DNA of 64,000 nt from Pseudogymnoascus verrucosus (taxonomy: Eukaryota). This document shows, in pieces, positions 1 through 64,000 of this stretch. The stretch lies in the NCBI GenBank assembly GCA_001662655.1, contig KV460266.1. One strand, written 5' to 3'. The position numbers were made by a program, and so were the translations under genes. Every line of letters begins with the position of its first letter. Within the stretch, counting starts at the first letter, position 1. The notes under the pieces were generated by a model, which ran no database searches, had not been told where the DNA came from, and was given only the letters and a program-made list of their open reading frames with translations.

Positions 1-3000
1 CGTCAACCCCGACTCGAAGGACATTAGTGGTCGCACACCGCTTTCGTGGGCGGCAGAGAAAGGGGATGCAGCGATAGTTGAGTTATTACTCGAAAAGGAC
101 AAAGTTAGCCCTATTATTAAGGATAGGAATGATCGAACGGCGCTGTCATTAGATGCATCAAATTCCTTCCACCAAGGTACTCTATCAGAACACTCGGACA
201 CGAACGAGAACGCTCCGTTGCAACAAGAAGTACTTCGCCAGGGGAAGTATGATGCGCCCGAGGAGGTCCAAAATGCTGCAGATATAAAGTGGTAAGTAAC
301 TTCTCGCGCGTCTTAGCTCTAGTTCGAAAACTAAAGAATTATTTAGGAGAGATCCGGCTCCACAAGGACAGATCGTTACAGTAGGCCCGAACTCTATTGG
401 AGCTACTTCTGAGCCTGCACAAAGCATATTCTCGTCTATTCCGGATGATATAGCCACAAATTATTCTCCAGCATCTAGCGTCGATATGGAAAACTACGTA
501 GCCGACCTAGCCCGTGATCTGTTCAGCAAAGTTCAGTTCAAAGATTTCGATCGCCAGATTATGGACAGAGTTCTTAAGAGTCTCCCGGATCTGCTACAGG
601 CTTTTGCTCTTAAAATTGGTCACAATACTGATAACCCAATGCATTGGGATGTGATGTACCTTGTACATAAACACCGCAGGTAATTTCTATATTTCATTTC
701 GTGGATACTAATCTGAGACATTATGCCAATAAATAATAACTCCAGGGAGATTGTCACACATCTGAGAAGCCTTTACTCTTCAAAGGAGGACATTATTCCA
801 GATACTCAGGCGTCCTACGTTGATAGAAGTGGCTACACAAATGATTGGGTTCAAACATCGGTAGCCTCTTACGGGGCGGAAGAAATTGATCCAGATCATA
901 GTGGCCCTGTATCTACCATACTACCTGATTCCCACGTGGTAGAGAGTGAGGAGGAAGACGAGGCACCCAAACTACCTCCAGAATACCAAGATCTCATCTA
1001 CAAAGCGCCAGCATACGAATGGCTTATTTCTAGCCTGCTCCGGGAACCTCTTCTGGTCCAAGCAAAACCAAACAAAATGGATGCCGTTAAAAAAAAGATA
1101 ATGAAGTCGTTGCCCTCATCACACAGGGTCAGCAAGTGTCGGCCTGCAGAAGCTTATGTAACAACCTTTGAGGTCATTTGGGACCCAGTCGCTTTTGTCA
1201 AGGAACAGAAGTACGAGGGAGAACCGGATGAGGCCATTGAGATAGCCCTTACTCTGACAGGGACCGCGAAAGATGCTCAGGCTCTTCCCTGTGGGCAGTA
1301 TCTAAAGCAGATTTGGGGAGCGTCTGGGGAGCACGTCATTCGCTTGGTCAAAGACGTGGTCCGAAGTGAAAATTCTCGATGTACACGTGAGTAGAAGCTC
1401 TTTCACTTATGTGATAATAATTCTGCTACTAACTATGGATTGTAGGCATATTACCCGATCGCACCAAGCTCACAGCATGGATGGAAAAGTCAAAATTCAT
1501 GCTGGAGGCATATGGAACAGGAGAATCGGTCGCAGAGATTGGCCAACAACTTGCCTGGCTCGGAGCCGCTCTTCGCTCATCTCCATATGAGGTCGGAGTT
1601 GGGTACTGCACACCTTCCGTCCTCTGTCAGTCCCAGCCAGATCCACAGAGAAATTCTGTGTACATTGCGCGCTGCAAGATCAACTTTCAAATGGAGAAAC
1701 CACTGACCCAGGGCAAATCCGGGAACGGCCAATGCTGGCAAGATATGTTCAGAAATCCGCTTGCTGTCAAGGGCTATCCGATATTACGAAGAGTTGAGCC
1801 TGAATTAGGCCTTGAAATCCCACTAAATGCTATTGCGGCCTTGGCTCAAACAAAGTGGGTAGACACGTTTGATGGAAAGCTCTTCATTAAAGGCTTTTCG
1901 ACTATGCTCTTTCCGACAAAGCGAACTGGAGATCTACTGATATGGCACCATCTCTTTCACAATGACGGAAGCCGAATGTCCTATCTAGATGCTAACATAC
2001 CTCACTTGGAAAACGTATCTACTTCTACCTTGGAGCAAGTTCGGCATGTTGTTGGCTGGCACTTAGAGGTCAAAAGTTATGCTGGTAAGACTCATTTGAA
2101 ACCAAAAAAAAGTAGAACGACATTGACAGATTTGTAAAATAGGGGCTGCAGACGCCACTTATGATGTGATGCCATCCGGCTTGCCAGGACCTCATGCGGG
2201 TTGTGCCTTAGAGAAAGTCTCTATCTCCGGCGGAAAATTCGTCACTGCCGGTGTTTCAGTTGGCATTGGGGTCAGAGACAAACCAATACACGTATCGCGA
2301 AATGGGTACGTAGACAAGCTACAGTGGATCCACAAGAAATATGTAGTTTTTTGGGACGAAGAAGACAAGCGTGGCTGGCTAGTCAATGGTACCAGCGCCT
2401 TACTACACCTGCTTCGTACCTCGTTGAGACTCAACACTGTGGATGATTTCAGTTTCGCACTTTTGTGCAAGCCTGAGGATTTGAAGGAGGCCTCCACTCC
2501 ACATACGACTAAGTCTGCCATCAGAGTTCTGATGGATGAAAAAAATAAGGCCCTGCCAATATACGTCGATAAAGTGGACACATATGAGGAAGAGACGACG
2601 AAGATCGATGGAAACTCCCTCCCTGAAATCCCTGAGAAGGTTATAAAGAAGAAAACGACATATGTTCGCGTTGTCGATCGAATTGAACGCCTTTACAACG
2701 TCATCGAGAAGATAATCGACCATCAAATTGAGATTGAAGGGCAGAGTGGGGTGAATATGAAAATCAGGGTACGGAGGCATCTCGAAGGCTGGGATTTTAG
2801 GGACTTGGCTGCTGATAACGACCCATACAAGCCTCATGTGGCCACGCTTCAAACGATAGGAAACGGCTGGGTTGATTTTACTAGAGCCATTCGCGCAATA
2901 ACGTTGTTTGGACGTGGTTTTGGCGAAATCATCCAGCCCTCAAACACCATCTTTTGCTCTCGATGGAGGGCATTGCCGAAGCACGGATACTATCTAGCTG

Positions 3001-3701
3001 TTTGCGTGTCTGACCTCAAAGAAATTATGCTCCAGCATGAAGGCGACGTGACAGCGATACCGCGGAAGCTCACTAGGGACATAACTTGGCGCAGCCCGGA
3101 CACGGCATTTGAGCCATGTAAGTGTAGAGGACAAACATTGAGAGAGCATTCCGAATTTGTTCAGGTCCCTATTCCATCACGTTTAAATCAAAGGTTATCT
3201 AGCAAACAAAGTACCACAACCTTATACCATGGCGGTGCAGTGGTTTTCGGTCACAACAAGAACTTCAATTTTTTCTTTCCAGATCAAGGTGATCCTGTGG
3301 AAGGACCACCTCAACAAATCAGAATGGAGACCGAAAGTCAATTTCATGATAGCGGTATTGGGTCGAATCAGAGTTCTTCCACTGCGGCCGAGAGCGAGCC
3401 AGCAACTTCCATTGCCCAGCAATTATCAAATGATTCTCCGGCTGGCAGAATGTCTCCTCAGACCGCTCCTCCATCAGCTGCGCCAGCTGCACGGGACATG
3501 TTCGTCTCTTCTCCAACGGCACTCGCCATTCAATCGAGTCAGGGCTCTTCGATCGCAGCTGTCAATGAAGATTCAGCAACTTCAAGCGCTCCTCAATTAG
3601 CTTTAGGAAACCCCCATCAAACTCTCACCCGACGTAAAAGAGTATATGATACGTTCCTTTGGGGGAATAGGAACTCTGAAGGTTCTTCAAGCCGACAATA
3701 G
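1..3701 (+). CDS. 3' part of a multi-exon ankyrin-repeat / 'Pfs-domain' (NLR-like) protein, 5'-truncated by the window edge
   Basis: Frame 2 from base 2 reads VNPDSKDISGRTPLSWAAEKGDAAIVELLLEK (ankyrin repeat). Introns at about 292-346, 680-745, 1387-1445 and 2085-2142 join ORFs 486, 723, 1481 and 2166. The C-terminal region WDEEDKRGWLVNGTSALLHLLR is typical of fungal Pfs/ankyrin proteins. Confidence 0.75.
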
Positions 3702-4450
3702 TCCAAAGGGCAACATGTAGCGCGGACAACTGCGGTGAGGACAGAAATGTTCTGTGTTAGTGTTGCCTTGGCCGCAGTGGAGAGTCGCCCTGCGTGTAAA
3801 GGTCAATTCATTCATCTGTTGGGACATATACTCCATTTGGCGGTGACGTCGAGAGTGGCGGGTTAGAGCGGCCTTGGTGGAAAAGGGCTTCTCATAGTGA
3901 ACAGAATCGACATAGCGACATCCGTGATGGCGAGAGTGGCGGGTTAGAGCATCCTTGGTGTCAAAGGGCTTCTCATGGTGCGCACAATCAATATAGGGAC
4001 ACGGATATAGCATCTTGGTTCTGGCAGGCCCACATTTTGACTTTAGACAGGTCCCGAAGGTTGCGTAATAATACAAGCCTCCCCTCTTGTGATTGATCTG
4101 ATGCCTCAAACAGGATCTCAGTCACGGCGGCGCGCCATGGCGGTAGCGTATAGTCGTTCAATTCTTTGGAGAGCTCCTGGGCTGCGTTGTCTTGCTCGAA
4201 CTTCAAAGTGGCTTGGTCAAATGTCTGACGAATCCCTACAGGTGCTCTCGCAGAATAAAGTGGCTATTTGTTCAACCTCTATCACACGCAGTGAAGTTTT
4301 GTGGAGAATCGTAGCTGTTGTCTCCATAATCAGTATACCGGCTATAATCCCATCTCTCGCTGCTGTCAGACTCATTCAGAGCGCCTATATCCACTCCTGT
4401 ATCTGAACGCCGGGACAGATTCTCGGTCTCCTGGGCCAGACTAATCAAGT
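3687..4450 (-). pseudogene. Frameshifted fragment with duplicated C2H2-like zinc-finger motifs; possibly the C-terminus of another DUF3435-type protein
   Basis: ORF 3687-4109 has CPYIDCAHHEKPFDTKDALTRHSRHH and a second copy HYEKPFSTKAALTRHSRRH. The overlapping frame 3988-4206 has YTLPPWRAAVTEILF, resembling captain C-terminal regions. No clean start; stops upstream. Confidence 0.4.
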
Positions 4451-4768
4451 GCTTCTATTTCACGGTGCTGCGACGGCATCAAAGGAGAAACGGAGTATTG
4501 GTTAGATTTGTAAGAAAAGACGTAATGGGAGATTGATTATTATATTCACAACGTATGTATGGGAAAGGCAGGACTAAAATCTTTAACCTTTAATTAAATA
4601 GCTGCCCTGCTTGACAACCGCCAATTGTGCCCGAAAGAAATGCATTTTCGATGGAACAAGACATCCCACGACAGAGACAACCTCGTTCTCGCAGCCTATT
4701 TCCCCTATCCCCTATAGCAAATATGTGACAGCAAATGACTGTCGCCATTTTAAATTAGATTCTACAAC

Positions 4769-6194
4769 CTAAATCGTCGGCGAGCAGGCAATAAAGGTCA
4801 TCGAGTCTCCCTGTCTCCTCTTCTTAGCTGGTAAAATGGCAGGATCAAGCCGGCTCTTCCTTCCACTAGCAATACTAGCACGTACTCCATCCGAGGTTTC
4901 GACAAAGAAGATGAGTGCCTTTGCGGCAGAGAACATTGAGAGTTTGCTAGGATCCGTTGGGTACAACGCCTCCATGACAGCCTTCCTGGCTGGGGAGAAT
5001 TCAGTGGCCGTAATCGGTTTCTGTAACTGGGATTCGTTCGAGGACGCGAGAATTTTCGAGGCTCGCGATTTAAACCATTCGGCCCTAAACTTGAGGTACT
5101 CTTGCCTTTTCAGGTTCTGCTTTCGCTGATCGAACTTTCTGTTGGAGTTATAAAGCTCCCTCTGAAGAGCTGCTATCTTGGTTGCGGAACCCTCAGCACT
5201 TGGCAAAGCTAATTCTCGGCGAACGAGTTGTCGAACGAGTTGTCGATTCTCGCCGATGGTTTGCAAATCTCTATCCGCCTGCATGATTCGTTCCCAGAGG
5301 TGGTCTGGTAAAGTTGGAGGTGCGCTCCGGTCTCTCAAGAGTCGCATACCTCTTACGTCGTCATCATCATCATCGTCGTCTTCATTTTTAACACGCGTTG
5401 CTCGACCTTTAAAAACTCTTTCAACAACCACAGCTGAGTGAAGTGATAGATATGACTTAGTAAAGACCGCGGAATTGCCTTGACCTGCGATTTGATTTCT
5501 CTGTGCAGATGATGTATTCGGATCCCCTGTTTATTTGTTACTTTCTACACGTATAACGAGACTAGGTTGTGTGACTTACCGTCTAGCTTGTTTAATACCC
5601 CTCGACGCACATTATATGAGGTCATTCTCTGGGGCCAGCCACCCTTTTTGCAGACTCTCTTCAGTTGTTGCAGCGCTGATCCTGATGACCAAGCCAAAGT
5701 CCCTGATATGCGAGTACTTCCGCGCTTCTCCATCAGACATGCTCGTTAAGCACTTTTGGTATGTTTGTTCCTGTCTCTTGATAGATCATAGCGCCTAAGT
5801 CTTGCAACTAGTTTTTCATTAAGACTTGTGTAGGCTTGCTTCTTAATGTGCCATTGCTAGTTTCAGCATACTAGGCTATGAAATTCTTTAGGCGACTAGG
5901 AGTTGGACAAGGAGACCCCCTTGCAAGACATTTCTCCCCGTCTAGGCCAATGTTCACATGGTACCTGTTAGGGTTAAACATGATACTTATCATGAACGGA
6001 TCTACTTGCTCGCGCCAGCGTTTCTCTAAGTAACGATAGGATTTAATTGAAGGCTATGTAAGCTGTTTTCGGTAAGTTTGACTCTCGAGCCTCTGTTCCC
6101 TGGCTAGAAGTTGGTCCTATAACGACCTGTCGACCATGGAATCATCAAAGCCATGCTCCTGAGTGTTTTGCAACTATGTCTGAAATGTAAACAT
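4769..6194 (-). pseudogene. Decayed DUF3435 tyrosine recombinase (Starship captain) with premature stops and an internal deletion
   Basis: N-terminal part from ATG 6194: ...LESQTYRKQLT*PSIKSYRYLEKRWRE / ...PTPSRLKNFIA*YAETSNGTLRSKPT...IYQETGTNIPKVLNEHV*. It jumps near 5735 to SYNVRRGVLNKLD|GDPNTSSAQRNQIAGQGNSAVFTKSYLS. Phase-1 intron 5579-5527 is at the same position as the last intron of the 58575 captain. The RPG and K catalytic block is missing. Confidence 0.8.
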
Positions 6195-6661
6195 GATGAC
6201 TTAGGCTGTTTTAGAAAAAACGGAATAAATTAAATCTTAGAATAAAGAGGTGTTAGAGGTGAGTGGTCCATGAACTAATGTCAGGAGGTTTTGGGCGAGT
6301 TGTCAATCAATCTCTGGACAATCAACCTCTAGACAGCCGATTTACCGTTTCTAGGATTTGGAAAGCTGACTTCTAACATTAGAAAACGGAGGACTTTATA
6401 TGATAATTGTAATACTTACTATAGTATTTGTCTACCTTACAAAGCGCTAGCTCGTGCATCTTCCCGTTTTGCGATGGCCGTGTACATTTGGCCGTTTCGT
6501 GTAGTAGTGTTGTTAGATAAAAGCAGCATTAGCCTTAGAACCGTTTACGTGATACAGCAATTGGTTATCAAGTTTCCATCAACAGAAATCTGAAAGTCGT
6601 TGCATTTAGCGACCATCTCCGACAGAGATGCCCAATTCTCTGTGAGCTGCCATCGCTTTTG

Positions 6662-7612
6662 CTGCCAAGACCACCACCAAACCGTTCCCCGTTGTCAGCC
6701 TTCCGCTTCCCTGTTCCCGCTCTAGGACCAATGCTGCTTTTACCTGCACTGCCTCAACGCCCACACTTCTCCACTTGTGGCGACCATTAAAGAGGCCCAA
6801 GAGCGCTTAAAAGCGGGAAACGGTTGGTCGATTTCCGAAATTTGCCTCGAGCCTTTCGAAAGGCCGCATCCTGTGTCTTCGATTATGACAGCGGCTTCCT
6901 GGAAACGGGAGATGGTTGGCTGGCTCCAGAAATTTGCCTGGGCCCTCCGAATGGCCGCATCCTGGCTATTCTCACGTTCCTCGAAACGCGAAACGGTTGG
7001 CCGATTTCCGAAATCTGCCTGGGCCCACTCGAACGGCTGCATCCTGTGTATTTGATCACGACAGCGGCTTCCCGGAAACGCGAAACGGTTGGACGATTTC
7101 TGAAGTCTGCCTCGGGCCTTCCAGAAGGCCGCATCCTGTGTCTTCGATCACGACGACAGCTTCATGGAAACGGGGGACGGTTGGTCGATGTCTGCCTCGG
7201 GCCTCTCGAGCGGCCGCATCCTGTGTCTCCGATCACGACGGCGGCTTCATGAAAACGGGGGATGGTTGGTCGATTTCCCAAAACGTTTCCTCGGGGCTTT
7301 TCCTCGGGGCTTTTTCCAAGGCTACATCACGGCAGCAGCTTCATGAGAACAGGGGATTGTTGGTCGATTTCCCAAAAATGCCTCAGGCCTCTGGAAAGGC
7401 CGCATCCTGTGTCACCAATGGCGACAGCGGCTTCATGGGGACGGGAGATGGTTGGCTGGTTTCGGAAATCTGCCTAGGACCTCTCGAATGGCTGCATCCT
7501 GTGTCTTCGACTTTATGGAAACAGGAGATGGTTGGCTGGCTTCAGAATTCTTCTTCAGGCTTCTCGAAAGGTCGGATCCTGCGTCTTCGATCACGACAGC
7601 AGCCAACAGCAA
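6662..7612. repeat. Family A element head followed by an imperfect tandem array (~9 units, ~82-92 bp)
   Basis: Recurring GGCCGCATCCTGTGTCTTCGATCACGACAGCGGCTTCNTGGAAACGGGAGATGGTTGG, with cores near 6866, 6957, 7039, 7131, 7216, 7402, 7494 and 7575. The head at 6662-6720 (CCAAGACCACCACCAAACCGTTCCCCGTTGTCAGCCTTCCGCTTCCCTGTTCC) matches the copies at 9.1, 22.6 and 58.1 kb. Confidence 0.9.
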
Positions 7613-7792
7613 CCTAAGACGCGTGAAAACAGTTGACTGGTTCCATAAATACTGTCGTGCCATCCATCGACTCAGCGTGGTCTCCCCCGAGTTCCTAAAC
7701 AACTTCGTTCGGTTTCCTACGGTTATACAACAATTTTCACTGCCCTTCTAACGAAATTCGCTGGACAATCTTAGCAACACATGCTATATATC

Positions 7793-8904
7793 ATGGTGTC
7801 GGGTACTAAAGGCGACGATCCTAGGGAAGTTGCAGAACGCAAGAGGCCATACTATGGTTCTCGAGGTAAGAATATCAACATTTGTATACTGAGCTGTGCT
7901 AACAGTACATAGTTGACAAATCGCCGCAAAAGAAGCAACGCCTTTCCTCACACATCGGTAGCTCTTCGCCCCGATTACCTCCCGAAATAATCATGCAAAT
8001 CATATCCGAAATTATAGACCGAAGAACCCTTCTAAGGGTTTGCCTAGTGAATCAGGCTTTTAAGGGCTTCCTCAGCATAGATTCTTTCCGTTCTGCCTAC
8101 ACTGAGGAAGTTAGGCGTGGAGAGTATACATCTGATAATGCGATCGACACTATTACTAAACACATGAAGGAACATCGAGAGGCGGCTCTGATGATTTTCG
8201 AAGTTACTTGGAAAGGTATGATCCACGAAGGGCAGTTGAAAGGTGCTGTTGCTTTCCTAAACCGCCTTGGTTATAGGCTGGATGAAGAAGATTTTGATAC
8301 AGTACTACTGTCATTGCGAACTATGTATGATACGGTTGTTCTAGGAACTTCATGGGACACCTGGGCAGCTGCGCTTACAGCAGCAGATTTCTTACACGAG
8401 GAATATCGAAATAATGACACTTCAAAGATGATACGAAGGATACGGCATGAAGCCGCTTCAAGGCGACGAGAAATAGTATGCCAGAGTATGTTACAAGTCC
8501 AGCAGGACAACGCCTTCTGTGTGTTAAAGGGCCTACGTCAATATTACGATCTAGAGTTGTATCGTGAGAAGAGGGATTCTGAAAAAAGGACGAAGATCAA
8601 TGACGCCTTAATCGAAGTTGTTCAGGCAATGCTCCGTCTTTCTATTCAGGAACATCAATGGGCCGAAGCCTGTCGTCAGGCATATGCACTATTGGACCTT
8701 AATGGAGACGTCGACAGTTACCTTCAAACACTCAAAAACATCTGTAGTCAGGCGATTTCGGAGGATCGGTGGGCGGATGCTATGGAAATAATGGGTTCAT
8801 TCAAGAACTATACAGATGTTGCAAAGGAATCGCTAGACAGCCTTCGAAGTCAGTGGTATGCGGCGGACGGGATAAGATGGACTTATGGAAACGCTGTCTT
8901 TTAA
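7793..8904 (+). CDS. F-box-like protein (paralog 1 of a tandem pair)
   Basis: ATG 7793, intron 7866-7912, then LPPEIIMQIISEIIDRRTLLRVCLVNQAF (F-box-like). Shares SAY..E.R.GE, FE.TWKG and TSW..WA.AL.AA with 9396-10729. Confidence 0.7.
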
Positions 8905-9112
8905 AGCCTAATATTATATAATGTGGACGAATTATAAAATAGTGCCATGTGCTCGATACCGTTGTTTTCTAGCCTCAGGTAGTTTTGAGCCTCTTGATAC
9001 CAGTCTATTTTTATCCCGAGACGCCCCTTTAATTCTTGCCGAATAGCTTAATCCGCTCTCTATGGTGATGGCCATAGAAGTTATTTCCAACAGCCGTAGT
9101 CGCTCTTGGCCA

Positions 9113-9250
9113 AGGCCACTACCAAAACCGTCCCCCGTTCTCGACCTTCCGCTTCCCTGTTCCTGCATCCTGTGTCTTCGATCACGGCTTCGTGGGAACA
9201 GGAGATGGTCGGCTGGCTTCGGTGCTCGGAGGGCCAGAGGTCAAGTAGCC
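9113..9250 (+). repeat. Family A dispersed element copy
   Basis: CCAAAACCGTCCCCCGTT...CCGCTTCCCTGTTCCTGCATCCTGTGTCTTCGATCACG...ACAGGAGATGGTCGGCTGGCTTCGGTGCTCGGAGGGCCAGAGGTCAA; near-identical to the reverse complement of 22530-22690. Confidence 0.9.
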
Positions 9251-9395
9251 AGCACCACTAATTCCTTAAATACTGTTGTGCCGTCTAACAATCTCATTAG
9301 TTTTAATGCGATATAAAACAATCTACATTGCCTTTCCGAATCCTGAATATACACTCCTAACAAAACCAAGTTACACCGTCTCAGAAGGAAGAACT

Positions 9396-10729
9396 ATGTG
9401 TGACAACGACCAGGCTGATCTCAAGGCAGTTGTGAAACGTAGGAGGTTAGGAGGTAATAGTATTATTATCAGCATACTAAGCTGCGCTAATAGTGCATAG
9501 AGAGCCCTATTAGGGATAATTTGTCCCTATTACCTGCTGAATTGAAGTCACAACTTTTCTTCGAAATTTCGGACCGAGAAACGCTTTTGAATCTTTCTCT
9601 AGTATCCAAGGTGTTTAGAGCTGTTTTTGATGGGAGAAAGAAGGAGTTTTTCTTCTCCGCCTACGCTAAAGAGTTTAGAAACGGAGAGCTTACGTATGAG
9701 GATGCAGCTACAGCCATCACTAAATATATAAAAGGAGAACCAAAAGCAGCTCTAATGCTTTTTGAAGCTACTTGGAAAGGCCTCTTCTATATATCTAAAG
9801 AAGAGGCTAAGCTTTTCGAAAAAGTTCTTCGCCGCAAATTAGCTACACAAGACTACGACACATTGCTTTTGTCACTATATAATATATACGACCAGAGTAT
9901 TCTGGAAACTTCATGGGGGGCCTGGGCAGGTGCACTTGGAGCAGCCGAACACTTAAGAAATCACTCTGATAAAGGAGAAATCCTTAGCATAAGGATGGAG
10001 CCATGGATACTACGCCAATTCGCTTCAAGACAGCAAGAACTGATAGGCCGGGGCGTGTTACAACTCCAGGAGGAACCTGCGATCTCTGTATTAATGGAAT
10101 TACGACGCTACCATGAAATACAGCGGCGTCGTGAGGAGGAGAGGCATCTAGAATGGAAGCATCTTGAAAGGAAGAAGAAGCACATCAACAACCAAGCTGA
10201 GGTGCTTAAGACCATAGTCCATCTTGACTTCAAGGCCATCCGGTACTATGATCGGGTTGATATGTTCCGACTAATAGCAGATTTTATGGTCCTCGAGAAC
10301 CAAGTCAGCCCTGGGCGCCATGCTGATTTCCATGGCGGGGTGCAGCGCATATGCGATCCCTCAACATGCCGTCATACTGCAGACGCCGACGATTTATTCC
10401 GCGTACTTGAAGAGATCTGCACTGAGCTTATTTTAAAGAATGACGATGACAACGCTTACTGTGCAATAAGTGTATTCGAGCGTATGCCACCGTACTATAA
10501 ACACATTGCTAAAGAACGACACAGAAGGGTTCGACGTATGTTCATTGTTAGGTGGGGGGACTTATTTGACGAGAGCGATGAGAGCGAGGACGAGAGCAAT
10601 GACAAGAGCAAGGACGAGAGCAAGGACGAGAGCAAGGACGAGAGCAAGGACGAGAGCAAGGACGAGAGCAAAGACGAGAGCGATGCATGGACGACAAGGA
10701 CGAGCGAGAACGAGTACGCGGACCTTTGA
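9396..10729 (+). CDS. F-box-like protein (paralog 2) with a (DESK)n tail
   Basis: Short first exon MCDNDQADLKAVVKRRRLG, an intron, then LPAELKSQLFFEISDRETLLNLSLVSKVF. A 12-bp GACGAGAGCAAG repeat spans ~10568-10685. Confidence 0.7.
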
Positions 10730-11959
10730 TGTGAAGACATTGCTACGGAACGACTAGAAAGCCCCTACCGGCAGGACCGGTGGCGTGGCAGGATGTGCAG
10801 TGAATCCGTAATTCCCTGAGGGCCTAGGTAGACGAATTATAAAATTTGCTGAAAAGCTGACGTCGCTTCTACCGCCATCATTCATTCAAACAGTCTCTTG
10901 ACTCAAACGCGTCATCCTTTCTCAGATCCCATGCAACGACCATAATCCCCTCATCCCCATCGTACTCTACATTGACTTCGTACTGCTCCATTTGATATTT
11001 GAATTCCCCACGTCCTAAATTCGGACTTCGTCGCCTATGCTGTATCGTACAATCCCGTTTGCCCACTAACCTCGTCAGCTCAGTCCTATGCTTCCCTTCC
11101 TCGAGACCAGTTCCGTTTCCGATTTGGCGATAGACTTCCTAGTATGGATTCGGCTCATTCGAAATCAATCCTAGTCGATCCGGGTGGGGGAGAACGCCCT
11201 GCACTCCCAGCTTTCAGACCCGCAACACGGCTGTATTGTTGGATAATCAGATTCGAAAGCTTAGAAGGCCATACAGTGGACATAGATGACAAGTATCCAT
11301 TATTTTACTCATAGAATGCCTGCTAATCCGACGAAATTGAAAGGGGAGAAATTTCTCACTACTATCTAGCTTCAACTGCTATTTAGCTACAATGTAAATA
11401 CCAACACGATCTCAGGGTTGATATTGAAAACTCTAATGACTACTTTTGCAAAACTTGAAAAGCATAATATGTAGATAAAACCTCCTCCGGGCCTTCTGCT
11501 AGAGTATTGTGAGGTAAGTCTAGTGAACTATACCAGACGTATCGTAGAGATATGTAGGCCATGGGATATTAGGATATAGTCATATATTTATGCCTAGAAC
11601 AACTCTTGGGATACTGTTTAATTGGAGTGTTTTGTCTGTAACCGCTGTCCCGCGATTTGGATCTCTCCACTCCGCACAGAGGTAGTGGTTCGCGTTGGTA
11701 GGAACTTACGCCTGGAACTATCCCACCTGGCTCACCGAGAACCCCCTGCAGTACGTACTCTAAACAATTGAACAATATAAACCACCCATTCCTTCCTATT
11801 GCCATCGCTCAGTCCGCGGTCTTCCATCCACCTGTCACTACAACCATTCCCTCCTATGCAAACCAAAACTAAACCCCCAACGCACAAATACCGCCCGCTA
11901 CTTCCACCTCCCGCCCGCCAGCGCGTTCATTTGTGCGCAGCAGCGCCTTTTCGCTCGGA

Positions 11960-13887
11960 ATGTCGACAAACGCCGCCAACGCTCTTCTCGCGGAATCAAG
12001 AGCACTCTCAAAGTACGTTGCCGGAGAGAACTAGCCTTAGGACATTATATAGATTGCTTGTGAATAGCACTAACTATAAGCAGGGATGATGCCAGCTCAC
12101 TGAAACTCAGCGATGGACACACGCAAGCAATCGGCTTGGAACAGTCCCCGTCAACGTTTTGCTCAGCCCTGCAATTTCAAAGCGCCAGATCCCTTCCAAC
12201 CCGAGGCGAGCCTCGATGCTCTGTGGAATTTACATCCAGCGATGACCCCTCCCAGGGGATGATTAGTCAACTAGTGGCATGCCCGACAACTCAGGAAGAG
12301 GTAATAGCTGAAGTCGATCGAACATATGACATGATAGTGATTATGGAGAAGAAGTGTGTCGAAGTGCATTTACACCAAGCTCAACTCGCAGAGGAAGCCC
12401 TACCTGGGGTGCAACCCGAGTTGAATACAGAGCAATATCAGACCTTCCTCGACATGCATAAGACTCTGCTTAACGAACAGTACGAGTTTCTCCTTACATC
12501 TCAGCATCCTTCTGCTACGCCTGAAGTGCGACGCCTGCCACTCGAGCGTAGTATGCCTACAAGGCTATATCGCTACGCTATTCATGATTTTCTGGAGCTC
12601 CTCCGCAATAGACTTCCCGCGTCCCACGACTACTTGCTTACCTTTATACACTTTGCCTATCCGATGATGACCCTTCTCCTCGAGACTGTCCCAGCGTTTG
12701 AGAGTATGTGGTTTGAATGCCTTGGCGATCTAAGCAGGTACAGGTTAGGCATAGAGCGCCACGACCCTAGTAGCAGCATCGTTTGGGCCGAGATCGCACG
12801 CCAGTGGTATCTGAAGTCAGCTAACTATGCTCCTGCAATCGGACGCCTATACTACCACCTCGGAAGTATGGGCCGGCCAGACCCACTCCTACAACTTTTT
12901 TATGCCGGAAAGACTCTTGCAGTCCCTAATCCCTTTACGGCAGCACGAATGTTAATCACAGGGGTATTTGAGGCAAATCTAAACACAGTAGCAAGCAAGA
13001 TCTCCCTCTCTGCAGCTATTGCTGCCATTGTGCGCGCCCATGCAATCATCTTCACAGGACACTCCCTTAATACTTTTGACGAGTCTCTTAGGGAGATAAA
13101 GAGCAATCTCGACAGGCACATTACACGCAGCACCAAGGAATATCTACAACAAGGGTATTGCATTGCTATTAGCAATTGCATCGCCCTCCTCGGCTACGGT
13201 GCAGATAACAACCCCCTTGCTGTCCTCCTCAAGCCGCAATTCTCCAACCAAGACACCATCATGGCTCACGCCAACTCCACCACAAAATCTCCATCTACAT
13301 CTACTCTTCCTCCTACCTTCGCCGCCGCTCTCCGCCTGTTCGCCCAAACCGCCGAAATCCACCTCCTCCGCATAGACGACAAAAACACGCTCTCCTTCCT
13401 GCACGTCACCCTCGTCTTCATCCGCCACGTCGCTGGCTACTCTGCCGCTGCTACCTTCCTCTTCCCATCCTTTCCCTGGCGCCACATTGTGTACGCCCTT
13501 AACGGCACAGCCGTCCGCCAACCCCCTAAGCCCTCCACCAACAAACCCCCCAACCTCGCAAGCGCGAGGGACCAGGCTCGCCCGCTTCAAGAGGAGTGGG
13601 CTATGCGCGGTCTCTCCTTTGCAGAAGGGCATTTCCCGGAAGAGCTGTTCACGAACAAGAATGTAGATCTAGAGACTCACTACCCCGAGGCAGAAAGCAT
13701 GCGCTCCCTGGAGCGGCTCGAGCGTGTACACAAGCTCGGCGTGCAGATTGCGGAGTTAGCGGGGGAGTGGATGAGTTATGGAGGCACAGAGGGGAAATAC
13801 GCATTTTGTTGGAGAGAAAGGCAAGAAGTTTGCGGACGACGAGGAGGAGAGAGAGAGCGGAAGCGAAGAAGGAGTCTTCTGGAATGA
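11960..13887 (+). CDS. Est1/SMG-like DNA/RNA-binding TPR-domain protein
   Basis: ATG 11960, intron 12013-12110. Motifs MEKKCVEV, SQHPSA, FLELLRNRLP, LLETVPAFESMWFECLGDLSRYR and P.IGRLYYHL match the fungal Est1 DNA/RNA-binding family. Confidence 0.8.
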
Positions 13888-14234
13888 TGAGGAGTAGAGG
13901 TTAAAGAGGTCGTTTTATCGTAGAATTGCAACTCTTTATCTTCGTGCCTTATTAGCCCTATAAATTGGCATATCGACATGCATCTATATCCTAATGAGGC
14001 CGTTTAACTTCAGTAGTTGAGAAGACACTACTTGATAATACTACCTCGAGACTAGCCCGATCGTCAGCTTTAGTGTTGTTTGCTTAGTCCTTCCTTTTGC
14101 TGGATTAAAAACACAGAATGCGGTTTTTTGAGAGGCCTAAGGCAGATATCTGAATCATGACGCTGTCTTCATTGAGTAGGTCTCTGAGGGGTCTCTATCC
14201 TAATATCCCATAGCCTACATATCTCTACTCTGAT

Positions 14235-15617
14235 TCAGCCTGTAAATGACGGATCCACAGCTTCAAATGAGCGCATAACGGCCATTGTTATTACTGGGTA
14301 GCCCATAATAACATCATGTAAGCCAGTCTTGAGAATTTCCTCCCGAATAACACCGTTTTCTGCCCGCCATTCCATGACTGACCCTGCAGCGCCTAGATCT
14401 ACCTTAGATTCCAATTTTCTTGCTTTGAGATCGTCGTAGCTTATTCCTGCATACACTGAAGCGTTGACAGCATGCCAAAAGATAGTGGGGGTGTGATGCC
14501 ATGGAATATCATAATCGTCCTCGGCATGTATGATCGTTAGGCGATACATCTCTCCATTAACTTCATTAGCTTGGACGTATTGTGCAATGTTGTCTTTGCT
14601 CAACCATTTATCCTGTATAAAGCGTAGAAGGTAGTTGAACAGCAGCGGGAGCTTCGCAAGCGGCGCCAGGAGAGGAATAGTTCCTGCAACTCGGTAGCTC
14701 GCGACAAGTGTTGCGACATCAACAAATGGTGCAACTAGGATGGTGCCTGCAAAGACGACGGGTGGACTTTGGAGAGCAAGGTGCTTAGACACAGCGATGC
14801 TCACAGCCGTGCCCATAGATTGAGCAAAGATGAGAATACGGGAGGAAGGGATGCTGGCGACGTTCATGGCCCAGTCCGCAACGGCAAGGGCATCCATTAT
14901 AAGTCCGCTCTCGCACGGTGTGCCAGTGCTACGCCCAAATCCTCGATAGTCAAATGTCAAGACATGAATCTTTCCAGGCTGGCCTGCCGACAGTGCGTGA
15001 TAGTTAGGAACTCTATAGCCTGAGCCCACGGTTCCCCCAGCACCATGCATGTGAATAATTAGTCGAGCATCAGGATTATCGCGCAAAAGTTGGAAAGCTA
15101 GTCGAGACGTGATATCGGAAACGAAACCAGTTGGTTCAGCAACAAGAGGAAGCTCGTTTTTGCGATACAACTCTCTGGGAAGAATATGCCAGGCGTAAAG
15201 ATGTTCACCATCGGATGTCTTAATTGAGAAAGGCGTAACCTGGTTCTTTAGAAAGCCAAAGGTCTCAGGGACATCGAGATCCTTGCACCACGTCATCTGA
15301 ATTGCATGTAGGTAAACAACATGGGATTGAAAGGTCGACGTCGTCAGCAGTCCCAGTAGTGCCGTATACAGCCCAGTCGCAACTGCTACCGAAATGAAGG
15401 CATATTTCGCCGCCGTCATGATTGGCAGAGGTGAGGTGCAAGAAGTGTTGGTGCTGTTGAGGCTGTTAACCGCTGTGGAAGATCGTGCCATAGCTGGCTC
15501 CTCAAGGGCTTTCTTCCGCCCATACAGAAGTGATGCTGGAGCGGATCTTGGTGAATGGGGGTCTCGTTGCTGCTCCCAGTTGCTGTTTGTAGTACAACTT
15601 TCATAGGTTTGAGACAT
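14235..15617 (-). CDS. Alpha/beta hydrolase (ABHD12-like) with an unrelated N-terminal 40 aa
   Basis: HMHGAGG, FDYRGFGRSTG, AQSMGTAV nucleophile elbow, IIHAEDDYDIP and GLHD, plus an N-terminal TM helix. The first 40 aa match ORFs 37227 and 41959. Confidence 0.85.
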   Translation of the reverse strand: MSQTYESCTTNSNWEQQRDPHSPRSAPASLLYGRKKALEEPAMARSSTAVNSLNSTNTSCTSPLPIMTAAKYAFISVAVATGLYTALLGLLTTSTFQSHVVYLHAIQMTWCKDLDVPETFGFLKNQVTPFSIKTSDGEHLYAWHILPRELYRKNELPLVAEPTGFVSDITSRLAFQLLRDNPDARLIIHMHGAGGTVGSGYRVPNYHALSAGQPGKIHVLTFDYRGFGRSTGTPCESGLIMDALAVADWAMNVASIPSSRILIFAQSMGTAVSIAVSKHLALQSPPVVFAGTILVAPFVDVATLVASYRVAGTIPLLAPLAKLPLLFNYLLRFIQDKWLSKDNIAQYVQANEVNGEMYRLTIIHAEDDYDIPWHHTPTIFWHAVNASVYAGISYDDLKARKLESKVDLGAAGSVMEWRAENGVIREEILKTGLHDVIMGYPVITMAVMRSFEAVDPSFTG

Positions 15618-15709
15618 GTTTGCGGCCTCTCAAGGTGCGGAAGAAGCTTATGGTAATTGATAGAACTACAAATAGGAAGATTGAAGACGTGAATAGTGCT
15701 CTAGTGACG

Positions 15710-15810
15710 GTGGCCAGGGCATCGTTGGCCAGAGTTTCCAAATGAGGACAAGTGCACTTTGAGCCCATGGCTGCAGGGGGTCAGTGAGAAAACGGTGATG
15801 CAGGGACGGT
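15710..15810 (+). repeat. Family B dispersed element copy
   Basis: CGTTGGCCAGAGTTTCCAAATGAGGACAAGTGCACTTTGAGCCCATGGCTGCAGGGGGTCAG; homologous to copies near 33520, 35325, 37100 (reverse complement) and 42590. Confidence 0.85.
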
Positions 15811-16448
15811 CAACCTATAGGATGTTGTTGTTCTATCCCAATTAGGAATCTCTACTATTCATTCATTCCTGTAGATCCTCTAACCTGGCCAAAGGTTGAC
15901 TGGGCATGGTGGGTAGGATTCGCTGATATAGCCCGTACGACTACACTGTGGCAGACAAATGACAAGAAAAACCGGGCTGATCTCGAGATCGTATTGATGA
16001 GCGTGCAGTTCTTTCAAACGGAATCGGAAGAGGCGAAGGAGGCATTGAAAGAGCTTGATAACGGTTTGCTTGAGGAGTGATCAAGAGGTTGGATCGGAGG
16101 AGGCGTAGCCAGGAGGAGAGGAGAATAATGAGTTTCTATGAGTGAGGCATTTCGGTTGTTGCGGGGATGCTGGATTTTGGAATGGCACCACTGCAGGTCT
16201 TTTCATGTATTCGTACTAAACTGTGGATGTCTGCAAATACTTGATTGGAGGCTTCGACCCATTGATGTTCCTAGACAGCAAGATTGAGCGTTGCGTGAAG
16301 CACTTCAGCCAGGTCGTCGTTAAGTTTCTTCGTTCTTTCAAAATGCTTCGCTTCAAGGAAGCTGCACACCGTAATTAAAGGATGCAAAAGCCAACAAATA
16401 TCCCTTCTAGGTCTTCTACTATCTCCATACAAACAAACACTCAGCCTC

Positions 16449-17534
16449 TCAACGCGCATCCCGAGCCTTACAATGTAAAATATTTTCTCCAACAACCAAA
16501 AACACCTCATACCACCCCTCCCACCCTTCCCACCCCTCCCACCCCTCCCACCCTTTTAATCTAGCAAGCTGTCTCAGCAACACACTCTGTAAGCTGCGAT
16601 GCACCGGCCTAGTCCTCTTCTCATACTCTTTCAGCCCCTCCACCCCCTCATCGAGCATTTCCTTAACCCACCTCGTCTCCTTCTCCGATTTAGTGACGCT
16701 GCACCATAAAAAGTACGGCCCATGCGCCAGCACCAGTTCGCGATATATGAACTGGCGCTTTTCGAGATCGTCCTCCGCACTCGACTCTCCTAGTATCCCA
16801 TGGCTGTTGTCTTCACAACCGCCCGCGCCCCAAGTCGACCTGTCGCCGTAGTCGAACATCATGCTAGCGACCCAGACAAGGGCAAGCGTGCTCGCGATTG
16901 CAAGCGCATCTTGCTCGCATATCCAGAATTCTTGGCCACGCTGTGCGTCATCGATGCTGCCGGCGATGCGCGCGTCAGAGAGACTGAGGAGCATCTTCAG
17001 GCCGTGGCTCTTGAAGGCGTCGATGCCAGACAGACCGCACGAGGCGCAGCTGCGCGTAGAGGTTTCCAAGAGGGAGAGCAGGAGGCTTGGGATAGTGATG
17101 CCGAGGAGCGGGGAATTAGAGAGGTCGCGGAGGATTTTGTTACGCTTTTCCTGCTCGGCCATCCAGGGAAAGGTGTATGGACGGATGATAGAAGGGAGGC
17201 AGCCTAAGAGAGTGCGTTTTGGTTCTAAGGGGATGGTCGATGGGCGGGTGAAGATGGGGATTGAGGAGGCGAGGATAGGATCCATGGAAGTTGGGTAGAG
17301 ATGAGACGTGAACTGTTGACAGAGGTGCTCTTCGTGGGTCTTCAGGACTAATCTTATTGTCTGTAACGAATAGATTAGCAAGATAGAAGAAGGTAGGGGG
17401 TGAAGTGCGGCATTTACCTTAGAGCTCCTAAGCAAACTCCTGATATCCCCTGGCTCGCAGCCTAGTTGCATCAGTATCTTAAGGATAATCTCGACAGGTA
17501 GCTGCTCTAGCCCATGTGGATCTAGTGATGCCAT
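16449..17534 (-). CDS. F-box-like protein, paralog of 35800-36932
   Basis: LEQLPVEIILKILMQL at the N-terminus, with a probable in-frame intron after RSSK. Ends in a GWEGWE repeat. Confidence 0.7.
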   Translation of the reverse strand: MASLDPHGLEQLPVEIILKILMQLGCEPGDIRSLLRSSKVNAALHPLPSSILLIYSLQTIRLVLKTHEEHLCQQFTSHLYPTSMDPILASSIPIFTRPSTIPLEPKRTLLGCLPSIIRPYTFPWMAEQEKRNKILRDLSNSPLLGITIPSLLLSLLETSTRSCASCGLSGIDAFKSHGLKMLLSLSDARIAGSIDDAQRGQEFWICEQDALAIASTLALVWVASMMFDYGDRSTWGAGGCEDNSHGILGESSAEDDLEKRQFIYRELVLAHGPYFLWCSVTKSEKETRWVKEMLDEGVEGLKEYEKRTRPVHRSLQSVLLRQLARLKGWEGWEGWEGWEGWYEVFLVVGENILHCKARDAR

Positions 17535-17788
17535 CCTCAGAATATCGACAGAGCTGTGTACAGGTCGGGACTATGAAAGTACTATCTTGTCACCGGGTGT
17601 GTCTCTCTGTAAATAGACGCTCCTGTTGTTCAGTTAAAGTAAAGTTCCGCTTCACCTATCACAATGACTTCGCGAAGACCAGAGAGTTGTCTAAAACAAT
17701 CCTGCCTCGAAGTGTTATAGTCGTGCCTCGAAGTGTTATTTGGTGTAACACTCCTTGTGAAAGAAAGTCGATTCTGTGATGACGAAAG

Positions 17789-18430
17789 TTAGGCGTTGCA
17801 GTGTACTTGAACTAATTTTGATCTACTTAGGTTAGTTTTAGGTAATGAAAGAGAGAATATCTTCTTACATGATCTTGCTTCTAACTGTCTCTCTCTCCTC
17901 TCCTGCTCTTCTATTCTTCTCTGCGTAATGCTGCGTTCTGGAAATAGATCGTCTCGTTGTCCGGCCCAATAAACGTCCTCTTCGCCTATCATTATGATTT
18001 GGCGCATACCAGTGAGCTGTCTAAAAGAATCGTCCCTCGCAGTGTTATTTTGTTTAACATTCTTTGTAAAAGCAAGTCGAGCAATGAGAGCCGGATCTGC
18101 AATAAAGTTGGAAATGTTCTGCAATTCCCTCTCTGTGAGGATGAACGAGTCCCAGCTTCGATTAATGTAGATTGTGTGCCACCCTGGTATACCGGGGATT
18201 TGCAAAGAAGAGCGTTTTAGTACGCTACTTGCCACAAAGCGTGAAAAGCGACATACATGTAGAGCTGCCGGCACTAAGAAAGCGACGATATTGCCATCCC
18301 ACCACTCTCGAAAGCAGGTATAGCCACTAATCATCCGTGGCTTTGATATGGTAAATATCCATATCATATGCTGTAGCTCAAATGGCAACTTCGTAAACGA
18401 ATCAAAGCTAGAACACATTTCTAGTGGCAT
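17789..18430 (-). CDS. 2EXR-family domain protein
   Basis: FTKLPFELQHMIW...PR....VPAALHVCRFSR is the 2EXR signature. Confidence 0.75.
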   Translation of the reverse strand: MPLEMCSSFDSFTKLPFELQHMIWIFTISKPRMISGYTCFREWWDGNIVAFLVPAALHVCRFSRFVASSVLKRSSLQIPGIPGWHTIYINRSWDSFILTERELQNISNFIADPALIARLAFTKNVKQNNTARDDSFRQLTGMRQIIMIGEEDVYWAGQRDDLFPERSITQRRIEEQERRERQLEARSCKKIFSLSLPKTNLSRSKLVQVHCNA

Positions 18431-18468
18431 TGAAGGTATGGATTGTAATGTATACTGTTATTATATGT

Positions 18469-18655
18469 GAGTGTCCCAAGCTTGGATTCTTGGCGTGTCC
18501 CAAGCTTGGATTAGCATGTCCCAAGCTTGGATTCTTGGCGTGTCCCAAGCTTGGATTAGCGTGTCCCAAGCTTGGATTAGCGTGTCCCAAGCTTGGATTC
18601 TTGGCGTGTCCTAAGCTTGGCTTAGCGTGTCCCAAGCTTGGATTCTTGGCGTCTT
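18469..18655. repeat. Tandem array of 21/24-bp units built on the palindrome CCAAGCTTGG
   Basis: About 8 copies of GCGTGTCCCAAGCTTGGATT(A/CTTG). Related units occur at 35558-35715. Confidence 0.95.
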
Positions 18656-18752
18656 AGGCTACAACTTTCTCAAATCTAATGATTTTCGCGCAAGCTCTTT
18701 ATAGTCCTAGAAATATTAAACAATTGTGCACCTAACACCGTTATTAGTCTAC

Positions 18753-19427
18753 ATGTCTTCGATGGAAATGGACGACAACAATTCGTATGCTCCCGGAGGG
18801 GTTGATAAAATCGTCCTATTCCCCCATGGAAAAAAACTGTTCCGGCAGCAAGATTGGCCCTGCGGCAACTTTCTTCAAAGCCTCAACGAGGAACATCATA
18901 ATGTTCAGTCCTTTATACGCTTCGAACGAGACCAGCATTCTCCGTTATCTGTTCAGCAGCTTGTCCTTAGTTGTTGGATAGACGAATGGGAGGAAATAGA
19001 TATAAACGCTCTTGGAAATGACTCTCTTGCTGTATGGTGTCTGCTGAACTCTAACCAGCCGGAAGATGTCCAACTTGAGAAGGTCAAAGTACTGCTTCAA
19101 CGGGGTGAAATACATGTGGCGGTAGCAATATTGTTAGGCCTTAGATTAGTAAAGGAAGCAGTTGAGACCTATATGGTGAAAGGATACCTCTTTGACGCAC
19201 AGCTGCTCATCGAGCTGAAATTCTCAAATGGCGATGAATCATCAGAGGTTCCAATGGCACATTTGCTAGCAAGTCATCAGCAAAACGCACAGCAAGTGGC
19301 AAAGCCAGGCTTATACATCGACACGGATCTTCCTCTGAGAAAAGAGAGCCGCACACTCACCCCAATTACCAAGGGCTACAAGAAGCCGTGGGTGCCAAAG
19401 CGTCTCGAGACAATCGAGGAGAATTAA
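18753..19427 (+). CDS. Hypothetical protein with a helical/TPR-like segment
   Basis: Open ORF. LLQRGEIHVAVAILLGL...EAVETY...Y.FDA.LL resembles WD40-associated TPR solenoids. Confidence 0.5.
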   Translation: MSSMEMDDNNSYAPGGVDKIVLFPHGKKLFRQQDWPCGNFLQSLNEEHHNVQSFIRFERDQHSPLSVQQLVLSCWIDEWEEIDINALGNDSLAVWCLLNSNQPEDVQLEKVKVLLQRGEIHVAVAILLGLRLVKEAVETYMVKGYLFDAQLLIELKFSNGDESSEVPMAHLLASHQQNAQQVAKPGLYIDTDLPLRKESRTLTPITKGYKKPWVPKRLETIEEN

Positions 19428-19706
19428 GGGCGGTAACGACTGTTATTAATTATATCTACCATGATACTCTTTTTTAAAACAATAACTATTGTACTGTAAT
19501 GACTGTAACTATAGCAACTGTGATGCTATGCGTGTTGCCATACTTTGCCTCTCTCCTATTTCTTCTTTTGCTTCATCATTTTCTTAAGTTGAGCCATTGC
19601 CTTTGCGATATCTTCGTTGGTATATTCTACCGCCTCATCATCAACGATAAACTCGACCCTGTTATTACTGTTAGTATTTCAGCTGCCTGTTTATTTGTCG
19701 AAGGCC

Positions 19707-22180
19707 TTACATTGAGCCGGAATCGCCTTCATCCTCACTCCGTACAGAGCCATCAGCTATGGCATCGCCTTCTTCTTCCTCTTCACCATCAGTTTCCGGA
19801 AAAGTGGTCTTTCTCTTTGGATGCGCGCTTTTCAGGGGTGTTTTCTTTTGATACTTCCTTGTTCTTGTCATTCTAGCCTCCTCTTTAGTAGCCTTCTTGC
19901 GACGTGGTTGGGCATCTTCTGCCTGAAGTTGAGCTTCAAGTTCTTTCTTAGATAGCCGAAAAACGCGCTCCGTGGGTGCCTTGGGGGCTTTTTGCCCAGA
20001 TTCTATCATGTACTGATTGATCTTTGCCCGAACGGCGTTTTCGCCGAACGCCTTCGAGAGATTACTTTCACTAGCCCACATGAAAGCAGTTCCAGGAAAT
20101 TTGACGTTAACTAAGCTGACAGCCTGGATCTTGTACATTTTTTCATCTTTGCGGCGTGGAGACATAACACCGCCGACTAATACTTGTCTCCAAGGTCGAT
20201 CTTTTAGGTCTTTGGGGGTGACAGTTTTAATCTGTTTACCCTGATGCATCGCCTGGAACTCTTGGAGAGCGCCGGCAAAACTTCTGGCGGGAACGAGCTC
20301 AAAAATAAAACGGTTCTTAAAATCTGGATTAGTTCCATGACTTTTGAGGACCAGCTGGTAGCCGCTCCCGCACGAGCGAATGTTAGCGACTCTCTTCTGT
20401 CGCAAAATCCCATCTTCCACCTCCTCAACCACCCCTGGTATAGAGACAGATACAATGCACTGTTCATCTGTGTCTTCTGCCGGAGGAGCCTCGGTCTCTG
20501 CAGCGTTTTGAGCAGGCGGTGGAGNNNNNNNNNNNNNNNNNNNNNNNNNNNNNNNNNNNNNNNNNNNNNNNNNNNNNNNNNNNNNNNNNNNNNNNNNNNN
20601 NNNNNNNNNNNNNNNNNNNNNNNNNNNNNNNNNNNNNNNNNNNNNNNNNNNNNNNGTGGAGCGTTTTGAGCAGGCGGTAGAGCGTTTTGAGCAGGTGGTG
20701 GACCAGATAAAGCAGGCGGGGGAGCTGCTTCTTTGGCGATAATCGACAAAATCTCATACACTGTTGGGAGAAAGGTATCATGAAACGTCTTTGGCCACTG
20801 GTGCTCTTGTATAAAAAGCCATGCAGCTTCCCTTAGACCTATGTACTGTGACATAATGTTTGGGTCGTTAGGGGTAGTCTTTAGCAAATTCTTGCATGTA
20901 ACAGCTTGCTGTACCATCTCAAAGAAGGGATTGAGTTGAGCGTCACCTATCGCATAGGTTGCTGGGTCGATCTTATTTGCTTCGCAGAATTTAGCTTGCT
21001 CGTTTGATAAAGCTAGAAGCTTTTGGTATGCTTCATTGTATGCTTCATTGCCTTCTACCCCATTTAGTTTAGCATCGATAAGGGTGAATAGGGGTCCATC
21101 GCGACCACCCATTCTAGAACGGATTTCATAGATCTCTTTTGGTAGTGGTTTCTTTTCAGACTGGCCGTTCTCACCATTTCCAGGCTCCTCAACATGCGGT
21201 TCATCATCCACACCTGACATAAGGGATGCGGTGTCAGAATCATCATCGTCCTCCTCTAGTCCAAAATCCGGTAGAGTATAATCGTCCTCTCCTTCAATAG
21301 GAACATATACCAAGCAAGAGACCTCTATTTTTTTCTCTGCCGACTTGTACTTTTGGTCGAGATTCTTCGTTTGCTTTTTGCTGACTTTTCCGTTTTGGCT
21401 CCTTCTCAACTCTTGCTCCTCGTTTTTTCGTTCTACCGCTAGGCGCTCTCTAAATACCGTCCGCACTAACATGTCAATATCGTCATTAATATTACTCAAC
21501 TCTTCAAGAATTCCAGTCTCAATAGATGAATCACGTGCGCCGCCTTCCGTGGCTTTCATATAATTGAGGTGGTAGTGCTGAAGTTCAGAGGCTTTGCGGT
21601 ATGGTTTTGCTAGTGAACTCTGTAATGCAGGAGTTGTAGTCACTATTGACTGGAAGTCATATTGGTCGTTGAGCTTTGGCTCTACTAACCCGTATGTATG
21701 AACTTGTCCAAGGAACTCATCTCGATCCGCGGCTAGATTTGTCGAAGCAATGGCGTTGTTAACCTCCTCTAGTTTAGCCACTTGCTCTTTGAACTGCAAA
21801 CGTAATTGTCTTGCGGAATCTGTAGGACCAGCAAGGAGCTCCTTAGGAGCTGTCTCAAATGCTTTAATATCTTTCTGTCTCTCTATTTCTCCCATTTCGA
21901 GTGATTGGAGTATTTTGGCTTGAGTTGCTTGGAAACCTCGGGCAGCTCCATATTGAATCGTCCAGAACTTGAGGCCCTCCTCGTTGGATTTCTCAATTTC
22001 AGATAAGTGAGATTTATCAAAGACATGTGGAATAGGCAGGCGCGACTGTGGCTTGGCGACATAGTTGTCTTCGATTTGAAGTTTGCCGGTTTGACCGCCA
22101 CTGGTCTGATTTCCTCCAGCTGGAGCTCCTCCACCCCCGGTGACTTGATCCGCCGGCGTAGCTACACTGATGGATTCCAT
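19707..22180 (-). CDS. Hypothetical coiled-coil protein spanning an assembly gap (ORFs 20204-22180 and 19707-20432 are probably one gene)
   Basis: PPAQNA repeats flank both sides of the N gap. Roughly aa 48-480 are homologous to an internal segment of the DUF3723 protein. Confidence 0.65.
20525..20655. other. Assembly gap inside a PPAQNA-coding tandem repeat
   Basis: Run of N with GCGTTTTGAGCAGGCGGT on both sides. Confidence 0.95.
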
Positions 22181-22477
22181 TTTTGCTTGATGTTTGCTTG
22201 ATAAAGATTGGCCAGCAATCTGTTCAATTTATGGTTGGAGATAGGTTATCGTAGTGATATGTTGCGTACGCGATGAGATCTTCTTGTGTTGCAGTAATTC
22301 AGCAGTTTTTGAAGACATCATCTGCCATTTTATACTTTCTAGCACAACGCGGATAACTGTATTCTGGATACTAATAACTGATATCAAGGTTCAAGTTTCC
22401 TTATTCAGAATACGGTCATTTGCGGGTCCCTTAAAAGGTCCCTTAAAGGCCCTAAAAATAGGTGGCCATTAACTACA

Positions 22478-22690
22478 CCTCGTTTCCATGAAGCCGTTGT
22501 CGTCATCGCGGACACAGGATTCAGGGTAATTGACCTCTGGCCCTCCGAACAAGAAGAAGGCAGTAGAGGTCAAAGCACCGAAGCCAGCCGACCATCTCCC
22601 GTTTCCACGAAGCCGCTGTCGTGATCGAAGATACAGGATGCAGGAACAGGGAAGCGGTAGGCTGACAACGGGGGACGGTTTTGGTGGTAT
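22478..22690 (-). repeat. Family A dispersed element copy plus a partial second unit
   Basis: GCCAGCCGACCATCTCCCGTTTCCACGAAGCCGCTGTCGTGATCGAAGATACAGGATGCAGGAACAGGGAAGCGG...AACGGGGGACGGTTTTGGTGG; partial unit at 22481-22520. Confidence 0.9.
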
Positions 22691-22922
22691 TAGAAGCGGA
22701 GTAAGGATAACGGCTATTAGAAATGCCGTACTTTAAATGAGAGAATTAGGTTGAATCTATGAAGCTATGTCTTCGTGTTCTAGTGCATGGAACTTTCTGT
22801 AAATATAGCTGCCATGGGCATCATCATAGAGAGCTTGGATGGATAGATCGAGCTCCCCTAAAATAGCTCGTATTGCCATGAAGGTCTAACTATGCCCTTT
22901 ACAATATGATGTCTTTCCTCTC

Positions 22923-24808
22923 CTAAATTTCTTTCCTCGCCTGAAGGTTTTTCTTTACCATGCTCCGCCCAGTCTTAGGATCCGTCCCCATAGGCCTCTC
23001 GAACACCACAGCCGTAGAAGTTTCAGTACCAGCCTCGGAGGTTTCTACCCGGGATTCAACAGCGTCCATCCACCAATTGTGGTTACTTAAGCTGTCGGAT
23101 GTAGTTTGATAAGGTCGGAACTCAACCTCCTCAAATGTAACGTTCTGTGAGCTCTTCATCCTGTCAATGGCTAAGTCACGCACATGGCTGCTGAATTTTG
23201 GGTCGCCACAGACTAATTCTTAGAACCCAACAGTAAACGTAGAACAGGAATGCTTACCGGCTATTATGGTTCGTCCTGGTGCTGCCTTTACCGCCTCATC
23301 AATCACTTCCCGAATATTCGGTTGCTCCCCATAAAACTTTTTATAATACCGATCTGAAGAGCCATCCGCATTACCTTGACGGCTAGGAAGGTAGCATATT
23401 ACTGATAGAATGCGCTTTCCCCCAAATTTAGTATGCAATCACCTGTTTAAATGCAGAATCACTCACCTTGTTAATCGGGTCCTTCTCTTTTAGTTTTTCT
23501 ATCCAACTGTCAATCCACTGCTCTTGACAGTTTTCTTCTAAAACCCAGATAAGGTCAACATTTCTCGTCATGACGCTACTCCAGGAAGTCATGTCTTTGT
23601 GATTCTTTTGCTCCACAAGATTTAGTGCATGTGGCAGCATTCCTGCAATGCCAATACCTTTGGCAAAGAGAAGGACCGCCTCATAGCCCTCGAGACGTGG
23701 ATTTATTCCATATGGTCCATCTAGAATGACACTTCTAACAGATGTTCGAGTTGTTAAAGCCTTTGTTAGGCCATGTCGAGGAGATATCAGAAATGATAAA
23801 GACGTGGGTTTTGTATCAACTGGGTCATCCCACCACGACACCACAAATGGGTGGCCCTGAAACCGCTTCCGTAGGCCCATGTCTGAGAAATAAAGGTAGT
23901 AGTAGGCGCCACCTTGAACACGCACTGGGCGTTTTGGCCATACTGTCAACGTTAGGCCGCTAACGGAACCTGTTTCAGGCCGCTTATGGGTAATGATCGT
24001 TGCCTGGTCCCTTTGCCTATACCCCTGGCCAGCATTGAGGTAAAAGACTCGAACAAGACGGGTTAATCCATTAATTGTCCACAGCAGTACGGCGACTAGT
24101 GGATAGATGTACCTAATCCACCCTCTTGATGCCAAATGGATTGACAGAGCTACCACGACTATAAGCGCAAGCAATGTGTGTAGTCCAAGGAAAAACTCAT
24201 AAGCTGCTCTTCGGATTAAATGTAAGGAGAGTACTAGCAGTAGTGCCGAGGCGGACGCAGCCTAAAGGTTGTTAGAATATAGCTATAAATAAGGCTCAAT
24301 TGCTTACTGATAGCCCTGCCACCTGTGTGGCATCAAAGGTCGAAGTTTTAACTTTGCTCATCACCAAACCAGCGTGAATTAGCCCTTGGACGACAACCAC
24401 ACGGCCAATCCAGTGATGCGCGAGGTAGTAGGAATGAACGGAGACTCCAAGCATGTCGACCATTATACTTGTGCGCCCGCCTAAGAATAAAGGTACCATA
24501 TTTATAGACGCCATCACCCCGGTTCTTGAGATCAGATCAGTAGTGAGGTGGGTAGATCGTATGCCAAGACCCATACAAAAGCCATTCATGACAATGTATG
24601 CGGACACGTATAGCCCTTGGGCGCGAGAGACGCTGCCTGAATATCGCCGCTGGATCAATAAAGGATACCATAACATTCGATAGAACCATCCCTTAAAGCA
24701 GCTGTAGATGAATAATAATAGAAAAAGGCTAGAGCGGGAGAATATCACAGCAGTTGCTGCTATGATGCCAAGCGCAATGGCATACCATTGACTGATGGTG
24801 ATAATCAT
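22923..24808 (-). CDS. Ferric-reductase/NOX-like flavocytochrome (Starship auxiliary FRE)
   Basis: TM haem ligands HHWIG..LIHAG and LHTLL..SIHL, FAD motif GHPF, NAD motifs DGPYG and AKGIGIAG, C-terminal VCG...EFRP. Introns at about 24307-24262, 23466-23415 and 23257-23213. Confidence 0.85.
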
Positions 24809-25091
24809 TGTGAAAAAAGTAAGTGAGGTTTGTTGAAGAGAGAATCAAGATGGCTTGGGAATGATGGAGATATAAAGGGACGTATAATCATGATTGGGGC
24901 GGTCTGCCATATGGCCTCCCAAGCTTGGGTTAAGCGCCGTCGTCTATATTTACTCGCTGGTGCTAAAACCACCACTCCACTAAAGAGCATTCACTACTCG
25001 GCGGTTAACTGCGCGCCTACCTAGCGCTAGAAACCCATGTTGGGGTTAAATCTCGAGTTGGTATATATAATTCACGAACTTACAATCTAGC

Positions 25092-25176
25092 AACAGTAAC
25101 TCTATAACAGTAACTCTATAACAGTACTCGACGGAACAGTAACTCGACGGAACAGTAATTCGACGCAACAGTAATT
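25092..25176. repeat. Short tandem AACAGTAACTC(TAT/GACG) repeats in the FRE/MADS divergent promoter
   Basis: About 6 copies of AACAGTAA at 14-16 bp spacing, directly upstream of ATG 25202. Confidence 0.8.
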
Positions 25177-25201
25177 AGACGCAACTCAACGCAACAGCAC
25201 C

Positions 25202-25916
25202 ATGTCGTCTCGATCTGGGCGAGAGATAAGACAGCTGATGACAAGGAAGGACGGGCTCATGAAGAAGGCTTGCGACCTTCGAAGGTTGTGCCTCGACGTA
25301 AGAATTGCGATTATCCTTGAATACGACGGAAAAGTCGACACCTTTAGAACGGAAGACGGATTTCTCTCCAGTCTTAATATCCAAGTGCGTCTGCCATATA
25401 ATAGAGTTACTAATCTAACGTCAATAGAATGCCAACGAATTCAGGCCCAAAGACTTCATGACTGTTCGGGAGGCAGAGGTACTGGAGGAGTCTGAAAGAG
25501 AGAGACGGAGCACTTCTTCTGAGCTAGAACTTTTAGAAGACGACTTGTTCGTACCTGAGACTTGCCAAAACTTAGACTTAGGGTCTATCTACGAAGCTGG
25601 ATCGTCGCCGCCCTTCGCCGATCAAGAATCAATTAGTGCGGAAACGCAGCCACAGGCGTCTCTCATTAACGACGTTGATGGGAGTTTGCTTGACCTTCAG
25701 TGGGGAAACATGGCTCAGGATCAAGGCGAACAGTCTCGTATATGGCAATTAGCTGGGATGCCCCGTCATAACAATACTAAATATGGTAACGGCAAAACAA
25801 ACAATCCAGGACGAATTCAGAAGGTTCAAATGGGTACTGATCAGACTCTAAAACGGAGAATGATTGCACGGCAGCAAGCAATGTCAGGTGGGAAGGAGGG
25901 ATTGCTAAATAGGTAG
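25202..25916 (+). CDS. Divergent MADS-box (SRF-type) transcription-factor-like protein
   Basis: RQLMTRKDGLMKKACDLRRLCLDVRIAIILEYDGKVDTF resembles the MADS consensus KRK.GL.KKA.EL..LC...V.lI. Intron 25385-25427 joins the two ORFs. Confidence 0.7.
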
Positions 25917-26527
25917 TTGCGTCGCTAGGAGTTAATTTGGCGAATGGATTGCTTGTTGTTTGCTTCGAAGTAACGATCTTCTTCCCGTAGACAGGGCTGG
26001 GCCCGGTTAACTGGTGTGGGTTAACTGGCGTGGGGTCTATCGTCTGTGCTGGATATTTCCCGTAATCTCCACGTGATATGCCAGAGACACCATGCCGCAG
26101 TTCAGCCTCGCACCAGCCACAGTCCTTTGTGGGTCGTTAGTTTAATTCGAGGTACGTTTTGTATCAGCCCTAAGGCTGACGACGATCTCCCGCATAGTGC
26201 GGGTTTTGGATGGTGGAGCCTCTCCACAAATCAGGCATGAGGGCAAACCCGATATTATAATGGGATGGCTTTAGACCATAAAACATGACTTATGCAAAGA
26301 ATATGAGAGATATATATCCGTGCGTAGAATTTTAGATGATTAAAGTCAAAGTACCCATAATTTTCGGCTTCTCGCTACGCAGGAAGGGATGTTAGTATAC
26401 TATGCTCCCTTCAAGCTGCTTCTTTCTCTCGCTGAGCTGCCTCTTGCTCTCCTTGAGCCTTCTGAGCTGCCTCTTGCTCTCCCTGAGCTTTATGAGCTGT
26501 CTCTATAATTCCTCGTCTTCGGAAATT

Positions 26528-29500
26528 TCAGGAATCATCTTCTGGAGGATCCCTTACTCGCTTTTTCTTACGAACTGTGGGTTCCTCTGCGTCCCCGTCA
26601 TAATTCTCTTGTGGTAGGTCATTCGTTCTCAGCTCATTGAGTGATCGCTTCGTACTTTGCTCCTTGTCTTCTCTCCCTCCACTATAATTCCAAGCCGCTA
26701 CACCACCTCCCTTCTTCATCTCACCAAACGATCTTTTCTGCACCATAGGCTTATACTCGCTTAGAAAAAGCGCCCTCTTTTCTTGTTCCCTCTCTAGTTT
26801 TTTTGCCTTCCGGGCCGAACGCTTCAACGCCCGCTTATCCTCAGTTGTCAAGTCTTCTGCACCGCTGCCGTCTGGCTCGAATTCTGTTGCAGTTCGTACC
26901 GTTGCTTTATCTTTAGCCACTGGATCCGATTGCTTGGGTTGGGGCTCAAAGGTTGTCCTAGCTGGTTGGTCGCCCGCTTCTGTCCGAGCCTGGTTGCCTT
27001 CCGGATTCTCAGCGTTGCCTTCAGTTGTGTAGCTGTCTTGCGCCGTGTGGTTCTCCGGAAGAGCAGGTTTTTCGGCTCGTTCCTGTATGTTAGGTGGGTG
27101 AGCTTGGTGATTTTCTTGGCCCTTATTAAGTAGATCCGTTTGTTTTCTAGCAGATGGTTGCTGCTCTTGGAGCTTGGAATTTCTCGCTGCTTCTCTCTCT
27201 CGCTGAGCTTTCTGAGATGCCTCTTGCTCTTTCTGAGCCGTTTGAGCTGCCTCCTGCTCCTTCTGCGCTACTCTCTTAATCTCGTCCTGTACTAGACTTA
27301 CAATCTCATTCTCAGTTGGGACAAACGTATCTAGAAACGTCTCTGGCCACTGGTGTTCTTGTATGAAAAGCTCAGCACGAATTCTCAACTGTTTATACTC
27401 ATTCTGGGTGTTGTTGTTATTGAGGTCAGCCTTTAGCATGTCTAAGGCAGTTTGAACGTCCTTTACCATGCCACAGAAAGCGTCAATTTGGGTGTCGTCT
27501 AACGCATAGGTTGCTGGGTCAATTTTGTTTGTATCGCAGTATTCATCGACCTTGCCTGCTAAAATCTTTAGCTCTTCATATGCCTTGCTAGTATCTAGCC
27601 CTTTTAATTTAGCCTGGACAAGGGTGAATAGAGGTCCATCGCGACCACCCATTCTAGACCGAATCTCAAAAACCTGATCTGGTAGCTTTTTCTTTTCGGA
27701 TTGGCCGTCTACACCATCTCCAGGCTGCTCGATATGAACTTTATCGTTTATACCTGACATAAGTGAATCAGTGTCAGAATCTTCTTCCCCCTCTAGTGAA
27801 AAATCTGATAGTGTATAATCGTACACTCCTTCATTAGGAACATATACTAAGCAAGCAGTCTTGAGTTTTTCCTCTGCTAACTTATACTTTTGGTTAAGAT
27901 CCTTCTTTTGCTCTTTGCTGATCCTTCCATTTTGGCTCCTTTTTAACTCTTTCTCCTCCCTTTTTTGGTCTGCTGCCATAACCTCTGTAAATTCCCCTAG
28001 GACAATAAAGTTAATAACGTAGTTAATATCATCTAAGCTAGTAAGAATTCTAGTCTCAATAGACTTATCATGTCTACCTGCCTTTATAGCCTTCATATAA
28101 TTGCGGTGGTAGTGTTGGAGTTGAGAGGCTTTATAGTATGGTTCTGCTAGTAATCTCTGTAGTTCACGATTTTGAGTTACCATTAACTTAAAGTCGACTT
28201 GGTTGTTTAGCTTTGGCTCCACTAAGCTGTGTGTATGGACTTGTCCAAAGAATTCATTTCGATCTGCGTTAAGATTTGTTGAAGTAATGGCAATGTTGAT
28301 CTCCTGTAGTCTAGCCCCTTGCTCGTTGAACTGTAAACGTAATTCTCTAGTAGACTTTGTAGGACCATTAAGAAGCTGCTCAGGAGCTGTCTTAAATGCT
28401 CTAATGTCTTTCTGTCTCTCCATTTCTTCTGTATTAAGTGTTTGGAGTATTTTGGCTTGAGTTTTTTGGCAGCTTACTGCAGCTCCATATATGTTTATCC
28501 AGAACTTGCGATCCTCTTCATTGCATTTCTCAATTTCAGATAAGTGAGATTTATCAAAGACATGTGGAATAGGCAAATTAAGCTTGTAATTTCTTGCTGC
28601 TTCTTGCTCTTGCTGAGCTTTCTGAGCTGCTTCTTCCTGAGCCCTCCGAGCTTTCTGAGCTGCGTCTTGCTGAGCTTTCTGAGCTGCATCTTGCTGAGCT
28701 ATCTGGGCTGCTTCTTGCTCTCGCTGAGCTGTCTGAGCTGCTTCTTGCTGAGCCCTCTGAGCTGCCTCTTGCAGAGCTATCTGGGCTGCTTCTTGCTCTC
28801 GCTGAGCTGTCTGAGCTGCCTCTTGCTGAGCTATCTGGGCCGCTTCTTGCTGAGCTGCTTCTTGCTGAGCCCTCTGAGCCGCCTCTTGCAGAGCTATCTG
28901 GGATGCTTCTTGCTGTCGCTGAGCTGTCTGACCTGCCTCTTGCTGAGCCGTCTGAGCTGCTTCTTGCTCTTGCTGAGCTTTCTGGGCTGCCTCTTGCTCT
29001 TGCTGAGCTTTCTGGGCTGCCTCTTGCTCCTGTTGAGCCCTTTGAGCTACCACTTGCTCTTTCTGTCTTGTCTCTAGCTTTTTTACAGCCTCATCCTCAC
29101 GATCCGATGCAGCAAACAGTTCCGCTTCGCCCTGGATTTGAGAGGTGGTTGCAGGCTCAGACTCGAATGTTTCATCGAGGACTTGCTGCGCACGAACTGG
29201 AATCCTCGGACTGTCATTCCCAAGTCGTTTCGCCATAAGCTCACTGCCTTTATCCATCCAAAGTATTCTATGTTGCTCACGTACAAAAACAAATTTCCAT
29301 CCTTCTTTTCGGTGAATCATCATCAATCTATCTTTTGGCTTGATAATGTACGGTTTTGAAATAGAGGAGCCACCAAACATTATCCAATTATTTTTGCGTT
29401 TTAATAAGTATTCGTCTAGCAAAGCGGCATTGCGGATCGTCATTGACCTCAACTGGTTTCCATTGTACTCAAATATGGATATCGATCTTTTTATAGCGAC

Positions 29501-32500
29501 TTCGCGCCCTGGCACGACAGGCTCTAGCTCCGCATCTGTCTGATGATAGAGAGAGGTTTCGACGAGAGATGGCGATGGCGACGCCCCATGACTATTAATA
29601 GCTGCGCTCTCGAAAGGCTGCATAACTGAATTGTTTATAACGACCGCAAGCCTGTTCTCATTTCTTGTGCCTGAAATGCTCTGATCTTGTTGAGAGATGT
29701 TTCTGTTAAGCAACGAGCGCCTCCGTTGGAAGCGCTTCTGCATTGTATGCACTATTTTGGGCACCTTGTGATGAATGCGGGCTGTGTTACCCGCATTCAG
29801 TAGTATTAGTGCTTCGGGCTGATTAAAGATGTTGCTAAAGTCGAGTGCGCTTTGTGGAATCGGGGAGCGAGCTCTCTCCCGGTTTGGTAATAGCCCACTT
29901 AGAACGCTAACCGGCCTATCTAGCATCTCGATATCTGCAGAGAGACTGGGAAGAATAAGCCGTGAGTTATTAATTGAGCTCTCTTCTTGAGTAGGTTGAC
30001 TTTCTGCTCTCATGGGTGCTTGGGGCTGATTGAAGTTGTTGCTAAAGTCCGGTGCGCCCTGTGGAATCGGAGAGCGAGCCCTCTCCCGGTTTGGTAATAG
30101 CTCACTTGCAACCCTAAGCGGTCCATCTAACCCAATGTCTGTAACTGAGGTACTTGAAAGAATGAGCTGAGAATTATTCTGAGAAGGTTCACCCTCTGTT
30201 ATCCTGAGTACTCTGGGCTGATTGATGCTGTTGATAAAGTCTGGTGCGCCTTGTAGAATTGGAGAGCGAGCCCTCTCCCGGTCTGGTAATAGCCCACTAA
30301 CGACCCTAAACGGCCCATCTAACCCAATTTCTGTAACTGAGGGGCTTGGAGGCTGAGAACTATTCTGAGAAGGTTCACCTTCTGTTATCATGAGTACTTC
30401 GGACTGATTAACGCTAACCAGCCTATCTAACTTCTCGATTTCTGTAGGTTGAGTAGGTGGGCCTTCTGGTGCGCCCTGTAGAATTGGAGAGCGAGCCCTC
30501 ACCCGGTTTGGTAATAGCCTATTTGAAAGAATAGGCTGAGAATTATCCTGAGAGGGGCTTTGAAAAATAAGCCGAGAATTATTTTGAGAGGGTTGACCTT
30601 CTGTTATCATGAGTGCTTGAGACTCATTAATGCTGTTCCTAAAGCCGTCGCTGCGAGCATCCACTAGTAGGCCCTGTGATATCGGAGAGCGAGGCCTCTC
30701 ACGGTTTGGCAATAGCCCACTAGTTCTATAGCTGTAAAGCCGAGAATTATGCTTTAAACTCTCTCCTAGAGCAAGTTGGCTATTTTCTGTCATGATATGA
30801 TCGCCATCCCGATCTGTTCCAACAACAGAGGCCGGTTGGGAGATTTTGATGAGAGCGCCGCTCATCATTGGCACCTCAGCTTCGTCCTCTACTCCAGATG
30901 CACCTAAATATTGGTATTCAGCGTTCAGACGCTGGTGCGATAAATCTCCCTGAATAGCGTTAAGCGGAATCGGACTTCCTAGGGCATCACCAAGAGTGTT
31001 GTCCGGCTGGGATACTGGTTTTTGCTGGAATATCTCCGGATGTATCTCGGGCAATTTTTTGTGGGTAACTTCAACGCTTGACTGCGGTGGAGAGCGTTGT
31101 CTGGAAGTTGCTTCATCTTCTAATCCTTCTTCGTTATTGAAGTAAGGTAATAAGTCGTCATCGTTGATGGTCTGAAGGCCAGCCGATTCCTCAACAGCGT
31201 CGTCGTCATCGCTAGAGACCCTTGAACTAGTGATCGACTCACTTAGAGTGTCGTCGTCGCTTATAAAGATAGAGTGCTTTAGTGGTTTCTCGTTAGGGCG
31301 GACTGATATGCTAGTTGGCCCAAAGAAGCTGAGCATGAAGTCTCTAAGCACATATGTCGAAGTTGGTAGTTCATTATAGCTGCGAGTCAAGGTCTTAGCT
31401 AGCGTAGGCAAGTAAAGCTCGTTCTTGTATCGCATGTATGAGCTGTAGAATGGTCGTCCGCATCGCCGGTCCCGTATTTCGCCATCGGCTGATGATTCTG
31501 TGGCAGCGCGATGGACACTTACACTATGGGTGCATTTTGCACTAATTTCAGTGTTCACCTTTGATTTGTCAATTCCTAGGTGGGCAGTAAACTGAGAAAA
31601 TCTCCGCCTGGTGGCAGAGTTTCTAACGCAGCAACTTTCCAATTTGTTCTTTCTTGAGTCTAGTCGCGGAGCATTACCACTAAGACCAGGGAAATGTCGC
31701 AGAATAAAGAGCCAAATTTGCTGATAAGTGAGTTCCCACCGAACTGATGACCTGAGATTGTGTAATGAGAGGAACTGGCCCTCGTTAATCTCTATTCTCA
31801 TGTCTCTAGGTGGCGTCCATTCCTCTCGAAGTGCTTGGCGGATGGTGGTTCGTGGCCCTTTATCAAAAAGAAAAGTATCTTTCAAGATCTTCACCCCTAT
31901 TTCAATGAGCTTTTGGTTCTCATGTAGTGTTTTGATCGTTGGTATAATGACAGTAAGGTTCAGCAACGTCCTTGTGATTGCTCGCTTGTCATTTTCCGGC
32001 ACGCTTTGGAATATCGTACCATACCGTATAGCGTGGATGATAGATTTCCGATCAGCCGTGCTGGCTGCAGGGGCGCGCAGCTGCAGAAACTGAACAGTCT
32101 CAGGGCATACGGCTCTTTTGAGGGCATCTTTCCCTTGAGTTATTTTATCCCAGACAGACTTGATATGTCGGAGATAGTGGATTATTTCCTTCACTTAAGT
32201 TAGCTTCTAGTAGCAGAAGGTAATGAGCCCTACTTGCCTCGTCACAGTGAAGAGCGAGGAGATCCGAAATATTCCCTAACTCAAGTCCTTTCCACAAGCC
32301 TGGGAAAACACGAAGCTCGTTAAAGGCGTCTGATATTTTTTTGCGGCCTAGAAGGCTCTTAAGGCTAGTCTGTTTGCGAGACGAGAGGCGTGCTTGCCAA
32401 ATTTGAATATACTTTTCCAACCCGAAAATTTTGGCTTCCACAATCTTAAGGTAGATTTCGCCATCTGAGAAGCTCTGATGACCAATGTGCTCTTGCTCTA

Positions 32501-32609
32501 AGCGGAGCACGCCCACTAATTCATCAACAATTTCATGGTGAAGATCTAGCGATTCAATTTCAGCTCTAGCCGCAAGAAAGAAAGAGTCGGAAAACTTCGT
32601 AGAAGCCAT
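26528..32609 (-). CDS. DUF3723 protein (Starship auxiliary gene) with a long repetitive C-terminus
   Basis: FSDGEIYLKI, W.ARLS, FPGLW.GL.LG, HCDE|EIIHYLRHIKSVW, TVQFLQLRAP.S..DR and IPTIKTLHENQK are DUF3723 motifs. Intron at about 32235-32192. LLPNRERARSPI occurs five times, followed by (QEAAQ)n repeats. Confidence 0.88.
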
Positions 32610-32874
32610 GCTTGACTAGTTTAGTAAAGGCAAGCGAGAGTCACCATTGACATATGCTATGGGGCAGCTATTCCGTAGAATAACATGGTCAAAATGAGCT
32701 AGAATGTAATGGTGACGTGCAGGTGGACATATATATTAGTACCATGGTACTTTTGGAAAACGACAAACAGAATACGGGGCTCAGGACGCCACCACTGCAA
32801 ATTGGATTGGATCGGATTAATTTATAGGCTGTTCCAGCGCCCTAGTGGCAGCTACGCCGAGTACATCTATAAAT

Positions 32875-33405
32875 ACACCGCCACTAAGGAGTGCAGTACT
32901 GTCTTTGCAGTACTGCATGACAAGAAACAGGATACAGGGTTCAGGACCGCCACTAAGAAGTGCAGTACTGTCTTTGCAGTACTGCAAGACAAGAAACAGG
33001 ATACGGTCAGGACCGCCACTAAAGAGCAGTACTGTCTTTGCAGTACTGCATGACAAGAAACAGGATACAGGGTTCAGGACCGCCACTAAAGAGCAGTACT
33101 GTCTTTGCAGTACTGCAAGACAAGAACCAGGATACAGGGTTCAGGACCGCCACTAAGAAGTGCAGTACTGTCTTTGCAGTACTGCAAGACAAGAAACAGG
33201 ATACAGGGTTCAGGACCGCCACTAAGGAGTGCAGTACTGTCTTTGCAGTACTGCAGGACAAGAAACGGGATACAGGGTTCAGGACCGCCACTAAGGAGTG
33301 CAGTACTGTCTTTGCAGTACTGCAAGACAAGAAACAGGATACGGTCAGGACAAAGAGTGCAGTACTGTCTTTGCAGTGCTGCAAGACAAGAAACAGGTAC
33401 GGGTC
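32875..33405. repeat. Minisatellite, ~8 units of 66-69 bp, each with a double TGCAGTACTG palindrome
   Basis: Unit GGACCGCCACTAAGGAGTGCAGTACTGTCTTTGCAGTACTGCAAGACAAGAAACAGGATACAGGGTTCA starts at 32944, 33010, 33077, 33144, 33213, 33282 and 33348. Confidence 0.95.
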
Positions 33406-33509
33406 AGATCCCCGCGAAAGAAGAAGAGGCTTGTAGAGCATCAGTAATGGCCTTGCTAGTGGCAATGAGTTTGTTATCGTTTGTTTGTAATATGGCTTCC
33501 ATAGGGCAC

Positions 33510-33710
33510 AGTGGCCAGGGGTGGAGCTCGTTGGCCAGAGTTTCCAAATAAGGGCAAGTGGCACTTTAAGCGCTATGGTTGCGGGGCATCGGCGAGTAAA
33601 CGTGGATGTTGAGGTGGCCAGAGTTTCCAAACAAGGACAGGTACGGCTTTAAGCGCAGCGAGTAAACGTGGATGCAGACCCCAACAGATGCGATTACCAC
33701 TTCACGAATT
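33510..33710 (+). repeat. Family B element copy (left of the F-box gene)
   Basis: GGGGTGGAGCTCGTTGGCCAGAGTTTCCAAATAAGGGCAAGT...GAGTAAACGTGGATGTTGAGGTGGCCAGAGTTTCCAAA...CTTCACGAAT. Confidence 0.9.
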
Positions 33711-33830
33711 TCGAACAATAGCAGAAAAAAGTGTCGAAAAAGTTGAGTCGTAGAGAACATGCGTAGTTAAGATGAAATTCTGAGCAGCGCTGCAGCGTGC
33801 TATTGCTATTTAGCTGCCATGTATGGAATA

Positions 33831-34990
33831 TCAACACGAAGTGCCAGTGGAGAGCTGCGAGCAGCCCTCGCCAACACCCAGCCGCCATCCCTCTTTCAAC
33901 CAGAGAAGACAGCCGCAATCAGCCGCTCGGCAAGGCGTAGATTGTGGCACATCCAGCATACGGCAAAGCATGCTTGCCGACAGTGAAGTCTTCCTATATG
34001 GGAGTTTCGACTTAAGGATTTCAACGTCGTGAAAGCCAATAGAACGAATGGATTTCTTGTTGGTCTCGAAAAAATCCTTGATGACCTTTTCAGGAGCCAC
34101 CACTCGACACATGTCAAGCTGATGCAGATCAAATGCGCAGTGAGACAGCAGTTCCAGTACACGGTCGTCAACTCCACGCACGCGTAGGACCTTGATGTTC
34201 ACCAGCAGCTGTCTTAGAGACTCTGATAGAGGGCCTAGATTAGGTTCTTTCCAGAAGAATGGAAGCTTAAAGTACAACAAGCTAACGGTATGGATGACAA
34301 CGCCTGCACTTCTGGCAGCCTGAATGGCGCTCGAAACGACTTGTAGATGGTGCTTGTAAAACTCTTCTTTTATGATAATGTCTGCGGTCAACAGGCAGTC
34401 GTCATCTTCCAGCACCTCAAAGAAGGACAATCTCACCTCCTGCAACAGAGGAAGTGCACAGAAGATAGATGATAGAATTAGGTCAGCACCCTCATCGATA
34501 ATGCTGCGCTGCTCACTACAAATGTCGTGGGCGGTTTTGTATATCGCCATATATGAATGGAATTCATCTGCTTCATACCCCGCGTCGTACTTATCTTTCG
34601 CTATATCCACGTAGCTGTCGGGAGTTAAAATATTGGACCTAAAATGGTCAAAATCTAGTATTTCTACTCGATTTCAAGAGTAGCATCAGCGTAAACTCAG
34701 CGAGCGACTGGAGACGTACCAGTCTTCAACAGTTCTGTGAATTCGTATGTAAAGGAGGCAATATGTTCGCAAACATTTGACTTCAAGAGGTCTTTGAGTC
34801 CCTCAATCCCAGCCTGAGAGAACTCAAACTTCACGTGGCGAAAGAGGATCGACAGAGAGGCTTGTCTGAGCCGTTTGCTGGCGCAGGAAAGATCTTTAAT
34901 ATCCCAGAGTGGAAGGTAGTCGACAACGGCGTGGAGAATCTCCGTTGGGAGCGTCTCAAGACGCGTTAATTCGGGAGTGTCAATGCTCAT
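33831..34990 (-). CDS. F-box protein with an LRR-like C-terminus
   Basis: RLETLPTEILHAVVDYLPLWDIKDLSCASKRLRQ (F-box); an intron at about 34718-34660 joins two ORFs. Confidence 0.8.
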
Positions 34991-35319
34991 TGTGGAAATG
35001 CTGGAGGGCCGTCAATAAGTCGACTGCGGTAAGGCAGATAAGGCTGGAGGAGAAGGAGATTCGAGGGTAATTTATAATGGCGAGGCGACCTTGGAGCATA
35101 CTCCTCATGCCGTACCCCAAAAGAAATCCCACGACTGCGTATGTACAGTACAGTACTCCAAACGCGAAAGAGGTGACATGATGGCGTATTTCACACTGGG
35201 AACGCTAAAGGAAAATTAACGCGGTTACCTGGGATCTCTATTAGCGTAAATGCAACTGGTGTTGGAGGATTACCTGTGTGTCGAGGGTTCCCATACAGGT
35301 TGAGGCTGGCGTTCAGGTG

Positions 35320-35550
35320 GGCAGGGGTGGAGCTCGTTGGCCAGAGTTTCCAGATAAGGGCAAGTCGCTTTTTGCGTTATGGCGGGGGATCGGTGAGTAA
35401 ACGTGGATGTAGAGGTGGCCAGAGTTTCCAAATAAGGACAAGTGGGCTGGCTGGTACCGCTTTAAGCGCTCTGGCTGCAGGGGATCAGCGAGTAAGCATG
35501 GATATAGAGGTGGCCACACCAAAAAATGAGAATACCGCTTCACGAATGCA
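35320..35550 (+). repeat. Family B element copy (right of the F-box gene)
   Basis: Direct repeat of 33510-33710 with the same two GGCCAGAGTTTCC cores and terminal CTTCACGAAT. Confidence 0.9.
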
Positions 35551-35555
35551 CGGGA

Positions 35556-35715
35556 ATGCCAAGCTTGGGACGCGCCAAGAATCCAAGCTTGGGAGGCAAG
35601 GCTTATAAGCCTACCGCAAAGAGAGGGGCTTGTGTGATGACCTCCTGAGTGTCCAAGCTTGGATTCTGGGCATGTCCCAAGCTTGGGTTCTTGGCGTGTC
35701 CTAAGCTTGGATGTC
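35556..35715. repeat. CCAAGCTTGG palindrome units in both orientations
   Basis: Two inverted units (35558-35595) and three direct units (35647-35712), homologous to 18469-18655. Confidence 0.85.
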
Positions 35716-35799
35716 CTTCTCATATCCAACAATTTCCTTTCTAGACGCTGTAATTCCTTTGCAAGCGCTTCATAGTCCTGACCTGTCCATATTCCGAAG

Positions 35800-36932
35800 A
35801 TGGCATCACTACATCCAGATGGACTACAGCAGCTACCCGTCGAGATTTTCCTTAACATAGTCATGCAACTAGGCTCAGGGGATATCGGGAGTTTGCTTGG
35901 GAGCTCCAAGGTAGATGCCTCGTCTCACTCTTGCCCAGCTTATATCCCCACCTTGCTAATATATTGATACAGACAATAAGATCCATCCTAAAGAGCCACG
36001 AAGAGTACCTCTCTCGACAGTTCGCATCTTATCTCTACCCAAAAAGAAAACGAACGTCTAAAAAGCCCATCCTCGCCTGGCCTATCCTCACCCGCCCATC
36101 GCCCCCCTTAAAACCGAAACACATACTCTCACGCTGCATACCCACCCTCATCCGCTTCCCATATACCTTTTCCTGGGTAGCTGAGCAGGAAAAGCGCAAA
36201 AAAGTCCTCCGCGACCTCTCTAACTCCCAGCTCCTTAACGTCACCATCCCAAACCTACTAGTCTCCATCTTTGGGACCTCCACGCGCATCTGCGCCTGCT
36301 GCGGCCTTTCTGGCATCAAAGTCTTCAAGAGCCACGGCCTAAATATGCTCCTTAGACTGTCTGATGCGCGCATTTCAGGCAGCACGCCAGTTGAAGAAAA
36401 GAAGATCTCCATCGATGACGCACATCGTAGCCAAAAATTATGGATATGTCAGCAAGATAAGCTTGCGCTAGCGAGCATGCTCGCCCTTGTCTGGGTCGCC
36501 AGCACGACGTTTGACTACGGTGACAGGTCGACATGGGGCGCAGGCAGTTGCAACAACAACTGTGGGATACCTGGAGAGCAGAGTGAGGACATCAATCTCG
36601 CAAAGCGGCGGTGCACATATCGCGAACTGGCGCTGGTGCATGGGCCGTACTTTTTGTGGTGTAGCGTCAGTGAATCAGAGAAGGAGACGAGGTGGGTCAA
36701 GGACATGCTAGATGAGGGCGTGGAGTATGAAAAGGGCGTGGAGTCTATGGAGGGCGTGGAGTCTGAGGAGGGCGTGGAAGATGCTAGAATGGCGCATCAC
36801 AGCTTACAGAGTGTGTTGCTAAGTCGCCTTGCTGGGTTGAAGGGGTGGGAGGGGTGGGAGGGGTGGTATGAGGCGTTTTCTGCTTTTGGGGAAGAGATTT
36901 TATTTTGTAGGGCTTGGGGGGTTGCGCGTTGA
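35800..36932 (+). CDS. F-box-like protein, paralog of 16449-17534
   Basis: MASLHPDGLQQLPVEIFLNIVMQL, intron 35911-35972. Shares FDYGDRSTWGAG, YREL.L.HGPYFLWCSV and GWEGWEGWYE. Confidence 0.75.
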
Positions 36933-37226
36933 GAGTCAGACAGTAGAAGGCATTCGCTTGCTTTTGCATCTTTAATTATAGTAGTGTAGCGTTAAAATCC
37001 AGCCTTCCCGCAACGACCGAGACGTCTCACTCATTAATCTCGCATCCGCATCTATGAGCTTTTCTCCTGCATTAATGTTTGCTCACTACAGCTATAGCGC
37101 TTAAAGTGCACTTGTCCGTATTTGGAAACTCTGGCCAACGATGCCTTGGTCAGCCTCCACGATAGAACTATTTACGTCTCCCGTCTTCCGCCTTTTTGTT
37201 CTCCTCCACCTTAAGAGGCCGCAAAC

Positions 37227-37934
37227 ATGTCTCAAATCTACGAAAATGGCACCACAAATGACAAGGGGACGGAACAACTAAGACTTCCTCTTTCACCGAG
37301 ATCCACCCTACCATCACTTCTACATAGACGAAAGATTGCCCTCGAGGACAGCAAGAAACTTCATGAGGCAGAGATCGCACACCTACAGCAGCAGCTCGAT
37401 AACTTTTATAAGATAATCAGTGCAACAAAAACGCGTATAAAGGATACTTCGCTTAGCCTGAAGCAAGTAGAGCGGTCAATCATCAATGTGAATGAAGAGG
37501 AGATGGGGATTCAGGCAGAGCGAAATGCACACAACAGCGTCAACGATGCGGTGTACAACATAGCAGAAGCTGCGCTGTCCCCAGCCAATTCTATAGCGGC
37601 AGAATGGAGAGGATGTGCATGCTCGTCACACCAAGAAATCTACAAAGGCTGGCCAAAACACAACGCCGAGCTAACTATCGCTCAGTGCATGAGAACATGC
37701 ATGTACTGCGGTAGTAATTTTCGAGGGGCATCCGAGCTACGCAAACACATAAAGGGAGCAAGGTATGCTCGAAGAAACCTTTGTGTAAGGCGGGAGACGC
37801 GGGGGAGATATAGCTCCACTACTCCGGCCTGGACTGTCTCAATTCACAATCAGATCCTGAATCTAGGAATAGTTCCTACGACTGGACAGTGCCCCCAAAG
37901 ACTACTGGTGGAGATTGGAGAGCACCTTGCTTAG
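37227..37934 (+). CDS. Coiled-coil protein with a C2H2-like motif
   Basis: SPR...LLHRRKIALEDS coiled coil and CMYCGSNFRGASELRKHI. Family B motif (reverse complement) lies upstream at 37100-37150. Confidence 0.55.
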   Translation: MSQIYENGTTNDKGTEQLRLPLSPRSTLPSLLHRRKIALEDSKKLHEAEIAHLQQQLDNFYKIISATKTRIKDTSLSLKQVERSIINVNEEEMGIQAERNAHNSVNDAVYNIAEAALSPANSIAAEWRGCACSSHQEIYKGWPKHNAELTIAQCMRTCMYCGSNFRGASELRKHIKGARYARRNLCVRRETRGRYSSTTPAWTVSIHNQILNLGIVPTTGQCPQRLLVEIGEHLA

Positions 37935-38172
37935 ACATAGCGATCCTCACAGCAGTGCCTATCGATTGAGCAAAGATGAGGATACGGGAGGAGGGATGCT
38001 AGCAATAGACGTAAAGACGTTTACTATTAGATGTCTTAATAGAGGGAATAGTTCATTATAAAGCTAAAGTTCTTGGAGACATTGAGATCCTTAAACGAGG
38101 TCATCTAAATTGCTGGTAAATAACATAGGATTGAAGGGTCGACGCCATCAACAGTGCCAACTACTACCGAAA
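37895..38172 (-). pseudogene. Internally deleted remnant of the ABHD12-like hydrolase
   Basis: 37900-38005 aligns by eye to 14755-14860, and 38025-38172 aligns to 15205-15395, with indels and stops. Confidence 0.75.
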
Positions 38173-38468
38173 TAGAGAACTGTGAACGGGTTTGAGCGTT
38201 GCATCTACACAGGTGGTGGAAACTGAAAACGGGATCTAAACTTTAAATGAAAAAGATGAGGAAACGCAATCCTGGTCCCTGTTTCCCGCAATTCTTAGTG
38301 TCCAGAGGTTGGAATAACAGTTTCCAAAATCTATTTATAGTAGGCCATTAAAGTCCATACTTAAACTCCGTCTCGAGTGTCTTCTGTCTCGCTCCCCTTC
38401 ACAATTTCCCAACATTAATAATATACTGTTGTCGTATCCCTTTCATTGCCGTCTTCACTTTTCTTACA

Positions 38469-41400
38469 ATGGCTAGGTCTACCTGGATAGATATTCGAGC
38501 TGGTCTCGATGATTTAGTGTTTGAGGAGCACCGCCAAGCGTATGCGGAGTTTTCTGACCTAGTGGATGCAGATGCGCAAGCTCCACAGATGATAATGCTG
38601 GTAGGAGAGGTGCAGAAGACGGCATCCATTCAGAAGCTGGGCTTCGGGATGGCTAGAGCACCAAATCACAGTGGCGATATTCGGCTTTCTGTAGATCCAG
38701 AGACTACTCGCTGGGAATCCCCAGTGCTCATTGCCGACTGCGAACTTCACGTCCCAAAGACTTTTAGCAGGATCATAGCTGGAAAAGCCCCTCTAGGTAT
38801 CACGCGCAGGTCGCTAACCTGGCGAAAGCGGATGCCGCTAGGGATTGGAATTGAGCCAAAAGATATTTCTAATCTATTTTACACTCAAATTATGCTACCT
38901 TTTAGCACCCTGATCTGCTTCTTTGCAGACGACTTCCGGGGACTTGGGGAAGTCGCGATGCTCTTGGCGACATGGCTGGTAAATGTCATCAATTGCCCGT
39001 CGGACCTCCCGAACAACACACAACCCCGGATCATGATTCTACTAAAAGAAAACAACAGCGGCGAATTCAACGAGGAGACTGCGATGCCACAGTTTCTCCG
39101 AATGCTTGTGGAAGAGGCTGCACATCGCAGCCGGTCGCCGATAGAGCGAACTCGAGGTCGGATCTCTCCCGCAAATATAGCGATGCTATTTTCTCATTTT
39201 GGAAATATACGCATACTAGCTCTCCCGCAGCCTCAATCTCCCCACCGAGAGTGGAAAGCGCTTCGAAAACAAATCTTAGACGAGTCGGAGAGTGTATGCA
39301 TCGAACGTTCGAAGGCCCAATTTATCTTCTCTGCGACCCACCTCACATCGCTTTTTAGCTTCGCATGCGACCACTTTTGCGGCGATGTAGTGAGACCATT
39401 CAACTTCATACGTGCGTCACGCCTTCCGAGTCCTGTCCCAAGAAACATGGCTACGCACTTGTCAGAGTTTATGAGTCAAGTTGATTCCGTACGCCTCCAC
39501 ACCTTCGCTGTTCCATTTATTGCATCCGCTCTAGCCCTGGATGCGTACCCTCCTGAAATGCATGGTAAGGCGCTTGCTTCTGTTAACGGTACACCACCTA
39601 ACATGGCAGCAGTTTTTAATCCCCGCGCCGTCTTTGATGAGCTCTACAAGCAGATTTGTCAGGGCATTCGTAATCCTCGGAGCGAAAATGCAGAAGAGAA
39701 TGCCTTTGATACTTTGCAGTTAACTGATGCAATCGAACATCAGTTTTGTCAGAACGTTGTTGTTATTGCTGAAGGAAAGACAAGTGCTGCTGCTGCGCAT
39801 CAGAGCTGTCTATACTACTTTCGTGAAGAATGGGCTGAAATTCGCAGCACAACTTCCTGCTTTGGCTGCGTAGCAAGGCGACCAGAGCATGCTTGTTCCT
39901 GCGGACATGCCTTCTGTGATCTGTGCCTCGTCAATTATGGTAGGAGTGCTCCAGGTGCGCCGTGGACCATAGCGGTCAAATTTTGCCCATTGTGTGATGT
40001 TGAGGTAAACAAGGTTGTCAAGCTTAAGCCTCCAACTGCCGGGGTCCGCGTATTTACTGCTGATGGGGGAGGAGTGCGCGGCGTAGTCGGCATTCGATGG
40101 CTTAAAGTACTGGAATCTAACCTACGCCTCCCAATGCCCATTCAGGAGCATTTTGACCTTGTGGTTGGAACAAGTTCTGGTGAGACAGTCTAGCCAAGTT
40201 ATGGATGGATGATGCTAACTTTAATATAGGCGGATTGACGGGCTGGGGGCTGTCTGGCGAGGGTTGGTCAGTCGAAGAGTGTGACAATCGGTATGAGACG
40301 CTTTCAGGGGTAGCATTCCACACTGGACTTCCCCCCCAGCTGCATTCGATAGGTATAATCCAGATGATCCGACACATCATTGTCTCATGCACTACTGGCA
40401 GTCGCTATAGCTCCTCCGGAATCAAAAAAGCTATCTGTTCGTCATTTGGGGAAGATGCGGTCCTATTTGGCAATGCAACTAGTACTAAAATCGCAATCAC
40501 GGCTACAACCACAGACAAATCCTCTACCGTGATCTTTACAAACTATAGCGGTCCTCAAAGACCAGTGGGCTGCGGTGTGTAGGAATCTTTCTTCATTAAT
40601 TTATAGGATACTAATTAAAAAAGGTTACACAACCCCGAGCGGGAAAGACGCACGAGACATGAAGGTTTGGGAGGTGTAGGTCACCTATTCCGCTACCATC
40701 GGTATCACTTACTAAAACCTCATTAGTGCCCGAGTAACTTCCGCCGCCCCCCCGTGGGTATAATCTTGAATAAACAGGGTGCTACCAGCTGATGCATTTG
40801 ATAGATACTTCAAGCCATATAAGGGTTACCACGATGGCGGCCTTGGGGGCCACAACAATCCAGTCAACCTCGCACTCTGGGAACAAGATCTGATATGGGA
40901 TCGCAAAGGAAAGCAGCCCGATTTTGTGCTCTCCCTTGGGACTGGTTCAGCTATTGAAAGTGATAGCGGCGATACAGAAGGCAGAACAAATACCTCCTGG
41001 ATCTCCCAGTTGTTCTTGCCAAGACTGTTTAGGTCATTCATGAAGCTGCTAGACGGCCAGAAGACTTGGTTGGAGCTTCTGAATAGTGTACCTCAAGAAC
41101 ACCGATCTCGCTATCACCGCTTCACACTCGGCTTTCATGGACCAGAGCCAAAGCTGGATGATGTTAACTGTATGCAAGGCCTAAGAGAGAGAGTCGACAC
41201 TGATGCCTCACTACTAGCGGCCGAAGTTCGTCGCTGCATTGACAATATCCTGGCATCGCTCTTCTACCTAGAGCTTGACTGTCTGCCATTGGCTTCCGGA
41301 TTCAGCCTTCTGTGCCAAGCTCGAATATTGTGCCGGTTAGACCCGGGTACACGGGAGTTACGCGCTTTGCTATGGCAACTAAAGGAGAGCCAGGCACGCT

Positions 41401-41729
41401 TCTATGTTCAGTCTACAGAGCAGGTTCCCTGTGTTGATCAGGTATCCTATACCAAGATACAGCACGGCGAGCCATTCTGCACACCAGTGGAGTTTCGTAT
41501 ATCCTCCATGGATGATCTAGTAGACGTCAAGGTTGACGGGATAACCCAACGAGCTCGCAGTATAAGTAACTGTCCCTACAAATTATTAGACTTGGTGAAG
41601 GATCAGGGCCTTCATCGTGTTTTTGGTCGTCCGGATCATAAGAGGCGGCTTCCCCTTTTACACCACGCAGCGAAACGTCGTAAAATAACTCAGAATAAGA
41701 GTATGAGGCGGTGGTATGCTGGAAAATAA
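38469..41729 (+). CDS. Patatin-like phospholipase with a RING-like zinc module (Starship auxiliary PLP)
   Basis: CFGC..RRPEH.CSCGH.FCDLC...CPLC; DGGGVRG; GTSSG nucleophile; ARVTSAAP; DGG acid motif; VLSLGTG. Several short introns between 40180 and 40805. Confidence 0.9.
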
Positions 41730-41958
41730 CTTAGAATAAGAGCATGAGGGTAGCTCACCTTGATAAGGAATAAATGAACATGAAGGCATCCTACCGCGAT
41801 GCATAACACATAAACTTCAAGGCGGCCACATGATAGACCTCTCGCCCATTGCCATTATGTCCGTCGAAGAGGCGTGAAATGCCCGACCCTTCGAGACTAC
41901 GTGAGAGTAATTTAACTTATAGGTTCTTTAACATTTCATTAAACTAGATATCCCCAAG

Positions 41959-42357
41959 TCAAAAAAAGTTCGCAGCATCCATATCGAAGCCTTGCTGTTG
42001 TAAATACACATCCCACTCTCTCTGAATCCTCGTCTCATTCTCTTTCATGTTGAGGGTCAACTGTTCCACATGCTTTAGCCCTAGAGTTGTGCCCTTCACT
42101 AGTTCGTTCGTTGCTTTAATCACCTCATGGTAGTGGGCGAGGAGTTGCCGTAAGTGTGTGATCTCTGCTTTGAGACGTATCTGGCTCTCCTTAAGGGCTT
42201 TATTTCGCCTATGCAGAAGCAGCGTTGGGGCGAATCTTGGTGAAGGAGGAAGTGGCTTGTCGGGCATCAGTAGAGGTCTTGGTGATTCCAATGGCGTTAG
42301 CAGGAGTGGCCCTACTTCCTGCGAGCTGTTATCATGACTTGCGTAGCTTTTAGACAT
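41959..42357 (-). CDS. Small coiled-coil protein, paralog of the 37227 N-terminus
   Basis: SPRFAPTLLLHRRNKALKESQIRLKAEITHLRQLL; same GCCGCAAACATGTCT start context. Confidence 0.6.
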   Translation of the reverse strand: MSKSYASHDNSSQEVGPLLLTPLESPRPLLMPDKPLPPSPRFAPTLLLHRRNKALKESQIRLKAEITHLRQLLAHYHEVIKATNELVKGTTLGLKHVEQLTLNMKENETRIQREWDVYLQQQGFDMDAANFF

Positions 42358-42539
42358 GTTTGCGGCATCTTAGAAGAGAAGAAGAGTCCGGCGTGCCTGA
42401 TATTTATGACAGGAGGCATGGTAAAGAGCGAAAAGCGGAAAACAGAAACAAACAGGGCTATGGGCGGGAAGGCTGCCGATTTGCCGAAGGTTACGGCGGC
42501 AAAGGGTGGACCACAAGTCCCTAGCCAACGGAGGGCCTC

Positions 42540-42621
42540 CACTAGTCCCTACTTGGAAACTCTGGCCAACGGCCACAACCGGCCGCACCCGTTGGCCAGA
42601 GTTTCCAAGTAGGGACTAGTG
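42540..42621. repeat. Perfect 33-bp inverted repeat with a 16-bp spacer, made of family B heads
   Basis: CACTAGTCCCTACTTGGAAACTCTGGCCAACGG (42540-42572) and its exact reverse complement (42589-42621). Family B tail continues to ~42710. Confidence 0.95.
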
Positions 42622-42868
42622 ATTGTACCATTTTGGGAGCAATGGTTGCAGGGGGTCAGCTACTAACCTAGATGTAGAAGTGGCCACGCCTTGGGTACCG
42701 CTTCACGAATACTGAAAAACGAGTGCAGAAAATCGTATACTATAGACTGACTTCTGGAGAACAGACAAACTATATAATGAGCTCTAGGAGCCGTTCTCCC
42801 ATCATTACCAAACAAACCATTCAATATCACTCTTAACTAATCGTCTTTTATCATTCCTAAACCTTACA

Positions 42869-43718
42869 ATGAAGATCGTCAATACGTTACTTGCTTCCTT
42901 AATCGTTGCTTTGGCGGCCTCTCAAGAAGCTCCGGCGATGTGCATAACTAGCCCTATAAGTACTTTAGCAGCAGGGGAGGTTGCACGAGCTTCGTAAGCA
43001 TTGTCATCATAGCGGTAGTATCTCGGCTAACCACAGCTAACTACAGCGTCTGGAATCCAATTGGCCGTAGCTGTCAAGCCACGCTGTCATTTGCAGACGA
43101 CAACTTCCTGCCTGTGCATTTTGATACACGTCCCAACACCTGCCTTGGCGCTCAGCAGATGGAACTAACAATCCCAAACGAGGTACCTAACGGGGAAGCG
43201 TTTCTATCGTGGTTAGTATGAGAGTTACTTTTTTGAGTCCAAAGGCTAACATATATAGGCTCTGTGCTGGGGAAGTCGCAGCTTTGTGTTCGCGGGTAAG
43301 GCTTGTTAAGGGCCAAAGCGACGTCGCAAGATTAGCACTAGCCCAGACTGCATCTTTAGTTTGCGAGGTGCTTGCAACGACATTTGCCACCTTGACAACA
43401 TCTACCTCTACTGCAGCTACGACATCTACAACTAGTGGGTGGGACGTGGCGGCTACGAGTCTGACAGAAAGTGGATCGTCCGCAAGTCGGACGCAAAGTG
43501 GGTCGTCTACAAGTCCAACACAAAGTGGGTCGTCTACAAGTCCAACACAAAGTGGATCGTCTGCAAGTCCAACACAAAGTGGGACAAGAGGGGCGGCGAC
43601 CACTAGTGCTGGGATTGGATCAGCGATGTCCCAGGCGGCAAGCGCGGATGCCATAACAGTCAAACCGGTTACTCCATTACCAACACCATCACCAGTAGAA
43701 TTGTGTCCATGTAATTAG
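42869..43718 (+). CDS. Secreted Cys-containing, Ser/Thr-rich protein
   Basis: Signal peptide MKIVNTLLASLIVALAAS; introns at about 42994-43046 and 43212-43258; (TQSGSSTSP)n repeat. Confidence 0.7.
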
Positions 43719-43881
43719 GGGAATGGCAGAGCCTAGGGTGTGGCTGAAATGTCTTTATATTTCCTTTGTTCGCTCTCTGTTTACACTTTGGTTTCTGTTT
43801 GTTCTTCGCTCTTAGTTTTATAGTTTGCTCTTTCATTTGCACGCTCTATTTGTACGTTGCTTTATCTTTTGTACCTACACG

Positions 43882-44208
43882 ATGGGTCACCCAACCTATA
43901 GTAAAGCTGAAATAAACTGGATGTTATTTTACAAACTACTCAACCTCTCATTGGAACAGATTCAGTGTCTCCATAATGCTCGGTTCGAGGGCGTGCCACG
44001 AACGGTGGATGCTATCCAGACTAAGTTAAAAGAAGTCAAGCGTGCCAACAGCCTACAAGCAGAAGATGGCGAAGGAATCTGCCTTTCCCGTCTTGATCGA
44101 TACTTGACGGAAAGCACTCGGGAATTTGACATCACTCTTCGCCAGCATTTCCATCTTAAACGGCTTCCAGATGGAGATCGCAAACTCCTCGACAATCTAT
44201 GTATGTAG
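43882..44208 (+). CDS. Small Myb/SANT-like helix-turn-helix protein
   Basis: YSKAEINWMLFY...SLEQIQCLHNARF...RTVDAIQTKL. Confidence 0.5.
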   Translation: MGHPTYSKAEINWMLFYKLLNLSLEQIQCLHNARFEGVPRTVDAIQTKLKEVKRANSLQAEDGEGICLSRLDRYLTESTREFDITLRQHFHLKRLPDGDRKLLDNLCM

Positions 44209-45630
44209 TCGCCACTCTTGACGACAGCAGTATACTTATTTGTTGCTAAATAGATTAATTCCTCGGAAATCTACGAGTCTATCGAATGGTGCACTTAGGA
44301 GGCTGAGAGGCTGGGAGAATGATAATATTTATTGTTTAACTATCACACGACTATTTTTATATACAAATAAATATCATATTGCTTCTATAACCTCTCAAAG
44401 AATAGCCAACAACCCACCATCCTTCTCCTCCACGATCTCGAAGCCCTCCGCATTCTTAAGCTCCAGCTCCACTCTCCTATCGACCCCCAAATCGCCATCG
44501 CTCAGAATCTCTTATGAGGCGAGTCCACCCTGCATCCATTATCATTTATATCCCACGATTTTTGAGCAGCGGCTACAGTAGTACAGATTGTGCCCAAACT
44601 TGACCATCCCGCTGGCACAAATTTCGTCTGAAGAAACGCGGCCATTCTTTGAGATGGCTTCAACACTCATAGTGCATCGAAAGCAGCATAGGACTTCGAC
44701 AGAGGTGGTTTGAAGCGCTATGAGGCACTTTGTGAGATCCATGGAGTTTGGATTGCTCTGACTCGGCGTTATAGGACACTTTGTAGAATCCATGGAGTTT
44801 GGATTGCACTGACTCGGCGTTATCGGAGTTGTGTAGAATGCTTGCCAAACGGTTTCTTATTATCGTCGGTATTTCGAATAAGCGCGATAGTTCCCCTTAC
44901 CCCGAACTTGAAGGACATTCTTCAATATATGGTAAACTAAGTTCTGTATACCGCTAATTGACCCCTGCAATGCCAGAGCTTCCTCATTAGTGTTAGCTTA
45001 GCTTGGGCAGTACTTAAATAAAGCTGGACATCAAGGACTAGATTGCATATTAATTTATTTTCCACGGTTGTTCAAGCTATCAATAATGCATCTCCTTCAA
45101 ACAGCACTGTTCTTAGCTACCTCGAGCTTGGCTCACACAAGCCCCTATCAAAGGTTTGTCTCTATCCAGCCGCACTCGCCTATACTAATATCAGCAGATC
45201 TTTCGGGCCCTGGAGCAGGGAAAACCTGACATTTGCGACCCCGACAGGTTCTTTTGCGTGCAACAGCCTCTTTCCAACCAGCCAGGCTGTTAGCTCACAC
45301 CAAACCGCCGTCTCAATTGGTTTAGGTCATCGCAACGACATTGCCACAGCTTCAGCAATCACCACATACACCCAAACTTTCCCAACGCCGCCAGCCATAA
45401 GCCCTCCCATCCGGAATGGGGGACATCGGCTTCCAATTGGATGGGCATCGACGCTTTTTCTAAACTCATGGCCCATTATATATTACTACGCGCGGCTGTT
45501 GCTCATTTTGTTCCTTCTCCTTCTTATCTTTTTTTGATATGTATCTTGTCGGAGAAACGAGTGTGTAGTTCTGAATCAATCTTTTATTCCGCGCGTCAGG
45601 ACCTGCTTAGTTTAAAGCATATTTAGCTAT

Positions 45631-46130
45631 CTATATGATGATACTATTATATGCCTTTGATATAAGCGTACATGGCTTCCTACATGTTGGGCATGTTTTG
45701 CGTACGAGAACCCATCGTAAAATGCACTCTTGACAAAATGCATGGCCGCATGATAAAAAATGAGAATTCGGGGTTCCGTAGCAGATACGGCACATTGACG
45801 CCTTTATCCTCTCTCGCTCAGCCTCCTCTAATGCCGTAATTCGAGACTTATAGCCCGCAATTTCTAGTTCATAGTTCTGGCGCTGGATTTGCCCATCTTC
45901 TAGTTTGTCGACATGGCCCCGGAGATTGAGGAGAAGCATCGCAATATCCCGATTTTTATCCAAATCCAGATCATGGGTGCGTATTTGCTCTCGTCTGACA
46001 ACAGGATCATCATGATCAGAGATGACAATCGCGGTTCCTTAGGCAGAGGTTAATTAGAAGCATTTAAAATGGGTTGGGTATATTTACCTGGGGTACACCC
46101 ATCCTGTGCATACTTTTTCTCTGTTTCCAT
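45631..46130 (-). CDS. RING-finger (C3HC4) protein
   Basis: CRICY...LSCGHAFCQECILRW...CPTCR preceded by a coiled coil. ATG 46130; intron 46087-46038 keeps frame. Confidence 0.8.
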
Positions 46131-46388
46131 GATGGTCGAAGTCGATGAACAGTGCGGCGTATTCACCTTCCCCAGTTCGTGTGACGTTTTATTATGTTGG
46201 AAAGACTTCGGGTGTGGGAGTTGCGTCTTTTAAAGTGTTTTCGCTTCCTGATACGGCGCGTAGATTGTTGTTCATTGGATCACAGGGGAGCAATTTCCAG
46301 CAGGCATTCTCATACGGCGACGAGTCACGATTTGAGAATACATAAATACCACGATCTACCACTACTCTTCTAAGTTTACGGCCTATGC

Positions 46389-46956
46389 TTATTCATTCTC
46401 AGGCCCTGATTTCATGCGCTTAATTGGCATATGGTCCTCGTCGGCCCTCTTTCGCTTGGATGGCTGTCGATTTTGCTCAATCAGTAAACCCTCATCACTA
46501 TTAACACCCATATCGAAGAATGGCGTTCTCTGAGATACGTCGGTCTCAATCTGCACAAAGGTTAGCCTCTTGAGCATAAATAGGAGTTTGAGTACTAACT
46601 GCTATCCCAATATTATTCATCTGCTGGCAACCTGGACAGTTTCTAAGGGCCTCTTCAGCGTGTGTGCGTTTCTCATTTGCGCTAACAACTTGTCTCTGCA
46701 TCGATTGCAGAGACAATGTTAGGGCTCGCGATGACTCTCTCTCAAGGGCCAGCAGTGTTTCGTAGTGACCGAGCTTTAGGAGAAGATGGTGGGCTTTTGA
46801 CCTGGTTACATTATGGGCTGCAACTTCCTCAGGTAGGTGCCAAGATAGATCTTGAGGGCTCGTTGCTGTAGGAGAGCGGAAACCCCCTAGAAGCAAGTTG
46901 TTCCCGGATTTTCTAGAAGGAAACAGCCCTGAGCGTTCTGGGATTTGTAGAGCCAT
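46389..46956 (-). CDS. Hypothetical coiled-coil protein (frameshifted or spliced)
   Basis: ORFs 46546-46956 and 46389-46577 overlap; basic NLS-like KRKR tail; TATATA upstream. Confidence 0.45.
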
Positions 46957-47039
46957 GTTTAATAGATATAATGAGTGAAGTTGTTAAAATACAAGACGGA
47001 TATGGCGGTCTATATATACAGCAGATTCTATCTACTGGT

Positions 47040-47165
47040 AGAGTCAACCTTTGGACAAGCCAGAGGAAGCCTTGAATGGCCAGAGGTTGCTAATTATAGC
47101 AGATTTAGTCAACCTCTGGCCAGGCTAGAAGCGCAAAGAATGGATGGCTAGAGGTTCCTAATTAG
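47040..47165. repeat. Two tandem imperfect inverted repeats (GTCAACCTCTGGCCA...TGGCCAGAGGTTG)
   Basis: Read directly at 47043-47090 and 47108-47157. Confidence 0.75.
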
Positions 47166-47245
47166 GATATAACAGCGGCATCTTATACGGGGAACCATAC
47201 GATGCATGTGACAGGTTCTATGCTTATTCTCCCCTACTTGTGCGC

Positions 47246-47617
47246 CTAAGTGCTTCCCCCTCCATATTCCAAAATCAAGTCACGAAAGCTCCTCGAGGCC
47301 GTTTCTGCCAGTTTTGCCACGACCTCTATTTGCAAGCTCAACACTGTTTCCCTCTCCTTTCCTAGATCTGGCCCAAGAATTCTGTCGTCCTGCATAGGCG
47401 CTGTTGTGGCTAATGGAATCGGTTTTTGTCGTTTCGATGGAGGACGATCCAAACTGTAAGAGGTGATTCGGCCACGTTTTCCTACTTTTCGCAAGCCACC
47501 CAAACTTCGATTATCGTTATATAATTCATTATATCGTCGCTGAATCTTCTTCCATGACATGCCATTAGCCTGCCACTCCCGAATTTGCCATTTTTGAGTA
47601 TTGGTATATGGGTTCAT
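47246..47617 (-). CDS. Small Myb/SANT-like protein
   Basis: YTNTQKWQIREWQANGMSWKKIQRRYNELYNDNRSLGGLR. Confidence 0.6.
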   Translation of the reverse strand: MNPYTNTQKWQIREWQANGMSWKKIQRRYNELYNDNRSLGGLRKVGKRGRITSYSLDRPPSKRQKPIPLATTAPMQDDRILGPDLGKERETVLSLQIEVVAKLAETASRSFRDLILEYGGGST

Positions 47618-48500
47618 CGTGTTCCTAGTTGGAGTGTATTGCAGGACAGAAGAGAGTACGGAGAGAGTACGGAGGATATTCATACACTCAAGGGCTACAT
47701 TTTCGGTATAGCTCACTATTTACCCCTCATGGCCAGAGCTTCCTATTGAAGCTTAGAGCTCAAAACGCTTTGCGCGCTTTAGCGCTACTTGCGGCTTGGC
47801 AGTGGGCAGTCCCCGTAGTGCGAGTGTAACCGAGCCCGAGCTAGTCCCTAGCACACGCTGTATCTAGCAACCACTTTGCCGCTGTCCTCGAAGGCGGTTG
47901 GAAAAATTATCCGGACACCTATGAAAAGTCATGTCGCAAATACTAGCTTTATATCTAGGCAAAGACATAAATCAAAATTCTGAAGAGACATGTCTTTTTA
48001 GAAGAAGGTTATTGTAAATTAATAATAGTTTTGTAACTTTTGAACCATTATTGCGCTGGTAAGCCTGTCGTGAATTTGAATCGCTTTTCAAAGTGTCCGG
48101 ATAATTTTTCGAACCGCCTTCGCCTGCATGTCACATGACTAGAAACTAATGCGGGTTCCGCATCTTGTGAATGGGGGCGTTCGGTCCAACAATTAGCTAA
48201 TACAGGGTCCCACGCTCGCACTCCCCACAACTTACCTTTAAGCGCCTGACACATTACCCAGCTGTGCCTATTATGTAGGTATAGCTATTCACTAGTGTAC
48301 GTACCTATTTACCTAATTATATACCACAAAGGCGTCATCGCTCATTGTATATTTTGACGTGTGGCCAAGATGATAGGGCTGGCCGTGGCTTCATTGGTCC
48401 CGCCAGTCTGGTTCTGCCGCAGCATCCACAGGGCGAGACGGAGATGCCGAAAAAAGCTCCTAATGTCCGAAAAACAAAAAGGCGTGCATGTCCGAAAAGG

Positions 48501-49894
48501 GGCCATGGCGAACCAGCGTGGTCCCGAATGTCTGGTTCTGCGCTAGGCGCAGCATCCATGCGAATGTGATAAGAAGGTCTCGAGGGACTGCATATGAGTG
48601 GCTGCTATATGTATCGATCTAGACATATTTAGATTCAAAGAACGGAAATGCGGATGCGAGTTTCTGTAAACCGTGGTGTTGGTGGCGTACTCATACGAGC
48701 GGATTAGCCACCCAGGACCTTTCCTATGAATACCCGGAAGCATTGGACAGGAGAATCGAGATAGAAAACATAGATAGATACGAGCCCGCCAGCTACAGTC
48801 TCCCCGCCTCACAGTTTTTGCTTTTTCCGATATGATCACTTTGCCCTCTATGGATTTCGGCCACTTTGATGTGGATGCGTATCTACAGCTCCCACTAGAG
48901 AATGCGAATATGCCCACGGCTCCTGTTGCACCCATGGTACCCACGTCACCCATGGCCGCCGTCCTTCCTGCGACGCCCCCATCGGTGGACACCTTATACG
49001 ATGACCTCTACAATTACGGAGAGACTGCGCCTGGGATTTCAGAGCTCGATTGGCTGGCCCACGATGCTATCNNNNNNNNNNNNNNNNNNNNNNNNNNNNN
49101 NNNNNNNNNNNNNNNNNNNNNNNNNNNNNNNNNNNNNNNNNNNNNNNNNNNNNNNNNNNNNNNNNNNNNNNNNNNNNNNNNNNNNNNNNNNNNNNNNNNN
49201 NNNNNNNNNNNNNNNNNNNNNNNNNNNNNNNNNNNCCCACGATGCTATCGAGCCTACAAGGCTAAACCGCCCGTCAATCGCCGTTAGAGATGCTTTCGTT
49301 CAAGCAGACCTAGATGATCTGGCCCCAGATGATCTGACTGACCAGCTCACCAACGAAGCAAACGAGCCGCACACGCCTGATGTGCAAACCCAGGTTTACA
49401 TGTCCCAAGAGGACTCCTTCGGAACCAAAGAGGATAACCATTTGGAGAACCGCGCTGCAATCAGGTATGGGCTTATCTTGGTACACCACGTTCACAGAGA
49501 GACAAGTTAACACTATAGCAAGCCTTGTATTAGAAGAGATTGGAATACTACGTGCTGAGCGGGCTGCCACCGAGGATAAGATGAATAAGATAATGGCCGC
49601 CATTACTAAATACAACACTTTCACGGAGGAAGCACCCGTACTGATTCAGATGCTTAGCGAAAAATTAAATACAGTGACCCAAAATCACAAACAGGATAGA
49701 TAGGTGTTTGTTTAGAGAATATTTAATAAATTACTAAGTCAAACTTCTTCTATCAATAGTGGTATGTATTGGGAATATCCGTAGAGCCAAGAAGTCGGCG
49801 GAGATCCCCGCCTTGGCCTACTTATCACATCCGCATGGATGCTGCTCCTACCGGCAGTACCAGGCATTCGGGACCACGCTGGTTTGCCACGGCC
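48501..49894. mobile_element. ~1.4-kb unit bounded by ~75-bp imperfect inverted repeats and containing one hypothetical gene
   Basis: 48501-48577 matches the reverse complement of 49817-49894 (shared AACCAGCGTGGTCCCGAATG and GCAGCATCCATGCG.ATGTGATAAG). No transposase or TSD seen. Confidence 0.5.
48832..49703 (+). CDS. Hypothetical protein spanning an assembly gap (N 49072-49235)
   Basis: ORF pieces lie on both sides of the gap, and CCCACGATGCTATC is repeated on both gap flanks. Probable intron from 49465. Confidence 0.5.
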
Positions 49895-50223
49895 TACGAT
49901 TATAAATCTCGATGACGTCTTAGAATGCCTTGGAGTAGCGTGCCAGTTGTAAGCAATGAGGTAAATAGTTACGTAAACCCTGGTAAGTAGTTACGCCCAG
50001 GTAAACAGTCGCACCCGGGTAAATATAACTAACGTCGCGCGATGCGTCGGGCGCTTAATGCCGCAGGGTTCCACCGCACGCTCGTGCCGAGAGTGTGAGT
50101 TGTTATTGGAGCCAAGGCCCCGTTCCTGAACTCTCAAAACCAAAGCCCGACCCAACTATGTATTTTAAGTTTGCTGTCCAGACCGAGGAACTCTGTCCCT
50201 AGCTACGGAAGCTTCATGTCAAG

Positions 50224-50975
50224 ATGTCGGTCTTGGTCGCCACCGTTGTCCTGCTGGCCTCAACGCTGTATCTAGTGACCACGCCGCATCGCCAGGAAAT
50301 CTTTGCCGAAGTTCTCTGCTGGTCTTTAATATACGTCTCGAGTCGGGCTTATGCACTCTTCAACCGCGGCGCGACTAGATCGCCATCGTCGCCCAGGTCC
50401 ACAAGCGCGACTAATTGGAATGCGATTGCCTTGTGCGTCGCATTGCTGTGTCTGAGTAGCTCAGTTAAGGTCGTGAATTGGTCTGTGGTTAGTATACCCC
50501 GTTTCCTGGATGCATCTCCTCAGCCAGCATGGTCGTCGATCGCTGACCAGAGGCCGGAAAACTAGGCTCCCCTCTTATACCCCATGGTATTCGCTATCCA
50601 CAGCTTTCGTGGCCCTGATCTGCAACTTCCGAAGGTCGAGCAATCCACATCTCGATTTCAACAGATTAATAAGAAAGCCTTCGCATCTCTCAGTCTGCTA
50701 GCGATAGGCACCGTCATTCCCTTAGCAAAAGGCCGCATTCCAACAGATCTAAATCTCCATCTATGCTGGCTGTTATCCCAAATCAGTCTTTATGGATTCT
50801 GGCTTTGCGGAGAGTCGGCCGAGTCTTCTCAGTCAGAGTCAGATGATGTTAATGCATTAGAAGATGCAGCAAAAATTGCTCCTCGTATTCTAGCCCTATT
50901 GGTTCCAGCTACTCTCCTTTGGTGGCATACCATTATCTTTATGCCAGCTTCAGATATGGCGGTTGTGGTACTGAC
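50224..50975 (+). pseudogene. Truncated multi-TM gene, possibly the N-terminal membrane region of a fungal GT90/CAP10-like glycosyltransferase
   Basis: Hydrophobic helices, EIFAEVLCWSL and one intron. Runs abruptly into a low-complexity repeat with no catalytic domain. Confidence 0.35.
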
Positions 50976-51116
50976 CCTCTACCTAATGACCCTCCACCTA
51001 ATGATCTATCTAGTTATCCTCCACCTAATTGTCCTCTACCTAATTATCCTCTACCTAATTATCCTCTACCTAATTACCCTCTACCCAATTATCCTCCACT
51101 TAATAATTACTAATCC
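50975..51116. repeat. 15-bp CCTCTACCTAATTAT tandem repeat (RIP-like decayed acidic coding repeat on the minus strand)
   Basis: About 9 units. Minus-strand GATAATTAGGTAGAG is consistent with transitions from GATGATCAGGTGGAG (DDQVE). Confidence 0.75.
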
Positions 51117-51232
51117 TTTGTAGTTATTAACAAATTACGCCTCGCAACATCTTTAGCCACAGTTGGCAGCCACAACTACAACTTAAGCTACAGTTTAAGT
51201 TGCAATTTGAGAACAGTAATAGTTTATATTAT

Positions 51233-51571
51233 TCATCTTATGACATATTTCTCGTTCTCATTCTTTACCTTCTTACTCACATTGATTAAAGCCTTGCCTT
51301 TCGTATCTTGCACCTTTTGCTTATCATCGTTGCTTTTTCGTTTCCTAGACACACAGTTTGAACGTGGTTCCTTAATACAATGCACGTCTTCAAAATAAGT
51401 TCTGAAATCTAAAGGAGACTCAAGATGCGCGTTGCAGATAGGGTACGGACATTCCGATTCCGCATAAGGAGTAAGGTGCGTGTTAATATGATTGACCAGC
51501 GTGGACTTCGTCATCCATTGCTGCATCCTCTGAGATGGCAAGAGGTCCTCATTACCCAGGCAGAAAGGACA
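51233..51571 (-). pseudogene. C-terminal zinc-finger fragment of a DUF3435 captain-type protein
   Basis: Reads CPFCLGNEDLLPSQRMQQWMTKSTLVNHINTHL...CPYPIC...FRTYFEDVH.I.EPRSNC..RKRK. The 5' part is absent, replaced by the GATC-rich element. Confidence 0.65.
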
Positions 51572-52070
51572 GGAAATCGATCGTATAGATCGATTTCAAA
51601 CCCTTGATCGATCGACGATCAAATCGATCGATTTGATCAGATATAGTTCTCAAAAAAGCAGAGTCAGACCTGTGTAGGGCACTGCTTCAGGGAATGATCA
51701 AATGGGTGGAAGCGGAGGCATCGGCACTTAGCTATTACCAACCTGCACGCTTACTGAACCGGCTCAGCACACGAGTACCGGACGAACTGGACGCTCCATT
51801 GCGTCGCATTTTATCCCTTTTAGCTCTCTGCTTCGACCCGTATTTCGGCCTCAGGCAGCATCTGGTAACTGACGGCAGGAGCTGTTCGCTCGCTAATTGG
51901 CCAGTGCTTCTTTTTTTAGAGGCCCTTGCGGTCGCGATCAAATCAATCGACCAAGTTGTCTAGTCCAAAAAGTATCGATCGACTAGGCACCTCAAATCTA
52001 TACGATCGAATCGCAATTGATCTTCTAGTCGAATCGATCAAATCGATTGGTCGATCGATTTCCAACCCTG
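51572..52070. mobile_element. Non-autonomous hAT-like/MITE remnant with ATCGATCG subterminal repeats
   Basis: Dense ATCGAT clusters at 51574-51640 and 51935-52062. The right end reads CAGGGTTGGAAATCGATCG on the minus strand (CAG-start TIR as in fungal hATs). The left end is a partial GGAAATCGATCG. No 8-bp TSD. Confidence 0.55.
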
Positions 52071-52603
52071 CTAGTAATAAAAGATTCACGGTCACTTATG
52101 ACGATATGATCTTATTCCGTACGTAGTTTTGTGACGACTTTTACAACTGACATATTGAGGAAAAATATCCTAAATGATGATCCATACGTCTCTATCCTAG
52201 AAAATGCAGATGACCTGTATAGTGGATCATATCTCCTCCAAACATTATTTGACACTGAGGATACTACGAAGAGGCCTAATACTATTAGCTAGCTAAATAT
52301 TTGCACAAGAGCCGTTCATTACATGGCAGGAAGAAGCGTCAGCGGCCTTCTCAGCTAATGGCAAGCAGCTGGGTGAGACTAGTCGCTAACGTTACTATTA
52401 CGTATTGCACTATCAAAGTTCTTACGTCGTTGCTTGTAATTGCCGTTAATTGGGGCGAAAAGTGCTCTCTTCAGCCCTTCCTCTTTGTATATAAGAACAA
52501 GCCGTTCTCCATTTAGGCAAAGATTTTTAAACATGTTAACTAACGCCACTTTCTTGCCTCAATCTCTCAGTTGAATATATTCATAATTCTTTCAATTTTT
52601 ACC

Positions 52604-53113
52604 ATGGAGACCGCGGAGGGTTTTCGCATTGGGGGTATTCACATTCCCACTCCCAATCTAGGTGTAACAAAAGAAGAAGAAGTTACAAACCGCAATGAAG
52701 TACGAGCTGCAATTGCAGAAGGAGGTTGGGACGTTATTTGGGGAGACCTGATTAATGAAGGAGACCTTCTTACATTTATCATTTCGCTGCCTACAGGAAC
52801 TACAGGAGAATGGGTTGCTCTGCAGGTCCAGGCTCAGTTGGCGAAGTTTTCCCAGAGACTGGGTGATGTTTCTGAGGTAGTTCTTGCGCAAGCGACTAAT
52901 TTTATAAACGGCCTGATAAAGAGAAAGGGTTCTGGAGAAACAGATATCAATGGACTAGGAATCAAGGGAGGCTTTGCCACCTACCACCGCCACATGGAGT
53001 ATACGCTCGCGGGTGCAAAAGTTGGCAGTCACGATCTGCCAAACAATCAACAACCATACATTGCTTTACGCGTTACCAAACCTCTACCACCAAAAGGGGC
53101 CTCATTTGTTTAA
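52604..53113 (+). CDS. Hypothetical intronless protein
   Basis: 169-aa ORF with a globular-looking composition (GWDVIWGDLINE, GGFATYHR, LPNNQQPYIALR); TATATAA upstream. Confidence 0.6.
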   Translation: METAEGFRIGGIHIPTPNLGVTKEEEVTNRNEVRAAIAEGGWDVIWGDLINEGDLLTFIISLPTGTTGEWVALQVQAQLAKFSQRLGDVSEVVLAQATNFINGLIKRKGSGETDINGLGIKGGFATYHRHMEYTLAGAKVGSHDLPNNQQPYIALRVTKPLPPKGASFV

Positions 53114-53956
53114 TCATGAACATTAATCGACGCTCCCTTTATTGCGGTGTTCGGACACCTCGGTGAGTTTAACCCTTTGCAAACGTCGCTGAGCAACTGT
53201 CTGATGGTTTAAATTAGAACAGAGCCCCTTCGTCAAGACTGTGGTTTTCTTCTTTTGGTTTTATCTACGCTCGTTATATAACATCGGAAATATGAAATGT
53301 GGGTTTGTTATGGACGGTAGTGTTGCGTTGCTCTTCATAATTAGGACTAGGAGAATTGAGGATCTGTATCTAAAAAGTTGTAGTCCACATGGTGACCATA
53401 TTTCTTGGCAATAAATTGCTAATATGCGGTGATAACTAACGTTTTTGTACATTGTACACCGAACGATCCAACACACCGAACGGTCCACCCCATTTTACAC
53501 TTAAATCATATATTCGCAGCTTAATATCTCTGCATTCTCTTAATAATAAATTAGTTATAAAAATACTACGGTAGTATAGGAGGCAGCACGAGTACTATAC
53601 TCAGATAGTTATGTGAGTACTACACTCACATACTCCCGTAGTGCTCATATAACTACACTCATATACGCATGTATGGCTTTAGGTGTCATCATGTTAATCA
53701 CGTCAAAGCCAAGGTGGATGTTATCGGCACGATTTGCCAACAATATTAGTTTGACTAACTTACCAATCGTCGGAACCTACCCTGAGGTAAACCTCAGGGT
53801 TCGGGATGAGCAAACGGCGTTCGCCAGCGCTCGCCGCCACTTCATATCGCTGGCCGTAACCTCAACATATCTATAGCTAGTAATTTGTATACTATAACTC
53901 TTATTTTAAGTCTGCATGCCGTAGCTCCATAGTTTTTAGTGTATTCAATTTTATCA

Positions 53957-54601
53957 TTACTTTAGTATCAGCTGTCCTCCTTGCTTCTTCATGATTGTAC
54001 AGCCTTTTGAGCTAGCAAACTCAAGGCTAAAACTTTCATCGTCTGTCAAATCTTGAATAAAACCGCCATGTGTAACAACAATAACGTCCTTTCTCATGTT
54101 GCTTGGTACTTGCGCCAGCACATCAATTCTCCTCTTTACATCACCTAGAACTTTCTGTGCCCTCGCCTTACGATTAGCGGGTGAAAACAGGTCTTTCTTA
54201 AGCGGCCACGGGGTTTCTTTAAGAGTAGAGAAATCCAGATTCAGCCATTCATTTTTCAAGTTTACGACGGCTGATCCGGTATTGCAGGGCTGGTCGCCAA
54301 CTTCTTGAAGGTACGGATCCAGGACTAGATCTGCTCCCCCAACTATACCGCCTTCACCTTTGAGATAGAAACCTTCGTCGATCACATCAATGAAGGCCAA
54401 GAGCGTAGTATGTATCGATCGCCTCAAGGGAGATGTGAGTATAGTTCCAATTGTATCAGTGCCGAGGGGTGCAATGTTTTGGCCAAGTTGCACCGACTGT
54501 CTTTCACCCCTAAGAGTCAATCTCGGGTCGGGAATGCTGACGTCGTCGTTAACGTTATGGAGACCGTGGCCGTGTCTGATGAGAATAACCTGTCCCGCCA
54601 T
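53957..54601 (-). CDS. Histidine phosphatase / phosphoglycerate-mutase family protein
   Basis: LIRHG, DPRLT..G..Q, SPLRRSIHT, LQEV...PCNTGS, VVTHGGF. Confidence 0.9.
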   Translation of the reverse strand: MAGQVILIRHGHGLHNVNDDVSIPDPRLTLRGERQSVQLGQNIAPLGTDTIGTILTSPLRRSIHTTLLAFIDVIDEGFYLKGEGGIVGGADLVLDPYLQEVGDQPCNTGSAVVNLKNEWLNLDFSTLKETPWPLKKDLFSPANRKARAQKVLGDVKRRIDVLAQVPSNMRKDVIVVTHGGFIQDLTDDESFSLEFASSKGCTIMKKQGGQLILK

Positions 54602-55689
54602 TGCTGCTAAATATTCTGTCGATAGGTGATGGTATATTGGATGAGGACGTAGAAGGATAAATCATACTGTGCAGGATGAGAGAAGGCCAATTAATTAATT
54701 AATTAAGAACGGCAATGGAAATGGAAATGGAAAATCGAAATGGAAAATCCCTCTTTTACTTTCTAACGACGCAATCCTAGCACTGCAACCAAACCGTCGT
54801 TTTTCTTCGAGTTCTATAACGAAACAGCGCCACCATCCAAATGAGCTCTGATGGCAAATATCGACGAATCACCATTTCGCGAATTCTGCTATCGTATTCG
54901 TGAATACAGGCCTTTCGCCATATGTCCGTCTGGTCACATATAGAATAGGTAGAATATGAGTTGATAATCTGGCGCAATGTGATAGATTACAATAAGATAA
55001 CTACGTACCATTTTCTAAGAGAGATGATCTGCAACCTTGGCGAACATTAGCAACATTGTTGCCGTCATCCTAAGTTTGACTGCTTGGTATCTCTGGCTCG
55101 GCCCAGTCAGCCCAATCAATTCGCCAGGTTTTAATTAAGTTACATGAACTAGTCAGAAACCAATCGAGATCTAACGTTAGAAGATGCCAGAAATAATAAA
55201 TGACGTGATAAGGTAGTGACGGATCACGAGGATCAGATGGAATTAATCGTGTGAGTGATCTAAGACCTATCGAGATCTGGGGAGATGAAAACAATGATGA
55301 TGAATGATGGAGCGATAACATACCATTTAGTCCAAGTCCCGTTCGGCCCTTACATGGACCATTCCATCTACCACAAACCTGGCTTTTTTCAGCGCCATCT
55401 TTGCACCTTGTGAGATCTACAAAGTAGTCTAGCCTTATGAACCGAAAAGCCTGTGTACGCGATAGCGCAACCCCTGCGTCATCACCAAAGTGTTGCCAAC
55501 ATTCTTCGGGGCAACTTTTGAGGAGTGGTCCTTAGTCAAGGTATATAAATGTTGTGTACACGGTGAGAATCAAATGTAAATTCTTGTTTTTGGATCCACT
55601 AGAGTTGGTCAAGATCTTTAACGACCTGCTCACAAGAATTAACCTTGTACCCTTTAGTCACAAATAGCCTCCATATCATATCAATCATC

Positions 55690-57025
55690 ATGTGCGACAA
55701 CCACGAGTCTGGGGCTGTGAGACCCCTAGATGCTTGTCGTCGATCACCATGCTGATCTCTTACTGCAGACTGGCCACTTCGTCCCCGCCTATATCCATAA
55801 GCACATTGCTGAGTCCGCCGCTGCTCCGGATAAAGCCCGGCAGGCTGCTCTGCGCACCCTCTCCGTCGACCAGGACTTTCGTGGGCAGCGTGTGACAGCC
55901 TCTGAGACCGCTGCAGCACCCTGTGCTGCAGACGAACCTGGAGTATTGGCAGCCCAAGTCCCCATTGTAAGATCACGCTATGTCACACCCTATGTTTTCG
56001 AGCACGTCGTCTAGAGCAAAGAGGCAGGCGATGAGGCTCGAGAAAGTGCAAGGGCAACATTGAAAACAGATGCTAAGATACGCGAACAGAGAGCTGCTCT
56101 TATTGGTCCTGCGGCGACAGACGAGCCCCATGATCATTTAGCTGCTCCTTTCCAACTGAAGCGCCTTATTTACGATGCAAAGGGTAGCGGCAATCTTCGC
56201 GGCACTCTTGCTCGCGCAGAAGGTGCTGGGCGAAATACTGACAGACAGGTCAACAATGTCTATGATGCTATTGGCATCACGGCCATGTTCTTCTATACGG
56301 TGTTTGGCCGCAACTCCGTCGACGACAAGGGCGGCAATATAGTTGCTACTGTCCACTTCGACAGCAAACCCGATGACCAACTTGGCTACAACAACGCCTT
56401 CTTTTTCGGCACCGAGTTTGCTTTCGGCGATGGCGATGGCATCATCTTCGACTATTTCACCGATGCACTTGATGTCGTGGCGCACGAACTGACTCACGCC
56501 GTCACCAAATATACATCTGGGTTCACTTACAAATTTCAGACTGGAGGCCTGAACGAGTCCATCTCCGATGTCTTTGCCGCGTTGGTCGAGCAATGGCACT
56601 TCAACCAGACTGCGGCTGAGGCCGATTGGCTAAATGGCCAGAGTCTGTTCCCCGTTGCCATCAGGGGCCCGGCTCTCCGAGACATGGCCAACCCGGGAAC
56701 TGCATACGATGATTCTATCCTCGGGCGGGACCCCCAGATTTCTCATTTCAGTCAGTATAACGATGACCTGAGTGTCCACGTAACCTCGGGCATTCCCAAC
56801 CGGGCGTTCTACCTAGCTGCCATTGGCTTCGGTGGCTATGCATATGATAAGGCTGGAAAAATCTGGTATGCCACTTTGACCGACAGCCGCATCGAGGCAA
56901 TTGCCAAAACTGCCACTTTCAAACAGTGGGCAGACGTGACGGTTGATCAGGCGAACAAGTTGTTCGGTACTGGTGCAACAGTCATTGTCCGCAATGCTTG
57001 GATCGCTGTTGGTGTTCTCGTCTGA
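55690..57025 (+). pseudogene. M4 (protealysin/thermolysin-like) metalloprotease with one in-frame TAG in the pro-region
   Basis: ATG 55690, intron 55717-55768. YNNAFF, FGDGDG, HELTH, GGLNESISD and VH.TSGIPN are intact. TAG at 56012-56014 lies between the in-frame ORFs 55730 and 56060. Confidence 0.8.
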
Positions 57026-57904
57026 TGCTGAGCATGACGGGAAGTTATCGTTAGCTAATATGACGGTGAATGTACTTTATAAACTGGCCTCGAGTTGTTT
57101 CTGCTCTATGTGTGCATGTTTTCAACGAAATGATCTGTGTCTCACTTAAGCTGGCGCTAGAGTCTACTTCCCGGCGCTCGATCGTTGTCATCTTGAGCTT
57201 CTCCAAGCCTACTAATTAATTTCGGGGAGGTTTTTCTGCGAAAAGAAAACCCGGTTTTCCTACTGTTGTAATACTGGTGCGATACCCGGCAATGCGAACA
57301 CCCCCGGGGTAACCGATCGGCCTACCTGGCAAGAGCCCAACTGAAGGAGGATGCAAGGGTTAACTATAAATATAGTCTGTGAATTGATCCGAGGAATTAT
57401 AAGATGACCTGTGAACTAATGCTAGGAAGTGTTATAGCGGGAATTAACCACGCATTTTATATTCAGATTGCTGAAATCGTAATGGACTCGAAACGTCACA
57501 TTTTGTCCGAAGTGTTATAGCCAAAATCTGTTTGCGGACTCAAAACAGCTAGCTTCATTAGACACAGTAGGAAATGACTAAAGTATTCCGGCATCATTAA
57601 TCGGTCGCGATTGTTGTCCTAGAATTGTTACTGTCCTAGATACTGTTTCTGGACTCAAAAGGCGCTAAGAGATTGACAGATCGGTAGATCGGTAGATCGA
57701 CTAATGCTATTACCTTCTAACCCCTCAAGTTTCGCCACTACCTTGGGACCAGCCCAATTGTTAGCTTTGGTATCCAACATGTTGAGGTTTTTGTATGATT
57801 TTAGCTTCAATAAGCGCAGTAAAACCGGTGAAGTTGTTCAAAGCGCACGAGTACTTTATATTTTTTTTGCTTTTGCCAGGAGGTTACATAACCTCTAGGC
57901 CACA

Positions 57905-58145
57905 CGGCAGCCCCCATTTCTATAAAGCTGTTACCTGGATTAAAGACACAGGATGCGGTTTTTTGAGAGCATATATCAGAATGGAGACAGAGGATGCAGC
58001 GCTTTGACCAACTGCACCCCGTTTCCATAAAGCCGCTGTCGTCATTGCGGACACAGGATGCAGGAACAGGGATGCGGAACGCCGAGAGCAGGGGACGGTT
58101 TTGGTGGTCGTCTTGGCGCGAGAGTGACGATAGCTCATAGAGACA
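57905..58145 (-). repeat. Family A element copy upstream of the captain
   Basis: CCCCGTTTCCATAAAGCCGCTGTCGTCATTGCGGACACAGGATGCAGGAACAGGGATGCGG...GGGGACGGTTTTGGTGGTCGTCTTGGC, plus a partial unit at 57910-57960. Confidence 0.88.
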
Positions 58146-58574
58146 TTCCTAGGCTCTGCATACGTTTTTCCCATCGGGGTTTTCCGTCATGCCTTTACAG
58201 GAATTTGGGAGCCTAATAGCATTGTAAAATATCAGAAACCTGAAAATATGCCTCAACTATAACTCTGTAATGAGAGATTTAGAACATCGGTCAAGGCCAA
58301 CATCTAATGCTACACTTTATATTGACGCCGCTCTTCCTAATACCCATTTCTAACCGTTTCTAAAGCAGATTGTATTTCTATATAACCATATTTTATCAAA
58401 GTATATAAAGAATTACTGACAGGGTGGTGGTGAGTAGGGCTTGAGCTGGAATTAAGTTCCTATCTCTCGCACAGCGCCGTTGCTTAGCAGCATCTCATCT
58501 TTTTCTTGCTCTTGTTTCGCTTTTTACGCGTAACTTCTTTGCTTGTCTCTCAATCTTTGAAGAGAACAGTGATT

Positions 58575-60219
58575 ATGAAGCTCTCAAAGGATGAACTACT
58601 GGCAGATATCGAGCAGCAGCGATCAACGAAGAAACGTCCACCAAAAGTTGCCCCTCCAACAAAGAGAGGATACACTTCTATCCTCTCGCTATGGCAACAC
58701 TTTGCATTGCGTATTGACCAGCCAGCGCCGGTCCCAAGCGCAGGTTGCATGAAGAGCTTCTTCAAAATGTTAGCAATCGAGCATAAAGGGATGCTAGGCC
58801 CACATCTCTCCCTCAACACCTTATGCCCATACGTTACACGCCTTGCAACAGCGTACAAGCATGAACACGATATTGAGATTCCACAGAGGGTAGTCAAGGA
58901 AGTGAAAGATGTAAGATGATACCTGTTGTTGTCCTTATATAGTAGCAAAGAAGCTAATACAAGGATAGTGGATTAAGTCAGACTTGAAAGTTTTGCTCGC
59001 TCTCAGTAGCAAGGCCCGCCCGAAGCCAATGGCGGACTCGCAAGATCTCGAAGTGCTTATTCGTTACTTGTGGGTACAGGACAAGCACAGTTACCGAAAC
59101 CAACTCGACCGCGTTAAGCTGCAGTTCTTTCTTCTATGCCTTGCATACACTGTAGCCCGGCCAGGTGCGGTCGTCGTATCAGATTCATATCGAAACAGCA
59201 ATGAAGCTATAACTTACAGAGTTAGTATATATCTAGCGTTTACTTCATGCGTTTGCTAACTCATTTGAGGATTTGAAATTCCACCTCACTCAGGATGTCG
59301 AAGGCGGTCCACCTCAGATGAGCCTCACAATTACCTTCAAACTTATGAAGGGGGACAGAGATGAGGAGGATGAATTGTAGGTATCTATAGACCATAGGCT
59401 ATCTTAACGGAGCTGACATAGCTTAGTGTGACAATAACGCTCTGGGAGGACCGGGTCTATCCACACTTATGCCCAATTATGCCATTTCTTACCTTAGCAT
59501 ACGAACACGACGCATTTGATATTAAGCCAGAAGAGCTTTTTTGCGCTACGTTAGATCGTAGCGTTGTTGAAGTCCCTCTTAAAGATGAGGTCTTAGATAT
59601 GCCCCTTTTTCGAGCAGCGGACAGGACGGCTGCATGGACATACGCTGCTTCTTACCGCGCCTTGACAGAGCTTGCATACCGTGCAGGATATAGATGCCAA
59701 GTAACTTCATACGCTATTAGGCGCGGAGCTGCAAATATTCTAGAAAGTATGTAATTTGACACCGAGGCCGGAACGTACGCTAACCTTGTCGCAGAGTCCG
59801 CAACATGGGCAGAAACAGGCATCTTGATGGGTCATAAGAATCCCAAGGTGTTGCAAGCACGCTATGTCAACAAACATGTCGGTGTTGACTTACAAAGCCT
59901 GTTCCATAAAAGAACTGCAAAGACTGATCGTCTACGGCCGTTGCGCAGCTTAGCTGCTGAACACTTCCCAGGCGCACCATGCGACCTCCGCGGTACGGAC
60001 CTGCATCAGAAGCTCAGGGAACACCCTAAATACATTGAGCTTCGCCAGGAATGGCAGGACCTTAAGCAGAGCGCGGCAAGCGCGGCCCTTGTCAAAGCTG
60101 CGAAAACAAAGATGGATGTGGAATTAGCACGTCTTAGAAGAGTTGAGGCAAAGAAGCTTAGCAAAAAGCGTATTCCCCTCCGTGCCTCCGTAGCCCTCTG
60201 CGTCTCAAATTCCTGCTAG
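58575..60219 (+). CDS. DUF3435 tyrosine recombinase (Starship captain), 5 exons, ~479 aa
   Basis: Exons 58575-58910, 58969-59220, 59270-59376, 59427-59746 and 59795-60219 splice in frame. Motifs ARPG (R), MKG (K), LCPI..FL.LA..D.AF, YAIRRG, MGH and ARY (nucleophile Y). Confidence 0.9.
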
Positions 60220-60830
60220 CAAGTGCAGCTGAGTTGAGCCTGATTGTCACCTTCCGAAGCTTCTCTGCTTCCTGGACCTTTGTCTTTGGCTTGTTCTTCC
60301 ACTCCATCTTAAACCAACCTTGTTCCGCTGCCTCTGTTGCTGTGAGTGGGAGGCAACTAGTTGTAGTGGCGGTCATCCTCCTAATCCAGTTGCCAGTGAG
60401 CTTGATACAGATTCCGTCGCCTTTATTTCCATCATAAGGGGTCCGGTTTATATAATTTCGTTGTGTTGACCCTCTCATCCTTCTGTTTGATATTTGTGTT
60501 GCAGTCATAGATGAAAATGTCTTTCCCTTTTGCAAACTCTGTTGATGGTCAAATGGCAATGGCCCATACAGGATTATCATGTGCATCACCTAGATGGAAT
60601 CCTGGGTTGGCAAACCAATGGAACACTGGGAAAGAAACCCATGGCATGGCATGACTGAGTCTTCCCCTGGAGGTTTGACTATCTTCTCTCGTAGCGCTTC
60701 TGCGAAAGTGGATAGGTCTTTGGTGTCGTGGAAGTGTTGCCAGTTAGCGCGTGCCGCTACAGTAGTGAAGGCAATGATGGAAGGTGCCAGCGGTCATAGA
60801 TAATCTTCCTATGGTGGGTTTTGGCATCAA
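60158..60830 (-). pseudogene. Frameshifted remnant of an unknown gene overlapping the captain 3' end
   Basis: Protein-like segments in different frames (DNPVWAIAI*PSTEFAKGKDIFIYDCN; ORF 60158-60589) with stops. Confidence 0.35.
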
Positions 60831-60896
60831 AGACAGTGCTGTCTTCTGTAAGACCCTCTGGAGTTTGCGGAATTGCAGGGCTAGGCGGCACGCAGC

Positions 60897-60943
60897 GGCT
60901 CAACTCACGGATAGCTGCATAGCAGTTATCCGTGAGTTGAGCC
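60897..60943. repeat. 47-bp near-perfect palindrome
   Basis: GGCTCAACTCACGGATAGCTGC-ATA-GCAGTTATCCGTGAGTTGAGCC: 22-bp stem with one G-T pair. Confidence 0.9.
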
Positions 60944-61128
60944 TCGTCCTTTGAAAGAGTTGGCGTTTTTGGAAAGTGGAAATAACTTTTTATCCTGGTG
61001 ATTAAACTCGCTCAAATTTAGGTGTGGATTTAGGTGATGCATAACTACGGATACAGCCCCTCAAACTCTGTGTAAGTTGCGGTTATCAAAATTTATTTGA
61101 GTTGCTAAAATTGGCTGCTACTATAGTA

Positions 61129-61848
61129 TCATTTCTCAAAATTACTCTTTGCAATATCACGCTTAGTTGCCCCTCTCGCCGTGCAAATCTTGGCAACATG
61201 AGTCTCGTTCTTCCGCATCAGGCGACGGTATTTGAGAGGTTGCCCAACCATGGACAGTTCCTCATGAAAGCTGTTCTCCAAATAGGTTGTATATAGATTG
61301 CCCGAGGCCAAGGGTCCCCATGGCTGCTGCGTGGTGTGATTGCTGAAAGGACCGTATCCATAACCGCCTTCCTCGCCGATGTTATGGATATCTCCCGTCG
61401 ACGTTTCATTCCCAAACGGACCCACCATATTGTTATCAGTGTATACCTGCCGCTTCGTATTCGTCGTGTCAGCACCCATATTTTGGTCTAAATCCATTGG
61501 CATGCCGGAGCCGACATTGTTGTTGTCGGCAGCATTCTTCGCCGCCAGCAAAGACTCTAGCTCTTGAACCCGCTGCTCAAGTTTTTCGATATGTTCCTTA
61601 GTCCGTTGCCGATGCACACGTTGGGCATCTCGATCGTTCTTTCGTTTGCGGTCACGCTGAGCGGAGGAGAGATCCGCAACAAAGCGGGCTGCAGAGTGTT
61701 TTATCAGCGGCATATCTTTAGTATTAAAGATTGAATATATACCACGATGCCTCGCCTGAACATTATATTGATTCTGATGCGTGCCAGCCGCATCCGCCTT
61801 CCGCTGGGACCTCCTGTCGCCATTCTGAGTTGATAGCTGTGTAGACAT
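61129..61848 (-). CDS. bZIP transcription-factor-like protein
   Basis: QRDRKRKNDRDAQRVHRQRTKEHIEKLEQRVQELE basic region plus zipper. Confidence 0.8.
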   Translation of the reverse strand: MSTQLSTQNGDRRSQRKADAAGTHQNQYNVQARHRGIYSIFNTKDMPLIKHSAARFVADLSSAQRDRKRKNDRDAQRVHRQRTKEHIEKLEQRVQELESLLAAKNAADNNNVGSGMPMDLDQNMGADTTNTKRQVYTDNNMVGPFGNETSTGDIHNIGEEGGYGYGPFSNHTTQQPWGPLASGNLYTTYLENSFHEELSMVGQPLKYRRLMRKNETHVAKICTARGATKRDIAKSNFEK

Positions 61849-62379
61849 AGTTTAAGGTGAAGGTCTTGAGTTGTAACTGTGAGGATGCTAGTTTTCTTGT
61901 GGGAAATCGAGTCGATGTAATGCTAACGTTTAATGGGGATGGTGGGAATGGTACTTTTTACTGAAAAGAAGCGTCACATTGGGTAGGATATTGACAGTGT
62001 TTATACTGCGTGACCTTCGGCAAATCCCGACATTAATGCTGTGTTACTTATCAAACGAGCATTTTCAATTCCATCAATTCTGAGGGAGGAGTGGGTGGTA
62101 GAGGCAGTGATATTTAGCCAACGGTCAAGGTCACGAGCAGTATCAAGAGCTCTTGTTTTCAGATGGTTCCATGTCCAACAGCATGATGTCCAACAGCATG
62201 ATGCATAATGTAATATTGTAGTGGCTATTTGCGCTAATTGTCAATTCCGTCTTTGTCGTTCTCACGCCCTTGGGTTCCTTTGCATAGTTGGCAATGAGCT
62301 GGCGGCACGCTCTAATTTGCAAACTTCCCGAAGTTCATATACAAAGCTTCTCCATAAATGACTCCGAAGAATTATTCAG

Positions 62380-63913
62380 TCAGTCCGAGATCTTCGACGC
62401 CTCTAAATCTAATGAACTAACACCACAGCTGTTCAGGTATGCATTGATGTTTCTTAAATCGTCCTGAATTTCATTTGAGAGCCCTTTAGCATCCTCAAAA
62501 CCTCGTATAGCTTTGCGGACAGCTTTGTGAGAGTCCTTGCATGTATGTTGTGAGGTTTCGCCATCCTAAACGTAAAATCAGCGGTACGCCCTCGTGCCTC
62601 CCTCAGCATGCCTTACCTTGATTCTAGAATCAAAAACTATCAAAGCTGTACAAGCAAAGACGGCTTGCTTTATCCTTTCTTCAACCCTGTTCTCCTCTGA
62701 ATCGGAGAGAAATTTCTGGGGAGCAGAATGAGGCTGCGAATCACCGCAAATGCATAAACGGTAACCAATTTCCCGTAGTCTTTCCTTGAGAAATTCACCA
62801 GTTGCAAACTAGACGGGTCATTGTCAGCTATATTTTGTTAGTTAGGGGTACAAGAAGAAACACTGACAAACATGTATTGCCAATCAGTAGTGATCTTTTC
62901 CTTGGTTCTCCTGCCGTTTGATATAGAATTCCAATTTTCTGTCAATTGGCCAAAGACACAGCCTTTCTCAATCTCGGAACCTTGCCCAAAAGCAAATTTG
63001 TAAAACGCCTCCCATGGGGGTGACAGAATCTTCATTTTGTTAGCTTGAAATAGCCATGCGACGCGGCATAGCAGTTCGTGATGTTTAGGAGGCATCTGGC
63101 CATGGACCTTTTTGAAAGCACCTTGCACAGCCTCATCTTTCATTCCCGCGCATAGTCGTGCACCCCATAACCTTTGCAGTATGTCAAGACTTTGTCTAGA
63201 GTAAATCGCACTCGGAATTTGAGTCATGGATCTAGGTTCCTTGCGGGGTGGGGGAGGAGACAAGCCCTCTTTCTCAGCCGTTTCGTCAGGCGTAGATACG
63301 GGTTGAAGGTTACTATCATTCCTATATTGTATAAGCAGGGGAAATGGCAAAGGAGCTGATTAACATACACTATATTCACCATCCTATTTGTCTCGGTTGT
63401 TTCCTCCACGTCTGAAGCAAGCCCATCATCTAATGTCGCATTAGAGTCTCTCAGCCTTGAATTTTGGACTTTAGTAACAGTGATATCTTCACTGTCAATT
63501 TGCCCATAGCTGCTGCCAAATAGCGTTTCCTCCAGACGTATCCTAACACAGTAAGTGCCAGGATTTGTAATAGTCAGAGTAAAGCAAAACTTCATCTTGA
63601 TGGGTGAGACACGTTGCCCAGTCTCAACTGTGTTTCCGTCAAGCTTGCCCTCACCGGTGTAGCTAAGTAGTGTTGCTATGGCGCGGAGATCTCGGCGGTC
63701 CAAACCATAGCAACCCAATTCAACTACGATTGGTAGAGCAACACCAGCCTGGACTGTTTTTGGAATCGAAACGAGAAGTCCAACGTCGGAGAGAACGTCG
63801 GAGGCAACTTTGGAGGCAGCGGATGATGGCATATCATTAGTGGTGTCATTGCGGCCAGGCGAGTCACGACGCAGCATGCGCTGAAGTTCTGTTGCGGGTG
63901 TCGAGTCGGCCAT
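62380..63913 (-). CDS. Multi-exon protein with an N-terminal velvet-like beta-sandwich domain
   Basis: P..VQAG..LP.VV...AIATLL...LDG...FCFTLTITNPGTYCVRIRL...IDSEDITV resembles velvet-like domains. Downstream exons inferred from GT/AG sites; 3' end approximate. Confidence 0.5.
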
Positions 63914-64000
63914 GGCAATAGGGAATAATTAGGCAAGGCAAAGAAGAGCAGCGGTAAAATTTAGCCAGTGGTTCGGGTAAGTGTGTGAGGCGGCTTTGTG

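Follow-up and report, generated by a model that had tools for sequence, protein, structure and literature searches.

Family A, a repeat module present in four copies in the 64-kb window (the whole 64,000-nt stretch of DNA that was analyzed), is, we tentatively propose, a promoter-side repeat array whose terminus serves as a docking or att-like junction for Starship elements. We show that each array, with the head that caps it, makes up the 5' flank of a gene: in three cases a member of an F-box-like family restricted to Pseudogymnoascus (X1, X2, and an X-like remnant), and in the fourth a DUF3723-related paralog. The unit side faces a gene start in all four copies, with the last unit 113 to 268 bp away, and two of the four copies are linked to the only two DUF3435 (captain) genes that the window contains, with a shared orientation and similar spacing. 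The steadiest neighbor of the element is the gene start on the unit side (4/4), not the captain (2/4).

Heads and tandem units

Four copies were indeed present where the original prediction placed them (6662, 9113, 22570, and 58020), with pairwise identities of 79 to 91%. An HMM of the head gave full-length matches (nhmmer, E values of 1e-17 to 1e-18) at 6658-6720 (-), 9105-9166 (-), 22640-22702 (+), and 58060-58121 (+), but it was trained on the same four copies, which therefore match by construction; the five remaining matches (E of at least 0.15) were to a motif common to the units. The sequence GCATCCTGTGTC (at most one mismatch) was found 12 times in the window against 0.20 expected, and AACGGGRGAYGGTTGG (at most two mismatches) was found 14 times against 0.11 expected, all within the four Family A loci. 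The module is not the discrete, stand-alone element of ~110 bp that had been proposed. Instead, each copy consists of a head of ~65 to 85 bp capping 1 to 10 tandem units of ~92 bp, and by the unit HMM there are 10 units at locus A, 1 at B, 2 at C, and 2 at D.

6637..6720 (-): head A, an inverted partial unit whose terminal block ends in CACAGAGA (6637-6644); nhmmer and BLAST
6721..6795 (no strand): spacer of 75 bp separating head A from its units
6796..7668 (+): array A, 10 tandem units of ~80-96 bp with a consensus period of 92; TRF, unit HMM, and alignment
9057..9166 (-): head B, with a 26-nt insert before the terminal CATAGAGA (9057-9064)
9166..9236 (+): unit B, single; unit HMM
22448..22640 (-): units C, two copies; unit HMM
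22640..22832 (+): head C, with an insert of ~109 nt before the terminal CATAGAGA (22825-22832)
57893..58060 (-): units D, two copies; unit HMM
58060..58143 (+): head D, which ends in CATAGAGA (58136-58143)

The head corresponds to the middle part of a unit, diverged and inverted, and carries the unit motif in inverted orientation. The nested inverted repeats reported for the element arise because an inverted partial unit faces the units; they hold in three of four copies, as an imperfect pairing of ~17 bp between the head and the adjacent unit, but not in the copy at 6662, where the 75-bp spacer intervenes. Spacer of this type is also found beside heads in loose contig ends from runs X4 and X11. 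Similarity among the copies extends beyond the CTTGGC end to CAYAGAGA (58136-58143, 6637-6644, 9057-9064, and 22825-22832), and this is the one sharp outer terminus of the module in all four copies. Beyond CAYAGAGA lie four unrelated flanks, those of B and C being only weakly alike. When the window was searched for the B/C terminal motif, 12 matches were found against 5.8 expected, and the exact motif occurred only at the two known sites. Heads A and D align with 79% identity (6637-6720 against 58143-58060, BLAST), and head B begins 153 bp past the X1 stop.

Genes on the unit side and the head side

The unit sides were predicted to face the starts of genes at 7793, 9396, and 22180. All three were confirmed, with X1 starting at 7781 or 7793, but a fourth had been missed, the first exon of an X-like remnant at 57780 (-). 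The last unit lies 113 bp from the start codon of X1, 160 bp from that of X2, 113 bp from that of the X-like remnant, and 268 bp from that of Y.

7781..8904 (+): X1, F-box-like gene; exon 1 at 7781-7864 and exon 2 at 7912-8904
9396..10729 (+): X2, paralog of X1; exon 1 from the ATG at 9396, an intron, and an F-box-like exon 2
20204..22180 (-): Y gene; ATG 268 bp from units C
57714..57780 (-): first exon of the X-like remnant; ATG at 57780, then an intron donor; alignment and BLAST

X1 is 100% identical to P0007 (358 aa) across both exons, and its F-box-like domain match (E of 7.8e-5) falls below the cut-off. X1 and X2 share about 39 to 40% amino acid identity, and Y is 59% identical in amino acids to part of a DUF3723 open reading frame (27281-28576). 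The X-like remnant aligns with X2 (57754-57702 against 9413-9465, 79%, BLAST), no match to its exon 2 was found in the window, and the remainder of the gene is absent. The search for a conserved 3' terminus of the X genes gave just an 18-nt run in common, and the F-box-like X gene had no match to a Myb domain. Similarity carries on from the units into exon 1 and the intron of the X genes, and TATA-like runs lie directly downstream of the units. Judged by position, a promoter role for the array would fit, and the array is most likely a putative upstream activating repeat for the gene on the unit side.

On the head side, DUF3435 genes had been predicted at two places and were found at both, beside heads A and D, although the matches of the left gene lie below the Pfam cut-off.

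3699..4197 (-): C-terminal part (aa 477-642) of the right captain type; tblastn with P0004 and P0005, 81-93% identity
4772..5733 (-): left captain, C-terminal part only; P0001 aa 293-592, 87-88%
5736..6194 (-): degenerate captain N-terminal remnant with in-frame stops; weak matches, E 0.1-0.44
58144..58574 (+): upstream region of the right captain, putative Starship 5' interior; TATA-like run and pyrimidine-rich stretch
58575..60159 (+): right captain, N-terminal 460 residues; 5 exons, canonical introns; Pfam and P0004 alignment

In a Pfam search of the window's open reading frames, two pieces of the right captain matched PF11917 with 38.2 and 37.0 bits, and two pieces of the left captain scored 23.3 and 23.0 bits, under the cut-off of 25.8 bits. 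Three full-length relatives (P0001, P0004, and P0006) matched DUF3435 with E values of 1e-32 to 2e-43, and the two captains share 24 to 35% amino acid identity. Alignment with P0004 (aa 1-112 against 58575-58910, 94.6%) bore out the predicted ATG of the right captain at 58575. Homology of this gene to its relatives ends at 60158-60163, and the captain type is split, with aa 1-460 at 58575-60159 and aa 477-642 54 kb away on the opposite strand; no repeat common to both breakpoints was found. Its C terminus has, by eye, four Cys/His repeats resembling C2H2 zinc fingers, and Pfam gave no C2H2 finger there at an E value of 0.01 or less. The left captain is a stop-ridden chimera, and its N-terminal half was not found at an E value of 1e-3 or less. 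Both captains are broken, and therefore neither element is demonstrably a complete Starship.

The two captain loci have only the head and units in common, and the ~440 bp from head to start and the coding DNA are unalignable. Homology breaks at 58143-58148 and 6632-6644, positions that we infer to be element boundaries. From junction to captain start there are 427 to 439 bp on the right and, if 6194 is the ancestral start, 438 to 450 bp on the left. The original prediction had given spacings of ~458 and ~470 bp. The right start was confirmed, but the left spacing holds only if 6194 was the ancestral start, because the ATG at 6194 (-) opens a reading frame of just six codons (MFTFQT and a stop), in frame with the degenerate captain remnant. 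At the left junction, a perfect inverted repeat (7 bp, with a spacer of 8 bp) spans the break; the palindrome at the right junction matches at just 5 of 7 positions, and both palindromes were spotted after the fact. The claim of a captain-linked element stands insofar as two of four copies adjoin captains at similar spacing, but the captain does not appear to own the module, as similarity ends at the outer edge of the head.

Readings of the head-captain junction

In the docking reading, which we hold with less than even confidence, the CAYAGAGA terminus of two copies would abut the 5' ends of two distinct elements of Starship type, with captain genes that begin ~430 to 450 bp inside those ends. 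The head would be the DNA against which Starships docked and not DNA borne by the captain. It may be a preferred integration or att-like junction for two divergent tyrosine recombinases, much as 5S rDNA is for several Starship lineages, and the array perhaps also activates the captain once a Starship adjoins. In the parts of the literature consulted, 451 bp separate the edge from the captain in Hephaestus (10.64898/2026.09.21.753150), a Starship captain usually lies within 2 kb of the edge (PMC11162782), and Starship edge repeats mirror homology to the target, with several Starship lineages converging on a single repeated target (PMC10104507; PMC11162782).

The captain link comes from one window and from contig evidence in four other organisms. 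In all four, contigs that match the head break off at 58117-58137 into differing flanks. Moreover, a 1,354-nt contig from run X4 matches 58148-58366 with 14 differences in 219 nt, and this piece begins just beyond the head edge, without a head, among the matches listed. Head depth is several-fold that of single-copy contigs in X4 (264 versus ~35), X5 (180 versus ~30), and X6 (2,327 versus ~53). Stretches that no contig covered were left out of the evidence. A strict two-block head pattern was found in 0 metagenome contigs and 0 viral contigs. A looser 22-mer of the head hit three public loci, which we rejected as chance matches on contigs of ~71% GC that match neither the unit nor the full-head HMM. 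Around the copies in the window, auxiliary-type genes exceed their cut-offs (PF12520, PF01794, and PF08030; ferric reductase and DUF3723), and a patatin match (PF01734) is weak at 19.7 bits against a cut-off of 27.7. In the window, we found no 3' Starship end with the remainder of the target; a search there for inverted versions of both captain-side termini gave only short, chance-level matches, and no direct repeat could be named. Among the matches listed from contigs of other organisms, there was no pair of empty and occupied alleles. An att-like or recombination-site role remains viable.

The geometry suits a head-bounded region inserted between two captains just as well. The heads would then be terminal inverted repeats of captain-less cargo elements with the captains just outside, one element at 6637-58143 (heads A and D) and a nested one at 9057-22832 (heads B and C). 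Each would have 92-bp repeats in subterminal position and a gene facing inward at either end, and would have landed between or beside captains. We consider this unlikely, yet several features are in its favor. The head orientation (- - + +) gives two nested inverted pairs, heads B and C resemble each other most (87.8% over 115 nt) and have, in front of the terminus, a type of insert that A and D lack, and Starship-type auxiliary genes lie inside with no DUF3435 among them. A Starship edge gene opposite in sense to the captain is described in the part consulted of PMC12256816, and the inward-facing end genes would be comparable to the inward-facing MYB/SANT gene at the far edge of some Starships. 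However, no matching target-site duplication was found at the A/D or B/C pair, A and D resemble each other least (79%), the interior is without a recombinase, and it would be coincidental that two captains start ~440 bp beyond both ends.

Doubtful, too, and slightly more so, is a conserved bidirectional regulatory region of a captain/F-box-like gene pair, near to one of the options first suggested, which would be bound by a transcription factor, drive both divergent genes, and travel with the captain. An X-type gene and a captain are divergent at both captain loci with array and head between them, the units lie directly upstream of TATA-like runs, and the heads are 79 to 91% identical in nucleotides, whereas X1 and X2 are ~40% and the captains 24 to 35% identical in amino acids. 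Copies B and C, however, have no captain, homology of the captain loci ends exactly at the head edge, and the captain-upstream DNA of X4 has no adjoining head among the matches listed. Moreover, the motifs are absent as single sites elsewhere in the window.

We give the same low standing to an inert dispersed repeat or minisatellite that was inherited with duplicated X genes, for which the proximity to captains would be a side effect of ectopic recombination and rearrangement within a decaying, Starship-rich region. Rearrangement is heavy (a split captain, a chimeric captain, and kilobase-scale inverted duplications), unit similarity runs on into exon 1 and the intron of X genes, and unit number varies from 1 to 10. 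Segmental duplication alone, however, predicts no common terminal 8-mer in four of four copies with unrelated flanks. The only two DUF3435 genes in the 64 kb both lie head-side in the same orientation at similar spacing, for which we roughly estimate a chance of about 0.001.

We speculate, with slightly less conviction again, that array and cap might be a Starship landing pad recognized by the captain itself, the array then enhancing the captain. The Cys/His repeats of the right captain type could bind the G-rich motif in the units and, inverted, in the head, and a recombinase so placed at the CAYAGAGA core might direct the integration of divergent Starships to a single nucleotide. Once docked, the array would act as a captain enhancer, a chromosomal counterpart of the promoter effect of the 3' end in circular Hephaestus.

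A structured noncoding RNA or cis-acting RNA element, as first suggested, is very improbable: imperfect long-range pairing of head and adjacent unit occurs in three of four copies, but the fourth has no adjacent pairing partner, fold z-scores ranged from -1.30 to +1.41 on eight strands, compensatory change was seen in 0 of 27 pairs (covariation term, +1.45), and Rfam gave no match at the gathering threshold, only noise with E of at least 0.58. The element resembles a docking site or junction more than it does a structured RNA. Finally, a MITE or terminal-inverted-repeat transposon was rejected, as there is a single sharp end, the other side continues into exon 1 of X, and no target-site duplication was found, including at the flanks of single copies.

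To our knowledge, target choice by Starship recombinases is known for few families, in which the target is a short motif, 5S rDNA, or AT-rich DNA. If the docking reading is correct, a lineage-specific repeat module that received two divergent captains at one nucleotide would be a new kind of target niche, and a segment of roughly 150 bp (a head and one unit) would offer a compact candidate substrate on which binding and integration could be assayed. Should the array drive the captain as well, target choice would be linked to recombinase expression. Should the captain link fail genome-wide, the element would simply be a promoter, rich in repeats, that belongs to a small gene family within a rearranged accessory region.

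Comparison with known systems

The Starship and captain literature searched, in the parts consulted, describes no such upstream repeat module; insertion-site lists in supplementary tables may hold one. The module resembles known Starship insertion niches (5S rDNA, the TTAC(N7)A of the Hephaestus family, and the palindromic target of Enterprise) in that a repeated sequence is joined to the 5' ends of putative elements with divergent captains. Here, too, there is one position and one orientation, in two of four copies of one window, the captain start is ~430 to 450 bp inside the junction as compared with 451 bp in Hephaestus, and there is a short palindrome at the junction. Unlike in those niches, the putative target caps a promoter-side array of lineage-restricted genes, whereas known Starship targets are an rRNA gene, a short motif, or the AT-rich DNA of transposons, and both captains here are broken.

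The X genes recall the Starship edge with an inward-facing MYB/SANT gene, in that a gene opposite to the captain has its 5' side at an element edge, but the gene here is F-box-like and adjoins the captain rather than the far edge. In the circular form of a Starship, the 3' terminal sequence acts as a captain promoter, and here a distinct module upstream could likewise feed the captain promoter. Like MITEs and subterminal-repeat transposon ends, the module is short, multicopy, and noncoding, ends sharply, and contains internal repeats together with an inverted version of the repeat motif. A single copy, however, is without a second matching terminus, and one side grades into the first exon of X genes. 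Fungal tandem upstream activating repeats are similar in having direct repeats with CGG-containing motifs, here 113 to 268 bp before the start codon in all four copies. No known factor site was identified in the module, however, and in contrast to such repeats, it is more conserved than the genes behind it and has a sharp, transposon-like end.

The repeat module and the genes it faces

The four family A copies of the original prediction are real. An HMM of the conserved cap block of the family, the head (~65 bp), matched all four at full length with E values of 1e-17 to 1e-18, which are to be read with the model having been built from those same four copies. Five more matches in the window (E of at least 0.15) were a shorter motif within adjacent repeats. 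The copies, A to D, are 79 to 91% identical pairwise. They are not free-standing 110-bp elements as proposed, however, as every head adjoins a run of ~92-bp tandem units.

Copies of family A: head, units and terminal 8-mer (CAYAGAGA)
A: head 6658-6720, minus strand; 10 units, 6796-7668; 8-mer 6637-6644
B: head 9105-9166, minus strand; 1 unit, 9166-9236; 8-mer 9057-9064, with a 26-nt insert just before it
C: head 22640-22702, plus strand; 2 units, 22448-22640; 8-mer 22825-22832, with a ~109-nt insert just before it
D: head 58060-58121, plus strand; 2 units, 57893-58060; 8-mer 58136-58143

The two best-kept unit motifs occurred 12 and 14 times in the window, against 0.20 and 0.11 expected, and both were confined to loci A to D. 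A weak fragment of a unit lies near 14111-14175. In the head, the G-rich motif of the units and the short block with CGG that precedes it run opposite to the array, and thus the head is a diverged, inverted partial unit that caps the array. That structure explains the nested inverted repeats reported earlier, which are present but are really the junction of oppositely oriented unit copies (parted at locus A by a 75-bp spacer). The window also holds eight ~69-bp tandem copies at 32877-33407, each with a near-perfect palindrome and lying just upstream of the 5' end of a DUF3723 gene, and clusters of a 21-24-bp repeat around the palindrome CCAAGCTTGG at 18452-18668 and 35653-35742.

The unit side faces a gene start at all four loci. 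X1 and X2 are F-box-like paralogs and Y is a DUF3723-related paralog.

Genes on the unit side
Locus A: X1, exon 1 7781-7864 and exon 2 7912-8904, from tblastn of a 358-aa protein
Locus B: X2, start 9396, 160 bp after the unit; exon-intron layout as in X1
Locus C: Y, ATG 22180, 268 bp from the units
Locus D: X-homologous first exon, ATG 57780, minus strand, with an intron donor; 113 bp from the units

The 358-aa protein was 100% identical to X1 in the protein search and is named a Pseudogymnoascus verrucosus hypothetical protein by NCBI and F-box domain-containing by UniRef; the F-box-like Pfam match of X1 is weak (E 7.8e-5, below cut-off). Because tblastn puts exon 1 at 7781-7864, X1 starts 113 bp past the last unit. 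The X2 protein is about 39-40% identical to that of X1, and at locus D the remainder of the X-like gene beyond the first exon is missing. All 13 X-family matches that carried a name in the protein search came from Pseudogymnoascus. Y is 59% identical in amino acids to part (27281-28576) of a large DUF3723 ORF (1757 aa) and is a duplicate of that part. At 26406-29072 (minus strand) the ORF contains long in-frame 24-30-nt repeats. Two runs of N occupy 20525-20655 (131 bases, inside Y) and 49072-49235 (164 bases). Locus C, the ferric reductase gene and the DUF3723 gene lie in the ~18 kb enclosed by an inverted kb-scale duplication (15566-17551 / 35783-37278, 76-88% identity), and an X-family fragment (16151-16360, minus strand) sits beside its left arm.

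Two broken captains

The captains are DUF3435 tyrosine recombinase genes of Starships. The right captain is a good DUF3435 gene, its introns are canonical, and its start at 58575 corresponds to residue 1 of P0004, a 725-aa relative (88-95% identity). The match ends at residue 460 (60159), P0004 residues 477-642 are found on the opposite strand at 4197-3699 (81-93% identity to P0004 and P0005, another relative), and contigs from two other organisms (runs X6 and X11) depart from the window sequence at 60158. Therefore, the right captain gene is split into aa 1-460 at 58575-60159 (plus) and aa 477-642 at 3699-4197 (minus), 54 kb apart. The simplest history would be a ~56-kb inversion between ~4198 and ~60159 in which a short stretch was lost at the join; a repeat was looked for at the breakpoints, and none was found. 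With such an inversion, the element of the right-hand captain would have its interior to the left of 4197, and the element of the left-hand captain to the right of 60160. The C terminus of the P0004-type captain (3699-4121, minus strand; P0004 aa ~520-700) has four Cys-x4-Cys ... His-x3-His repeats resembling variant C2H2 zinc fingers, and Pfam gave no C2H2 domain there at E <= 0.01.

The left captain matches its closest relative, P0001 (592 aa), only from residue 293 on (5733-4772, 87-88% identity). Directly before this well-kept C-terminal half, an N-terminal remnant at 6116-5736 is weak (E 0.1-0.44) and collinear, with in-frame stops, and a stretch equal to aa ~122-292 is missing. The ATG at 6194 is in frame with the remnant but opens just MFTFQT and a stop. 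We conclude from the C-terminal match, the stop-bearing remnant and that short reading frame that the left captain is a chimeric pseudogene. Thus, the similar spacing to both captains that had been proposed holds on the right, where the start is confirmed (427-439 bp from the head terminus), and on the left only if 6194 is the ancestral start (438-450 bp). The two captain proteins are 24-35% identical, and between the captain loci the head and units align whereas upstream and coding DNA do not.

The head terminus and copies in other organisms

The end point first assigned on the head side is too short, as similarity extends to the 8-mer CAYAGAGA in all four copies. Past it, the four flanks are mutually unrelated. 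Segmental duplication of a gene family alone would not be expected to end four times at one nucleotide, and an end defined in this way speaks for transposition or else site-specific recombination. Across the break at the left junction lies a 7-bp inverted repeat, perfect and with 8 bp between its arms, and the right junction has a 5-of-7 version; these repeats, noticed after the fact, would fit a tyrosine-recombinase core.

The module was compared with contigs of four runs (X4, X5, X6 and X11) from four organisms. Head-contig depth was 264 in X4, 180 in X5 and 2327 in X6, versus single-copy depths of ~35, ~30 and ~53, respectively. Head-matching contigs break off at 58117-58137 into differing continuations, some of which match the window flanks of copies A and B, and other head contigs break at 58063, into more units or the copy-A spacer. 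Related genomes therefore conserve the module, in multiple copies that differ in their outer flanks. The captain-like region is highly repeated in X6 too (depth ~800-1900). Among the pieces listed, a 1354-nt X4 contig matches 58148-58366 with 14 differences, beginning just past the head edge and preceded by 928 nt of other sequence, which is suggestive, not proof, that captain-side DNA occurs in X4 without this head. Pattern scans of metagenome and viral contigs gave no genuine head copy. Finally, 51500-57700, which carries a fragment of a thermolysin-type M4 peptidase and an ORF resembling histidine phosphatases, had no cover in X4, X5 and X6 and was partly covered in X11. In one X4 contig, only ~1.5 kb (an estimate from depths) separates ~51.5 kb from 60163, so species may differ in this segment.

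A possible docking site and its alternatives

How the module came to lie beside two captains admits several readings. Our tentative preference is that array and head would be a module on the promoter side of the X-family genes and that its outer terminus would be a docking or att-like site, where the 5' ends of two different Starships became joined. The anatomy is shown, and we infer from it that Starships integrated at the head and that the module may have promoter activity. The evidence as a whole comes from one rearranged window with two broken captains and from partial contig data.

Captain-less cargo elements bounded by heads (A/D, ~51.5 kb; B/C, ~13.8 kb) and inserted beside captains would produce the same geometry, and the head orientations, minus, minus, plus, plus, make two nested inverted pairs. 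No supporting target duplication was found, however, and A and D are the least similar pair, so we think such elements unlikely. A conserved bidirectional promoter shared by a paired X gene and captain would suit the divergent layout at both captain loci, but homology breaks at the head edge and two copies are captain-less, and we regard it as quite improbable. That the module is an inert repeat, in a region undergoing rearrangement, also seems to us a poor prospect. A structured RNA is very improbable: fold z-scores were -1.30 to +1.41 against shuffles (eight folds: four copies, both strands), the alignment fold of three copies with the adjacent unit predicted a long-range stem but had compensatory change in 0 of 27 pairs and an unfavourable covariation term (+1.45), and Rfam, searched across the whole window, had no match at gathering thresholds and just noise around the copies (E of at least 0.58).

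Docking is the most economical reading against the background of what the literature describes of captain-edge distance, edge homology and common targets. In the Starship and captain papers searched, we met no account of a module of tandem repeats, or of a conserved non-coding element, lying upstream of captains. The Starship 5' boundary is placed mostly <2 kb from the captain (PMC11162782), and in Hephaestus the edge is 451 bp from it (10.64898/2026.09.21.753150). Repeats at Starship edges are described as target homology, not duplications (PMC10104507), and 5S rDNA as a repeated target reached convergently by unrelated captain lineages (PMC11162782). If docking is the true reading, the module would be a case of site-specific Starship targeting, which is known, with a new type of target.

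Follow-up and report, generated by a model that had tools for sequence, protein, structure and literature searches.

The two repeat families, A and B, found in the 64-kb stretch of fungal DNA analysed here (the window) are, on balance, probably conserved cis-regulatory modules that were spread by duplication and promoter reuse and that also act as substrates of ordinary repeat-mediated recombination. They were designated putative promoter modules on the basis of position and conservation only. All copies of A and B are located 5' of a start codon and oriented towards the gene, at a distance of 90-430 bp from the start codon in nine of the ten locus-gene pairs; the tenth is B2, for which the start codon of the DUF3723 gene was not located. 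The A copies lie 170-300 bp ahead of the ATG, all four of them gene-oriented, and the corresponding core-to-ATG distances in family B, likewise gene-oriented, are 90, 109, 236, ~300, and 350-430 bp. Tandem arrays are frequent in both families, and the copies form islands of 84-100% identity beside genes with only 39-43% protein identity. The repeats are short and non-coding: the unit periods (~83 and 80-94 bp) do not divide evenly by 3, and searches against Rfam and for tRNAs gave no match for the repeats. The downstream genes, which use both strands, carry their own TATA-like or CT-rich core promoters and introns, and some A and B copies precede unrelated genes. Focal conservation and fixed orientation would be equally possible for a recombinase recognition site, a point against the cis-regulatory reading. 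The coordinates of all features are given in Table 1.

Table 1. Repeats, genes, pseudogenes, and duplicated segments located in the window
Feature	Coordinates	Strand	Description
DUF3435-like pseudogene	4772..6400	-	broken across several frames; upper coordinate approximate
A1	6653..7603	+	A head 6653-6720, then ~7-9 tandem units; ~180 bp 5' of g1 start codon
g1	7781..8904	+	F-box-like gene, two exons; ATG 7781 or 7793, intron ~7866-7912
A2	9100..9226	+	A head and one unit; g2 start codon ~170 bp downstream
g2	9396..10729	+	paralogue of g1 (39% protein identity over 214 aa); intron homologous to that of g1
Inverted segmental duplication	14743..17551 and 35783..38159	- and +	arms 72-85% identical; hold B1 and B4
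B1	15690..15808	-	one B unit; core 109 bp 5' of ATG 15617 (ABHD12-like ORF)
Gene behind A3	20204..22180	-	partial duplicate (75%/1296 nt) of 3' part of DUF3723 ORF; unrelated to g1 and g2
A3	22478..22697	-	A head, one unit, and part of another; family A block 22697-22574; ~300 bp 5' of ATG 22180
DUF3723 gene	26531..32615	-	long repeat-rich tail; 69-bp tandem array 32877-33404 upstream
B2	33511..33716	-	two B cores and an end piece; 115 bp past stop of F-box gene
F-box gene	33831..34990	-	99% identical to VE01_09445 of Pseudogymnoascus verrucosus; 367-aa CDS, one intron
B3	35317..35552	-	two cores and a degenerate third unit; 350-430 bp 5' of F-box gene ATG 34990
B4	37065..37174	+	one B unit; core 90 bp 5' of ATG 37227
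B5	42520..42715	.	two facing cores; stem ~30 bp, loop ~16 nt (42540-42621)
Gene between inverted repeats	48501..49894	.	ATG 48832; N run 49073-49235 inside gene
A4	57900..58128	-	A head and 2-3 units
DUF3435 pseudogene	58542..60216	+	Pfam pieces in three frames; in-frame stop ~59752 within catalytic region

A 28-mer taken from the A head matched the window at three places with at most 3 mismatches, compared with none in 100 shuffles; A1 is not among these matches, its sequence being interrupted there by an insertion, and was recovered by blastn. The A heads are 84-92% identical to one another in DNA (blastn), the outer edge of A is sharp and lies ~45 bp ahead of the head, and a TATA-like box is present downstream of all four copies. 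Within A1 the unit periods are 80-94 bp, mostly 92, and each unit contains an imperfect palindrome of ~16 bp. The tandem units of A plus an F-box gene that had been predicted were recovered as A1 with 7781/7793-8904 and A2 with 9396-10729, with weak F-box-like Pfam matches for g1 and g2 (E 8e-5 and 0.016, both below the cut-off). The intron common to g1 and g2 scored 40 against a shuffle maximum of 25. Behind A4, a TATA-like box is followed by the remnant of a g2-like exon 1 with its 5' splice site (ATG ~57780), and exon 2 is absent at that place; the exon and splice site common to g2 and this remnant scored 54 against a shuffle maximum of 24. The DNA 3' of A3 bore no likeness to that of g1, g2, or A4, the scores being within the shuffle range.

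The 16-mer core of B gave 11 matches with at most 3 mismatches, compared with a shuffle mean of 0.60, and none of 100 shuffles reached 11; the eight matches with at most 1 mismatch constitute B1-B5. A 19-mer inside decaying flanks is identical across all five aligned loci, and the same starting edge of ~15 nt was found in B2, B3, and B5. As the original prediction held, an F-box gene (34990 to 33831, minus strand) is located between direct B copies (33511 and 35317; 87.9% identity over 132 nt), and B2 and B3 both fall outside its annotated 367-aa CDS. The occurrence of B ahead of three related ORFs was likewise borne out: these start at 15617 (-), 37227 (+), and 42357 (-) and have protein identities of 43% over 83 aa and 62% over 45 aa, and the first 45 codons of the ABHD12-like ORF resemble the coiled-coil ORF family. 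B2 is upstream of a 69-bp repeat array and the DUF3723 gene, and B5 lies between divergent genes starting at 42357 (-) and ~42869 (+), with one core directed at each.

As cis-regulatory modules, A and B would be putative binding-site arrays recognized by one or two DNA-binding proteins and used in common by several fast-evolving genes of a duplication-rich, Starship-like accessory region of a Pseudogymnoascus genome. Tandem and inverted segmental duplications would have carried A1, A2, and A4, and also B1, B4, and B5, along with their genes, and A3, B2, B3, and one of the two cores of B5 (the second) may have been joined to other genes during rearrangement. Likeness among the copies would be maintained by selection on the binding sites, and the dispersed repeats (120-230 bp) would provide substrates for ordinary homology-driven recombination. 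In fungal gene clusters, the binding sites of one regulator are found in the promoters of co-regulated neighbouring genes. The A and B modules are similar to such motifs in being upstream, orientation-consistent, often multiplied, common to unrelated neighbours, and bidirectional at B5; they differ in that gene-cluster motifs are 6-12 bp in length, whereas the A and B modules are ~120-230 bp with sharp edges.

The region is rich in tandem and segmental duplications, and A1/A2/A4 and B1/B4/B5 accompany paralogous genes. This pattern is consistent with A and B being neutral promoter DNA that was copied when the genes duplicated and was homogenized by gene conversion between nearby copies, functionless and with a role in recombination only by chance. 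Co-duplication of promoters, which had been named beforehand as the alternative, does apply where A1, A2, and A4 share a downstream intron or exon 1 and where B1 and B4 lie in the inverted duplication, but it accounts for only part of the pattern. Within this duplication (2.5 kb), the spacer past the stop of the upstream gene, beside B1 and B4, has diverged past alignment, whereas B scores 23-28 out of 30 in each 30-column window. Gene conversion is not expected to leave a perfect 19-nt core at five loci over 27 kb and in both orientations, and unrelated genes are also preceded by A and B. Neutral leftovers were judged an unlikely explanation.

It is unlikely that A and B derive from small mobile elements (MITE-like, solo-LTR-like, or other promoter-bearing repeats) inserted upstream independently of the genes. 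The sharp outer edges of A and of B2, B3, and B5, the copies ahead of unrelated genes, and the tail-to-tail pair that forms B5 would suit such an origin, but A and B showed neither flanking terminal inverted repeats nor target-site duplications, and identity peaks in a perfect core and falls off in the flanks instead of being even along the unit. Copy number argued in the same direction: the depth of B-holding bins was only ~1.5-3.6x baseline in four other genomes, with other repeats also present in those bins, and an exact search of JGI metagenome contigs with the B 19-mer yielded 7 loci, none of which was related to the window.

Contigs (not raw reads) of four other organisms were aligned to window positions 30000-49999. 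A 13,284-nt contig of one of these organisms, X2, joins position 33605, inside B2, to position 35536, and the F-box gene and one B copy are missing there; the contig has ~98% identity over 35536-47759 and 94 letters on the short side of the joint. Joints in X16 and X4, which have short sides or intervening unmatched letters, agree with that of X2, and in these two organisms as well the F-box gene is apparently absent at the locus. The indel equals exactly one period of the direct B pair, and its right breakpoint coincides with the sharp right edge of B3 homology. Five of the 15 joints listed (from a total of 98) end in or at a B copy, B making up ~4% of the stretch, which is above simple chance, though any dispersed repeat attracts contig-alignment joints. 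B2 and B3 are 12% different and the flanks differ by ~2% between organisms; the F-box event can therefore be read as loss or gain. In this one limited case, gain or loss took place at B.

A 57-bp difference directly behind B4 (37149 to 37207) was present in all four organisms and the locus was otherwise bridged, and no difference was found in the bridging contigs at B5 or at either inverted repeat (48501, 49817). Within positions 30000-49999, the forecast mapping of a presence/absence breakpoint to the repeats was seen once, at B2/B3 with the F-box gene; B4, B5, and both inverted repeats were bridged without such a change. The gene between inverted repeats at 48501 and 49894 is present as described earlier, the repeats (48501-48577 and 49817-49894) being 78 nt in length and 88% identical. 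The edges of 48501-49894 showed no target-site duplication, and no second full copy was found within the 64-kb window. In the related genomes, contigs of X2 and X4 run across the left repeat in its place and an X2 contig does so across the right one, and the segment was rejected as a TIR transposon or MITE on these grounds.

Repeat-mediated (non-allelic homologous) recombination leads to deletion or duplication between direct repeats. The F-box indel conforms to this in being one period between direct B copies with 88% identity over 132 nt; it differs in that the B repeats are short and 12% diverged, which makes them a poor substrate. Recombination of this kind would explain the indel (gene 33831-34990 and exactly one B period) and would make a dedicated recombinase unnecessary.

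Bacterial integrons consist of an IntI integrase, an attI site, and promoterless cassettes bounded by attC sites. Under the original prediction, a comparable system would have single-gene cassettes inserted and excised at A or B sites of a Starship by a tyrosine recombinase, here of the DUF3435 type. The window resembles integrons in having short conserved sites beside single genes, a gene that is variable together with one site, and tyrosine-recombinase genes nearby. The lack in X2 of one gene together with one B copy at the corresponding locus, with the weaker X16 and X4 joints in agreement, the right breakpoint at a sharp B edge, the 19-nt core identical at five of five aligned loci, and the presence of an A copy a few hundred bp from each DUF3435 remnant all favour this idea. 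Unlike integron sites, A and B do not form hairpins, are 5' of promoter- and intron-bearing genes, and are accompanied by genes in both orientations, and the window is without an intact recombinase, an attI-like entry site, or a common promoter.

Single-strand DNA folding was compared with 200 shuffles for each of ten segments (A1-A4, B1-B4, an A1 unit, and B5). Nine of them folded no better than the shuffles (z -0.22 to +1.39; 77-190 of 200 shuffles folded at least equally well), and only B5 (42530-42630) was a strong hairpin, with z -11.85. The claim that the repeats are palindromic was therefore not upheld, apart from the B5 hairpin and the ~16-bp palindrome in the A1 units. Single genes, also claimed, do occupy the intervals A1-A2, B2-B3, B3-B4 (inverted), and that between the inverted repeats; A2-A3, B1-B2, and B4-B5 hold several genes. 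The multigene content of most inter-repeat intervals is contrary to a cassette system. In other genomes, the similarity of F-box gene paralogues to the window is limited to ~33879-35085 and then ceases, so that B does not delimit them at this distance, which is also contrary to a cassette, as is the lack of change at B5 and the inverted-repeat pair and the restriction of change at B4 to 57 bp.

Tyrosine recombinases had been placed nearby, and two DUF3435 loci were found, both of them broken; an in-frame stop interrupts the catalytic region of one. PF11917 matches were obtained at 59422-59751 (E 1.1e-9), 59755-60216 (E 2.5e-9), and 4772-5530 (E 3.6e-5, below the cut-off), and no intact DUF3435 gene was found within the 64-kb window. 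Both loci are directed outwards, away from the repeat-bearing region, and the 5' end of each has A1 or A4 within a few hundred bp; for these two copies the promoter reading must assume shared regulation, which counts against it. An integron-like system is very unlikely because the expectations for the fold of the sites, for their position, and for an intact recombinase in the window all failed.

The window is Starship-like by its DUF3435 sequences and the co-located DUF3723 and ferric reductase genes. Matches to DUF3723 had E values of 1.3e-19 and 7e-11, those to Ferric_reduct and NAD_binding_6 had E values of 6.6e-8 and 2.3e-6, and a patatin match was weak (E 0.0011; 19.7 bits, the cut-off being 27.7). 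An NLR gene was not seen in the 64-kb window. In Gluck-Thaler et al. 2022 (PMC9156397), regions of this kind without target-site duplications are termed 'Starship-like', and the co-location of DUF3435 with DUF3723, ferric reductase, and a weak patatin-like match is shared with the regions described there. Starships have defined ends (direct or terminal inverted repeats and a target-site duplication), with the captain as the first gene at the 5' end; the window differs in that its DUF3435 genes are decayed and outward-pointing and no element ends, TIRs, or target-site duplications were identified. Passages of PMC11623301 located by term search ascribe cargo acquisition to Starship-Starship recombination, with no site described, and by term search the word 'integron' is absent from its main text, which is compatible with an integron-like mechanism. 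The island may be old or not mobile, because the ABHD12-like gene has a relative in P. destructans that is >90% identical.

It is very unlikely that B, and perhaps A, is a capture and exchange point at which single genes with one module enter or leave the Starship-like region by recombination. The route would be a trans-acting DUF3435 recombinase or the homology-driven integration of a circular molecule made up of a gene and its module. Were this reading true, the system would be a eukaryotic, promoter-carrying counterpart of the gene cassette, and the A copies beside both DUF3435 5' ends would be a recombinase-proximal entry site.

Two families of repeated intergenic modules, A and B, were found upstream of genes in the window. 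Family A comprised four blocks (A1 to A4; see table), 84-92% identical in two common parts, a head (about 50 nt) and a unit (about 65 nt). In A1 the unit was lengthened by a segment containing an imperfect palindrome (about 16 bp) and repeated in tandem, giving seven copies of 96 nt (TRF periods 85-92). Every A block was located 170-300 bp upstream of a start codon in the orientation of the gene, and a TATA-like box then followed. The paralogous F-box-like genes behind A1 and A2 (g1, 7781-8904, and g2, 9396-10729) had a common intron (score 40 versus a shuffle maximum of 25), and g2 and the A4 locus had a common exon 1 and 5' splice site (score 54 versus a shuffle maximum of 24); no further F-box ORF was found at the A4 locus, which is a remnant. 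The g1 and g2 proteins were only 39% identical over 214 aa, so that A is far better kept than the genes it accompanies. The DNA behind A3 had nothing in common with the g1, g2, or A4 loci (scores within those of shuffles). The gene located there (22180 to 20204), a 658-aa ORF at 20204-22180(-), was a partial duplicate, at 75% identity, of the repeat-rich 3' portion of the DUF3723 ORF (27302-28575) and may be a new gene assembled from duplicated pieces.

Family B was recognized by a 16-mer core with eight occurrences at one mismatch or fewer and 11 matches at three mismatches or fewer, a number reached by none of 100 shuffles (shuffle mean 0.60). A 19-mer was identical in all five aligned loci (B1 to B5), and identity fell off on either side of it. 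The B cores pointed at start codons (see table), and B2 preceded both the DUF3723 gene and the 69-bp tandem array. The original observation that B copies head three related ORFs was borne out for those starting at 15617, 37227, and 42357 (43% over 83 aa). An exact scan of metagenomes with the 19-mer returned seven loci, which had no blastn similarity to the window and unrelated surroundings and were rejected as chance matches. A coding origin of B as a leucine-rich repeat (the sense strand reads Cys-Pro-x-Leu-Glu-Thr-Leu-like) was likewise rejected, since stops close the frame within about 40 codons around B4, the period of about 83 bp is no multiple of 3, and B2 and B3 lie outside annotated CDS. 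Neither family gave an Rfam match at the gathering score or a tRNA.

B1 and B4 were contained in an inverted segmental duplication (14743-17551 versus 35783-38159), along which the spacer behind the stop codon of the upstream gene was unalignable and B gave 23-28 matches per 30 columns. The ORF behind B1 (14238-15617(-), 460 aa, annotated exactly as read here) encodes an ABHD12-like hydrolase. Its first 45 or so codons, and only these, matched the beginning of the coiled-coil ORF at 37227 (62% identity). Because a relative in P. destructans (>90% identity) has 412 aa, the B-linked N-terminus may be a chimeric addition, and the 5' end looks like a chimera produced by the inverted duplication.

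Features of the A and B families, other repeats, and domain matches (window coordinates)
Feature	Coordinates	Strand	Remarks
A1	6653-7603	+	tandem array
A2	9100-9226	+	head plus one unit
A3	22697-22574	-	plus second partial unit down to 22478
A4	58128-57900	-	block at remnant locus
B1	15690-15808	-	B locus
B2	33511-33716		two cores
B3	35317-35552		two cores and degenerate third
B4	37065-37174	+	B locus
B5	42520-42715		two cores facing each other
B core	109 bp before ATG 15617	-	points at start codon
B core	350-430 bp before ATG 34990	-	points at start codon
B core	90 bp before ATG 37227	+	points at start codon
B core	236 bp before ATG 42357	-	points at start codon
B core	about 300 bp before ATG 42869	+	points at start codon
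10-bp palindrome arrays	18471-18644; 35549-35712		intergenic, in two promoter regions
69-bp array, internal palindrome	32877-33404		7.9 copies, 92% matches; intergenic, upstream of DUF3723
Alpha/beta hydrolase	14238-15629	-	Pfam
Ferric reductase	23431-24844	-	Pfam
DUF3723	26531-32615	-	Pfam, E 1.3e-19 and 7e-11
Patatin start, weak	38352-40190	+	Pfam, E 0.0011, below cut-off
M4 peptidase	56015-57022	+	Pfam
DUF3435 pieces	two places		Pfam

The position, orientation, multiplicity, and conservation above flanks of both families are matters of observation. On balance it is probable, if not strongly so, that A and B are conserved upstream modules common to several genes of the region, most likely cis-regulatory, which allow homology-driven loss or gain between copies; their binding and effect on transcription are what we infer from the arrangement. 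Some copies would have spread along with their genes (A1/A2/A4; B1/B4/B5), whereas A3, B2, B3, and one of the two cores of B5 (the second) would have become joined to different genes. That they are neutral promoters, co-duplicated with their genes and homogenised by conversion, is unlikely: this would leave unexplained a perfect core within decayed flanks at five loci over 27 kb. We regard it as quite unlikely that they are small mobile promoter-bearing elements, a possibility raised by their sharp edges and by copies that precede unrelated genes but opposed by low copy number, focal conservation, and the lack of terminal repeats or duplications.

Public runs were searched with 33400-43399, which returned 21 rows, 20 of them holding part of the stretch and one of these 20 being the probable source of the window. 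Assembled contigs from four of the 21 runs (X15, X2, X4, and X16, representing four organisms and four studies) were aligned to 30000-49999 at 80% likeness; metagenome rows with a small share were left out of the comparison. The results are based on 15 joints out of 98 and 32 contig pieces out of 801, and stretches without contig cover (e.g., X2 at 32668-33334) were not taken as absence. In X2, a single 13,284-nt contig covered 35536-47759 (241 other letters, 130 gaps; about 98% alike) and joined straight to 33605, the side there being 94 letters long. This contig omits 1930 bp, namely the F-box gene between the direct copies B2 and B3 (33831-34990(-)) and one B period. Weaker joints were present in X16 (33605 to 35536 and 33678 to 35536; sides 27 and 21, with intervening unmatched stretches of 23 and 13 letters) and in X4 (33608 to 35539, 23 letters between, and a differing joint from 33394 to 35178). 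The X15 organism probably has the F-box gene at this place, given a contig on 34111-35352 at about 98%. The indel has its left breakpoint inside B2, and its right breakpoint coincides with the point at which B3 homology ends on the right.

Over 30000-49999, the expectation that presence/absence breakpoints map to A or B copies held for this one B2-B3 indel; B4, B5, and both arms of the 78-nt inverted repeat were bridged. The X2 contig passes unbroken through B4 and B5; the left arm of the inverted repeat was bridged by X4 (42592-49041) and X2 (48375-49050) and the right arm by X2 (49236-49999), with no gene-content change seen at either arm in these contigs. Five of the 15 joints listed (of 98) ended in or at a B copy, B being about 4% of the stretch, a count to be read with the tendency of dispersed repeats to draw joints of this type when contigs are aligned. 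Within the DUF3723 gene, loose ends at 32022-32471 marked breaks in likeness unrelated to A or B, which paralogues may cause. The length of the tandem array also varied between organisms (joint from 33272 to 33371 in X4).

The body of the F-box gene (about 33879-35085) had several diverged copies in the compared genomes, which beyond these limits were unlike the window and are therefore without B behind them at the same distance. Depth in the bin 34002-34668 stood at about 4 times (X2) and about 9 times (X4) the baseline, and the F-box protein family, at 48-63% identity, reaches Beauveria, Cordyceps, and Oidiodendron. Between B2 and B3 the difference is 12%, compared with about 2% for the flanks between the two organisms; hence B2/B3 are older than the split of the regions, or one of them has an outside origin. 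The indel is compatible both with loss through recombination of the two copies and with gain of a gene together with its B. As dispersed repeats, A and B would permit homology-driven loss or gain of the DNA between two copies, by which the one indel can be explained without a dedicated enzyme.

For most copies, folding did not uphold the palindromic character that had been ascribed to the repeats. As single-stranded DNA, nine of 10 A/B segments folded no more stably than shuffles (z -0.22 to +1.39). The only strong hairpin was B5 (z -11.85, reached in 0 of 200 shuffles), and this is simply two oppositely oriented B cores in a bidirectional promoter region. At 42540-42621, between two divergent genes, B5 has a perfect stem of about 30 bp and a loop of about 16 nt; contigs of X4 and X16 have their ends precisely at the arms (42568/42569 and 42592/42593), the X2 contig runs through, and the palindrome appears to be kept in other organisms. 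The inverted repeat at 48501-48577 and 49894-49817 proved real (78 nt at 88%). It encloses one gene with an N run inside, and no target-site duplication was seen by eye. The N run (49073-49235) has the same 12-14 letters on both sides, the X15, X2, and X4 contigs continue from 49071 with other letters, and it is probably an assembly gap, not a real loss of sequence.

Both loci of the DUF3435 recombinase are split over frames. The right-hand locus occupies three (58969-59256, 59422-59751, and 59755-60216), with an in-frame stop separating two pieces that adjoin in the Pfam profile (positions 210/210), and the left-hand one (about 4772-6400(-)) has a match that falls short of the Pfam cut-off; accordingly, no intact recombinase gene is present within the 64-kb window. 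Both are oriented away from the repeat-bearing region. They were only 32% alike over 40 aa and nothing outside A aligned, for which reasons they were rejected as recent copies of one unit of recombinase, A, and F-box gene. Two of the four A copies adjoin these loci, the only two of their kind in 64 kb: at 6400-6720 and 58055-58560, A1 and A4 each lie divergently to a DUF3435 pseudogene and within a few hundred bp of its 5' end. No alignment was obtained between the two spacers that separate A from the recombinase ORFs. A could regulate in both directions as a shared module, or DUF3435 elements could prefer it as a neighbourhood or target.

The B2-B3 indel and the proximity of A1 and A4 to DUF3435 remnants are what speaks for an integron-like system in which a recombinase moves single-gene cassettes, as originally predicted; such a system fails on the fold of the sites, their position, the orientation of the genes, and, within the window, an intact recombinase, and we consider it very improbable. 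The arrangement falls outside the integron family, three defining features of which are absent here. It resembles the shared promoter motifs of fungal gene clusters in combination with repeat-mediated structural variation.

The genes of the window have introns and fungal features. The exon at 33834-34673(-) was 99% identical to a hypothetical protein of Pseudogymnoascus verrucosus at NCBI, and the next-best matches (77-83%) were from other Pseudogymnoascus species. Domain content was assigned from Pfam matches (see table). The region may itself encode DNA-binding proteins, given weak matches below the cut-off to an SRF-type MADS-box (25175-25492(+), E 1.6e-4) and to bZIP (61132-61851(-), E 5e-4); with these, a C2H2-like ORF (37227-37934(+)) is a candidate regulator. 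By the definition of Gluck-Thaler et al. 2022, as worded in the accessible text (PMC9156397), a 'Starship-like' region has DUF3435 together with DUF3723, FRE, or PLP and is without defined ends; the window, in which no element ends were found, is such a region. In the portions of the literature available, gain and loss of Starship cargo are ascribed to recombination between elements with no site described (PMC11623301), and cargo swapping by the same route and cargo turnover are reported, again with no site (PMC11623301, PMC9156397, PMC11162782). The word 'integron' is absent from the main text of PMC11623301 as available, and 'promoter' from that of PMC11162782. Full-text searches for Starship with Pseudogymnoascus, integron/captain, and F-box/captain returned nothing on repeat-bounded cassettes in the excerpts retrieved.

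In this region, the boundaries of one single-gene difference among related fungi are marked by a conserved 200-bp module, copies of which precede five further genes. Should a dedicated cassette mechanism prove true, it would weigh far more, but the evidence is against it. If the modules are regulatory, the region would hold a small co-regulated gene set (F-box-like, coiled-coil, and DUF3723), and if the difference arose by ordinary repeat-mediated recombination, shared promoter modules would make accessory regions prone to gene-by-gene turnover.
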